DNA of 64,000 nt from Eledone cirrhosa (lineage: Eukaryota), in the NCBI GenBank assembly GCA_964016885.1, contig OZ024741.1, positions 289,044,001-289,108,000 of the forward strand, given 5' to 3'. Of the stretch, positions 1 to 64,000 are shown one piece after another. The position numbers and the translations under genes are program-made. The number at the start of each line of letters is the position of its first letter. The stretch's first letter is position 1. The notes under the pieces are model-generated. The model saw only the letters and a program-made list of their open reading frames with translations, was not told the origin of the DNA and did no database searches.

Positions 1-214
1 TTAAAATAGACAAAGTTGGTGAAGAACACATTTAACTATTTCAGCGCCAGATCAGTAAGTACTGTACCCACTTGAACTGTTTCTATTAACAAAAACGCCA
101 CTTTGGGTGCTGTTATAACTCTAACATAGCAACAAAAAAAAACTGATCGTCGTTATTTTTTTTCTTCTGTTTTTGAAACGAAGTTAACGTAACCTTTATA
201 TTACATTGAGTAAC

Positions 215-380
215 AAAGTGGTGGAATGGCAATCATTAAATCGTTGGATCGAATATATCGTGTTTGTTTCGGCTCTCCGCGACTCGGTTCAAATTCCGCC
301 GAGGTCAACTAATCCTCTCAATCTTTTGAGGTCGGTAAAATAAGACACCAGTCATATACTGGAGTAGATTTAGTTGTTTT
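215..380 (+). mobile_element. Degenerate tRNA-like SINE copy
   Basis: B-box-like GGTTCAAATTCC followed by gccgaggtcaact...ggtcggtaaaataag; similar to the copy at 536-727. Confidence 0.55.
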
Positions 381-535
381 CCTTACTTCCAATTTTCAGG
401 CCTAGTGACTAGTCTAGAAACATTTCATTCGGTAACATGGCATTCAGCTGAATTTATTGACGAAAAAACACTATAGCAAAAGAATAGACTAGTAAAAGTA
501 AATATATGCCAGTCTCATATTTAGAGGGCATTAAA

Positions 536-727
536 GAGCGGTGGATTGGCAGTATTGGTAGAGGGTCGGACGCCATGCTTTGACGCATAGAGTTACGGCC
601 CTTGCCATTCTGAGTTCAAATCCCGCCAAGGTTAACTTTGCCTTTCATCCTTACGGGGTCGATAAAATAAAGTACCAGAAATACACTGGGTAATTGCTGG
701 CCTTGTGCCTAACGTAGAAACAATTAA
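536..727 (+). mobile_element. tRNA-derived SINE (octopus-type)
   Basis: B-box GAGTTCAAATCCC, conserved core gttaactttgcctttcatcc...ggggtcgataaaataaagtaccag, tail ctggccttgtgcc...gaaacaatta. Repeated several times in the window. Confidence 0.7.
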
Positions 728-828
728 TTATTTAAATAATTTCCCTCCGATTTCAATAATTTTAATTTTAATTTCATATTCCTTATTCATAAACTGGCAG
801 AATCACTTCATTTTCAATATCTATTTAA

Positions 829-3395
829 CCCTTTAGCGTTCAAAGCGACAAAAACCGACAAAATTATGTCCCCTTTCATTTATTCAAACCGACAAAAACC
901 GACATTTCAGACCACTCGTAGATATCCTTCTAAAAATAAACATTGACATCATCAAAATCTCGTCAATTCGAGATTACAGCGAGATAAAGCCCTTACGCGC
1001 GAAAATTAACTCTTAGTATAGTTAAAGACCTTGTGATAACACGTGTTTTTAACTTTGAAATTGTAACATGGCTTCCGAAAGCAGCGACAACGATTTTGAA
1101 GGTTTCACATCCTACGACATTCAAGATAACAAAGAAACAGAAGATAATATCAGTGATTTATCTTCAAATGAATCAGATATATTTATTTCAGATATATCTG
1201 ATGATGATGATAGTCACTTTGAAAGTGAAAGCGAAGAGATATCTGACACCATTGAAAAAACACCAACGTGGTTGAAAAAAACAACACCGATACATGTTTC
1301 GGATTTTAATGAAAATTCTGGACCACAACACACATTACCACCCGATGCTAAAGCTCTGGATTATTTTTTTTTATTTCTACCACAAACTTTCTTCGAAGTT
1401 GTGGCAGAGGAGACAAATCGCTATGCACAACAACAGATTTCTAATCGAGGAAAACCCGATCTGTTATGGCGTCCGACAGATTCTGCCGAAATGAAAGCGT
1501 TTTTTACCATAAACATTATGTTTGGTATTAAACAATTTCCACGACTGTGGAATTATTGGAGTACTGATATAAGGTTTGGTGACCCTTATATATCTAGTAT
1601 TATGGCCAAAACGAGATTTATAAAATTAAACCAGTATTTGCATCTGGTTGATACTACAAATGCCCCTGGTAGAAATGAATCGAATTACGACCCACTGTAC
1701 AAAGTACGACCATTAATTGAAATGTTGACGGAAAAATTTAAAAGTATGTATTTACCTGGAAAAAATCTTAGTGTTGATGAAGCTATGATTGGATATAAGG
1801 GTAGGGTTCATTTCAGACAGTATATGCCAGCTAAACCCACCAAATGGGGCATCAAAGTGTGGGAACTGTGTGAATCGGACACGGGATACTGTGTAAACTT
1901 TGATGTTTACACAGGAAAAAAACTTAACGGAGAGAGAAAGCACGGGTTGGGTTACGATGTTGTGTGGTCGCTGACTCAACCCTTCCACTTTCAACACAGA
2001 CACATTTATTATGACCGTTTTTTTTCTTCGGTGCTTTTAGCAGAGGATCTTGCCCTTGTAAATACGTACACCTGCGGCACAATAATGAGCAATCGGAAAG
2101 GACTACCCCAAGAAATAAAAGTTGCAAAACTAAAAAACAGAGGAGACATTCTCCAAATGCAAAAAGAGAACATGTTAGCCACAGTGTTCAAAGACAAACG
2201 GCAAATTTTGTTCCTGAGTTCTAACCAACAACCAGGTGTTGGGGCTGAGGGTAGACCTTTAGTTAACCTCTCCTATAATAAATATATGGGTGGGGTTGAC
2301 AAATCCGACCAATATTGCGCGTATTACCCAGTTGGACGCCCTGGAAAGAAATGGTGGAGATACATCTTGTGGTTTTTAGTGAATTTAACCATTGTAAATT
2401 CTTATATTGTATTTACTAAAAGCCACAAGGATCCGCCACCACCAAAGGACTACTGCCACATGAAATTTCGCGTGGACATTGCATCCCAGCTACGTGGGGG
2501 ATATACTTCTCGCAAACACAAAGCTGGGAAAAAATCAAAATTAGCAGTGGTCCACAAAGAAAATATTGATTTTCATAAAGTGGAGAGAATTGATGGTAGG
2601 AGGAAGGTTTGCCGATTGTGCTCTTTGCAAAAGAGAAAAACTGTTAAAGGTTACGCAATCCAAACCCTATTTATGTGTTCCTTTTGCAAAGTGCCCTTAT
2701 GTAAAGGGTGCTTTGGGCAGTATCACGATCGAAATATTGTCTAACAATATTGAAAACACTATTTTAAAAATATATTAGCACACATATACAAAAACACCTG
2801 CATTCACCTGTGACACACCTGCATCACACCTGTTAATGAACTTATATATTGGGAACATTCTGTTACGTAATTTTACACCGTACATTGTGTAAGAGTACAT
2901 TGCCAATATTATTTTGACTGGTGAAAAGGTTTTATACATTTTTTTCAATGAAAATATTTGCCTGGAATGTAGAGAAAGACTAAAACATTGTACTGATTAC
3001 ACCTGCATTTTTAATTAATTCACCTGTTCGGAAAACTGCTAGAATTGATGGAAATCAGCATCTAGATCATTATTGGATTTTTTTGCAACAAATCTAACAG
3101 GTAAGGCAGATAAAGTTTAAATTTTTGTGTTTATCCATAAAGTTATTACTTTTACACCTGTTAATTAATTTTACCTGCCCATAAAAGTCAAATTTAACAA
3201 AAAAAAATCAGGTAAAATTATATAATTGTAAATTATAGTTCTTTAAACGTCTACTGACAAAATTTCAAGTCTGCACATAGAAAATTAAAGTAATTAGAAA
3301 CAAATAAAATTGATAACCCTCTTGAGTATAATTAAGTGAAAATAATGCGAATAGATGAACATGACATTTGACAATTCAATGTGAATGCTAAAGGG
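829..3395 (+). mobile_element. Full-length piggyBac DNA transposon
   Basis: TTAA at 825-828 and 3396-3399. TIRs CCCTTTAGCGTTCA (829-842) and TGAATGCTAAAGGG (3382-3395) match at 13/14. Subterminal repeats (ccgacaaaaaccgaca at the left, CACCTG clusters at the right). Encloses the transposase ORF. Confidence 0.95.
1068..2744 (+). CDS. piggyBac transposase (DDD catalytic domain + C-terminal Cys-rich domain), 558 aa
   Basis: Uninterrupted ORF with acidic N-terminus, motifs LSVDEAM, QYMPAKPTKWGIK, YYDRFF, YNKYMGGVDKSDQ and C-terminal CxxC...CxxC...LCxxCF...H. Confidence 0.95.
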   Translation: MASESSDNDFEGFTSYDIQDNKETEDNISDLSSNESDIFISDISDDDDSHFESESEEISDTIEKTPTWLKKTTPIHVSDFNENSGPQHTLPPDAKALDYFFLFLPQTFFEVVAEETNRYAQQQISNRGKPDLLWRPTDSAEMKAFFTINIMFGIKQFPRLWNYWSTDIRFGDPYISSIMAKTRFIKLNQYLHLVDTTNAPGRNESNYDPLYKVRPLIEMLTEKFKSMYLPGKNLSVDEAMIGYKGRVHFRQYMPAKPTKWGIKVWELCESDTGYCVNFDVYTGKKLNGERKHGLGYDVVWSLTQPFHFQHRHIYYDRFFSSVLLAEDLALVNTYTCGTIMSNRKGLPQEIKVAKLKNRGDILQMQKENMLATVFKDKRQILFLSSNQQPGVGAEGRPLVNLSYNKYMGGVDKSDQYCAYYPVGRPGKKWWRYILWFLVNLTIVNSYIVFTKSHKDPPPPKDYCHMKFRVDIASQLRGGYTSRKHKAGKKSKLAVVHKENIDFHKVERIDGRRKVCRLCSLQKRKTVKGYAIQTLFMCSFCKVPLCKGCFGQYHDRNIV

Positions 3396-3504
3396 TTAAA
3401 CAATCGAAAGATCATCAGACCTGCCAACCTCTAACTCCCCAAACGGGGAGAAATGAGACAAAACGAGGAAACATACTCATTTTCAGAATAGAAGGCATCG
3501 CTAT

Positions 3505-3640
3505 TATAGTGACCCCAGTATGTTACTGGTGCTTTATTTTATCAATCTCAAAAGGATGAGAGGCAAAGCTAACCTCGGCGGGAATTGAAATCAGAACGCA
3601 ATTCTATGCTACAAAGCATAGTGTCCGACGCTCTACCGCT
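3505..3640 (-). mobile_element. tRNA-like SINE copy
   Basis: Reverse complement of the SINE core (aaggatgagaggcaaagctaacctcggcggg). Confidence 0.6.
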
Positions 3641-3969
3641 CTTTTGACAGAAGTCTTCATTAATATTGAATTTGATTTATAAGTGTATAGGGCTTTTAAT
3701 TTCTGTTCGATTTTTTTTTTTTTTTTTTTCTTTTCCAAAATAACATCAGAAGCACATTTATTTAAAAATTCATTCTGTAATTAGTAAAATATATACATTT
3801 CTATCCGCAGAAATTTGATTGCAGCTTTTAGTTTCCACTTATTTTGAAAATGATATTTATTCGCTATAAAAATTAAATGATAGTATTCTATATGAAGGTG
3901 GACCCCCCCCCCCCCCCCCCTCTCTTCTGGCAACCAATGTTTAGACCCAGTCCGCCACTATCTCTACCT

Positions 3970-4432
3970 GTGGCTTTCGGCATCATCTGACAGCACAACG
4001 GCAAATAAATATATTCTCTTTTTTCTTTGTCTAATCCGATTCAAATTATTTGGCAAAACATTTACCACGCTGCTTCATCACTTCTAACACATTCTCAAAT
4101 ACACTAGACTCTATCCATATCTACATTGATGATTTTACGCTTGGATTATCTGATTACCCAAAAGTCAAATATTCGCGACATTAACTCCATGATGCTGGGA
4201 AGCAACATGTGCTGTTATGATGGAATACATCCTAGAAGGGGAAATATAACCTCAAATAATTGCTAGGAACCTCACAAATTTAATACACTGAAACAAAACA
4301 AAACAAAACCGACCACCAATTCACTGCCAAATAATTTGAATCGGATTAGACAGAGAAAGAAAAGACCAAAAAATAAAAAAAAAAGGAATATATTTATTTG
4401 CCGTTGTGCTGCCAAATGATGCCGAAAGCCAC
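3970..4432. repeat. Inverted repeat pair (arms 3970-4055 and 4325-4432)
   Basis: gtggctttcggcatcat...aaattatttggca is mirrored by tgccaaataatttgaatcgg...atgatgccgaaagccac. Confidence 0.8.
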
Positions 4433-4599
4433 TTCCCGTCAAGAAGGCGACAGCAACAGGATAACATTGCCCCCCCCCCCCCTCCATCTTCGGTAAAAGA
4501 AGGCACTCGAGTCTCAGCATACTGCCTGGCAGCCCGACCTGGTAGGAGTTTCATCTACCACCATTAACAAGGGGAAGGCAACAACTGACATTAACATAA

Positions 4600-5181
4600 C
4601 CCGATATGTAGATGACATACTCATCCTTGCATCATCCCGTGAAGAAGCGAATAAAATATACATGGCATTCTCCAGCATGGACGCCAATATTAAGTTCAGC
4701 ATGAAACATCCCGCTGAGCGGGGATCCATATCCCTATAGACTTCCAACTCAGGGCAACAGAGGACGGCGACATCTACACCTGCTTCTATAAAAAAAGCCG
4801 CCAGCAGGGACCTGTTCGTCCATTTCAGGTCGGCCCTCCCACATGGTGCCGATTTCGGAGACATAAGGAACGAACTGACACGTATCCGGAACAAGTGCAC
4901 TGACGCAAGAGACCGAGACACACACACCACATACTTCCTGGAAGTACTTAAACTAAATGGATACCCGACGTCAACCGTGCCAGAAACGACAGAAGACCCC
5001 ACGCACGAAGCACTCACTAACACCTGCTTCCTCAGTGGTGAAACTACAACAGCCATCCGCGGGGCCATCAGACGAGAGGGACTAGATATCAGCTAGCCCA
5101 CTCAGGTCCTTCTCTACGCGGACAGCTAGCCAAGAGACACTCCACCAGACAAGACAGCCGCTGCACGCTGGCCAACTGCCC
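4600..5181 (+). pseudogene. PLE RT fragment, same family as 26736-27980
   Basis: Begins at the RYVDD motif; close similarity to 27203-27805 with indels. Confidence 0.85.
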
Positions 5182-5185
5182 CGAA

Positions 5186-5270
5186 GCGCAGTAAATCGCT
5201 TCGACTTCCGCTGCCGTTCCAAACGGCATAACATCACACGGGGCGAACTCCTCGCCCTCCGCTCCATCCT
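5186..5270 (+). pseudogene. Short fragment of the C-rich PLE family
   Basis: Matches 10705-10785 (gcgcagtaaatcg...ctccgctcc). Confidence 0.75.
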
Positions 5271-5289
5271 TCCAAGCCACTTTTTTCAC

Positions 5290-5485
5290 ATAAAACGGGA
5301 AGAATTTCCAAAGCTGATCAGATTAGAACAAAAATCACGAGCACTCTATCTCAAAAGTTTTATTTTGAAAAGCATAAATGCGCAACCGGTAAAAGCTGAA
5401 TACTAACCAATACTTATTACTAATTTATACGTATTCCTAATTAAACCATTTTTCACTGGGAAAAATATGTCAGCATTTTCTTTTC
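5290..5485 (+). repeat. PLE terminal (pLTR-like) repeat with degenerate hammerhead motif
   Basis: Homologous to 44205-44420; contains TTGAAAA-GCAT-AA-ATGC-GCAACCGGTA. Confidence 0.55.
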
Positions 5486-6289
5486 CTTTTTACTAATATA
5501 TCACAACTCGCGTGTCACACCTCTATTTTATATCTTTACCCTTTCTAACAGTCACTCTCTCTGTTAGCCTCTTCCTCACCCTTCACTCACTCACTCTCTC
5601 TCTGCTACTACCTCTCCTACTTCCTCCCGTTTGACCTGTGCGTAATTCTTTTCTCGCGCACGCTTGACCAGGCTGGTTGTTCCTTTTTTCTCTCTCGTCT
5701 ACGATTTCACAGAACTTATGTTTACCGAATTCAAGGATTAGACCCCCCCCCCCCCCGTTTTACCTGTGCGGAATTCCTTCCTTGCTCACATTTCGACTAG
5801 GTTTGATGGTCTTTATTCTCTCTCGTTCACGATTTCACCGAACTTATATTCATGGAAATCTGGGACTTGACTCTTTCTTCCTCATTTTTCGTTGCTTTAC
5901 CATCTTTGTTTGTTTGCACTCTCGCTGTCCCCTTTATTTACGTGTCCCAACGACTTTCTTTAGCCGTTGCTCACACCAACCGGAGGTATATGGTCTTTAA
6001 AGCGATGAAATACCAATGAAGGTTGGAAGATCACTGATGAAGGACTAACTTTATATATATATATATATATATAGATATATGTTGTCTAACCTGATTAGTT
6101 TTTTCGTCGTTTTGATATTGTATGGCTGGGTTTTGCCTGCCGCAATTTTCAATTTCTCAAGCTATCTAAACGTAATGTTATTATTCTGAGGTCCTACCCT
6201 TATTGAGTGCTTTACTACTCATTCCTTATTGTAGGTCGACTTTGCTTGGCCGCAGCCAAAGCTTCGATTTTACTAAGCTTCCACACACA

Positions 6290-7190
6290 CATCAAACCCG
6301 CGGACAAGGGAGGATCCGTGGTGGTGTGGCGCCTCTACACGGCTGAAGCCCTCGGGCTGCTCCGTAACCCCCTCTTCTACCGCCCTCTACCCTCAGACCC
6401 CACACCCTTCTACCAATAACAAGTTTCCTCCACCATCCAACACCTTGTCTCCTCCTCCCTCCTCCCCCACCGCTTCCCACCTCATCATCCGCACCCCCAC
6501 TATCTACTTCCTCCCCCAAACTCCACAAACCCGACCGCCCCATCGTCTCCGCTTTCAAATTCCCCACCGAACTCATCTCCGCCTTTCTTGACTTCATCCT
6601 CCCCCCCCTCGTCACCACCCTCCCCTCCCACATCTCCGACACCAACCACCCACTTCGCCTATTCGACTCCTTCACCTTTCCACCCAGCCCTTCCTCTTCA
6701 CCCTAGATATCAAGTCGCTTTATACTGTCATCCCACACGCCGACGGCGTACGTGCCCTCAATCACTACTTCGATCTTCGCCGCTCCCCTCCTTCGCCTCT
6801 CCGTGCTGGTCCTCACCCTCAACGGTTTCTCCTCGGGTGAGTTTTACCAACAGGTCAAGTATGGGCCCAAACTATGGCAACCTTTTTACTGGTCATGTTG
6901 AGGCCCAAATATTTCCCCAGTACACCGGCCCCACGCCCGAACTGTACGGTCGTTACATCGACGACTGTAAAGGAGTCACGACCCTCACCTCACCCGAGAA
7001 CAGCTCGACTCCTTTCTCTGCTCCTTCCAGCCCTCCCTCCACTTCACCACCTCTCTATCTCCACCACCCACGTCCACTTTTTAGACATCTCCGTCGCCAT
7101 CGACCCCTCCCACCACTCCCGCGTCACCTCCGCCTTCTTCAAACCCACCGAATCCCACCTCGACTTCACTAAACACTATTCCCTACTCCG
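6290..7190 (+). pseudogene. C-rich PLE RT fragment (Neptune-like)
   Basis: IKPADKGG, LDIKSLY, MGPNY, YGRYIDD, FLDI and FFKPT motifs in shifted frames; similar to 10810-11740. Confidence 0.85.
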
Positions 7191-7204
7191 CGACGTTATC
7201 TAGC

Positions 7205-8160
7205 CTTAACTTCTACAAGGCTAACTGGAAAAAGATCAAGAGAGAAATCCGTAAGCAAATATGGAGCGAAAACACCGCCACACAAGACACTAACACACCT
7301 AATTTCAACACTTCATGTCAACGATACACACTATATGCAAACATTTTGTCCAGGAGAAAGACATAAACATCTTATTCCCAGAGATAGGAAAATTCTTATG
7401 AGACGAAGAACGAAGCTCTCAAACCAGCTGAATGCACAACAAGAAAACAAAAACAAGAAGGGATTCTATTTTAAACGTGCACTACTTGACATCGAGATTG
7501 CACCCAAACTTTCCCATGAAAATGAGATGACAAAGAAAGAAAGCAGGGCCATAGAAAAAATTAAAACACACCCTAAAGCCTTCTTTAAGTTTGAAAAAGA
7601 AACTGCCCCGGTACACTGCAAGATTGGGCCACTCTTCCATACAGACGGTTCATTAACGGAGAATCCCCAAGAGATATATGTGAAATACTGAACGAACAGT
7701 ACAAAAGTGTGTTCACATGTCCACTGAGGCACATGCAAATAACAAAGCCAGACGAGTTCTTTGATGCCACAACACTACATGAAGAAATGGCGACCATCAA
7801 CCGCATAGACATAACGCCATAGTTGAAATTAGAACAGACTCAGCTGCTGGACCTGATGGATTCCCAACAGTCCTCTTAAAAACATGTAAGCGGGCCTTAG
7901 CAACTCCACTGAAGATGCTCTTCAGAAGCTCCTTGGCTAGTGGTATACTACCCAGGGAGCTGAAAGAAGGCACAATATGCACAAGGTAGCAGAGCGGAGG
8001 CCAAAAACTATAGGCCAGTCTTCCTGACGTCGCATATCAGTAAGGTCATGGAGCTAGTCATCAGAAAGAAACTGATCACTTTCCTCGAGGAAAATGACCG
8101 CCCGACTAGCACGCAGCATGACTTCATCACTACGACTGGGTACTGAAACAACTGCTAGAC
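7205..8160 (+). pseudogene. Non-LTR LINE ORF2 remnant (CR1/Jockey group)
   Basis: NFYKANW, AIEKIKTHPKAFF, SAAGPDGFP, NYRPV segments with stops and frameshifts. Confidence 0.75.
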
Positions 8161-8164
8161 AGAT

Positions 8165-8570
8165 AACTTGCTTTCACATACACACACACACACCACCTTC
8201 AGCCCTCCCCGCTCAGACACCCCGTCTCCCTCTCCCCACTCCACCCACCACCACCCCTACACCCTTCCACCACCCCTACACGCCCCGCACCCTTCCACCA
8301 CCTGTTTTACCCCATTTTAATTTTATTTTGATCATGCCTTTATTTTTAATTTCATTTGCACCATTTCCTTTCACCCCCTTTTTGCTATATGTCTCTCCAC
8401 TCCCCTACACACCCTTTGAACTCTCTTCCCACACACTTTTCACCTGAAGAAGGGATTATGCCCGAAACGTCGTTCCCCACCACCACCCCACTCTCAAGAG
8501 CGTGAAATTAATAAACATTTGTTTGTACTGCCTCTCTGTTTTGTTCCCGTTCAATTTTTCATTATATAGG
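8165..8570 (+). repeat. 3' UTR/pLTR of the C-rich PLE family with hammerhead-like core (8444-8471)
   Basis: Reverse complement of ~34290-34640; CTGAAGA-A-GGG...CCC-GAAACGTC. Confidence 0.75.
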
Positions 8571-8930
8571 ACACTGAAGGACAAACATTTACATTTAAAG
8601 ATGACCAAACATTTACAGTAAAAAAACAATTTCACCTGCAACTCGGAGAACTTGATTTACGCAATAACTTGCGGTGGGTGCAAACACAACTACATAGGAC
8701 AGACGGGCACCTCATTACGCAAAAGAATGACCATCCACCGCCAACAAATCCGGGACGCTAACACAAGAAAAATCCCCTTGAGCAGCCATATTGCGAACTG
8801 CGCAGGAATGACACTACCCAACTTTAAAACCTTCCCCTTCTACAAGTGCTCAGATTCGTTCACAGCAACAAAGAAAATCTATTCCTTAACAAATTTAAAC
8901 CAAAACTAAACGGGTTATCACCCCAATAGA
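8570..8930 (+). pseudogene. PLE GIY-YIG endonuclease fragment
   Basis: FTCNSENLIYAITCGGCKHNYIGQT...RKRMTIH; related to 37800-38084 and 42760-43081. Confidence 0.85.
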
Positions 8931-9425
8931 ATTGTCATAAAATATAAACACACATACGCACGGAGTGACAGATATGTGTGCATGTATATAATTATCACTA
9001 CTATTAAAGACCAGAGACCAATTCTGTAGAATCAGGTTTATTCGTTGACAGACCATGCCTTTGTGTGATCAACACATCCATGTTAAACCCTGCACGTGCA
9101 CACACGTATATCTATATATATATATATATATGCGCACACAGAATTCACCACTATCGGTTGCGGGGCCCAATCTACATGAAGAACTCAATGTGATCAGAAT
9201 GACTTGTATTTTAATTTCACTGTTCTAACTTCTTATATTATGGAAAAAATATGTATATATATATATTTGGAGGCCATTTCTCTATGTGTTGGTATGTGTG
9301 TGTCTGGATGTATGTGTATGTATATTATGTGTGTGTGTATATATATGTGTGTGTGTGTGTGTGTATGTATATGGGTGTGTGTGTGTATGTATATGTATGT
9401 GTGTGTGTATGTATGTGTATATATA

Positions 9426-9461
<36 letters not shown>

Positions 9462-9810
9462 TGTATGTATGTGTGTGGATGAGGGTATGTGTATATATAG
9501 GTGTAAGTGCACTAAATCCCTTTTGATCACTCTCCCCTCTCCTACCGACCACATGGAGATATATGTATGTATATTGCTCCCACCCCCTCACTGACCAGCA
9601 TCTGGCCATCTGGCCATTGCTAAATCTGACCTTTAAAAAAACCACTCCCCACAAATAATTCCTCATTCACTACCAGAAAGGGACACACAGCAGACAACTT
9701 GCTGCTACCAAGATGAAAACTACTATGAAATCCCACACTGAATTTTATACTTGAATTTTCAAATCTCAAATTGTAACTCTTCTTATTATTAATTTTTCTT
9801 AATATTAATC

Positions 9811-9858
9811 AACATTTGAAAAGATGGCTTTTGCAGGCCCATCGAAACCGGTAATTTT
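9811..9858 (+). ncRNA. Hammerhead ribozyme motif, U3-A8 variant
   Basis: TTGAAAA, stem II GATGG/CCATC, GAAA, palindromic stem III ACCGGT, GUA site; stem I weak (AACAT/ATTTT). Confidence 0.55.
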
Positions 9859-9955
9859 TTATACCCTTTATTCTTTCCTTACCTTATAAAATTATGTTTT
9901 TTCACAAAAAAGTATTCTGTCTATTATATATTCCATGTGCCATTACCAACCTCAA

Positions 9956-10058
<103 letters not shown>

Positions 10059-10329
10059 GTGTGACAAAAAGCTTTGTTTCCCAACCACATATTTCCGGGT
10101 TCAGTCCCACTGCCCGGACCGGCCAAAGCCCTGCGAGTGGGTTTGATAGCTCGAAACTAAAAAAAGCCCGTCGTATATATGTCTGTGTGTCTTTGCCCTC
10201 CCACCAATGCTTGTTGGTTTGTTGACGACCCCATAACATACCAAGGTGACGCTCCAGCATGGCGTGTAGTCCAGAGACAGAAGAAAAAGTAAAATATGTC
10301 CGTATGTGTGTGTGTAGAAGGGGGCTCTC

Positions 10330-12470
10330 AAACTCAAGGACACAAAACCTCAACCACAACCTCTTCTCGTTCCTCAGCTCCACCAAAGCCCGCAAGCTAC
10401 CCCCCCCCCCCCCCCACCCCACACCCAAACCCCACCCCTTGACCTCCCCCTCTCCGCACCTGAGCGCTCACTCCTTAGTAGAGGCCTTCGCTTCATACCC
10501 CACACTCCGCACAGCGACGAGTTCCGCACCCGAACGGAAGTCGAGCGATTCGTGCGACGCACTAAGCTACAGGCACATTTCGGCTGAACGCCACCGGCTC
10601 CGGACGCCCCAGACCCGTTTCTCGCCCTGGGCCGACGACCATCTTCTTGGACGCCGGCCCCAGGGCAATTTAGCACCCTGAACGCCTTCGTCGATGCCAG
10701 CCGTAGCGCAGTAAATCGTTTCGACTTCCGCCGCCGTTCCAAACGGTACAATATCTCACGGGGCGAACTCCTCGCTCTCCGCTCCCTCCGTAGCCGAGAA
10801 GACATCGTCATCAAACCGGCGGACAAGGGAGGCGCCGTAGTGGTGTGGTGCGCGGACCTCTACACGGCCGAAGCCCTCAGGCAGCTCTGTAACCCCCTCA
10901 TCCCTCCCATCCCACCCCCCTCTACCAACAACAAGTCTCCTCCACCATCAAAGACCTTATCGCGTCCTCCCTCCTCCTCTCCACCGCTTCCCACCTCATC
11001 GTCCGTACCCCCGCCATCTACTTCCTCCCCAAACTCCACAAACCCGACAACCCTGGCCGCCCCATCGTCTCCGCTTGCAACTGCCCCACCGAACTCATCT
11101 CCACCTTTCTCGACTCCCTCCTCGCCCCCCCCCCCCCCTTGTCACCACTCTCCCCTCCCACATCTCCGACACCAACCACGCCCTGCGCCTTTTCGACTCC
11201 TTCACCTACCCACCCGGCCCACAGCCCTTCCTCTTCACCCTAGACATCAAGTCCCTCTATACAGTCATCCCCCACGCCCTCACACTACCTCGACCTTCGC
11301 CCCTCCCCCATTCCCTCCACCCCCACCCTCCTTCGCCGAGCTGGTCCTCACCCTGAATTGTTTCTCCTTCTCGGGTGAGTTTTACCAACAGGTCACCAAC
11401 AGCCCGAACTATGCCAACCTTTTTGTTGGCCATGTTGAGGCCCAAATCTTTGCCCAGTACACCGGCCCCACGCCCGAACTGTACGGTCGTTACATTGACG
11501 ACTGTATCGGAGCCACGATCCTCACCCGAGAACAGCTCGACTCCTTTCTCTCCTTCTTCTGCTCCTTCCACCCCTCCCTCCACTTCACCACCCACGTCCA
11601 CTTCTTAGACATCTCCGTCGCCTTCGACCCCTCCCACCACTCACTCGTCACCTCCGCCTTCTTCAAACCCACCGACTCCCACTCTTACCTCGACTTCACC
11701 TCTTCCCACCCCACCCACACTAAACACTCCATTCCCTACTCCCAACTTCTCAGGATCCGCCGCCTCTGTAGCCGTGATGCTGACTTTGAGTCCCAGGCCC
11801 TTTCCCTAGTCAGCCATTTCATCCGCAGAGGTTACCCCCCACCTTTCACCTGCGCCGTCCCCCGCTCCACCACCCTCACCCCACGCCACCGCACACCCAC
11901 CGTCTCCCCTTCCCCATCACCTACCACCCCTCCACCGGACCATCCGCCGCCTCCAGTCCGACCCCTCCACCTCCCACATCTTCCCAACCCCACCACTCCC
12001 CTCCTTCAAACGCGCACGCAATCTCCCCATCCTCCTCGTCCACAGCTCCCTACCCTCCAACGCACGCTCTGTTCCCCCCCCCCGGTTCTTTTCCCTGTTC
12101 TAGGCCCCGCTGCAACACCTGTCCCCACATCACCAACACCACCACCTTCCAGGGTCCCAACGGCCACTCTCTCTAGGTCCGGCATGCCTTCCGCTGTACC
12201 TCCTCTTATGTCGGACAGACTGGACGTCGCCTGGCGGACCGAGTCACGGAGCACCTCCGGGATATTCGTCTCGGGGGCAGTTCCCCCATCGCCCGCCACT
12301 TTGGTGGCCCTGGACATTCCGCACGCCATCTCACAGTCTGTGGCCTACTCCAGTGCCACGGAACACCCGCCAATCGCCTTACGGTCGAACAACGAACTAT
12401 CATCTTACAGACCCACACTCCCCCGGCCTGAACTCCCCACCCTTATTCCTTTAGCCTTCGGCCGCCCCCC
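10330..12470 (+). pseudogene. C-rich PLE (Neptune-like), RT through GIY-YIG, frameshifted
   Basis: IKPADKGG, NCPTELIS, LDIKSLY, YGRYIDD, FFKPTDSHSYLDFTSSHP, IPYSQLLRIRRLCS, then CSRPRCNTC linker remnants. The 574-aa ORF is a frameshift mosaic. Confidence 0.9.
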
Positions 12471-13718
12471 TCCCCCCACACTTATCCCCACTAACACACC
12501 CCTCCTTTTCACCGCCCACCCCACAACTAACAATACTAACACCTCCACTCCACCCCTCATCTGACCACCCTTCCCCAACTAACATACTAACATCCCTTCC
12601 CTCCCCTCTTCTCCTCCTCCCCCTCCTTATCACACACCCACCGGCACATATATACACGCGCTCACACTAAACACACACCCCACTACCACCACTAACCCTC
12701 ACACCTCTCACCCCCACACCTCCATCCCACCACCCCGCAACTAACCTCACTAACACCCCCTAACCCCAAGCGCACGAACACACGCACCCATTTACACCAC
12801 CCACCCCACACGCAACTAACATCACTAACACCCCCAACCCCACGCACACGTACCCACACCCTCGTACACCACCAACTCTACCACCACTAACCCCCACTCA
12901 CACCTGCATTCAACCCCTCCCCATCTCCCGTATACTAACACCCACTAACAGCTCTTCATCAAACTACACACACCAGTACACCACACTCCCTCCATAGAAC
13001 CACACACACCCTTCTCTCCCCTCTCCACCCACACCCTCGCTCCACACTCACTCATCCCACTAACACCCCTACTAATACACACACACACACACCCTCCTCA
13101 CTCCAACTTTCACACCTACCCATCCTCTCCCCTTTACCATTCCACCGACTGCTGCTATGCCCTTTGACCACCTCCCAGCACAAACAGACCACAGCACTCC
13201 CACTGCTGACCACTTCCTGTTGCGCGCGCACCCCACATCTCTCCTCTTCTGACCATCGCTTCATGGAATACCCACACGCAGAAATTGACCAACAACCAAT
13301 CCACTAAACATCTTCGGAATTTACCAACTTTTCAACCATCCTCTTACGTAATCACCTATATAACACACATTTCAAAATAGCACATTACTAGTCATTCTTG
13401 CATTAAGTTCTCTTGAACTCGTTGCCTCGTTGATCCTTTATTGATTATGCCACCTTAATTCTCTCAAGCTAAGTTTTACTATTCCTACATGAAAGACTGG
13501 TTAATCTTCATATATAACTTGTCTCGACTAGGTTAATTAATGACAGTATTTGTCTTTTTCATTGCAATTTTGTTTATTACAAAGTGTTATTCCAGAACAT
13601 TACTTGAAACTTTATCATACTGGAACAGGACTCATTATAGTAAGTTCCTTATACATAATTTTATAGGCTTATATAGGCAAATCTTTGCAAACTTTACCAA
13701 CACATTCGCTAAACAGAA

Positions 13719-15142
13719 AATGGCCTCAGCAATGAAGAAAACATGCAGGCAGTACAGCGTTGACTACTTACGGTTCGGATTCATCCCATCGCCGTCGAAC
13801 CACCTGTCACCCATGTGTTTAATTTGCAAGGAGTCCTTTTTGAATGAGGCGATGAAGCCATCGCATTTGAGTAGACACCTGGAGGTGAGACACCCCGATA
13901 AGAGATATAAAGATTTAGCATACTTTCAGTATCCTGGGGACCAATAGTAGAAAACAACACTAATTTCTTCTGCCTTTTCAAATGTTGATGGACTTGTCGC
14001 ATCTTACAATATTGCCAACATAATCGCAAAGTGTGGCAAGCCCCATTCTTTGGGTGAAACATTGGTAGCCCCTGTCATCTCAGAAGTTCTTTCAACAGTA
14101 CTACGTCAGAACCCGTTAAAGACCTTAAAATGTATTCCGTTGAGTAACGACTCAATAAAGAGACGCATCGACGAAATGGCGGAAAATGCAACATTTTGAA
14201 ATCGACACAATTTGCTTTGCAACTTGATGAAAGCACACTTTCCGGGAATCAGTCCTTACTACTGGGATACGTGCGATTTTCCACCAAAACGAAATGCACG
14301 AGGAGCTTCTCTTCACTCTGAATCTAGCCACAGGATACTAAAGGTGCCACGATCTTTGAATCTGTCAAGGGATACCTTGAAGTAAAAGAGACACCTCTTA
14401 CAAATATTGTATCATGTGCTACAGACGACGCAAGAGCAATGGTCGGCCAACATAAGGGTTTCGTCTCTCTTCTGAAGAGGGAAAATCCATCTGTATTTGT
14501 TGTTCATTGTGTCATTCATTGACAACACTTGCTGCGAAGAAACTCAGCGAGCCGCTGAGCAAGTCTTTGCAGGTAGCCATTGATGTCATCAATTATATCA
14601 AACGCCATGCGCTCAATGAACGAATTTTCCGGCAACTGTGCGAAGATAATGACGAAGAATTCGTCGAGTTGCTCCTTCATACTGAAGTGAGGTGGCTTTC
14701 AAAGTGCAAGTGCCTTACTCGCTTCTTTAAACTGTTCGACTCTATCATTGAGTTTCTTCGAGGACGCAACACAGAACTATATAAAAAGAAAACCTCGATG
14801 TGAGGCAAGACTGCGCCTACCTCACCGATATCTTCGACAAATGCAATAGCGTCATTATGGCTTTGCAGGGGGAGAAGATCACCTTGTTTAAAGCAAGGAA
14901 TGCTGTGAAAATATTCCTGGCCAAATTGAAAGTCATCGAAAGGAATCTTTGTTGACGGGAATTCTATAATTTTCCTAAGTGTCGCCAATGTTTCAAACAT
15001 TGTGAGCGATGACCAACTGCAAATTTATACCGCGCGCCTCCGTGCACTACAAGACAACATGAGAGAACGGTTTGTCGACCTTTTGCAGATGAACATCCCA
15101 TTGTGGATAGCAGATCCCTTCATAGTCAACGTCGACGATTTC
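13719..15142 (+). pseudogene. hAT (Buster/Charlie-type) transposase remnant
   Basis: RQYSVDYLRFGF, BED-type CLIC...MKPSHLSRHL..H, PLSND, ALQLDES, ATD, HCVIH, LLHTEVRWLS motifs with several frameshifts. No TIRs found. Confidence 0.9.
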
Positions 15143-16180
15143 TTTGGTGCGTTATGCTGGTTCCTTACCACATTTCCTTCGTTATCTAGCTCCTATTCCC
15201 GTAGTAGAGCACTTTCCGACCCTACCACGCCGTATCCAGACTTTTCCGCTAAGCTCAAGTTCTTTCACCCGCACCATGCGAAAACACAACATCGACTTCT
15301 CCACCAAGAACATCCCAGTTCCACCGAAAAAACTTTACCTTCGGATGCTCGCGCAAAATATCGACCTCTTTGCGAAAAGACTTAGATGGAGAACTTTTTT
15401 CTACGACAGATATTGCGACAATCAGGACTTCGGTACCAAGGAGAGATTCGGATTTAATACCTACAAATCTCCCCCTCCGAACCCTATGCTCTCACCCTTC
15501 GAGAATGATCTTTTCCAACTGGTCAAGAACATTAAATTCAAACCCAGACACAACCGATTCCTACAAAAACTCCGTAGCAACTTAACAGAGTATGATAACA
15601 CCAATAACATCATGGCGCACTCGGATAAAACTGGTAACCTGTACTTCGTCAACCCCGACAGATACCACACACTGATCAGGAGCAGCTTAAACTCCGCCTA
15701 TAAAAAGGCTAACCACTCATGCATCGAGGACATAAATCGAGATGGACAACAAATTACCTCCAGTCTCGGGGTCGCCGACCGCACGGAACCCCTAGACCCA
15801 CGGACACCCTACTTCACACTGAAGGACCACAAATCCCATTTCGACCGTAAACCTTCTATCAGGCTTATAAACCCAACGAAGTCCGACATAGGGAGAATCA
15901 GTAAAAATAATCCTTGATCGCGTTATACCAAAAGTTAAGCAAAACGCCAGACTTAGCCTATGGGTCAACACCCAGGAAGTAATCTCATGGTTCAGCAATA
16001 TGGAGGAAAAACGAGACACTAAATTCATCCAGTTTGACATAGAGAGTTACTATGCTTGAATTACCTTACCGCTACTTACAGCTGCCTTGGACTTTGCCGA
16101 GACACTTGCGTCCATTACCGACCAGGAGACCAGGAAAGAAACATCATCCTCCACGCCAGGAAGACAGTCCTACAATTCCT
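15143..16180 (+). pseudogene. PLE 5' fragment, YRDD/CNC-type family (probably Nematis-like)
   Basis: ATG at 15276: STKNIPVP, KRLRWR, FENDL, SDKTGNLY, TLKDHK, RLINPTKSDIG, FIQFDI. Confidence 0.85.
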
Positions 16181-16202
16181 ATATATTATAATATATAATA
16201 TA

Positions 16203-16892
16203 GGCATACATGACTTTTAACGGTCTGAAAAATGAAAGTAAATTTATTTTCCTTTTCAACGTCATGAAAATGAAACTACATTTATTGTCCTTAATTATTT
16301 TCATTTTGACTCTCCGCATGGACAGTTATAGACGGTGCTATTTTATTAGAGAAGTTTGTGAGCAGTATTTGGAGGCAAATCCTCAACAACTTGGAAGCTT
16401 CGATGACAATGGTGAGTCGATCATTGTAGAGATCGAAGAATCGAAATACTTCGATAGAAAGTCATTCTGGACGCTGCTGTCTTGTAGAAGTCCCAGATCG
16501 AAGCCGTGAGACTCTCGTCCCCATTATTCAGCAGTGGATTGCGAAGAAGAAGCTTCGTCGCCAGCATGGGACCAGCAATACTTTATTCCCCTCATATCTA
16601 GCTGAATTTCTTTGGCGGCAAGAGAGTTGGCGAAATGCTAACAGATGTTTATAAGGTTGGTAAATTTAAATTTTATATGCAACAAACGTTTAAATATGTA
16701 ATTTTTTTCAACACACACACAGAACGGACAGTATCAACATTTACAATCGGAAATGAAAATAATTAATGACAATAAATGTAGTTTCATTTTCATGATGTTG
16801 AAAATGAAAATAAATTTACTTTCATTTTCATGATGTTGAAAATGAAAATAAATTTACTTTCATTTTTCAGACCGTTAAAAGTCATGTATACC
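16203..16892 (+). mobile_element. Non-autonomous Merlin (IS1595-like) DNA transposon
   Basis: TIRs of about 100 bp (GGCATACATGACTTTTAACGGTCTG / CAGACCGTTAAAAGTCATGTATACC), 9-bp TSD TATAATATA (16194-16202, 16893-16901), internal remnant FIREVC...IVEIEESKY. Confidence 0.85.
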
Positions 16893-16907
16893 TATAATAT
16901 ATATATA

Positions 16908-18663
16908 TCACTGAAGGACATCCCATTACCGGGTAAACGAGAGTACACCAGGAATCTCACTAAGAGTACTGACTCCCTAATACGCAGGATGCGGTGGAGG
17001 GCTTACCACTTTGATAGAGGAAACCCCAACACTAATAACAAAAAAAAACATGGACTGCCTCTTCAGATCAGGAAGGACCCTCCCCCCTACAACAGACTAT
17101 TGGAGGAGTTCGAGAACGAAATGATTGGCATCATTTCCAACATCAAATTTTCCGATCAACCGTACCGGGGTCGAGAGTACCTTAGACGACTGGAAAATGG
17201 AATCACCGAGCTTAAGGAATCTACAGGAATACTCGTCCATGCAGACAAAACCAATAACATTTACATCATGGACGTTCAACTTTACCATGAGCTAATCCTC
17301 AGGGAATTGAGAAAAAGCTACAAAAAACGCCCGAGGCCACCCTGGAGGATATCAACATCAAGGCTTGCGATCGTATTTGGTCTTGGCATCGATGATATTA
17401 CGGCCCCATACCAACCAGGGAAGCCGGGGATTACCATTAAGAACCAGAAACCAAACTTAGAGTCTACCCTGTCGGTCAGACTGGTAGCCCCCTCCCGGTC
17501 AGACATGGGGGTTCTTAGCAAAAGCACTTTAGATAGGATCCTGTCAACAATTAGGAGTAAAATAAGGTTACAACTCTGGTCCAGCACCAGCCAGGTGCTG
17601 GACTGGTTTACTTTTTTACCTAACATAGGACTAGCTTCATACAACTAGACATCAACAACTACTACTCCTGAACAAGGCCCTCATATTCGCGATGAATAGG
17701 ACAGACCTAACGCGCCACGAGGACCGAATCATACACGCCGCCAGAAAGACCCTGATCTGATTCGGTGGGGAGCTATGGACCCGGAGTGACTGGCCAAATA
17801 ATTTTGACATCACAATGGGCTCCAGTGACTTCGCCCAGCTAACGGACCTGGTTGGGATATACATACTCTACGATAAAGGTTCTCAACGAGGGGGCATATG
17901 TCACGCAGTAGAAAATATATTTGGTTTCACCCCATATTTAACACCTCTATTAGTACTAACCTGCCCTCTACCTTCTTTAGAATAATAAATAAGCAGACTA
18001 TCTTACTCCACAGCGCCAAATATAGAGGCACACCATTAAGATGCTTAACGCTAAAAAGATACATAACAACACCAAAACGCAAATTTACAACAATAACAAT
18101 ACAATCACCACCGACCGAACACAACAGAATATCTAATACACAACCACCCGCTAATAGGCAGGCAAACAAAACGTAACACACTTGTACAGGCATCGCAGCC
18201 CACCAATAATGCCAAAGTTGCCCATGACAAGAACTGTAACTGCCACCTACCTGAAACCTGTCCATTACATAATGAATGTATGCAGTCTAACCTGGTTTAC
18301 CAATGCACGGTGGAATCAGACAACCTGAAATGGTATTACATCGGAGCGACTGGGAATACATTTAAAGCCCGTTGGTATACACACCGTTACGCAATGAAAC
18401 ATTCCCAGCATCGTTATGTAACTACCCGTGCAAACAAGACCTGGCAACTGAGGGAAAGTAGCCATCAATACACCCTGAAGTGGAAAAAATTATCGAACGC
18501 GCCCACATATCGGAGTGGTATGAGAAGCTGTCGATTATGCGACCTTGAGCTGTTCCACATCTTGAGTTCGAAGAATAAGTTACTCAACAATAAAATCGAA
18601 AGATCAATTTATTGTGACCATAGACTCAAAGAGAAGTTTTCGCACTATAAATCGAACCCTTAA
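16908..18663 (+). pseudogene. PLE (Nematis-like), internally deleted, RT + GIY-YIG
   Basis: SLKDIP, RRMRWR, ADKTNNIY, MGSSD, WFHPIFN, CNC..CPL, LVYQC...YYIGATG...CRLC. Confidence 0.85.
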
Positions 18664-18954
18664 CCTCTTACTACCAACTGACAAACTGCATATACTTAAA
18701 CGTTATACCCTCTTGTTGTATCTAAACCCTTTTAATCAATCACCCACAAAACCAATGCATATATCCCTCTCTTCTCCCTCTTCTATTTCTTCGTTTTCTT
18801 CCTTCCTTACCTCCCCTTCTTGGCTATCTTTTCTTTTCTTCTTTCTCACCCCCTTCTTTGCTTTTATTTTTGTCATTATTATCTTTATCTTATTTTTATT
18901 TTTATTTTTATTTTATATATATATATATATATATGTATATGTATATATATATGT

Positions 18955-19630
18955 ATGTTCCCACACACTTCTCACATGAAGAAGGGCTTATGCCCGAAAC
19001 GTCGTCCCCCACCTATCCCCCACTCTCCTGAGCGTGAATTTAATAAACATTTATTGTACTACCTCTCTGTTCCGTCCCTGTTCAAATTTTTCATTATATA
19101 TAACACACGCTCACACGGCTTCCATCCTTGGAACATAACTTAACAACCGGCTCAACCCCGATCTAATCCGCCGTGACCTTTCTCCGAACTTTACACACCT
19201 TCCCACACTTTGTCTTTCCTTCTCCACCACTCCCCTACACACCTTTTGAACTCTGTTCCCACACACTTCTCACCTGAAGAAGGGCTTATGCCCGAAACGT
19301 CGCCCCCCCCCCACCTATCCCCCACTCTCCTGAGCGTGAATTTAATAAACATTTATTGTACTACCTCTCTGTTCCGTCCCTGTTCAAATTTTTCATTATA
19401 TATAACACACGCTCACACGGCTTCCATCCTTGGAACATAACTTAACCGGCTCAACCCCGATCTAATCCGCCGTGACCTTTCTCCGAACTTTACACACCTT
19501 CCCACACTTTGTCTTTCCTTCTCCACCACTCCCCTACACACCTTTTGAACTCTGTTCCCACACACTTCTCACCTGAAGAAGGGCTTATGCCCGAAACGTC
19601 GTCCCCCACCTACCCCCCACTCTCCTGAGG
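18955..19630 (+). repeat. Tandem array of ~299-bp hammerhead-bearing pLTR units
   Basis: Unit starts near 18964, 19263 and 19562; CTGAAGA cores at 19274 and 19573, with a C3-to-A change in the first copy. Confidence 0.9.
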
Positions 19631-20694
19631 CCTCTTTGCCCTCCACAAAATCAACCCCAGGACCACGGATGGGTTCAGGAAAAACCTTTACACCTTCTTT
19701 AAAAACTTAGGCCTTAGGATTACCTTAGATTCGAACTTAACTAAAGCTAACTTCCTAGACGTTACCCTCGACTTAGAAACTTTCCTTTACTACCCGTACC
19801 ACAAACCTAATGAATCCCTTAGATATATAGACGTTAATTCTAACCACCCCAAAAATACATTAGACAACCTAGTGAAAAGTGTCCATCAGGATATCTAGCC
19901 TCGCCGCCAATGAAGATATCTTTAGAGCAGCAGCCCCCTATTACAACGAGGCCCTGGCCCGCAGCGGCTTTAGAGATAAGATCACCTACCTTAGTATAGC
20001 CCCACGCCCACCCAGGAAGAATAGGCGAAGGCACATTAGCTGGTGCAACCCTCCCTTCAACCGCGAAGTTTCAACACCTGTAGCTAAAATTTTCTTCACT
20101 CTCTTACAAAAACACTTCCCCATCCGACATAGGTACTCTACAATCCTTAATAAGAATACCACCAGACTCTCCTACTCTACCACACCTAATCTAGCTAGGA
20201 ACTTAGCCAACAATAACGTCAATAAGCTAAATAAGTCTACTTTTTCCGAAGCTCATCCAGCAACCGATGACAATTGCAATTGCCCTGATAAGACTACTTG
20301 CCCCCTCAACAACAACTGTCTAAAAAAAGATCTCGTCTATATATGCGATGTACTCTCAGGCCCCGATGAAAAAAGAAACTCGTACATCGGGATGACTTCT
20401 AACAGTTTTAAGACTCGCTGGTACGCCCACACACATTCGTTCCGGCGCACAGACAAATCTAACCAAACAACACTCGCCGCCCACATCTGGCACCTTAAAA
20501 GGAACTCCATCCCCTTCAAGACCCAATGGAGACTACTCCAGAGAGCGCGATCTTACACGGGAGGCCATAATTGCTGTGACCTCTGTATCTCCGAGAGCTA
20601 TGAGATTCTATTCGCCAAAGGCCCTCTCCTAAACAAGATCTCGGAACACTCCCCTAATTGCATGCACAAGAACTATGCAAATTACAAAAACTAG
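19630..20694 (+). pseudogene. PLE 3' fragment (Nematis-like): RT thumb + GIY-YIG
   Basis: NFLDVTLD, SNHP, WCNPPFN, CNC..CPL..C, LVYIC...YIGMTS..FKTRW..H, CDLC. Confidence 0.9.
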
Positions 20695-21237
20695 ACCCCC
20701 GCCCCGCCCCCCATCCCACTTCCGTCCCTCCATCTCTCATTACTACCTTCTTTCCTCCCCTCCATGTCTCATTATTACCTTTCCTCCCCTCCAGTTGTAT
20801 GCCTCTGAGTAAGGTTCCGTGGCCGCACACACACATTCACGTATATATCTGCTCATGCTTGCATTCGTGCAGTTATGAACTGCTGCACGCACACGTTCGA
20901 GATTTATTTATTTATTTGTTTATCTGTTTGTTTGTTTGTTTGTTTGTTAGTTAATTCATTTATTTATTATTTAATAGGTGAATGATTAAATAATGAATAG
21001 ATAAAAGATAAAAGATAAGTAATAAATAGTGAATGGTAAATAATAAATAATAATTATTTACTTGATGATAATATTAATAATTTAGTAGTGATAATAAATA
21101 TTTTAATCTTTTATCAGGCTCAGTTTATAATTTGTCCCACTACTTTTTCCCAATATATATATAGATACATATATATGTGTGAACGAGTGCGTGTATGTGT
21201 ATGTATTTGTAGGTGTGTATGTGTATATATGTGTATA

Positions 21238-21274
<37 letters not shown>

Positions 21275-21277
<3 letters not shown>

Positions 21278-21628
21278 AATCTAATAAACATTTGTCGTAC
21301 TGCCTCTCTGTTCTGTCCCTGTTCAATTTTTTATTATACAAAACACACGCTCACACGGCCTCCATCCTTGGAACAACTTAACAACCGGCTCAACCCCGAT
21401 CTAATCCGCCGTGACCTTTCTCCGAACTTTACACACCTTCCCACACTTTGTCTTTCCTTCCACGCATTACCTATGTCTCTCCACCACTCCCCTACACACC
21501 TTTTGAACTCTTACCTGAAGAAGGGCTTATGCCCGAAACGTCGTCCTCCACCTACCCCCCACTCTCCTGAGCGTGAATCTAATAAATATTTGTCGTACTG
21601 CCTCTGTTCTGTCCCTGTTCAATTTTTT
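21275..21628 (+). repeat. pLTR unit (~1.2 copies) with hammerhead-like core at 21515
   Basis: Same unit as 40437-41312; flanked on both sides by (TA)n. Confidence 0.85.
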
Positions 21629-21741
<113 letters not shown>

Positions 21742-21844
21742 TGCTTTGTGTGTATGTATATGGGTGTGTATGTGTATGTGGTGTACGTGCTTTGTGTGTG
21801 TGTATTTATATATATGTATAGATATACACATACAAGTGTTTATG

Positions 21845-24800
21845 TAATGGCGACATCAACGGATGCGGGAGACCCATGACCCAAGCGAAGCTCTTCCATC
21901 GGAGAACTACTCGACGGCGGGACCCCCGAGTTGGGGCGGGAAGGACAAGAGCCTATCGGACTGTGGAGCTACTGTGACCGCCGGGGAAAACCACCGCTCT
22001 GATTGGCAGACCTACACTGCACCGTCTAGCCTCCATATCGAGCTCGAGTCCGACCCAGACTAGCAAGCTGTGACGGGTGGGTATTCGTCACGACTTGTCG
22101 GTATCGCGGTTTTAGGCCGCTTGTCATTTCCGGTAGTGTAAATCCGATAACGCCTTAGGCCCACGCCCGGAGCAAAGGCTCCGCCGGCCCCCCCGGGGGG
22201 GGGGGGGGCATACCAGTGCGACGTCGCGTTTGTCCCCGCCTCGATGGGTCGACGGTGCCTCGTCGTCCCAACCCGGTCTCCCGTCTACGAGGGGGGAGCC
22301 CAGGGGCCGGACAACGGCGCGTCGCCCTGTGGCGGGGATCCGTGTCTAAAACAAAAGGCGGGGAGTCGGATCGTGGCGACTGTAACTCAACGGCCGACAC
22401 CCGTCCCTGATCAAGTCGGGAGGGCGGGCTCGGCCACGGTGAGTCTTTTCGGGAGGTCGTCAACGAAAGGCTCGAATGGACTAAAACAAAGAACGTGGAG
22501 CCCGAACTAAGGCGACTGGACCCCAACGGCCGACACTCAGCCCAGTAAGGGTGGGCGAGTTCGGCCAAGGTGAGATCCTACGGGGGGTCGCCCTGTGGCG
22601 GGGAACCGTGTCTAAAACAAGAGGCGGGGAGTCGGATCGTGGCGACTGTAACTCAACGGCCGACACCCGTCCCCGAACAAGTCGGGAGGGAGGGCTCGGC
22701 CACGTTGAGTTTTCTTCGGGAGGTCGTCATCGAAAGGCTCGCGTGGACTAAAACAAAGAACGGGGAGCCCGAACTATGGCGACCGGACCCCACCGGCAGA
22801 CACCGTGCCCAGTGGAGGGTGGGCGAGCTCGGCCAAGGTGAGATCCTACGGGAGGTCGCCACAGATGGGCCCGAAAGGTCTAAAACAAAGAACGGGGAGC
22901 CCGAACTATGGCGGCTGGACCCCACCGGCAGACACCGCGCCCAGTGGAGGGTGGGCGGGCTCGGCCAAGGTGAGATCCTACGGGGGGTCGCCACAGATGG
23001 GCCCGAAAGGTCTAAAACAAAGCAAGGGAGGCGCACCGTGGGCGTGCTCAATCACGTAGCATCGCCATGGTGTTACAAAGAGTGCGCCTACAGAGGAATC
23101 TCTGGAACGTGCCGCCACCAACCCCAAGATCGCTCAAAGCTGCCTCGGCCGCGACGGACCAGCTCCCGCAAGCCCCAATTGGAAAGCCGTGCACCAGTAC
23201 CGTCGTCTCGGGATCGCCCTCCCGAAGCGAGTCCGCCAGTGGGGAATACTTCGCCACCTTCTCCTCGGCCGCCCTCTCAAGGGCCGAACCGTCACATCGA
23301 TTATGACCGTCCAACCCGGCCTGCTAAATACCAGGTCCGGAATGAGCCTCCGGCCCTCCACGAAGAAGACCGGCTCCACCGCGGCCGACCAGCCCTGGCG
23401 TTCTGCCTCACCCACGATCCAACCACACACCGAGTTGTGCCTGTGAAGCCGAAGGCGTCCGAGCGCGGGGCACACCCCGCTCAGATGCGAGAGCGTCTCG
23501 ACCCTAGCTCCGCATCGACGACATGAGCGATCTCCCCTGCCACCCCTAGCGAGGCATTCCCGCGTGGGAAACGTGTTCGTACGGATCTTAAGGCAGCACA
23601 GAAACGTCCCTTCCTCGAGGCGGCCGGGGCCGCCGCTGTACAGCCAGTCGTTACCCTCCGCGTTCCCTCGATAGGCGGCCGCACAAACTCCCTGTACCGG
23701 CAGCGCCTCCCACGCCCGTGAGTGGAAGGCTCGGATGCCGGGATCATAGGGACGCTCCGGATCAGAAGGCGGCAGCGGCAGTCCGTACCTGGTGGCGATC
23801 TCGGCGCACCTCGCACGCAGACCAGCCGCGTCCGCAAGCCCCCGGATTGCAGTCGAGCTAGAGGTCTCGAGCCTGCGGTAGAGCTTAATCACGTTCGCCG
23901 GGATAGATCTCGCCAGCTCCGGGAGGCCGAGTCCGCCATCCGCCCTGGAACTGTAGAGGAAATGGGACGATGTCGACTCGTGGAGATGCAAGAACGAGCG
24001 CACTCCGGAACGCACCACCGCATCCAGTGATTCGAGCACGCCTCGCGCCGGAAGGTTCATCGTCAGACCGTAGAGGAATCTCGGGAGGAGAAAGGTCTGA
24101 ACCAGTTCCAACATCTGTCTCGGCTTGAGGGGCGCCGCGCGGATTTTTTCGAGGGAACCGCGCAACCACTCGACGGAGACCACCTCGCCACCACCGGACC
24201 AAGTATCGACCTCCACCCCGAGATAACGGAAGGACCTGTCGGCAGGGTCAATCCGCGGCAGAGGCCTACCGCCGACCACCGGGGGCGCGTCTCTATTCAC
24301 AAAGAAGGTACGGGACCGCGACTCCACAGCGAACGACGTACACTTGGACAGAGGCGATCCAGCAGCGGGTCCGTCGCTATATTAAACAGAATCGGGGAAA
24401 GCGCATCACCCTGTCGGACACCCCTCATAATCGGTATGGGGTCGCTCTTACCCGAGCGCAATTCGAACCTGGTCGTCGCCCCCGTGTACAGGTCGGCGAC
24501 AAGGTCGGTGATGTGACCGCAAAATCCCTTTCGCTCCATACCGGCGGCCACCAACTGATGGGGAATCGTGTCGAAGGCCTTTGCAAGGTCCAAAAAGGCG
24601 ACGTCCAGACGGCCCAGACGTCGGGCACCTCTCCGACCCTGCGCCATAGCAATCAACTCGCGAACCACGAAAACGTTCTCGCCGCACCCATCCGCCTTAA
24701 TGAATCCCCGCTGTGCCTGGTTCAGAGGAGTGGCATCCAAGAAGCGCCTCGCCAGAACCTTCGTGTAGAGACGATAAATCGCAGAGCAAATCGTCAGGGG

Positions 24801-25019
24801 CCTCCAGTCGGACAGGTCGTTCGGGTTTCTTCCGCTTTTAGGCAGAAGAATGGACCTGCCCTCCTTAAGCACCGATGGTACACGACCGGCAAGCAGGAAA
24901 CAGTTGAACAGATTCGCGCTGACCTCAGGGCCGGCCCTTCGAATCGCCCGTGGGGGGACCCCGTCAGGGCCTGCCGCCGAGCCGGCCCTCAGCCCACCGA
25001 GGGCCGAGGTAATCTCCAT
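21845..25019 (-). mobile_element. 5'-truncated non-LTR retrotransposon with restriction-like endonuclease (R2/NeSL/HERO-type)
   Basis: RT motifs SAAGPDG, DWRPLT, QRGF, AFLDLAKAFD, GVRQGDALSP, YLG, GGLG. CCHC knuckle CRRCG..ETLSHLSGVC, RHN, PDLV...IIDV, EKVAKY. The YADD region is deleted. GC-rich 3' UTR of about 1.2 kb. Confidence 0.9.
22321..23022. repeat. ~133-bp tandem repeat in the 3' UTR of the RLE element
   Basis: ctaaaacaa anchors at about 22345, 22481, 22612, 22748, 22880 and 23012. Confidence 0.85.
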
Positions 25020-26192
25020 GTGGTTGTGATTATGTAAATATATTTTATTCTTTTCATTCTACAAAAACACTCTGGCCACCTGTAGCTTGTATGTTAACTT
25101 GACCACTCACCATAGAACAATGGTATGTGCCATGATTCGGTCTTGTTTATCTTCTAATACCAACCCGCCTAAAAAAATTTCCCTACTATATATCTGTTGA
25201 ATTACTTGGGGTTTTTATTTATTTATTTATTTTTTCTTTTTCTTTTTATTTTACAAAAGCACTCCGGCTAATTGACCACTCCCCAAAGAAAAAACGGCCT
25301 GTATCCTGTTATGGTCCTGTGTATCTAAATACCCCCCCCCCCCACCACCACCACCCTCCCTTGCCACTACCTACATGTATAAATACCAGAACTTAATATG
25401 ACACCCAGCTTCCTGAAGATTTCATCTGAATGAAACAGTTCTAGTCCTGTAGAAGCTCCTTCTATCCAATAAATATATTATATATATAAATATATTATAT
25501 ATATATATATATATACAAAAATCTACATGCATATATATATATATATATATATAAATATACATGTATATATATATATAAATATACATATATATATAAATAT
25601 ACATATATATATAAATATACATATATATATATATATAAATCTACATACATATATATAAATCTACATACATATATATATATATATATATATAAATCTACAT
25701 ACATATATATATAAATCTACATACATATATATATATATAAATCTACATACATATTGTTATACTTTGGGAGGGTCATACATATATATGTTATATATATATT
25801 ATATGCCCTTTGTGTGTGTGTAACCTCTGCACCCTACTATCAATACCACCCCATCTATGGCTCCACTAACCACTCGACTCCCGGGAATGAATATGACCAC
25901 AGTAAACAAGGACCCACACCCCACCCTCCCGCACGTTTTCCCATGTGTTGTTTACTTGTCTCACTCGCTTTACGCGTTTCAATTGTCCTAATAACTTTTT
26001 TTAGTTATTGTCGCACCAACATGGGGTATATGATTTTTAATGCGATGAAATACGTTGGCAAATCACTGATGAGGGACTCATTTTATAACATGTAATCCAT
26101 GTGCAACCATGCAGTATTCTTCTCCCCATATTTTTCATATATATATAAATATACATACATATATATATATAAATATACATACATATATATAA

Positions 26193-26235
<43 letters not shown>

Positions 26236-26309
26236 TGTATGTGGAGGAGGTTATAGTTCACTTGAAGCATTGTGTAATGAGGTATAAACGCTTGAATATG
26301 TATAATAAA

Positions 26310-26735
26310 GCCAAAACAATGCAGGTATGGACATAGAAAAAAGAATGCAATTGCAAAAGATATTGTTGACAAATCGTCTTTTACCTATTTATTTAAATGT
26401 CCTTTAATTTTCGAGATAATATCTCTTCTTCAGAGGGAAATAAAGGTCTCAAAAACCAGCCTTCTAAATATCTTGCCAAGCCATGCTGACAGGAAATAGT
26501 ATAGAGTATCTGTTCTATCTCTAATGTCAAAGAGTTAAAATTAGATGGATAAAGAGTAGTCTCCCTTTAAAAGGGGTTTGTTTAGGGGTTTTTTTTTTTT
26601 TGTTATATACATGCCTGTTTAAGTGTGTGGGAGAATGCATGAAGGTGTAAGTGTGTGAGTGTGAGAAGATAAGTCTATTCGTAAATGTGGGGGATAGGTG
26701 TTATCTGGTGTTAGAACTGGTTTTGTGTGTGTATG
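26310..26735 (-). repeat. Inverted copy of the 3' UTR of the adjacent PLE
   Basis: Reverse complement nearly identical to 28168-28600. Confidence 0.9.
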
Positions 26736-28600
26736 TAAGACCCATCGTCTCTAGCATAGAAGGACCCCTATACAAAATTTCCTGGCTCCTCTCCCAGGTC
26801 CTCAAGCCTCTACTCTCCACCTTTCCCGGACATGTCAGTAGCTCCGACGAAGTTATACGTAGACTACACCAACTCCAGCCAGAACAACTTAAACTAAATA
26901 AATACGCTTTTAGCCTAGACGTTGTCTCCCTCTACACTACAGTCCCCGCTCATCCAGCTGTCGATTTATTGACGGACTGCGTGGTCGCAGAGGACATCCA
27001 CTGCTACGGCCTCCACCCGGCGGACATACACCAGCTTTTGTCCTTCACAGTAGACACAACGTACTTCACCTTCCACCACCACACATACAGACAGACAACA
27101 GGATTACCCATGGGATCCAGCCTATCGGGCCTGCTGGCCATCACCTACATGAACCAGCTAGAATGCCGAGCCCTCAACACCTGCCATTCCCATGCCTTCT
27201 TCACCCGATATGTAGATGACATACTCATCCTTACATCATCCCGTGAGGAGGCAGATAAAATATACACAACATTCTCCAGCATGGACGCCAGTATAAAGTT
27301 CAGCATGGAACACCCCGATGACCGCGGATCCCTATCCCTACTGGACTTCCAACTCAGGGTAACAGAGGAAGGCAACATCCACACCTGCTTCTATAAAAAA
27401 AGCCGCCAGCAGGGACCTGTTCGTGCATTTCAGATCGGCCCTCCCACTCGGTGCCAAGTTCGGATACATAAAGAACGAACTGGCACGTATCCAGAACAAA
27501 TGCACCGACGCTAGAGACCGAGACACACACACCACACATTTCCTGGAAGTACTCAAACTGAACGGATACACGACATCCACCACAAACCGTGCCAGAAAGA
27601 ACAGAGGACACCACACCCGAGGCACTAACACTTGCTTCCTGAAGCTCCCACACTTCAGTGAAGAAACAACAACAGCCATCCGCAGGGCCATCAGACGAGC
27701 GGGACTAGATATCCAACTGGCCCACTCAGGTCCTTCTCTACGCGGACAGCTAACCAAAAGACACTCCACCAGACATGACAACTGCTGCAGACTAGCCAAC
27801 TGCCCCATCAACGACACAGACCTATGCCACCAGGCTTACGTCGTATACAGACTAGAGTGTGACAAATGCAACAACTTCTACGTAGGTAGCACCACCAGAC
27901 CACTCCACATAAGAATAAAAGAACACCTCAATACTAACGCTTCCTCATTTAAGAAACACCGACAAAACCATAACAGTTAGGATAGAAACTAAGGAAAGAA
28001 ACCTCGGCAATCTTAGAATTAAGGAAGCACTAATTATAGATAAAACACAACCACCAATCAATAATAGACTAGAACTCAACACCCAATTTATAACCTGATA
28101 GGGCTCCTAGCCCCATATTTACACCCCCCCCCCACACACACGCTTACACCTCCACTTATTCTCTCACACATACACACACAAAACCAGTTCTAACACCAGA
28201 TAACACCTATCCCCCACATTTACGAATAGACTTATCTTCTCACACTCACACACACACACTCACATACTTACACCTTCATGCATTCTCCCACACACTTAAA
28301 CAGGCATGTATATAAAAAAAATAAAAAAACCCTAAACAAACCCCTTTTAAATGGAGACTACTCTTTATCCATCTAATTTTAACTCTTTGACATTAGAGAT
28401 AGAACAGATACTCTATACTATTTCCTGTCAGCATGGCTTGGCAAGATATTTAGAAGGCTGGTTTTTGAGACCTTTATTTCCCTCTGAAGAAGAGATATTA
28501 TCTCGAAAATTAAGGACATTTAAATAAATAGGTAAAAGACGATTTGTCAACAATATCTTTTGCAATTGCATTCTTTTTTCTATATCCATACCTGCATATA
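26736..28600 (+). mobile_element. 5'-truncated PLE (Penelope/Poseidon-like), RT + GIY-YIG + 3' UTR
   Basis: RPIVS, SLDVVSLY, GLPMGS, RYVDD, frameshift in the A-run near 27395, then YVVYRLECDKC..FYVGSTTRPLHIRIKEH. Confidence 0.9.
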
Positions 28601-28799
28601 TACACATACATACATACATACATAAATAAATATACATACATCTGAGATTCCAGCGTCCAATATACAAACCCAATGTCATCTCTCCTGTCCATCCGTTTGA
28701 CGCTATGGATTTCCACAATGCAAACTGAGAAGGGATCAGTCATGATCTTGCACATGTCGACTGGTCCTTCACGCACACTCACACATCCACTACATCAAA

Positions 28800-30540
28800 A
28801 AGTCCTGGCAGACATTTGTGGACACTGTTACAAACATTAAGAACTATAAACAAATCTAAGAGCAGAATCCCTAGAAATAGAAAAACGCTCATTAGGAAAA
28901 TTAAGAGAACTAACAAAAAAATCAACAAGCTGAAATACCGTCAGCAGCAACACACCAACTTGACTGCCATTTCATCACTAGAGATTAAAAAACATTACCT
29001 CCAAAACAATATGATGTCTATCATCAACAATCAGAGAAGAGCTGAAGAGGTCTGGGCCATTGAGAAGATCAAACTCAATCCCAAAGTGTTCTTTTCATTT
29101 GTAAAAAAAAAACACAAAATCACTGGCTCTACTGTTGGCTCTCTAATTGATGAAAATGGCACTCTTCAAGACAATACTAAAACCATAGGTTGAGATACTG
29201 CAGAAACAATACTGCTGTTTTCAGCAATCCTGATATGGCAGATCTGGGCTGTATCGACGATGTTACTCCCCATTACACCTTATCGGACATAACGTTTGGC
29301 GCCCCTGATGTCTTAGCGGCAATAAAGGAAATCAAGCATAATTCAGCAGTAGGTCCCGATAGGTTCCCTGCTTGTGTCTTGAAGGCGTGTCAACACCAAC
29401 TTGCATCTCCTCTTGCCAGTCTGTGGCGGAACTCACTGGATGCTGGATATGTGCCAGAAAACCTTCTATCCCAGTCTGTTGTCCCAGTTTTCAAAAGAGG
29501 AAACAAATACCTTGCCGTGAATCACTCACCTCTCATATCATTAAGGAGAGAGTGTTGAGATCACAAATGACTCACTTCCTTGAGAGTAACAATATGCTGG
29601 CTGAACTCTAACCTGCATGGATTCCGTAACGGAAGGGATTGCCTGACGCAGCTGCTGCATCACTTTGATGACATTTTGAGAGCCTTGGGAGGGGGTTCCA
29701 ACACTGATGTTATCTACCTTGATTTCAGCAAGGCCTTTGACAGGGTTGATCACAACATTCTACTGAGAAAGCTGTCCAATATTGGTGTCACTGGAAAGCT
29801 GCTGCAGTGGATCAAGTGCTTCCTGTCAAACAGGACCCAACATGTAGTCGAAGGAGTCCCACAAGGCACTGTGTTGGGCCCACTTCTCTTCATCATCTAT
29901 ATTAATGACATCACTGTCATCATCAAACACAGCAACATTAGAATTTTCGCTGATGATTCCAAGCTCCAGAAGGTCATCAATGGCGTGGATGACCGGATAA
30001 GCCTTCAGACAGACCTACTGGCTGTTACCCAATGGGCGGAAAAGAACAACATGATACTGAACGAAGACAAATTCGAACTGATCCACTTTGGAAAAGAGGA
30101 TGCTCTGAAACTAGCGTACTCCCTTCCATCCGGTGAAACTCTCGTGGCATCTAACAACATCAGAGACTTGGGAGTAACTGGACAGCAACATAAGCTGGGC
30201 CACGCATATAAGCAGCAAAGTTTACATGGCCCGCAGAATGTGTTCCTGGATCCTCAGAGCCTTCCAGTCGAGAGATTCCCACACCATTATCCTTCTCTAC
30301 TTTTGCCCGACCACACCTTGAATACTGTTGTCCACTGTGGTCTCCTCACACGAAACAAAGTATCATGAAACTTGAAGCTCGCCAAAGGGCAATCACGAAA
30401 AAGATAGATGGCATGACAGACCTTCACTAATGGGGTCGACTAGAAAAGCTGAAACTTTACTCACTCCATCCAATGTCGCCGTGAGCGTTATATTATCTGC
30501 ATGATGTGTAAAATGTTTCATCAGCACTGCCCAAATTATT
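28800..30540 (+). pseudogene. Non-LTR LINE RT remnant (CR1/Jockey group)
   Basis: SAVGPDRFP, HGFR, DVIYLDFSKAFDRVDH, GVPQGTVLGPLLF, FADDSK, RDLGV. Confidence 0.9.
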
Positions 30541-31370
30541 GTACGAACATTTCGTGTTATTGATTTTTTATCATTCAATATTCAAACTGAATATTGTTAT
30601 AATAAAATAAACATTGTAACAACACAATCCTGGTATTTTTCTTTACATCCAACAGTTACATCCATCCACTTATCGTTACAACCACACAAATATACCGTTA
30701 CACTTACTTCAATCAATATTTTTAATTTTTTAGTTTTAATTTCTAATTCTCAATCATAATTTCCACAGTGAAACCATAATACCTAGAAGAAAGTATATAT
30801 TCTCTTAGCTGGTGATGGTCAATTCTACTGTCCATGCTTAATTTAGGGGTAGTATTGAGACCTATCGAAACTCATACTCTCCCACCCCCACTAGCTTTCG
30901 TCCAACTGCCACTGGCCGGATGGCTAGCAGTAAACTATAACCGTGTCATATTACAGACCTGAATGGGGTGGTGATTGTTTGGTTGAGAGGGGGACCTGCC
31001 AACACACACAAATTCTTCTAAAAATAGCAGTAGCCGAAAAGCTGACGTGACCTGGCTAATGACCTCCAACACCAACACCACTACCACTACCAACACAAGG
31101 GAGGAGGTCAGCTGTACTTAACAAAAACAACCACAACAGATTGCCTTGCCTCAGAAAAAATTTCTATAGACTTTTGACTGAGGAATGTTCTCACAACTGA
31201 CCAATGGGAGGAGAGAGTGTCCTTTGACGCCGAAATTCGTTTGTTCGAATTTATATGATTCCAGTCCTCAGAGAAATAACAACCCAACTAGGAACTGGGC
31301 ATATGGGAGTATTGACGCAGTTAAACACCTCAAAAACATGTGTACCCGTCTCTACCACACCAATTCGGAC

Positions 31371-31421
31371 TGCCTGAAGAGGTCACAGCCAAGGATGGCT
31401 GTCACCGAAATATATATAGCA
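31371..31421 (+). ncRNA. Type I hammerhead ribozyme motif
   Basis: TGC-CTGAAGA-GGTcACAGCCA(AGGA)TGGCTGTcACC-GAAA-TATATATA-GCA; second copy at 56231. Confidence 0.7.
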
Positions 31422-31943
31422 TTAATAAATATATATAGCTTTAATAAACGAAGCCAACTTCAAGAGGAAATGTGATCTTTGCCCCATGCACCCCACGAGC
31501 TCATCAACAGCGATAAGTTGAACACATCGCTTAAAAATATTCTTCTTCGGATGGGTTAAAGATGAGGAGTGAAACCGTGCACCGGATCTTCCTGCAACAA
31601 GTCTTAACACCCCGGTGGTAAGGCGCTGCAAAATAACACCCAGGAAACTATCCTTGCATACCAGACCCAGCCTCAAACGACTCAGACAAACATGCGGCAA
31701 AAAAACTCTCAAAATAAGCGTTGATTACATAAGTATCGACAATGGTAAGGTTGTAACCTCATCTCGTAGCGGATAAAAAAATGTGTCCGCCCGGGAAAGA
31801 CAGCCCTAACATCTGTCCAGAGTTACCTCCCTTGACCTGCTGCAAGATCAAAACAAGCTATTTTTGCAAGCAATGAACCTTGACGTGGATTTAACCCAAA
31901 AAACTCTTTCCGAGCAATGTAAGGAACACTTTTGATTATTTAT

Positions 31944-31983
31944 GCCCCTGAGAAGCCCAACTGGGCGAAACGTACGTAGGTGC
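31944..31983 (+). ncRNA. Hammerhead-like motif with variant core
   Basis: CTGAGAA (G8 replaced by A), stem II GCCC/GGGC, GAAA, palindromic ACGTACGT, GUA site. Confidence 0.5.
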
Positions 31984-32037
31984 TGTTTTAAATAAACCTG
32001 TTTTAACGGTCTATTCTCCGGTTTCTTACTTTCCCAC

Positions 32038-32137
<100 letters not shown>

Positions 32138-32709
32138 CGTAAATTAAGAAAATTTTAAAAATTAAAAATGTACGCATATGTTGGTAAATATACTAATTCT
32201 CTATATTTATCTCCAAATTATTTATTTGTTGAGCAAACTGGCCAAATCCACTGCTGATTCATAGTAGTGGTAGTAGGCTCTTGTCATAATACCACCCCAT
32301 TCCTACTGACTAGCCTCAGTGTCAAGTGATTGATTCTTTAGAATCTGCCACTTGACCAGAGACAGTGAACTTCTTCAGTGCTATGGAATTCAGTCCCCGC
32401 TAGCTGTTCCATCCACTGAATTATTAATGAGTTCCTAGTGTCCGCGCATCGCCTGGGAACTTAGCTGAGAATAGACTCCCTGATGCGTAACTATATTTAT
32501 CCCATTAGAGAAAGTAATTAGTTGGAGTGAAAATTTTAGTAAGTTAATTTTTAATTTTTAAAATTTTCTTATTTTACGTCTTTCATATAATTGTTCTGCA
32601 TACCCCTGCATAGAACCACCTAGGTACTGACATAACTTATGTATTTGCTAGCATTAGTGTACATCTGTACGCATATGTTGGTAAATATACTAATTCTCTA
32701 TATTTATGT

Positions 32710-33790
32710 CCAAAAAAACATACCAACCCAAGGTAAAAAGGAATACTTATTGAGTATGATACAAAAAACAAACGAATTCATTCGACGTGTCAGGTGGAAA
32801 ACGTTCCACTATGATAGAAGCCGTATGAACTCACCATCAGAAAGTGGTGTAAACAACAAATTTGGTTTTAGAACGTGTAAAAACCCACCCACTAACCCAC
32901 TATTAGATGCATTTGAGCAGGACCTTATGGACTTAATCCTTAAAATTAAATTCAAAGGACGTAACACCAACAACAAACTGCAGAAAGATATTAAAAAACT
33001 ACTGGACGACCTTAAAAACACCAAAGGAATTGTAGTAAAAGCGGACAAAACATCTAACCTGTACACTATAGAGCCATTGAGTTTGCTAACGATAACTCTA
33101 ACCTTACAAACGAAGAAATTAAGATTATATTAGAAGCTAGGAAAACTATAGTCAAATTTGAGAACAGTTATTGGGATCGTAAAGATAGACCCTCCAACTT
33201 TGACATAACAATGGGCTCTAACGATTCGGCGGAAATAACTGATATTGTGGGGTTATTTATCGCAAGGTTATTTATCGCCTTTAGACTCCAGGAAAAATTC
33301 AGTAATCTCCACGGTGGAATATACCGCGATGATGCTCTCCTCCTAGTTAAAAACCTAAATAACCAAAAACTAGAAAAACTACGCAAAAATACAAGAAAAC
33401 TACTACTTGAAATAAAAAAATATCATCTATAAGTGTACCATTGAATCCGGAGGCAACGAGTGGTATTACGTGGGATCAACGGCAACATCGTTTAAATCTC
33501 GATTATATAGGCCATTCTTACTCAATAAAACACAAGAGCCAAAGAAATGTAACAACTTTAGCAGAAAAGGCTTGGACGCTCAGGGATAGCGATCAAAAGT
33601 TTACCCTAAAATGAGAGAAATTAGCTAAAACCCAAAGCTTTTCCAGAAGCCAAAATTTTTGCAAATTATGTAATCTTGAGATTTATTACATAATCACACT
33701 CTCAAGTAGAAATTGCTTAATAACAGAATTGAACGGAACATTATTCTGCCGTCACCGAACTAAAACCCTTTTTTCCCACTACAAGCTGAA
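32710..33790 (+). pseudogene. PLE (Nematis-like), multiply deleted
   Basis: KNIP, RRVRWK, ADKTSNLY, MGSNDSAEITDIVG, IYRDD, WYYVGST, CKLC. Confidence 0.85.
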
Positions 33791-34022
33791 TAGTACATAA
33801 ACGAGGGACATCCTCCCAACTATACAAATCCTCAATCTAGTTAGAAAAATACAAAAACAATCTCCTCTCAACATATATATGTACTATTAATAACCTTAAA
33901 TTATCACACTAATAATGGATAAATATGCTGGTGAGAATAGGTGCGAATATGTTATAATGAATGTGTCTAAAAGCGACAATATGTGTGTATATATGTGAAA
34001 ATGTATACAAATAAGTAGGTGA

Positions 34023-34057
<35 letters not shown>

Positions 34058-34121
34058 TGATGTGTATAATTAAATGTATGTGTATTCATGTATGTGTATG
34101 TGTGTGTGTGTGGGGGGGTGT

Positions 34122-34176
<55 letters not shown>

Positions 34177-34177
34177 G

Positions 34178-35962
34178 TTCGGAGAAAGGTCACGGCGGAT
34201 TAGATCGGGGTTGAGCCGGTATTTAAGTTATGTTCCAAGGAATGGAAGCCGTGTGAGCGTGTGTTATATATAATGAAAAATTTGAACAGGGACGGAACAG
34301 AGAGGCAGTACAATAAATGTTTATTAAATTCACGCTCAGGAGAGTGGGGGATAGGTGGGGGACGACGTTTCGGGTATAAGCCCTTCTTCAGGTGAAAAGT
34401 GTGTGGGAGGAGAGTTCAAAGGGTGGAGAGACATATAGCGAAAAGGGGGTGGGAGGAAACGGTGCGAATGAAATTAAAAATAAAAGCATGATCAAAATAA
34501 AATTAAAATGGGGTAAAACAGGTGGTTGAAGGGTGTGGGGCGTGTAAGGGTGGTGGCAGGTGGAGTGGGGAGAGGGAGACGGGGTGTCCGAGGGGGGAGG
34601 GCTGAAGGTGGTGTAAGTGTGTATGTATGTGAAAGCAAGGGTTGGGGGAAGAACGGGGTTGCATGTTCAGGAAGAGGTGTGTGTGTGGGGTGGGGGTGTA
34701 GGTCGGAGCGCGCGCGCGCGCGTGCGTGCGTGTGTGTGTGGTTAGAGGGGTGAGATAAGAGGAATCCGGAGGCTGAAGGTGTAAATATGTGGTGGAAAGC
34801 ACGTGTGTGGGGTTTAAGCGTGTTGTGGGTGTAGGTGGCGTGTGGGAAAATAATATTTTTTTTTGGTGTGTGGGTGAGTTATAAAGGTGAGTCCGTAAGA
34901 AGATGTGGTTGAATGGTTGGTAAACTCCTAGGATGGTAGTTGATTCCCCGGTCAAGGTCCACATACGAGTAATTCATGAAGAGATGGGGTGCGCGCGCAA
35001 CAGGAAGTGGTCAAGGCAGTAGGAGTGATGTGTCTGTGTGTGCTGGGAGGTGGTCAGAGGGCATAGCAGCAGTAGGGTGGAATGGTAAAGGGGCGAGGAT
35101 GGGTAGGTGTGAAAGTTGGAGTGAGGGGGGTGTGTGTGTATTAGTAGGTTAGTGGGATGAGTGAGTGTTGGAGAAAGGGTGTGGGTGTCGATGGAGGGAG
35201 TGCGGTGTACTGGTGTGTGAAAAGGAGGGGCGTGTTAATGTGGGATGTGTGGGGGGAGGGGGCGGTCGAAGGCTAAAGGAATAAGGGTGTGGAGTTCAGG
35301 CCGGGGGCAGTGTGGGTCTGTAAGATGAAGATAGTTCGTTGTTCGACCGTAAGGCGATTGGCGGGTGTTCCGTGGCACTGGAGTGGGCCACAGACTGCGA
35401 GATGGCGTGCGGAATGTCCAGGGGCACCAAAGTGGCGGGCGATGGGGGAAATACCACATAGACGAATATCCCGGAGGTGCTCAGTGAATCGGTCCGCCAG
35501 GCGACGTCCCGTCTGTCCGACGTAAGTCTGTAGACTAGGTTGGAGGAAGTGCAGCGGAAGGCATGACGGACAGAGAGAGTGGCCGTTGGGACCCTGGAAG
35601 GTGGTGTGGTGTTGGTGATGTGGGGACAGGTGTTGCAGCGGGGCCTAGAACATGGAAAGGAACGGGGGGGGAGCTGTGGACGAGGAGGGTGCGAAGTTGT
35701 GTGCGCGTTTGAAGGAGAGTAGTGGGGTTGGGAAGATGTGGGAGGTGGGGGCGTCGGAAGAGGCGGCGGATGGTGCGGTGGAGGGGTAAGGTGGAGGGGT
35801 GCTAGGTGATGGGGAAGGGGAGACGGTGGGTGTGCGGTGGCGCGGGGTGAGGGTGGGGGAGCGGTGGACAGCACGGTCGCGGGTGAGAGCGGTGTGGACG
35901 AGAGGGGGGCGGGGGTAACCTCTGCGGGTGAAATGGCTGACTAGGGAAAGGGCCTGGGACTC
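34178..35962 (-). mobile_element. 3' part of the C-rich PLE: GIY-YIG remnant, 3' UTR and hammerhead-bearing pLTR
   Basis: Minus strand FPCSRPRCNTC...FRCTSSNLVY; UTR matches 12400-13270 and 8165-8570; hammerhead core at about 34361-34391. Confidence 0.85.
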
Positions 35963-36099
35963 GATATATATCTATACATGGACAAGAGTATGTATGTATA
36001 TATATATATATGTGTGTGTGTCTATATGTGTGTATATGAAGATATAAGTAGAGTATGAAAGTGTATATACATGAATGCGTATCTATGTACATATATATA

Positions 36100-36191
<92 letters not shown>

Positions 36192-36622
36192 GGTATATAT
36201 GTATGTAAGTATGTGTATGTGAGTGTATGTATTTGTAGAGGTGTACATATATGTATGTGTGGGAATGTGTGTTGTTTTTTAAAAAATAAGTATATATACG
36301 TATATAATGTGTGGGCGAACGGATGCGTACACTTGAAAGAAAAATTTAAATCTGTATGTGAATTAAGTGCAAACACAAAACCAACAATGCATATCTTTAC
36401 TATCTCTAATCCTTCGATAGATTTAGAAAAATAACCAATACAACTAACGCCAAATAATGAATATTCTATAAAAATGTTAAACTCAACTCACAAAATAACA
36501 GATGGGAATCTAATTACCCACTGCTATCAAAAATTTCTATCCACTCCCTTAACTACTATTCTTCTAACAACTTCACTCCTCCCTCTTAATATTCTCTATA
36601 AAAACCAAACAAGTTCTCAATG

Positions 36623-36667
36623 ATATTATTCTGATGAAATGGTAGTTGAAAATAACATTCAAAATAT
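36623..36667 (+). ncRNA. Possible AU-rich hammerhead motif
   Basis: CTGATGA-AAT(GGTA)GTT-GAAA-AT(AAC)ATTC with a bulged AU stem I. Weak stems. Confidence 0.3.
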
Positions 36668-36919
36668 TGAGTGTCTGCATAATTAATACTTTGTAGATAG
36701 CGGGTTGTTTTCAGGTTATATAACTGTTATTGAAACACGTGTCAATAAATTCCTTTTACTGAACTGTATCCATTTAAATCCTCCTATTTTCTCCGGATTA
36801 CTTTTGAAACTACAACTGGAACCGTCGAGCAAACCCTACGTGAGCTGTCCATCTACTGTGTATAATATTCATATTACAACACTACGGATAATACTATATA
36901 TATATATATATATATATAT

Positions 36920-38084
36920 GCGATGGGTACTTACGCCAACTTAGTCATGGCATACTTTAGAAGTCCAGATATATGAACAGTCCAAATCAAAATACGGATT
37001 GAACTTCCACAAATTTTTATCAGAGAATTGGAAACGCTACTTGGATGATTGTCTCATTCTTTGGTCCAACACACTCGACCAACTGAAGGACTTCAAAAGC
37101 TTAATAAACGGCATCAATAACCACATCCAATTCGCAATGTAATACAGCCCAAGATCAACTCCCATTTCTGGACATCTTAATCTTAAAAAAAGACACAAAT
37201 ATTGAAACTGACATACACTACAAACCAACAGATTCCAAACAATACCTGCTATATACCTCCAAAGCATACAAGACGAACATTCCTTTTAACCTAGCAAGAA
37301 GAATTTGCACAATTGTCTCCAATTATGAAGCGCGAAATAAAAGACTTCAAGAATTAAAGGAAATTCTACTCGAAAGAGAGTACCCATTATTACTAATAAA
37401 TAATGGAATAGAAAGGGCTAAAGCAATAGGCATTGATGAATTACGAAAACAGAAACAAATTCAAGGTACGTCCAATATTCTATCATATATCTCAACACAC
37501 AACCCAAGAAATGCGGAAGCTTACAACATTATTCACAAGAACATCCCACTACTAAAACAAAACCCAAGAATGAAAAAGGCCCTTGAAACACACACAATAA
37601 TCAAAATAAAAAAAAACCGAAATCACTGAAAACATTACTCACCAATGCCAAATTACCTACCACAAACCCACAACCAAGTGTCAAAAAATTGTGGTCGCTC
37701 TAATTGTGGAACCTGCACTCACCTCATTGAAGGCAACATGTATACATTTAAATCAGGACAAAATTTTACTGTAAAAAATCACTTCGCTTGCTCATCAAAA
37801 AAATCTACTTTATGCCATTAAATGTAAAGGATGCAATGAAGATTATATAGGACAAACTAAACTCACTCAGAAACAGAATGACAATTCATCGCCAACAATT
37901 ACGAGATCCAACCACGAGACAAATACCACTAAGCGCACATCTAGACATATGCGCAAGTAATAAGATACCCAAATTCCAAGTCTTCCCATTTTACCTTTGC
38001 GCTAACAATACAACAGAACAAATACGAATCAATAAGGAAAATATGTTTATTCAAAAATATAGACCAGCATTACATATGGTTTAA
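36920..38084 (+). pseudogene. PLE 3' fragment (Neptune-like), RT + GIY-YIG
   Basis: MGT, WKRYLDD, FLDI, YKPTDSKQYL, NIPFNLARRI, CGRSNCGTC, YAIKCKGC..YIGQT. Confidence 0.85.
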
Positions 38085-38454
38085 TATACATTATTTCAAC
38101 ACCATAACATGCTAACCATCCAAACAGACACATACACACACACACATAACACCTACTTTAGAAAATAAAAACCGGAACTAAATAAACCTTAACATACGTT
38201 TGAACTGACAGTACAACAGAACAAATACGAATAAGTAAGGATATGTTCATTCAAAAATATTCCTACTAAAGGAATCATTTTCCTACACACACACAAACAC
38301 ACACACACACAATATATATATATATATCTTCATCTTAACATGCTAACCATACTCCCACACACATAACACCCATACACACACATAACAACCCCCACACCTA
38401 CACACACAACTCCCTCCCCCATTTCTACTAATAGAATCATCTTCGAATACACCC

Positions 38455-38744
38455 ACACACATACACAAATAAACATACATATCTTTACTTTCAATAGAAA
38501 ATCTGAATTCTGACACCCCAGCGAACTAACCATATTCACTGAACCAGAACATTTCTCTTGACCATTATCTTTTGCTTGTCATAAAATTCTCTGAAAAGAT
38601 TACAGAATAGATTTCCAAATAAGGGCGCGAAAATTTAATGAAAACCTGTTCACGTGACAGCCATAATTTCATTTATAACCAATCAAATTACGTTTATTAA
38701 AAAAAGCCTTCGTGAGTCACTTTTTTTTAAGTAAAAAGAAATCC

Positions 38745-38809
<65 letters not shown>

Positions 38810-39110
38810 TAAACATACATATCTTTGCTTTCTTTATTCAATAGAAAATCTGAATTCTGACACCCCAGCGAACTAACCAAATTCACTGAACCAGAACAAT
38901 TCTCCCATCCCATTTCTCTTGACCATTATCTTTTACTTATCATAAAATTCTCTAAAAAGGCTACAGAATGGATTTCCAAATAAGGGCGCGAAAATTTAAT
39001 GAAAACTTGTTCACGTGACAGTCATAATTTCATTTATAACCAATCAAATTACGTTTATTAAAAAAAACCTTCGTGAGCCCCCTTTTTTTTTAAAGTAAAA
39101 AGAAATTCAA
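38455..39110 (+). repeat. ~350-bp direct duplication in a PLE 3' region
   Basis: 38455-38745 is nearly identical to 38800-39110. Confidence 0.85.
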
Positions 39111-39316
39111 ACACTCATACATGAAAAAACAACCTGTGGACCCCCCCCCCCTGTTTGAAGAACTTTGTAACGCGAACTGGCGCGAAATTTATAATTTATA
39201 ATTATTGACCAACCAATCAAATTACTTCTCGAGCCACTTTTTCCATATAAAACAAGTAACATTCACAGAGACCAACCAGATATGAGAAAAACCACAGACC
39301 CTCCATCTCAACTCTA

Positions 39317-39352
39317 CTTTTGAAAAGCAGAAGAACTGCGAAACCGGTAAAG
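39317..39352 (+). ncRNA. Minimal hammerhead motif, U3-A8 variant
   Basis: CTT-TTGAAAA-GCAG(AAGAA)CTGC-GAAA-CCGGTA-AAG. Confidence 0.6.
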
Positions 39353-39422
39353 GAACCAAATAAATATATATATTTAAAACAAAAATAAGACTACAGTCGC
39401 ATTTCCGTTTTCATCTTTTTTT

Positions 39423-39514
<92 letters not shown>

Positions 39515-40200
39515 CAAACATGAGAAGAAAGAAAAATACTGCGTGGTTGCACATGGGTTACATATGATATATATATATATATTTATTTATTTATTTAATT
39601 TTAATTTTATTTATTTATTTTAATTTAATTTTATTTATTTATTTATTTATTTAATTACATTTAATTATATCTTATATTATATTATTTTACTTTAGTCTAT
39701 TTTATTTTATTTTAGTTTACCTTATTTTATCTTATTTTATGAGTATATTATATTATGTTCTATTTTATATAATTTTAATTTTAATTTTATATTATTTTAT
39801 TTCATTCCTTACCCTGTATCACTATTATCTGTATATTTTATATTTTATATGTAAGTTTGTTATATATTTCTTTATATTTTCTTATATATATTATAAGTCT
39901 GTTTTTCACCTATTTTTTACCTACTCTTACCTAATCCTATCTATCTTATCTACTCTTGTCTGTTCTCTTATCCATGTGTATGCTTGTATGTAACTATATG
40001 TTGACAGCACCCCGCCCAACTGTGACTGATAGCACCCCTTATTTTTCATTGTTTATTTTATTATTTTTATTTTTATTTTTATTTTTATTTTCATTTTTAT
40101 TCTTATTTTTACTTTTACTTCTTTAATATCCTTTATCTTCTATTATTTTTCATTCTTCAATGTCTTGGATTTGTTATTGCTTGTATGGTATGTAATTAAC

Positions 40201-40258
40201 CTTTATGCTCTGATGAGTCCCACTTATAGTGCGGATGAAACAATGTTAGCAAGTAAAG
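40201..40258 (+). ncRNA. Type I hammerhead ribozyme motif
   Basis: CTTTA-TGCT-CTGATGA-GTCC.CAC(TTATA)GTG.c.GGAT-GAAA-C(AAT)GTT-AGCA-ag-TAAAG; extended stem I; GUU site. Confidence 0.7.
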
Positions 40259-40436
40259 ATATGCATATGCTATAGGCGTTCTTTGTTATTTATTATATCA
40301 CGGCTCTGTCCTCAGACATCGAGCTAACCTTATACTGCCTGCTGGATAAGTGGAGTGTTATACACCCCTGATCCTCTCCCTAGTATACTATATATATATA
40401 TATATATATATTTAAAACTAATTCTTTAAAGCAATA

Positions 40437-41312
40437 CTCCCCTACAGACCTTTTGAACTCTTACCTGAAGAAGGGCTTATGCCCGAAACGTCGTCCTCCA
40501 CCTACCCCCCCACTCTCCTGAGCGTGAATCTAATAAACATTTGTCGTACTGCCTCTCTGTTCTGTCCCTGTTCAATTTTTTTATTATACAAAACACACGC
40601 TCACACGGCCTCCATCCTTGGAACTTAACTTAACAACCGGCTCAATCCCGATCTAATCCGCCGTGACCTTTCTCCGAACTTTACACACCTTCCCACACTT
40701 TGTCTTTCCTTCCTTTCGCTATATGTCTCTCCACCACTCCCCTACACACCTTTTGAACTCTTACCTGAAGGGCTTATGCCCGAAACGTCGTCCTCCACCT
40801 ACCCCCCACTCTCCTGAGCGTGAATCTAATAAACATTTGTCGTACTGCCTCTCTGTTCTGTCCCTGTTCAATTTTTTATTATACAAAACACACGCTCACA
40901 CGGCCTCCATCCTTGGAACTTAACTTAACAACCGGCTCAACCCCGATCTAATCCGCCGTGACCTTTCTCCGAACTTTACACACCTTCCCACACTTTGTCT
41001 TTCCTTCCTTTCGCTATATGTCTCTCCACCACTCCCCTACACACCTTTTGAACTCTTACCTGAAGGGCTTATGCCCGAAACGTCGTCCTCCACCTACCCC
41101 CCACTCTCCTGAGCGTGAATCTAATAAACATTTGTCGTACTGCCTCTCTGTTCTGTCCCTGTTCAATTTTTTATTATACAAAACACACGCTCACACGGCC
41201 TCCATCCTTGGAACTTAACTTAACAACCGGCTCAACCCCGATCTAATCCGCCGTGACCTTTCTCCGAACTTTACACACCTTCCCACACTTTGTCTTTCCT
41301 TCCTTTCGCTAT
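40437..41312 (+). repeat. Three tandem ~295-bp pLTR units
   Basis: Identical ORFs at 40663 and 40958 give period 295. Core intact at 40465; copies 2 and 3 share a 3-nt core deletion. Confidence 0.9.
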
Positions 41313-41677
41313 AGTGTGTGTGCGCGTGTGCGTGCGTGCGTGTGAACGTGCTTGTAGACACCTGAAATATAGCTTAAGAGAAACTTAATAAAGATAGGCA
41401 CCCCAAATTTGAACCTGCTATAGAATTCTTTCTGCCTTTGTCACTCTAAATACATCTTTAAAGAATTCCCTTTTCTTTAAACCCAGCAGCAAATGACCTC
41501 CGCCCATCTTGTAGTAGACACCTCCTGAAATATAGGCATCGTTAGCTTTAAGAGAAACTTAAAAAGAAGGAGTGCACTCTAATCTGAATTAGTTTATAGA
41601 ATTCTTTCTGCCTTTTTCTCTCTAAATATTAATTATTGCTTTAAAGAATTAGTTTTTAAAGAATTCCCTTTCTTTAA

Positions 41678-42263
41678 CCCATTAGTGTTTAAACCGCCTC
41701 AAAGCGGCCGCAATTATCAATTATTTCCCCTTCATTTGTTCAATCCGATATGTTCCCGATTTTATTCAAAATACTGGTCCACAACACACATTAGCTCCCG
41801 ATGGATTATTTCTTTTTGTTTTTACCACAAACTTTCTTCGAAGTTGTGGCAGAAGAGATTACTCGATATGCCCAAGAATAGATTACAAATCGAGGAAAAC
41901 CCGGTCTGTTATGGCGACCGACAGATGCTGCGGAAATGCAAGCATTTTTTTACCTTAAATATTATGTTCGGTATGAAACAATTTCCAAGACTGTGGAATT
42001 ACTGGAGCACTGATATATGGTTTAGTGATCCTTATATATCGAGTATTATGCCGAAAACAAGGTATTTAAAATTAAACCAGTATTTGCACCTGGTTGATAC
42101 TTCAAATGTCCCTATTAATTAATTTCACCTGCCCATAAAAGTCAAATTTAACCCCCAAAAAATCAGGTAAAATGATATAATTGCAAACCTGCACATAGAA
42201 AATTAAAAAAATTACAAACAATAAAATTGATAACCCTCTTGAGTACGATTAACTGAAAATAAT
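41678..42263 (+). mobile_element. Internally deleted, diverged piggyBac derivative
   Basis: TTAA-CCCATTAG left end; homology to 1290-1667 of the intact element, then a jump to its 3' subterminal region (3160-3345). Right TIR absent; a SINE fragment follows. Confidence 0.8.
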
Positions 42264-42539
42264 TGTTTCTACTTTAGGCACAAGGCCAGCAATTATTCCA
42301 GTGCATTACTGATACTTTATTTTATCGACCCCGTAAGAGCCTATGAAGATGTTAACACCAGCTAGAAAAGATCTCTCCTTTTCTCTACACACTTCAGCCT
42401 GGAGTTGTGACCATCGGGTAACGATTCATTTATATTTTAATACCTTTGACTTCTATGAAGTAAAAACATTATAACAACACACACCGGCATTTACTGTCTT
42501 TTGTAATAATTTTATATGTACACCGATACTAATCTAAAG

Positions 42540-43081
42540 TGGTTGAAAAAGGACCATAGAATGAACCAAATCTTACGAACACACGATATCATAAAGAGCA
42601 AAAGACAATCTAAGTCAATAAAAACATCCTAACACATGCCAAAGTACTGCCAACCACAACAACGAAACCCACAGTAAAAAAATGCGATAGACCCAACTGT
42701 GTCATTTGCATCAACCTAATAGAGGGTTCGGAATTCTATTTCAAAGAAGGACAACGTTTTATAGTAAAACACAATTTCACATGCGCATCAGAAAATCTAA
42801 TATATGTATTAACTTGCTCAGGTTGTCGAGAACAATACATAGGCCAGACCAAAAACAGCCTGCGCCAACGCATGACTGTCCATAGATCCCAAATTAAAAT
42901 ACGGGAATACAGGAAAATACCACTGAGTGAACACATTGATACCTGTGCCGCCCAAAATCATCCCAACTTCAGAATCTTTCCCCTCTACAAATTTAAAAAT
43001 AATGCCACCCACATCCAGCGCATCAGCAAGGAATCTTACTTTATTAACAAATACGGACCCCGTCTAAACACTTCTCCCTAA
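42540..43081 (+). pseudogene. PLE GIY-YIG fragment
   Basis: CDRPNCVIC, FTCASENLIYVLTCSGCREQYIGQT...RQRMTVH. Confidence 0.85.
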
Positions 43082-43274
43082 GACGAACCCACAACACACA
43101 CACACGTCAACATACATACCTACATCAGGATACATCTCTACCCACATATAAACACAATGACATATGTAAACACACGTGTTCTATGTTACAACACAAATAT
43201 ACACACATTTGCATACCTTTTGATGTCTATAGATATAAACGTGCCGACACACACACATGCATTGCACACTGATG

Positions 43275-43570
43275 GGCACATACATATTTGTACACAGGTA
43301 TTCCAATACGGCAAGGCCTAATGAATTCCCCTTGCATGTACAATCTGGACACACTCCAGATACATATTTGTACACAGGTATACAATTTCTGGACACACTC
43401 CAGATACATGTGTGCAATTTGTACACAAGTATACAATTTGTACACAAGTATACAATTTGTGCACAGATATACAATTTCTGGACACTCCAGATACATATTT
43501 GTGCACAGGTATTCCAATACGGCAAGGCCTAATGGATCCCCCTTGCAGTACGTACAATCTGGACACTCAC
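43275..43570. repeat. Composite minisatellite
   Basis: Recurrent tacaatttgtacacaagta and ctggacacactccagataca, plus a duplicated ttccaatacggcaaggcctaatg block. Confidence 0.8.
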
Positions 43571-44624
43571 ACACACCTTGGTATTATGCCAATACTATAT
43601 ATCATTTCACACCTTTTATTATTAAGGTTTTTGATATTCTATTGAGAGAATCGATCTTACTGAAAATATCGAATAATGTACACCATTTTACAAGAAATAA
43701 ATACTGGTCCACCCACACCCACACGCGTACATTAACATACAAAGACACACACACACACACACACACACTTCGTATAAGACAAGAGTTGAAAAATATCTTT
43801 TAACATGTTAAAATATCCCCCACACACTTACAGACACATTCCTACTGACCATCCCTCTACCACGAATTACTCTGCTACACACACACACACACACACTTGT
43901 CTTAATAGGCATTTGAACTGTCAACAGGCTGCGGTTCGCACACGTATCCCTGCTGACCATTATCACAACAACGAACGTGTTTACTACTACTACTACTACT
44001 ACTACTACTACACACACATATTTGTTGTGAAAGACTTATTTCTCAGTGACTTCTCAATCAACCGACACAAACCTACATTTGGCGCAAAATCAATTTTTTT
44101 ACATTCACATGACCTCTACCGACCAATCAAAATTGTTTTGACAAGAATTATTTTTGCAACACGAATTGGCGCAAAACTTATTTTAATACCGCTGGCGCCA
44201 CTTTTTTAACATAAAAACAGGTAGAATTCCCAAAACTAATCAGATCAGAGCAAACATCACGGTCGCTCTATCTCAAAATTATTTTTGAAAGACATTAGAA
44301 ATGCGCAACCGGTAAAACTTAAAACCAATACTGAATACTAACCAATACTATTACTAATTCTCACTTATTCCTAATTAAACTATTTTTCACTGTGAACAAT
44401 TTGTCAGCATTTTCTTTTCCGTATAACAGCGCCCACTATATATATATATATATAATTTGCAATACCATCGTTGTTTGTTTACATGCCTCGCTCGTTTCAC
44501 CCTATTTTACTTGTCTCAATAACTTTATTGAGTTATTGCTCGCACCAACTAGAGGTATATGATTTTTAAAGCGATGAAATAACAATGAAAGTTGGAAGAT
44601 CACTGATGAAGGACTAATTTTATT

Positions 44625-45062
44625 CATAAACAGACAGGCCAGAACCACGAGGAAAACAACAACTAAACCACCGCATCCACCAACACCGAGCAGCACCTCA
44701 ACGATACGACGCACCTGGTCACCGACCTAACCGGCACTCTCACGAGCGACGAGCTGAAACTCCTACACCTCGGACCCAAGTTCATCGTCTCACAACGACT
44801 CGACGACAGACTCTCGAAGCCAACTTTTGTCGAGCCGCTTACCAACTTAAATGGGTGACCGCCATCAACAGCGCCACCGAAAATAACAGCGCCCACTTAA
44901 CAACCCGACAACCCCCCCCCCCCCCCCCCAACCACGAATTCGACACTAAACTAATCAGGCTAAAACACCCCATCTCGGATATTCGATACAAACACACAAA
45001 CACACACACACAAACACACACACAAACACACACACAAACACACACACACACACACAAACACA

Positions 45063-45145
<83 letters not shown>

Positions 45146-46814
45146 CACACAACCTCACCAAATCTCAACTCACCACTCTCTCCAGTCTGAAATCGAAGAA
45201 CCTCATCTACCTCCCCTCCGACAAGGGAAAAGAATTCTGCGTCATCAGGCCTACAACACCTTGACGATGACAACCTTCAACTCCAAGGTCACGGGAATCA
45301 CTCCCGCGCAGATAGAGGAGCACATCAACGCCGCCTGGACCAACATCTGCGACCGGCGGAAGCTCCCGAAGAAGCTGAGATACAACCTCCTCACGAGGAA
45401 CAGCAGACTGCCCGCCTTCTACCACCTCGTGAAAACACAAACAGGGACCCGACCTGAAGATCAGGCCCATTGTATCGAGCGTGGCAGGACCGCTCTACAA
45501 AATTTCATGGCTCCTGGCCAGAATACTCAAACCCATCTTAGACACCTTGCCGGGACACGTTAACAGCGCCTACATCAAATGGATCCCGACACCAGAAAGG
45601 CTAACAGATATGCCTTCAGCCTTGATGTAGTCGCTCTCTACACCTCGGTCCCGGCACTCCCGGCCGTTAATATACTGATGGAACGCGTCCAATCCACCGA
45701 CCTACACTGCTTCGGGCTCACAACCACTGACATCCACCAACTCCTATCCATCGTCGTTGACAACACATACTTCGGATTCCTTGACCAAACATACCAGCAA
45801 ACCTCGGGACTGCCCATGGGCTCAAGCCTGTCGGGTGTGCTAGCGATATCATACATGGACAGCCTCGAGCGCAAGGCACTCAACACCTGCCACCCCAACG
45901 CCGTCGCCTTTTTCTCAAGGTACGTGGACGATATCCTCATCCTCACATCTTCCCAAGACATAGCGAACAGAATCTATGAGACGTTCAACAACACGGACGA
46001 GAACATTGATTTCAGTGTTGAACACCCCAGCGACGACGGGTCACTTGCCCTCCTCGACTTCCGAATCAACATCGCGGAACAGGGAGGGATCCACTACAAC
46101 TTCTACCGAAAGGCAGCCTGCAGGAACCTGTTCATCCGCTACAAGTCCGCCCTCCCCAACAGTGCTAAAAGAGGATACATCACGAACGAGATCACGCGAA
46201 TTAAAAACTGATGCAGCGATCCCGTGAATGGTGTCACTCATACCAAGCGATTCCTCTAAGTGCTGGAGACGAACGGGTACCCTACCTCACTCACAAACAG
46301 AATAAGAGACACCAGACACAAGAGGCAGAGAAACACCTAAGGCAAGTGCTTCCTTAAAATACCACACCTGGGCGAGAATACCCGCAAGGCTATACGGAGG
46401 GAGGGCCTCGACATCCACCTGGCCCACTCGGGTCCCTCCCTACGAAGATGCCTCTCCAGGAAACCCGGGAAATCAACTGACGCGTGCTCCCTCAGAAACT
46501 GCCCGATGCGCCATACGAACCGTTGCCCACGCACATATGTCGTGTATAAGATAGAATGTAACAAGTGCAACCACTACTATATAGGTAGCACAACCCGGCC
46601 GCTACACATCCGGATCAAGGAGCACATTAACACCAGGGCCTCGTCTTTTCGGAAACACATAACCAAATGCGGAAACAAAGACGGAAGGCCCATTGTCACA
46701 ATTCTAGCGACAAAAAGAAACGTCGGCACATTACGAATCAAGGAAGCACTTTGGATCAAACGCCTAGGGCCACAAATAAATAACCGATCCGAGAAAAGCG
46801 AAATGAGGTGGTAA
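44625..46814 (+). pseudogene. Near-full-length PLE (Penelope/Poseidon-like) interrupted by (CA)n
   Basis: LLHLGPKF, PSDKG, RPIVS, SLDVVALY, GLPMGS, RYVDD, YVVYKIECNKC..YYIGST; stops and frameshifts; microsatellite at 44990-45150. Confidence 0.9.
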
Positions 46815-46982
46815 ACAAACGATGCAGCAACACACGCACACAAGCGAGACAGCAACACACGCACACCCACACACACACAGTAGCATTCCACCATACGAAC
46901 ATACTACACTGCTAATACAGACGAACGAGGCAACACACGCACACACACACTCAAGCGAGACAACAACACATGCGCGCGCACG

Positions 46983-47024
<42 letters not shown>

Positions 47025-47379
47025 CATTCAAACAGGCACAGAATACTATCACAACCACACACTATTCAACAGGGCAGATAATACAATGGACTGACAGCTA
47101 ACGCCACCCACTCCCACAATTGAAAGAACTATTTCGGCCGCCGACTTCTGCTTGACCGACCCTATTTCACGCGCACGCGCGCTCTGCTGAATACCTCAGA
47201 TATTCAAAGTTAATTATGTCTAGTCAATTTCTACAGCTAAAAGAAATAACTGGATACATTTTATATGGCTGTACATCGCGGTAGATAGCCTCTATCATTT
47301 GTCTATTATTTCTCCATAGTTACATTTTAAACTTATAGCCTCGTTTAAATGATTTAAATGATTACGTGGTTTAACTCCT

Positions 47380-48640
47380 TCAACTCAAAAAAAGCGAAGC
47401 TCACGCAAATCGACATCGTAGATTTTTTACCCGTCGATCTCAGAGGTCCTGTTAAACAAAGCGTTGGACTTTACTAGCACTTACACTACCGTCCATGTTT
47501 TAGGCAGGGAAATCATCGCTCCCTGCCGGAAAACCCCTCCTCTTCAACAACGGAATAGACTGGGAAAAATCAACCACTTCAGAACTATTCGACGTCTCCA
47601 TGGGACCGTTTGACAATGCTGACGTATGCGACTTGGTTGGCCTATTTATTTTTGACATATTACGTGTTAGATTCCCTGACTTCCACAAGGGAATATACCG
47701 CGACGATGGCCTTAAAAAAGACTTAACTTCTACCTTTAATAAGTTAGGACTTAGGATAACAGTAGCTACCAGCCTCTCTAGCGTAGATTTCTTAGACATT
47801 AATTTAGACCTTCGCACACATCCATAAGCTTAACGAAAAACTCAATTACATTCACAGGGACTCATGCCACCCTCCCATTGTTTTTAGAAACGTAAATAAT
47901 ATCAGTACTAGAATCTCAAACCTCTCCTCTAATAAGGCTATCTTTGACAGGCGCACCCTACTATAACACGGCGTTAGCTAACAGCGGCTTCTCGTAACCT
48001 AACCTATCACTTAAAGAAAGCGTAACAATAGACAACCTATCTGGCTGTCTCCTCCCTTCTCACTCAACATTAAAACGAATGTAGGAAAACATTTTTTACC
48101 CCTCTTAGATAGACACTTTTCCATAGGTCACAAATACCGCTCCATCTTTAAAAGACAGACTAAAACTATGGTACTCCTGTACTAAGTATATGAAGGCCCA
48201 CATCACCAACAGCCCTAAGAGCAACACCCCACCAGGGTGCTCTTGCCGAAAGCCTGAAGCTTGTCCCCTTCAACAGCAATGCAACACACCCGCTGTAGTT
48301 TATGAAGCTGTGGTCACTTCCAACTAACCAAATCAACCACAGGAGGTCAAATCCTATGTGGGTATGGCGGAGGGCCGATTTAAGGAACACTTCCTGAATC
48401 ATCAGTCGACCTTTAGGTACCCGGACAAACGACCATCCACGAAACTTGCGAGCCACGTATGGTCCCTCAAGGGCTCAAGTATAGACTACTCCATTCAATG
48501 GAAAGCCATCACTAAGTCTATGTATTGATGAACGGATAAATATTCTAAGGAGATATAGTGATTGCCTAAACTCAAGAAATCAAATCTTCACGCGTTGTCC
48601 ACATGTCTGGAAACACCTCTTACACAACTACAAAGCTCCG
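47380..48640 (+). pseudogene. PLE (Nematis-like) decayed fragment
   Basis: QIDIVDF, MGPFDNADVCDLVG, IYRDDG, VDFLDI, CSCRKPEACP, SYVG remnants. Confidence 0.8.
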
Positions 48641-48810
48641 GATTGAATAACAACCTAATTCCCTTATCAACTAGATCTACTTTTCGGACTTTCGCAGTTA
48701 TCTCCCTTACATCTTTCGCCGCAGGTTTGTATTGCCTGGGTGAAGTGGCCGTTTCTGTGCATTCGCGTTCATACAGTTGTCCTTCCTATTCGTATAACCA
48801 TGACCCATTA

Positions 48811-48848
48811 CGAGCTGAGGTTCCGCTAAGGTGAAACAATTGTTCTCG
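48811..48848 (+). ncRNA. Degenerate hammerhead motif downstream of a PLE
   Basis: CGAG-CTGAGGT...GAAA-CAATTGTT-CTCG: stem I and palindromic stem III intact, A9 and stem II decayed. Confidence 0.4.
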
Positions 48849-48934
48849 GTATGGTCGGTATGGTGAACTAACTTCCACCCAACTCGTCCCATGGGCTGAG
48901 TGCTCTACCACTACGGATATTACCTTCCAGTGTT

Positions 48935-49071
<137 letters not shown>

Positions 49072-49114
49072 GGAATACTGTTAGCTTCTCGCTACAACAA
49101 TTTCTATACTTTTC

Positions 49115-49155
<41 letters not shown>

Positions 49156-49159
<4 letters not shown>

Positions 49160-49540
49160 TACTTGGGGAGGGTCATATTTGTGTAATATTGTCAGAATTA
49201 TGGCGTAGACATACAATACAACAGGAGGAAAATATAACACCACTGACGATGTTGCAGATGTGCAATGAAAGATTTATGATAAACTATATATATGTGTTTG
49301 TGTCTATATTGTATCTGTATTATTTTTTGACCGTCGGTCAGTCAATGGCAACATTGAGGACCGAGTAAGTTAGATTACCGATATAAAAGACAGCGAGAAG
49401 CGAAAACCAACCAAACAGTGAGTGTGTTCTGTTATTAATTCTGGCAATATTACACAAATATGACCCTCCCCAAGTATAACAATATTTGTTTCGACACACG
49501 ATTTCATATAAAAAACCTCGCAAAACTAATTCATCGCCGC
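49156..49540 (+). repeat. pLTR homologous to 60360-60670, with hammerhead at 49241-49278 and an inverted 45-bp end
   Basis: atgaccctcccc aagtataacaat shared with 60594; 49156-49200 is the reverse complement of 49436-49480. Confidence 0.7.
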
Positions 49541-49981
49541 TATATAATGAATAATAACAGGTAGACATCATAAAAGGGTAATTTATTCTGTGTGCTTACA
49601 AATGTTTCCACGGTGGTTATACAGTCTAGTTATGCTATGTGCAAATTTATAACTATTTGCAAAACTCAATTATCAAATCCTGTGACCACTGTATCGTCAG
49701 AGCAGAATGGTTAAAATGTACAATGTAAATACCCTTAAGTGAGGTTATTGGGGAAGAGAGTAGAAAAGGAAGAGAGAAAAGAAGGGGAGAGGGAGATATA
49801 TATATATATATATGCTGGGGTTGGAGCAATGGGAGAGAGTGGTTTGTAGATATCTTAATCAAAATATTGTGGTTTTATTATACTGGTTACTCTTAAAGCG
49901 ACCACTTTAAGCGATGCGTTGATAGTCAAGATTGGAATTATTTATTGCCACAGAGGGCAGGTTCATAGATGTGGACCTAGG

Positions 49982-50018
<37 letters not shown>

Positions 50019-50199
50019 GGTAGAGAAGGAGAGATAGAGTGGGGACAGACGAGAGCTATGGGATGGGTGTAAATTGAGTTCTAGTACAAATTGCACTAAG
50101 TTTCCATTTATAGTGATAAGCAGGGTATTGTCTTGTAGTGTGGGGGAAGAGAAGTGGTTAGCTAGAAAGCAATGTTATAGTTACGGGTTCGAAGTTATT

Positions 50200-51430
50200 T
50201 TATAGTGAGAGAATTTAGCCTTTCAGTTTGTGGTTGCAGTATAATGATCGTTATCATTTAGTAATTTATTTTGGGATTTTAAGATGTAAAAGAGTTCAAG
50301 GTTACATAACCTACAGTACTTCAATCCACTCCGATATGCACTAGCGCTAGAAAGTATATTCCATTTCAAGGTGAACTGTTGGTTGCGTTCACGGAGTTGC
50401 CAGGTCTTGTTGGCGAGCGTGGTCACAAAACGGTGATTAGGATGTTTAATTGAGAATTCATAACGATACCAGCGAGATTTAAAGGAGGTAGTGGTAGACC
50501 CGATGTAATACCATTTCTGGTCGTTCGATTCAACAGTGCATTGGTAAACAATGTTGGACTTTAGGCATGTAGTAAAGAGTTGCCTCCCATGCCATGACAA
50601 ATCTCATCACCGCTCTCTAGACAGGAAGTAGGTGGAGTTGCTTCCCTTTGGGATTGACCAGACTCCCTGGTGGTCACTTCCGGTCAACAGATATAAAAGG
50701 AGCGGTTTACCACGAGATCTCTCACTCTCGCCTCCTGATTCCCGAAGTGGTAACACCTTCGACCATAGCTTGTGATTCCTTCTGGACGACCCTTCGTTAC
50801 CAAACACAATGCAGCTTGCAGCCTGAGATGAGAGCCTAAGATGTTTCTACCAACTTCAGAATTGTATTATTACCATCGGGTAACAAACCCTTATATTATA
50901 TGCCTTTTGACTTCTATGAAGTAAAACTTTATTACGCACACACACACCAGTATTTACTGTCTTTTATATTATGTTGCATGTACACCGATATTTATTTCCT
51001 AAAGGCATTTATTCTTCAATGGACATCTTTCAGGTAGATGGCAGTTACAGTTTGTTGTGAGTAGCGGGTATACCATGGATAGGTTGGGATAGCAGTACAG
51101 GTGGGTTGTGTAATACCCGTCTCCCATTTAGTGGTTGAGAGGCCGATATTACGTTATGGTCATCTGTTATTAAAATATTGTTTTGTAGTGTTGTTTAATT
51201 GAAGTTTTTTTTATGTATGCTTCAAGGTTTGGTGCCGTGGAGTATGATAGTCTAATAGTTTTAGAGTTCAGAATTTTACTGTATTTATGGGACCTAGAGA
51301 AATGCTTGTTGATTAACTTAAAGAATGAAAGAGATAGTTTTGTACTAATCGAAGCATTAAAAATGGGATTATACCAGATATACTTTCTACAGCGTGATTT
51401 ATTTGGTGATGATTTTCTATTATTAGTATG
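50200..51430 (-). pseudogene. PLE (Nematis-like) 3' fragment interrupted by an LTR
   Basis: RKYIWYNPIFN, RLSYSTAPN, CNC..CPL, SNIVYQC...YYIGST, CRLC on the minus strand. Confidence 0.85.
50568..51002 (+). mobile_element. Probable solo LTR
   Basis: 435-bp insertion splitting the PLE reading frame, flanked by AGGCA (50563-50567, 51003-51007). Starts TGTAGTAA, ends TTCCTAA (degenerate inverted end); TATAAAA at 50692; partial homologue at ~42336-42530. Confidence 0.65.
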
Positions 51431-51565
51431 TCTGGTGGTACTGCGTGTGTGCGCTTGTATTTCAGTGCCCCGGTTACGTATTCTTTGATTCCGTGTAGAG
51501 CTATGCATGTTATGGATAATCTTATCAATGCATTCTATTGTATCCCGGTGGTCGGCATTCCTTAA

Positions 51566-53096
51566 CCCTTTAACATTCAAAACGACAAAAACCGACAAGA
51601 TTATGTCCCCTTTCATTTATTCAAACCGACAAAAACCGACATTTAATACTACACGGAGATCTCCTTCTAAAAATAAACATTGACATCGTCAAAATCTCGT
51701 CAATTCGAGATTACTGCGAGATAAAGCCCTTACGCGTGAAAATTAACTCTTAGTATAGTTAAAGAACTTGCGATAACACATGTTTTTAACATTGAAAGTG
51801 TAACATGGCTTCCGAAAGTAGCGACAACGAATTTGAAGGTTTTACATCCTACGACATTCAAGATAAAAAAGAAACAGTGATATCAGTGATTTATCTTCAA
51901 ACGAATCCGATATATTTATTTCTGATATATCTGATGATGATAGTCACTTTGAAAGTGAAAGCGAAGATATAACTGACGCCATTGAAAAAACACCAACGTG
52001 GTTGAAAGAAACAACACCGATACATGTTTCGGATTTTACTGAAAATACTGGACCACAACACACATTACCACCCGATGCTAAAGCACTGGATTATTATTTT
52101 TTATTTTTGCCACAAACTTTCTTCGAAGTTGTGGCGCAGAAGAGATAAATCGCTATGCACACCAACAAATTTCTAACCGAGGAAAACCTGATCTGTTATG
52201 GCGTCCGACAGATTCTGCCGAAATGAAAGCGTTTTTTACCATAAACATTATGATTATGTTTGGTATTAAACAATTTCCACGACTGTGGAATTATTGGAGT
52301 ACTGATATAAGGTTTGGTGACCCTTATATATCTAGTATTATGGCAAAAACGAGATTTATAAAATTAAACCAGTATTTGCATCTGGTTGATACTACAAATG
52401 CCCCTGGTAGAAATGAATCAAATTACGACCCACTGTACAAAGTACGACCATTAATTGAAATGTTGTCAGAAAAATTTAAAAAGTGTGTATATACCTGGAA
52501 AAAATGCGAAACTGAAAAACAGAAGGGACATTCTCCAAATGCAAAAAGAGAACATGTTAGCCACAGTGTTCAAAGACAAACGGCAAATTTTGTTCCTGAG
52601 TTCTAACCTACAACCAGGTGTTGGGGCTGAGGGAAGACCTTTAGTTAACCTCTCCTGTGGAATTATTGGAGTACTGATATAAGGTTTGGTGACCCTAATA
52701 TATCTAGTAGTATGGCAAACACGAGATTCATAAAATTAAACCAGTATTTGCATCTGGTTGAAACTACAAATGCCCCTGGTAGAAATGAATCAAATTACGA
52801 CCCGCTGAACAAAGTACGACCATTAATTGAAATGTTGTCAGAAAAATTTAAAAGTGTGTATATACCTGGAAAAAATCTTAGTGTTGATGAAGCTATGATT
52901 GGGTATAAGGGTAGGGTTCATTTCAGACAGTATATGCCAGCTAAACCCACCAAGTGGAGCATCAAAGTGTGGGAACTGTGTGAATCGGACACAGGATACT
53001 GTGTAAACTTTGATGTTTACACAGGAAAAAAACTTAATGGAGAGAAAACACGGGTTGGGTTACGATGTTGTGTGGTCGCTGACCAATCCTTCCACT
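51566..53096 (+). mobile_element. Rearranged, truncated copy of the piggyBac at 829
   Basis: TTAA (51562-51565) + CCCTTTAAC left TIR; high identity to the first element, with frameshifts, an internal deletion and a re-duplication. Confidence 0.93.
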
Positions 53097-53109
53097 ACGT
53101 CGAACAGAC

Positions 53110-55050
53110 TGGAAGTCGAACAGACTACGAAGTCCATAGACGAGGTTGGAGGTGATGCAGCGGAAGGCGCATCGGAGAGAGTGGCCGTTGGGACCCTGGC
53201 AGGTGTGGAAGCTAGGCCTGGAGCAGGGGAGGGTTGTGGGCTAGGGAGCTGCGGACGAAGAGGGGGCGGGTGGAAATTACGCACGCGTTTGAATGAGGGG
53301 AGGGTGGGGATGGGGGCTCGGACTGGAGGCGTCGGAAGAAGCGGAGGATGGTGCGGTGGAGGGTAGGGTAGAGGGGTGGTAGGTGATGGGAAGGGGGACG
53401 GTGGGTGGGTGTTCGGGGGCGTGTGCAGCACGCGCGCGAGGGCGGTGTGGACGAGGGAGGGGGGTAACCTCTCCGGATGAAATGGCTGACTAGAGAAAGG
53501 GCCTGAGACTCGAAGTCAGCATCTCGGCTGCAGAGGCGGCGGATCCGGAGGAGTTGGGAGTAGGGAATAGGGTGTTTAGTGTGTGTAGGGTGGGAGGAGG
53601 TGGAGGTGAAGTCGAGGTAGGAGTGGGAATCGGTGGGTTTGAAGAAGGCGGAGTTGACGAGGGAACAGTGGGAGTGGTCGATGGCGACGGAGATGTCCAA
53701 GAAGTGGACGTGGGTGGTGGATATAGAGGCGGTGAAGTGGAAGGGGCAGAAGGAGAGAAAGGAGTCGAGCTGTTCTCGTGTGAGGTTCGTGGTTCCGATA
53801 CAGTCGTCGATGTAACGACCGTATAAAGTTCGGGCGTGGGCCGGTATACTGGGCAAAGATTTGGACCTCAACATGGCCAACGAAAAGGTTGGCATAGTTT
53901 GGGCCCATTCTTGTGCCTATGGCTACCCTAGTTACCTGTTGGTAAACCTCACCCGAGAAGCAGTTGAGGGTGAGGACCAGCTCATCGAGGCGAAGGAGAG
54001 TGGGGGTGGAGGGCATGGGGGAGGGGCGAAGGTCGAGCCTGAGGGCACGTAGGTCGTCGGCGTGGGGGATAACGGTGTAGAGGGACTTAATATCTAGGAT
54101 GAAGAGGAGGGGTGTGTGCCAGGTGGGAAAGTGAGGGAGTCGAACAGGCGAAGGGTGTTGTTGGTGTCGGAGATGTGGGAGGGGAAGGGCGAGGATGGAG
54201 TCAAGAAAGACGGAGATGAGTTCTGTGGGGCAGTTGCAAGGAAGACGATGGGGCGGTCTGGGTTGTGGAGGAAGTGGATAGAGGGGGTGCGGACGATGAG
54301 GTAGATGAGGTGTTGGATGGTGGGTTGGTAGAGGGGTGTGGGGTCGGAGGGTAGAGGGCGGTAGAAGAGGGGGTTACGGAGCTGCCTGGAGCTTCAGCCT
54401 TGTAGAAGTCAGCGCGCCACACCACCACGGCGCCTCCCTTGTCCGCCGGTTTGATGACGATGTCATCTCAGCTATGGAGGGAGCAGAGAGCGAGGAGTTC
54501 GCCCCGTGTGATGTTATGCCGTTTGGAACGGCTGCGGAAGTCGAAGAGATTTACTGCGCTACGCCAGGCGTCGACGAACGTATCCAGGGTGTTAAATTGC
54601 CCGGATGCCGGCGTCCAATATGATGGTCGTTGGCCCAGGGCGAGAAAGGGGTCTTGGGCTTCCGGAGCCCGTGTGGTTTGGTGAAAATGTGCCTGTAGCT
54701 TAGTGCGGAACTCGTCGCTGTGCGGGTTGTGGGGTATGAAGCGCAGGCCTCTACTGAGGAGTGAACGCTCATGTGCGGAGAGGGGGAGGTCAGGGGTATG
54801 GTGCCAACAAATGGGGGTGGGTGGGTTATTTAGGTGTTAGAAGGGAGTGTGGTGGGCGTGATATGAGGTAGGGGTGTGAGGCTAGCGAGGGTAGTGTGGG
54901 GTGGTAGGAATGGGTGAGGTCGGGAGTGAGTGTAGCTTAAGGGCTTTGGTGGAGGTGAGGAAGGAGAAGAGTTCGTGGATGAGGTTTTGCATGAAGAGGA
55001 AGGAGTGTGCGAGGAAGGGTGGCAGGCGGAGTAGAGGCGGAGGAGGGTGG
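53110..55050 (-). pseudogene. C-rich PLE RT fragment
   Basis: Reverse complement of the 10330-12200 family: GTRMGPNYANLF, YGRYIDD, IPYSQLLRIRRLCS. Confidence 0.9.
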
Positions 55051-55057
55051 GGTGAGT

Positions 55058-55960
55058 TTGTGGTCAGCGTAAATGGAATTAATCATCGCGATATTTCCAT
55101 CGCTACCGCTACTACAGCAGATAGCATTAATTGGCTGAAACAACATGAACTTCTGAATACTGAAAAGGTCTGCCCTTCATGCGGTGAACGCATGATGGAA
55201 GTAGTGAAAAAAAATGTGTCAGATGGAATTATCTGGTCATGTGGAACGCCATGTAGAAAAATGGTGGTGTCTATTAGAAAAGGAACATTTCTAGAAAATA
55301 GTAAATTGAAGTGTCAACAAATAATTGACATATTGTATTATTGGGCAAAAGAAGATTTAGCCAAGGGGATTTCACGGGAATCTCGTATCGCGAATGTAGC
55401 CGTAGCAGATTGGCGAAAGTTTTGCCCGTCATGTGCAGAATATTATGTGGCACAAAACATTAAAGCTTGGCGGGCCAAACCGAATTGTTGAGATTGACGA
55501 AAGCGCCTTCATGAGAAGGAAATACAATGTTGGCCATCAGGTTAAAACAGAGTGGGTCTTTGGTGCTTTGGAAAGATATACCAGAAGATGTTTTTTAGTG
55601 GCAGTGGAAGACCGGACAGCAGACACGCTTTTAGCAATTATACAATATCGTATATTGCCTGGTACGACAATAATTTCTGACCTCTGGCGCTCCTATAATA
55701 CGATCAATCAGCTAGGCTATCAACATTTGACTGTAAGCCATTCCATCAATTTTGTTGATCCTGTAACATTTGCCACAACTAACCACATAGAATGCTTGTG
55801 GAAACATGTAAAGAATCGGAATAAAAGAGAAAACGGAACAGCCAGAAATTTGCTTCAATCCCATCAAATTAAATTCATGTGGTGGTATGAATTTAAGGAT
55901 GAAATTTTCCAAAAATTATTGGAACATATTCGTCATCTTTTCATGGAACAGATACACATT
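55058..55960 (+). pseudogene. Merlin (IS1595-like) DDE transposase, frameshifted
   Basis: CPSCG...WSC..SIRKGTFLENSKL, then GGPNRIVEIDES, WVFG, ILPGTTIISDLWRSY, HLTVSHS.NFVDP...TNHIE; frameshift near 55425. Confidence 0.9.
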
Positions 55961-56230
55961 CTTCATAAACGTATAAGGTTGGTGAAAAAAAAAAATGAAC
56001 ATATATTTATTTATAAACTTAACTTCATTTGTTTTCTAATTTGATAACCATGACTATGAAAATATATAATTTTTAAACTTAACTTAACTGCGAGGAGACC
56101 CAGATGTTTTTACCTGTCGATCTCAGAGACCCTGTTAAACAAAGCGTTGGACTTCGCTACCACTTATACCACATTGACAATATTATACACATAAACAACA
56201 TATGTACTTGTCTATACCATACTAATTCAA

Positions 56231-56285
56231 ACTGCCTGAAGAGGTCACAGCGAAAGATGGCTGTCACTGAAATATATATAGCAGT
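56231..56285 (+). ncRNA. Type I hammerhead ribozyme motif (homologue of 31371)
   Basis: ACTGC-CTGAAGA-GGTcACAGC...GCTGTcACT-GAAA-TATATATA-GCAGT. Confidence 0.7.
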
Positions 56286-56328
56286 AATAAACGAAGCTAA
56301 ATTTTAATCATTTGACTTTTATTTAACT

Positions 56329-56894
<566 letters not shown>

Positions 56895-57533
56895 GAACAC
56901 ACACATAAAGAAGCTATTGACCTAAATATACCTGTCATGCCTGTCTGAATTCCTAAGGGAATTGTAGGCCAGTTACTGTCTTGACCGACTGTAGTACCAC
57001 TGGGTGAATCATTTTTTGAGTTTTTTTGAGTTGAAATACATATAAATATGTGTCTGTGTCGGACACATAAAAAAGCTGCCGACCTATAAATGTGCCTGTC
57101 ATGCCTGCCTGAATTTTCGGTCAGTTGCTGACTTGACCGATTAACCCCACAATTACTACGTAGCGGTTCTTGCACGTGACTGCTGGACCCGGGTGAAACG
57201 AAGACGAAGAATTTCCTTGCGTACCGTTTTGTACCACAGATGCGATCTCACCCTGCTTCGTTAATGTCCTATCGACACCAAAGTTCAACGTTCGGGCAAA
57301 TAGATTTGAATCCAACCACCAACAACATAGCTGGATGACCGATAATCACACCAAACCGGAGTACTGTGATCCTTGTGATTTCCAGATATACAACCACTGA
57401 CACTGTTACGAAGACCAGAAAACCATACTCCATATATTGAACCAATTGATTGATTTGTGCGACCAAAATAACACCAAACACATATTGAACTAGGAATATT
57501 GGATCCTCCGTCAATGTCCGGGTGAGCAAAAAA

Positions 57534-57823
57534 ATGTTCTATGTGTGTATGTGTTTTCATTTTGTCTTGTGTGTGTTTTCAATTGTAAGTTGTTTGTTCT
57601 ATGTGTGTGTGTGTTTTCATTTTGTCCTTAATTGTAAGTTGTGATGTTGCTGTTCCACTCATATTTTCTATTTAATTTTGGTTTTAATTCTTTTATGCTT
57701 ACTGCCTCTGTAATTTGCCTAAACATTGCGTCTTTCTTGTGTGTGGATTCTATTTTTATTTCTATGCTCTCTAATTTACCCCTGTGTTCTATCTTAGCAT
57801 GTTGGTAGAGCACAGATGACTCT
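57534..57823 (-). repeat. Inverted copy of the 3' end of the adjacent PLE
   Basis: Minus-strand ORF 57628-57813 is identical to the last ~61 aa of the 772-aa ORF (60004-60237 region). Confidence 0.95.
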
Positions 57824-57880
57824 CCGTTTTATAGCCCCTCCGATAAATCATTCGACCTACGACGAGTCCACGCCACGACT

Positions 57881-60199
57881 TTGCCATTTAACAAACGCAC
57901 GCAGTTGCCGTCGCAGGTCGATGAACAAACAGAAGCACAATTTAGTATAGCTAAATCCGAACTTAGAAATATTATAGAACAGTATAGCAAGAAGCATAAT
58001 AGAATAGAGGCCCAGCAACTGGGAGAAGAATCTGCAAATGGCTTGCGTAAGCTCATGCAGCGCTCGCATAATGGAGAGATAGCATGCTTTCCAACAGACA
58101 AGTCTGGCAGAATGTCGGTTGACAGCCTGCCAAACTACATCCAGGCAATGCAACCCCACATCACTAACACAAGAGAGGTAACACCACAGGAGCATGAGGA
58201 TAGAGAAAAAACCCTCAATGCCCATATGGTGATGTGGACAAATATAATGCAGCCCAACAAAAGGACTGCCAACAACTTCCAGGCCTGGAACAATGACGTG
58301 CCGGCGCTGTATGGGCTTCGAAAAGACCATAAAACGGGCTGGGACCCTGTCGCGGGACCACCAACACGGCCAGTCTGTGGGGCTAACATTGCTAGTAACT
58401 ACAGACTGTCCTACTTCCTCTCCCTGATCATACGCCCCATCATTGAGATGTCCCCAGATGTGTGTGACAGCACGGAGGACCTCCTCAGCAGAATCGGCGC
58501 GGGTAACCGATCTGGGGACCTAACAAACTGCATAATAGGCAGTATGGATGTTGTGTCCCTGTATCCATCTATTGACGTGGATTTTGCTGTGGAGAAATGC
58601 GTCGAAATGATCAGCGAGAGCAAGGTTGAGTTCCGTGGGATTGATACCAGTGAGCTGGGACTTCTACTTAAGCTTACCCATAGTAATAGTTACCTAGACA
58701 CTTATGACCTTAGCAACCTGTGCCCTACAAGACCAGCAAGAGGCAGACCACCTACCATTACCTCAATGGCCAAGAAAACCCACACAGATAGATGGAACGG
58801 GTGGACCAGAGCCATACGGACACCCGAAAACCACGATGAACTGAAGAAAATGATTGCACATGCGGTAGGGGCCAGCATAAAATTAACCCTTAAGGAACAT
58901 ATGTTCAAATTTAATGGTAAAACATATGCCCAAGAGGAAGGAGCAGCCATTGGTGTTAGCATTGCAGGCGACATAGCTAACTTATTCATGGTATGGTGGG
59001 ACAGTAGACTTAAACAAAAACTTAATGAACAATTAGAAGACAGCTTAACCCTGATAATGTACTCCCGCTACGTAGATGATATAAACATCGTAGTTAAGAC
59101 ACCCCCACTAAAGAACAGTCAGGAACTAGAGAAAAACACAATGGAAAGCATCCAGCAAATAGCAAACTCCATCCACCAGAGCATTAGAGTTACTATAGAC
59201 TACCCAAGTAGACACCCCAACCATCGATTACCTGTACTAGACACAGAGCTCTGGTTAGATACAATTAACAACCAAAAACAAATCCTCCATTCCCATTATG
59301 CCAAACCCATGACTTCCAAACATCTGATCCACCGAAACTCGGCCATTTCGGACCATACAAAAATCAACATACTGATTGCGGATTTGGTACGGGTGATGAG
59401 AAATGTGTCCCGCATGTGCAACCCCGAAGAACTAGAGAGACACATACAACACTTCATCCACCGTATGCAGTTCTCTGGCTACAATCAGAGAGATAGAATC
59501 AGAGTGTATAAAGGAGCCAGAACCAAATGGGAAAAAATGGTAAATAATGACATAAATGGGACCTGCCCCTTGTATAGGAGCAAATTTTGGAATAGAATAG
59601 AAAGAACTAAGAACAAGGCCAATAGAATAAACTCATGGTATGATAGCAATAAATACCAGAGTGTAATGTTCATCAATACAACCCCTAGAGGCGAACTAGC
59701 CTACAAATTTAGAATGGCCCTAAAGAAACATAATCTCAATATTAAGATAGTAGAAAGACCTGGTACCTCCGTAAAAACACTTATTAGCAAGACATACCCG
59801 TTCCAAAGACCCTCATGTATAGATAAGAAATGTATAACCTGTAAAATAAGCCCCCATATTAACTGTAAAACTAGAAATGTAGTATATAGCATAAGATGTA
59901 CTGAAGGACAATGTAGAAACAAAAATATAGTGTACATAGGTGAGACAGCTCGTAGTATAGGGGAACGAATAAATGAACTCTGGCGAGACCTCCAAGATAA
60001 TAAAGAATCATCTGTGCTCTACCAACATGCTAAGATAGAACACAGGGGTAAATTAGAGAGCATAGAAATAAAAATAGAATCCACACACAAGAAAGACGCA
60101 ATGTTTAGGCAAATTACAGAGGCAGTAAGCATAAAAGAATTAAAACCAAAATTAAATAGAAAATATGAGTGGAACAGCAACATCACAACTTACAATTAA
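57881..60199 (+). CDS. PLE RT + GIY-YIG endonuclease, uninterrupted 772-aa frame, 5'-truncated
   Basis: PTDKSG, LRKDHK, RPVCG, SMDVVSLYPSI, QEEGAAIG, SRYVDD (59069), PVLD, HYAKP, CxxxxCxxC, NVVYSIRC...VYIGETARS...RQITEA. The frame stays open upstream of the listed TTG start to the inversion junction; no ATG at the start. Confidence 0.92.
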   Translation: MPFNKRTQLPSQVDEQTEAQFSIAKSELRNIIEQYSKKHNRIEAQQLGEESANGLRKLMQRSHNGEIACFPTDKSGRMSVDSLPNYIQAMQPHITNTREVTPQEHEDREKTLNAHMVMWTNIMQPNKRTANNFQAWNNDVPALYGLRKDHKTGWDPVAGPPTRPVCGANIASNYRLSYFLSLIIRPIIEMSPDVCDSTEDLLSRIGAGNRSGDLTNCIIGSMDVVSLYPSIDVDFAVEKCVEMISESKVEFRGIDTSELGLLLKLTHSNSYLDTYDLSNLCPTRPARGRPPTITSMAKKTHTDRWNGWTRAIRTPENHDELKKMIAHAVGASIKLTLKEHMFKFNGKTYAQEEGAAIGVSIAGDIANLFMVWWDSRLKQKLNEQLEDSLTLIMYSRYVDDINIVVKTPPLKNSQELEKNTMESIQQIANSIHQSIRVTIDYPSRHPNHRLPVLDTELWLDTINNQKQILHSHYAKPMTSKHLIHRNSAISDHTKINILIADLVRVMRNVSRMCNPEELERHIQHFIHRMQFSGYNQRDRIRVYKGARTKWEKMVNNDINGTCPLYRSKFWNRIERTKNKANRINSWYDSNKYQSVMFINTTPRGELAYKFRMALKKHNLNIKIVERPGTSVKTLISKTYPFQRPSCIDKKCITCKISPHINCKTRNVVYSIRCTEGQCRNKNIVYIGETARSIGERINELWRDLQDNKESSVLYQHAKIEHRGKLESIEIKIESTHKKDAMFRQITEAVSIKELKPKLNRKYEWNSNITTYN

Positions 60200-60413
60200 G
60201 GACAAAATGAAAACACACACACACATAGAACAAACAACCAACCAACAATAAATAAATAAATAAGCAAACAAATAGAAAAATAGAAAAATGAACACAAACA
60301 CACACAGACACCCGGATGTGGCGCATGCGCAAACTGAGCACGCAACCCACACACAAACAAAATGGCGTAGGATAGAAGAAAGGAAAGGCACAGAAACGAA
60401 GAAAAAAATCCCC

Positions 60414-60458
60414 AGTCACTGAAGAGGTCACAGAGTGTGTGACGAAAGAACTATGACT
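60414..60458 (+). ncRNA. Minimal type I hammerhead ribozyme in the PLE 3' UTR/pLTR
   Basis: AGTCA-CTGAAGA-g-GTCACA(GAGTG)TGTGAC-GAAA-G(AA)CTA-TGACT; perfect 5-bp stem I and 6-bp stem II. Confidence 0.78.
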
Positions 60459-60701
60459 ATATATATATATAAACAACTATCTGGTTGTGGAACCAACCAA
60501 CCAACCAGAAATTTATAAATTTGTAAATTTATAAATATATAATAAATTAAATTGAAGTGAAAGCAACTGGTGCGTGTGTTTCTTATTGGCAACATGACCC
60601 TCCCAAAGTATAACAATATCGGTTTCAACACACGATTTCAGATAAAGAATCTTGCTAAACAAATTCAGAAACGACTGTATATATATATATATATATATAT
60701 A

Positions 60702-61554
60702 CAGTCGAATCCGCTTAAGAGTATAGCATAATCAATTCCCGAATTTATGTACTGTTTTGTACAGTGCATGGGTCCGCTTAAGAGTATATCGGATAAGAGT
60801 ATAGCATAATCAATTCCCGTTTATATATTTTCTATATAATTTAGTCCGAATAAGAGTATAATGAATACGGTAAAGTAAATTGGGCTTATAATGTAACAAC
60901 CATTTTAAAACAATTCAAAATGAAATGCGATGATGTCAGTTATACAACCATTCTAAAAGCAATTTAAAGTTTAATATATGCAAATGCAAAAATATTTCAT
61001 TGTCATAAAAATGTCTTTGAAACGCTCTGCTTTATCCATTACTCAAAGGTTAGTATGTATTATTTTTATATTTATAATATGAATGTGCATAGGTACCTAA
61101 TATAACTTTACTCATTTATCAATATTTTAGATCTCTGGAAAAGAAGTAATAAATGCTTTGTTGACTGTACGGTCCTATATGATGCAATCCTTTGAAAACT
61201 TTGAAAATTATACTCCGTCTGCGATCGAAGGAATTGATTGAAAAAAAATTGCGAGCAATCGAGTGCAAAAGAACATTTTGGACCATTTTTAGGAAATAAA
61301 AATTGCATATCAATATGTTGAAATATTGCTTAATTTATCTATAATTTGCAATATTTCTTGTTGAAATTTTTGGTGTAACTTTCATTTTTTTAAATTTATA
61401 AATGCATTTTAAACGATAATAAAGCGATTATTAATCATTGAATGACTCAAAATAATAATACTATGGAATATATTTAGTCCGGATAAGAGTATAGTCCGGT
61501 TAAGAGCATACTATTTTCCATTCCCGAGGGTATACTCTTAAGCGGACTCGGCTG
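60702..61554 (+). mobile_element. Tc1/mariner-superfamily (pogo/Tigger-like) MITE
   Basis: TA flanks; 24-bp TIRs CAGTCGAATCCGCTTAAGAGTATA matching at 22/24; subterminal taagagtata repeats. Confidence 0.85.
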
Positions 61555-61721
61555 TATATATGTGTGTGTGTGAGAGTGTGTAAAAGCTAAACAAACAACG
61601 CAAACGACACAATACACACATATATATAAATAAAAAATAACAAGGAATTAAATTAAATCATACAATTGATTATTGACTATCATTTCGTTAAAATAACTGA
61701 AATATGCCATACCTGTTATAA

Positions 61722-62040
61722 TAATTGTTTCTACTTTTGACACAAGGCCAGCAAATACCCAGTACATTACTGGTACTTTATTTTATCGACCCCGTAATGA
61801 TGAAAGGCAAAGTTAACCTCGGCGGGATTTGACTCAGACTGTAAAGGACCGTAACTCTATGCTGCAAAGCATGGCGTCCGACCCTCTATCGACTAGGATC
61901 GATTAGATGCAAATAATTGTTTCCACTTTTGCCACAAGGCCAGCAATTATCCCAGTGCATTACTGGTAATTTATTTTATCGACCTCTTAAGGATGAAAGG
62001 CAAAGTTAATCCCATCGATTTAACTTTGCCTTTTATCCAT
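61722..62040 (-). mobile_element. Two adjacent SINE copies/fragments
   Basis: Reverse complement of the 536-727 SINE. Confidence 0.7.
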
Positions 62041-62333
62041 TGGGGATAAAATTATCATATAAGTTGTATTTAAACTATTCTAAAGAGATTATTTTAAATG
62101 GAATATTGTAGTTTTTTCAATCAATTAAATGATTAAATTAAAACTTAAATCCTTATCTATTTTTTCATATTCTCTGTGTATATACAGATAGAGAGTGAGA
62201 GACTTTAGGGAAAAAGAGAAAATTTATGATGATCATAGAAACGATTCTAAAAAATCTAAAGAAATCTAAAACATACATCAATCAATTGAATTATTAAATC
62301 AAAATTTAAATCATTATTCTTTTATACACAAAA

Positions 62334-62543
62334 TCTTTTTCCCTAAAATCTCTCACTCTGTATGAGAAAGAATATGTATAAGAGAATAATTGTTTCTACT
62401 TTAGGCACAAGGCCAGCAATTATCCAGTGTAAAGTACCAGTAATACACTGAATAATTGCTGGCCTTGTGCCTAAAGTACAAACAATTATTCTTTTATACA
62501 TATTCTCTCCCATACAGAGAGTCAGAGATTTTAGGGAAAAAGA
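62334..62543. repeat. Long imperfect palindrome centred on two inverted SINE tails
   Basis: tctttttccctaaaatctct...gcacaaggccagcaattat / ataattgctggccttgtgc...agagattttagggaaaaaga. Confidence 0.85.
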
Positions 62544-62887
62544 GAAAATTCATGATTAACTTACATATTTTCTGTGGAGCCATCGTAAATATTAAACTGT
62601 CCAGTCCAGTTAAAATATATTAATGATGTGAGATACTGACAAATAACTGGCACAAGGCCAGCAATTACCCAGTTCATAACGACATCCACTCTGACCTGCT
62701 ACTGACTTGCTAGTGACCTGTTACTGACCTGCTACATACTTACTATCTATAGGTGTGTATGCATATATATATGTGTGTGGTGTGTGTGTGTGTGTATTTG
62801 TTTGTGTTTTTGTTTTTAAATTCTCTACTTGTTTTGATGTATTTTGAATAGCGTTCCTTAAATTTCAGGGTTTCACAAGAAATAACT

Positions 62888-62938
<51 letters not shown>

Positions 62939-63302
62939 ATTTGTACGTTTGTGGTTTTATTTGTAAATCCTCTCTTCCTGTTTTCATGTATTTTGAATAG
63001 CACTCAGTTGAATGTCACTATTGAAAAAACAAGCAAAAACCAACCGAAAATAAAATGAAATTTTTTTTCTTTTCAGAGAAGTATTATTCTGCACTCTAGC
63101 CTATACCTAACCATTCAACCATTCAACCATTCAACCATTCAATTTTCAGGATGACACTTTACAGGCTGAGTTCAAATCCAGCCATGGTTATCTGTGATTT
63201 TCATCCTTCCAGAATTATTACCATTCAAGTACTAACGTTGATTTAATCGATTTCCCCATACACACACACACACACACACACACACTCTCTCTCTCTCTCT
63301 CA

Positions 63303-63370
<68 letters not shown>

Positions 63371-63411
63371 CTCTCTCTTTCTCTTTCTGCCTCTCTCTCT
63401 TTCTCTTTCTG

Positions 63412-63454
<43 letters not shown>

Positions 63455-63534
63455 AACAAACACACAAAAACGATTTTAGTAATAAGCAGGGATTACCATG
63501 AGGATTCGACTCTCTTGCTATACTAACATTTGTT

Positions 63535-64000
63535 TGGTAGATTGGCCGTGTCGGTAGAGCTTCGGACAACATGCTTAGTGGCATATATAGTTACAGCCCT
63601 TTACGTTCTGAGTTCAAATCCCGCTGAGGTTGGCTTTACCTTTCATCCTTCCGGAGTCGATGAATAAAGCACCAGTAATGCACTGAGGTCGATTTAATCA
63701 ACTTTCCTCTTCCCTTCAAATCGCAGGCCTTGTGCCCAAAGTAGAAACAATTATTAATTGGATATAGGACTTTGGGTAAGCAGAGTTGTTAAAGTGTCGG
63801 ATAAATGCTTAGCAGTATTTGTTCTCGTTTATTACCTTCCAAGTTCAAATACTGCCGAGGTTAACTTTGCTTTTGTTTTCGTTTCGGGGTCTATAATATA
63901 GTACCAATAAAGAATTAGGTTCGATATAATCGACTTTACCCATGTCAAAAATGTCTCGCCTTGTTACGAATTTCTAAGTTCTCAGTTCAAATCCTACCGA
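63535..64000 (+). mobile_element. Two to three tandem SINE copies
   Basis: GAGTTCAAATCCC/AAGTTCAAATAC B-box-like motifs with the shared core at ~63610, ~63841 and ~63984. Confidence 0.7.

What the first reader, a model, noticed from the sequence alone, without database searches (positions are those of the whole stretch)
829..60670. Strongly co-oriented TE mosaic: candidate uni-strand piRNA cluster / TE trap
Seen: by my count 23 of 27 protein-coding TE fragments are on the + strand. That includes all six DNA-transposon pieces (3 piggyBac, hAT, 2 Merlin), which normally insert without orientation bias. Fragments of unrelated classes abut directly or across (TA)n. Recognisable SINEs are common at the window edges but almost absent from 4.5-60.7 kb. 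A simple binomial gives about 1.6e-4 one-sided, though the fragments are not fully independent. Known: flamenco-type clusters accumulate TE fragments antisense to one long precursor transcript. Inference: a minus-strand precursor would give antisense piRNAs against PLEs, piggyBac, hAT, Merlin and LINEs. Alternatives are orientation selection inside a host intron, or concatenation by PLE RT template jumping.
Basis: partly seen in the sequence, partly recalled or inferred. Interest (0 to 1): 0.75.

Follow-up and report, generated by a model that had tools for sequence, protein, structure and literature searches.

The report
One-way Penelope and DNA-transposon trap
In an octopus-like genome, a 56-kb pile of separately inserted, broken jumping-gene pieces faces 85% one way while comparison DNA shows no such bias; it likely marks a long backward transcript that would yield transposon-silencing small RNAs, but no RNA data were available and the only neighbouring gene found points the wrong way to drive it.

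Summary
In detail: 22 of 26 coding TE fragments lie on + (two-sided p 5e-4), including 6 of 6 DNA transposons. Seven further non-coding Penelope-type tails are all +. Controls show no bias: neighbours of 20 copies of two of the same families (24 same, 26 opposite), three gene intervals (14 antisense, 16 sense) and the wider flanks (21:21). The pieces are separate insertions into each other, cut down later by deletions. Four DNA transposons keep transposase-made ends, so RT template-jump concatenation is not the general cause. The block gathers Penelope-like elements and DNA transposons but not RTE, Tx1 or SINEs. Best reading (0.45): a flamenco-like locus under orientation selection by a minus-strand precursor. 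Against it: no RNA run was available, no minus-strand gene or promoter was found at the right end, and the only host gene (a single-copy orphan ORF ending 0.9 kb left of the window) is on +, so read-through from it would be sense. The scan has already noted stronger one-way loci elsewhere in this genome (unchecked AI notes).

The parts
829..3395 (+). Intact piggyBac (561-aa stop-to-stop frame), both terminal repeats, TTAA on both sides; separate insertion left of the dense block
4599..5182 (+). PLE RT fragment (my label PLEa), cut at both ends
5182..8574 (+). One C-rich PLE copy (PLEb) interrupted by about 1 kb of other repeats and by a LINE piece; ends in a tail with a hammerhead-like core (8444)
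7188..8170 (+). LINE fragment (CR1/L2-like by recall), cut at both ends relative to other copies
8575..8940 (+). PLE GIY-YIG fragment
10340..13368 (+). PLEb copy lacking its 3' end
13368..15142 (+). hAT middle part; both ends of the 4.1-kb element are missing
   Evidence: hAT label recalled from motifs; no Pfam hit
15142..16173 (+). PLE 5' half (PLEc group), 3' half missing
16203..16892 (+). Internally deleted Merlin/IS1595-type element with both terminal repeats and a 9-bp TATAATATA duplication in TA-rich DNA
16910..18660 (+). PLE (PLEc group), deleted RT plus endonuclease region
18956..19629 (+). 299-bp tandem repeat of a PLE-tail type with a hammerhead-like core (retrozyme-like); stem I only 1-2 bp
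19630..20691 (+). PLE 3' half (PLEc group)
21275..21639 (+). Retrozyme-like repeat
21845..25058 (-). REL-type non-LTR element (R2/NeSL-like by recall), low-copy family
26319..28597 (+). PLEa insertion (26736-28597) with the usual inverted 3' copy on its 5' side
28640..30540 (+). LINE RT fragment
31073..31460 (+). Solo PLE tail with hammerhead-like core (31374)
32702..36890 (+). PLE (PLEc group) whose tail (36250-36890) is separated by a minus-strand insertion
34168..35965 (-). PLEb 3' half with tail, nested between microsatellites
36957..38081 (+). PLE RT-thumb and GIY-YIG fragment (PLEd)
40190..40270 (+). Minimal type I hammerhead-like motif with 4-bp stem I (solo tail)
40436..41313 (+). 295-bp retrozyme-like repeat, 3 units
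41678..42263 (+). Deleted piggyBac of a related subfamily; TTAA plus 5' terminal-repeat-like end
42614..43078 (+). PLE GIY-YIG fragment
44630..46811 (+). PLE (distant PLEa relative), RT and GIY-YIG
47504..48930 (+). PLE 3' part (PLEc group)
50184..51561 (-). PLE 3' part (PLEc group), target of the third piggyBac
51566..53098 (+). piggyBac with TTAA and 5' terminal repeat, internally shuffled (forward jump, then backward jump); junctions not seen in 40 scored copies
53130..55066 (-). Older, heavily deleted PLEb copy
55067..56050 (+). Merlin/IS1595-type transposase fragment
56183..56891 (+). Solo PLE tail with 5-bp stem I (56236) followed by a retrozyme-like repeat
57589..60670 (+). Young PLE (796-aa frame, inverted 3' copy at 57589-57823, complete minimal hammerhead at 60419); the 40 scored copies are 99-100% identical

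Best explanation
The block is a pile of separately inserted Penelope-like, piggyBac, hAT, Merlin and LINE pieces, 22 of 26 facing one way, and it is likely kept that way by selection on a long minus-strand transcript that would be cut into antisense piRNAs. Shown: the density, the family enrichment, the strand bias against controls, and insertion into each other followed by deletion. Inferred: PLEs seed and re-target TA repeats, which builds a nest; copies antisense to a minus-strand transcript are kept because they give silencing RNAs and carry no sense poly(A) signal or ribozyme; copies of the other orientation are lost more often. Untested: the transcript, its promoter (it would have to be stand-alone, right of about 60.7 kb) and any piRNA output.
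For: Bias 22:4, p 5e-4. Non-PLE pieces 8:1, DNA transposons 6:0. Seven non-coding hammerhead-bearing tails not in the coding count are all +; shuffles give 0-1 motif per strand. No hidden minus elements were seen in 38 non-coding segments, though many had no informative copy. Controls are random: anchor neighbours 24 same and 26 opposite; gene intervals 14:16; flanks beyond -64 kb and right of the block 21:21; different-family neighbours within 3 kb 25 same of 45. Coding TE cover is 48% against 10-16%. Family-selective: 17 PLE and 6 DNA pieces, 0 RTE or Tx1 of 26, against 61 of 122 elsewhere. The + run continues left for 11 of 11 fragments. flamenco-like clusters hold TE fragments opposite to transcription (PMC10643416, passages); molluscs have piRNA clusters enriched for young TEs (PMC6128900, section 9); stand-alone clusters exist in Aedes (10.1101/2022.08.22.504762, passages).
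Against: No minus-strand gene or promoter was found at the right end; short exons could be missed. The only host gene is on +, so read-through from it would be sense, and a precursor covering the left + run would cross it antisense. The bias is 85%, weaker than the near-complete bias noted for other loci of this genome. Minus-strand PLEb copies are not younger than the plus copy (10% and 5% mismatches against 3%), and one keeps its AATAAA, which purging should remove. The window was picked for its bias. The left-flank support is weaker than it looks: side and boundary were chosen afterwards, 5 of the 11 lie beyond an assembly gap at -41.5 kb, and tandem Tx1/LINE copies are not independent. No strand asymmetry of substitutions (A>G 15, T>C 17). 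SINE orientation is not biased in the left flank.
Confidence: 0.45

Rival explanations
1. A neutral, self-feeding insertion nest (PLEs bring and target TA repeats; piggyBac and Merlin use TTAA or TA-rich sites) whose strand ratio is a chance extreme picked out of a 3-Gb genome.
For: PLE and Merlin junctions sit in (TA)n. PLEs favour microsatellites (PMC8557442, passages). About 47,000 such windows exist, so a p of 5e-4 could arise if several hundred nests are this dense. Minus copies are not young.
Against: None of the 40 control windows of 20 kb approaches this density or bias.
Confidence: 0.22
2. The block lies in a long minus-strand non-coding transcript or giant intron that makes no piRNAs; sense-facing elements are purged because their poly(A) signals or ribozymes cut the transcript.
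For: PLE tails carry AATAAA and hammerhead-like cores, 15 on + and 2 on -; the three with a stem I of 4 bp or more are all on +.
Against: Three intervals inside minus-strand genes show no bias (14 antisense, 16 sense; their intron status is inferred from flanking family matches). No host exon found within 100 kb (ORFs of 45 aa or more) or 300 kb (100 aa or more). It does not explain the enrichment of DNA transposons.
Confidence: 0.15
3. The bias is sense to plus-strand transcription of the neighbouring orphan gene, through transcription-coupled integration or selection against antisense copies.
For: The only gene found lies inside the + run and on +. A piece of its 3' end sits between TA repeats on another chromosome, which hints at germline RNA. 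A plus-strand GTAAGT donor lies at window 53-60.
Against: I know no mechanism that orients cut-and-paste elements by transcription (own knowledge). Plus-strand read-through would meet many poly(A) signals and hammerhead-like motifs. Gene intervals show no sense bias. A promoter-like motif at -61 kb proved to be a repeat.
Confidence: 0.1
4. The block was written by PLE reverse transcriptase jumping between TE RNAs, as a Terminon-like or patchwork cDNA chain.
For: Direct same-strand junctions with about 1 base of overlap; hAT and the second Merlin lack ends; adjoining PLEb, hAT and PLEc pieces have similar divergence (2.0-2.35%); the third piggyBac is shuffled as by template switches.
Against: Three piggyBacs start at TTAA plus a terminal repeat and one Merlin has both repeats and a 9-bp duplication. 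Ages span 0.25-3.9%. Many pieces lack 3' ends. No junction recurs: none among 40 scored hits in each, and 0 of 23 in the fetched DNA. It may still explain a few local junctions.
Confidence: 0.08

Closest known systems
flamenco and flam-like unistrand piRNA clusters of Drosophila (PMC10643416; passages read)
   Same: Dense TE fragments, mostly on one strand, family-selective content.
   Different: There the bias comes from Gypsy LTR elements and the one cluster set with sizes in the passages read spans 227-1,085 kb. Here it is PLEs and DNA transposons, no LTR coding piece was detected, the block is 56 kb (up to about 125 kb with the left run), and no transcript or piRNA is shown.
Mosquito core piRNA clusters (10.1101/2022.08.22.504762; abstract and passages read)
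   Same: Antisense-oriented inserts on one long transcript; two Aedes clusters are stand-alone, far from expressed genes.
   Different: Most start right behind a same-strand gene. Here the adjacent gene points so that read-through would be sense to the TEs; no viral inserts were seen.
Mollusc piRNA clusters of Crassostrea and Lymnaea (PMC6128900; passages and section 9 read)
   Same: Same phylum; clusters enriched for young TEs, including DNA transposons and R2.
   Different: The text read reports no TE orientation bias inside clusters; no cephalopod data (PMC11067994 passages have no octopus).
Non-LTR retrozymes and PLE pseudo-LTRs (10.64898/2026.07.22.740005, first fifth of the text read; PMC8557442, passages)
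   Same: The 295-299-bp tandem repeats match PLE tails and carry a CUGAnGA...GAAA core; inverted 3' copies flank two PLEs.
   Different: In the 300-bp family stem I is only 1-2 bp and Rfam finds no hammerhead, so cleavage is not shown.
Terminons and HeT-A/TART arrays (search listing only; otherwise recalled)
   Same: Co-oriented chains of retroelement pieces.
   Different: This block is interstitial, mixes endonuclease-bearing PLEs with cut-and-paste elements, is not repeated as a unit, and many pieces lack 3' ends.

Membership tests
Unistrand (flamenco-like) piRNA cluster | TE fragment density above genome background | tested here: met
   48% coding TE cover against 10-16% in controls; the library includes the window's own families, which favours the window
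Unistrand (flamenco-like) piRNA cluster | Strong one-strand orientation of fragments | tested here: met
   22 of 26, p 5e-4; controls 24:26, 14:16 and 21:21
Unistrand (flamenco-like) piRNA cluster | One long transcript antisense to the fragments | not testable with these tools
   no RNA holder listed
Unistrand (flamenco-like) piRNA cluster | 24-32-nt 1U piRNAs from one strand | not testable with these tools
   no small-RNA run offered
flamenco proper | Antisense Gypsy/LTR enrichment | tested here: not met
   no LTR-type Pfam domain among 418 window ORFs
Read-through piRNA cluster (mosquito type) | Starts behind a host gene on the precursor strand, inserts antisense | tested here: not met
   the adjacent gene is on +; no minus-strand gene found on the right, short exons could be missed
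Intronic orientation selection | Flanking exons of one gene, and a like bias in other introns | tested here: not met
   no exons found; three gene intervals 14:16
Terminon-like or RT-concatenated element | Pieces RNA-derived with 3' ends, one age, or unit repeated | tested here: not met
   terminal repeats and target duplications, mixed ages, unique junctions
Non-LTR retrozyme (for the 300-bp repeats) | Complete type I hammerhead in each tandem unit | tested here: inconclusive
   core and stem II present, stem I 1-2 bp, two of three units at 40.4-41.3 kb fail the core pattern; no Rfam match

The most novel reading that the evidence does not exclude
A stand-alone cephalopod flamenco analogue that selects for Penelope-like elements and cut-and-paste transposons instead of retroviruses, whose roughly 125-kb minus-strand precursor also runs antisense through a fast-evolving orphan gene and so makes piRNAs against that host gene as well.
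Probability: 0.13. Interest if true: 0.72.

Novelty: new member of a known kind. Interest (0 to 1): 0.4.

Why it matters
My searches (titles and abstract openings) listed no paper describing a cephalopod piRNA cluster, so loci that can be picked from DNA alone give direct targets for small-RNA sequencing in large, Penelope-rich octopod genomes. If confirmed, it would extend flamenco-type orientation selection to PLEs and DNA transposons and to a locus without a read-through driver. If the RNA proves plus-strand, it would be a sense-biased TE pile, which I know no precedent for. As it stands it is a weaker candidate than others already noted in this genome.

Tried and rejected
RNA: no RNA holder listed. 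Three contig sets of one sample were laid on 13300-18800; they only gave collapsed repeat depth and no usable junction evidence. Rfam: only microsatellite noise, no hammerhead. tRNA: none. Host exons: a weak cyclophilin hit at about +155 kb (E 0.003) does not look like an exon on reading. A promoter-like motif with a splice donor at -61 kb is part of a repeat with 1125 candidates; rejected. Orphan ORF: two word-index searches found nothing and the Atlas gave no usable hit; only the full HMMER search found one relative. Extra small deletions in window copies (hAT 7 against 0-2, PLEb 15 against 2-7) looked like a locus signature, but the comparison copies were best hits, and unselected old PLE copies elsewhere have similar loads; not claimed. 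Transcription-linked mutation asymmetry: none in about 160 private substitutions, low power. Absence of RTE and Tx1 is significant as a share but not as a density (about 2.8 expected by my arithmetic); it reflects enrichment of other families. The third gene interval was cut from 200 to 90 kb. Supplements were not opened for any paper; those of PMC6128900 may hold cluster strand data.
Full report
Setting. The window is G000:C2:289,044,001-289,108,000 in a 3.0-Gb animal genome. Clustered protocadherin-type ORFs in control DNA and a neighbouring gene whose only relative is an Octopus vulgaris protein point to an octopod; this is inference. Family labels PLEa-e are mine. CR1/L2-like, R2/NeSL-like, hAT, Tx1, RTE and CRE are recalled from motifs; Pfam gave only RVT_1, GIY-YIG, zf-RVT, endonuclease, DDE_Tnp_1_7 and DDE_Tnp_IS1595 domains.

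The observation. I scanned 418 of 478 window ORFs of 55 aa or more (low-complexity ones dropped) against Pfam, then ran tblastn with a library from the window and from control DNA. The result is 22 plus and 4 minus coding fragments, 24,051 against 4,841 matched bases, two-sided p 5.3e-4. Non-PLE pieces are 8:1 and DNA transposons 6:0. Related pieces mostly belong to different subfamilies (PLEa relatives 64-85% DNA identity, piggyBacs 84-95%; PLEc group 30-62% protein identity), so they are not local duplicates. A motif scan finds 15 hammerhead-like cores on + (two weak) and 2 on -, against 0-1 per strand in 20 shuffles. Seven belong to tails or repeat arrays outside the coding count, and all seven are + (one-sided p 0.008). 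The two minus motifs belong to a counted minus element and to an inverted PLE end.

Controls. Twenty arbitrary 20-kb windows hold 39 fragments, with adjacent pairs 7 same and 13 different. Around ten other hAT and ten other PLEb copies, neighbours are 24 same and 26 opposite. In three intervals between exon matches of minus-strand genes (290 kb) fragments are 14 antisense and 16 sense (Fisher p 0.005 against the block). Different-family neighbours within 3 kb are 25 same of 45, PLE-PLE 5 of 10. In 604 kb of flank the count is 32:21. That splits into 11:0 from -64 kb to the window and 21:21 for the rest. The 11:0 run is suggestive only: I chose side and limit afterwards, five fragments lie beyond an N gap at -41.5 kb, and tandem Tx1/LINE copies co-orient by themselves (17 same of 23 adjacent pairs on the left, the run included).

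Content. Coding TE cover is 48% against 11% (random), 16% (flanks) and 10% (gene intervals). The block has 17 PLE, 6 DNA-transposon, 2 LINE and 1 REL-type pieces, and no RTE or Tx1, which make up 61 of 122 fragments elsewhere. From first-look candidate numbers, which are rough, about 0.06 piggyBac and 0.07 PLEb copies are expected per 60 kb, against 3 and 4 seen. SINEs are scarce (1 hit in 58 kb), but a 46-kb gap also occurs in the flank. The block is thus a selective pile of PLEs and DNA transposons, not of everything mobile.

How it was built. The six families searched are dispersed, with hundreds to thousands of candidates; the REL-type element is low-copy. Private divergence runs from 0.25% (PLEe) through 0.7% (PLEa), 2.0-2.35% (PLEb, hAT, PLEc) to 3.9% (LINE). 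The first piggyBac has both ends and TTAA on both sides. The other two start at TTAA plus a terminal repeat, and the first Merlin has both repeats and a 9-bp duplication, though in TA-rich DNA. Nesting is visible: a LINE piece and other repeats inside one PLEb copy (5182-8574), and a minus PLEb inside a plus PLEc. Ends were lost afterwards: the hAT keeps only the middle 1.8 kb of 4.1 kb, and PLEc 15142 and PLEb 10340 lack 3' ends. No junction recurs among the 40 scored hits, nor for 23 junctions in the fetched loci. Insertion followed by deletion fits; one RT-made chain does not.

What could orient it. A single-copy ORF of 656 codons without introns in its coding part lies on + at C2:289,041,108-289,043,078, ending 922 bases left of the window. 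Its one relative is 30% identical (E 5.6e-20) and is named a hypothetical protein of Octopus vulgaris. Read-through from it would be sense to the fragments, the reverse of mosquito read-through clusters (10.1101/2022.08.22.504762, passages). I found no other host exon: 243 further mostly unmasked ORFs of 45 aa or more within 100 kb, 86 longer flank ORFs and 136 unexplained ORFs of 100 aa or more out to 300 kb gave only TE domains or weak noise. The unique DNA right of the block shows no clear promoter. So a minus-strand precursor would need its own unseen promoter, as in two stand-alone Aedes clusters. In its favour, the hammerhead-like motifs, including the three with a stem I of 4 bp or more, are nearly all on +, so a minus transcript would meet few of them and a plus transcript many. 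This is inference, and the common 300-bp repeat has only a 1-2-bp stem I. Against purging, the minus PLEb copies are not the youngest, and one keeps its AATAAA.

RNA. No run on record as RNA was listed; this says nothing about expression. The contig sets laid were uninformative.

Earlier notes. The scan's notes e1-8667547, e1-8811637 and e1-9875062 describe one-way blocks elsewhere in this genome, two of them said to begin behind host genes with near-complete bias. I did not check them. They prompted my search for a driving gene and pointed me to the mosquito paper. Notes e1-10321118 and e1-9843267 on stacked co-oriented PLE tails prompted the neighbour test, which found no general co-orientation at kilobase scale; the sample is small and tails under 1 kb apart were not tested.

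Verdict. The bias is real and not typical of the genome. The most likely single cause is orientation selection by a minus-strand piRNA precursor (0.45), ahead of a chance extreme among dense nests (0.22), a non-piRNA minus transcript (0.15), sense bias tied to the orphan gene (0.10) and RT concatenation (0.08). It works like a candidate flamenco-type locus, but membership cannot be claimed without RNA, and it fails the read-through and Gypsy features. Interest 0.4.

Noticed in passing
L020:7108-9078 (+), 922 bases left of the window: Single-copy, low-complexity 656-codon orphan ORF with a roughly 40-residue internal repeat; only relative found is an Octopus vulgaris hypothetical protein at 30% identity, so it evolves very fast.
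   Followed up: partly
L098:1501-1820 (G000:C1:276862899-276863217): A 320-bp, 96%-identical piece of that gene (end of ORF plus start of 3' flank) sits between TA repeats, where PLEs insert; possibly a PLE-made copy of its RNA.
   Followed up: partly
window 51566-53098: piggyBac with shuffled interior: 5' part, a jump forward of about 350 bases, then a jump back of about 730 bases; not seen in 40 scored copies. Looks like template switching during repair.
   Followed up: partly
window 57589-60670: Very young PLE family (40 scored copies 99-100% identical) with an intact 796-aa frame, a complete minimal hammerhead, and NRF1-like and YY1-like motifs (recalled) in its tail.
   Followed up: partly
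window 18956-19629, 21275-21639, 40436-41313, 56481-56891: Retrozyme-like 295-299-bp tandem repeats whose hammerhead-like core has only a 1-2-bp stem I; two units at 40.7-41.1 kb have lost three core bases.
   Followed up: partly
window 21845-25058 (-): Low-copy REL-type non-LTR family with a GC-rich 132-bp tandem repeat in its 3' region; three copies cluster on C18 at 15.05-15.07 Mb together with a piggyBac of the window's family.
   Followed up: no
L023-L024 (about 87.4-95.9 kb in window numbering): About 8 kb of degenerate (GTG)n repeats with extreme strand skew; similar skew in control L067-L068.
   Followed up: no
flanks, e.g. L025-L026, L178-L179, L167-L169: Full-length Tx1-like elements occur as co-oriented tandem groups.
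   Followed up: no
window 50590-50830: Unassigned 240-bp insert with a TATA-like box on + inside the minus-strand PLE; no copy in the fetched DNA.
   Followed up: no
L061-L062 (G000:C2:240.00-240.02 Mb): Three tandem minus-strand protocadherin-type ORFs in a random control window.
   Followed up: no
L050:8949-9605 and L066:5352-6026 (-): C2H2 zinc-finger ORFs in two random control windows, next to non-LTR fragments in one.
   Followed up: no
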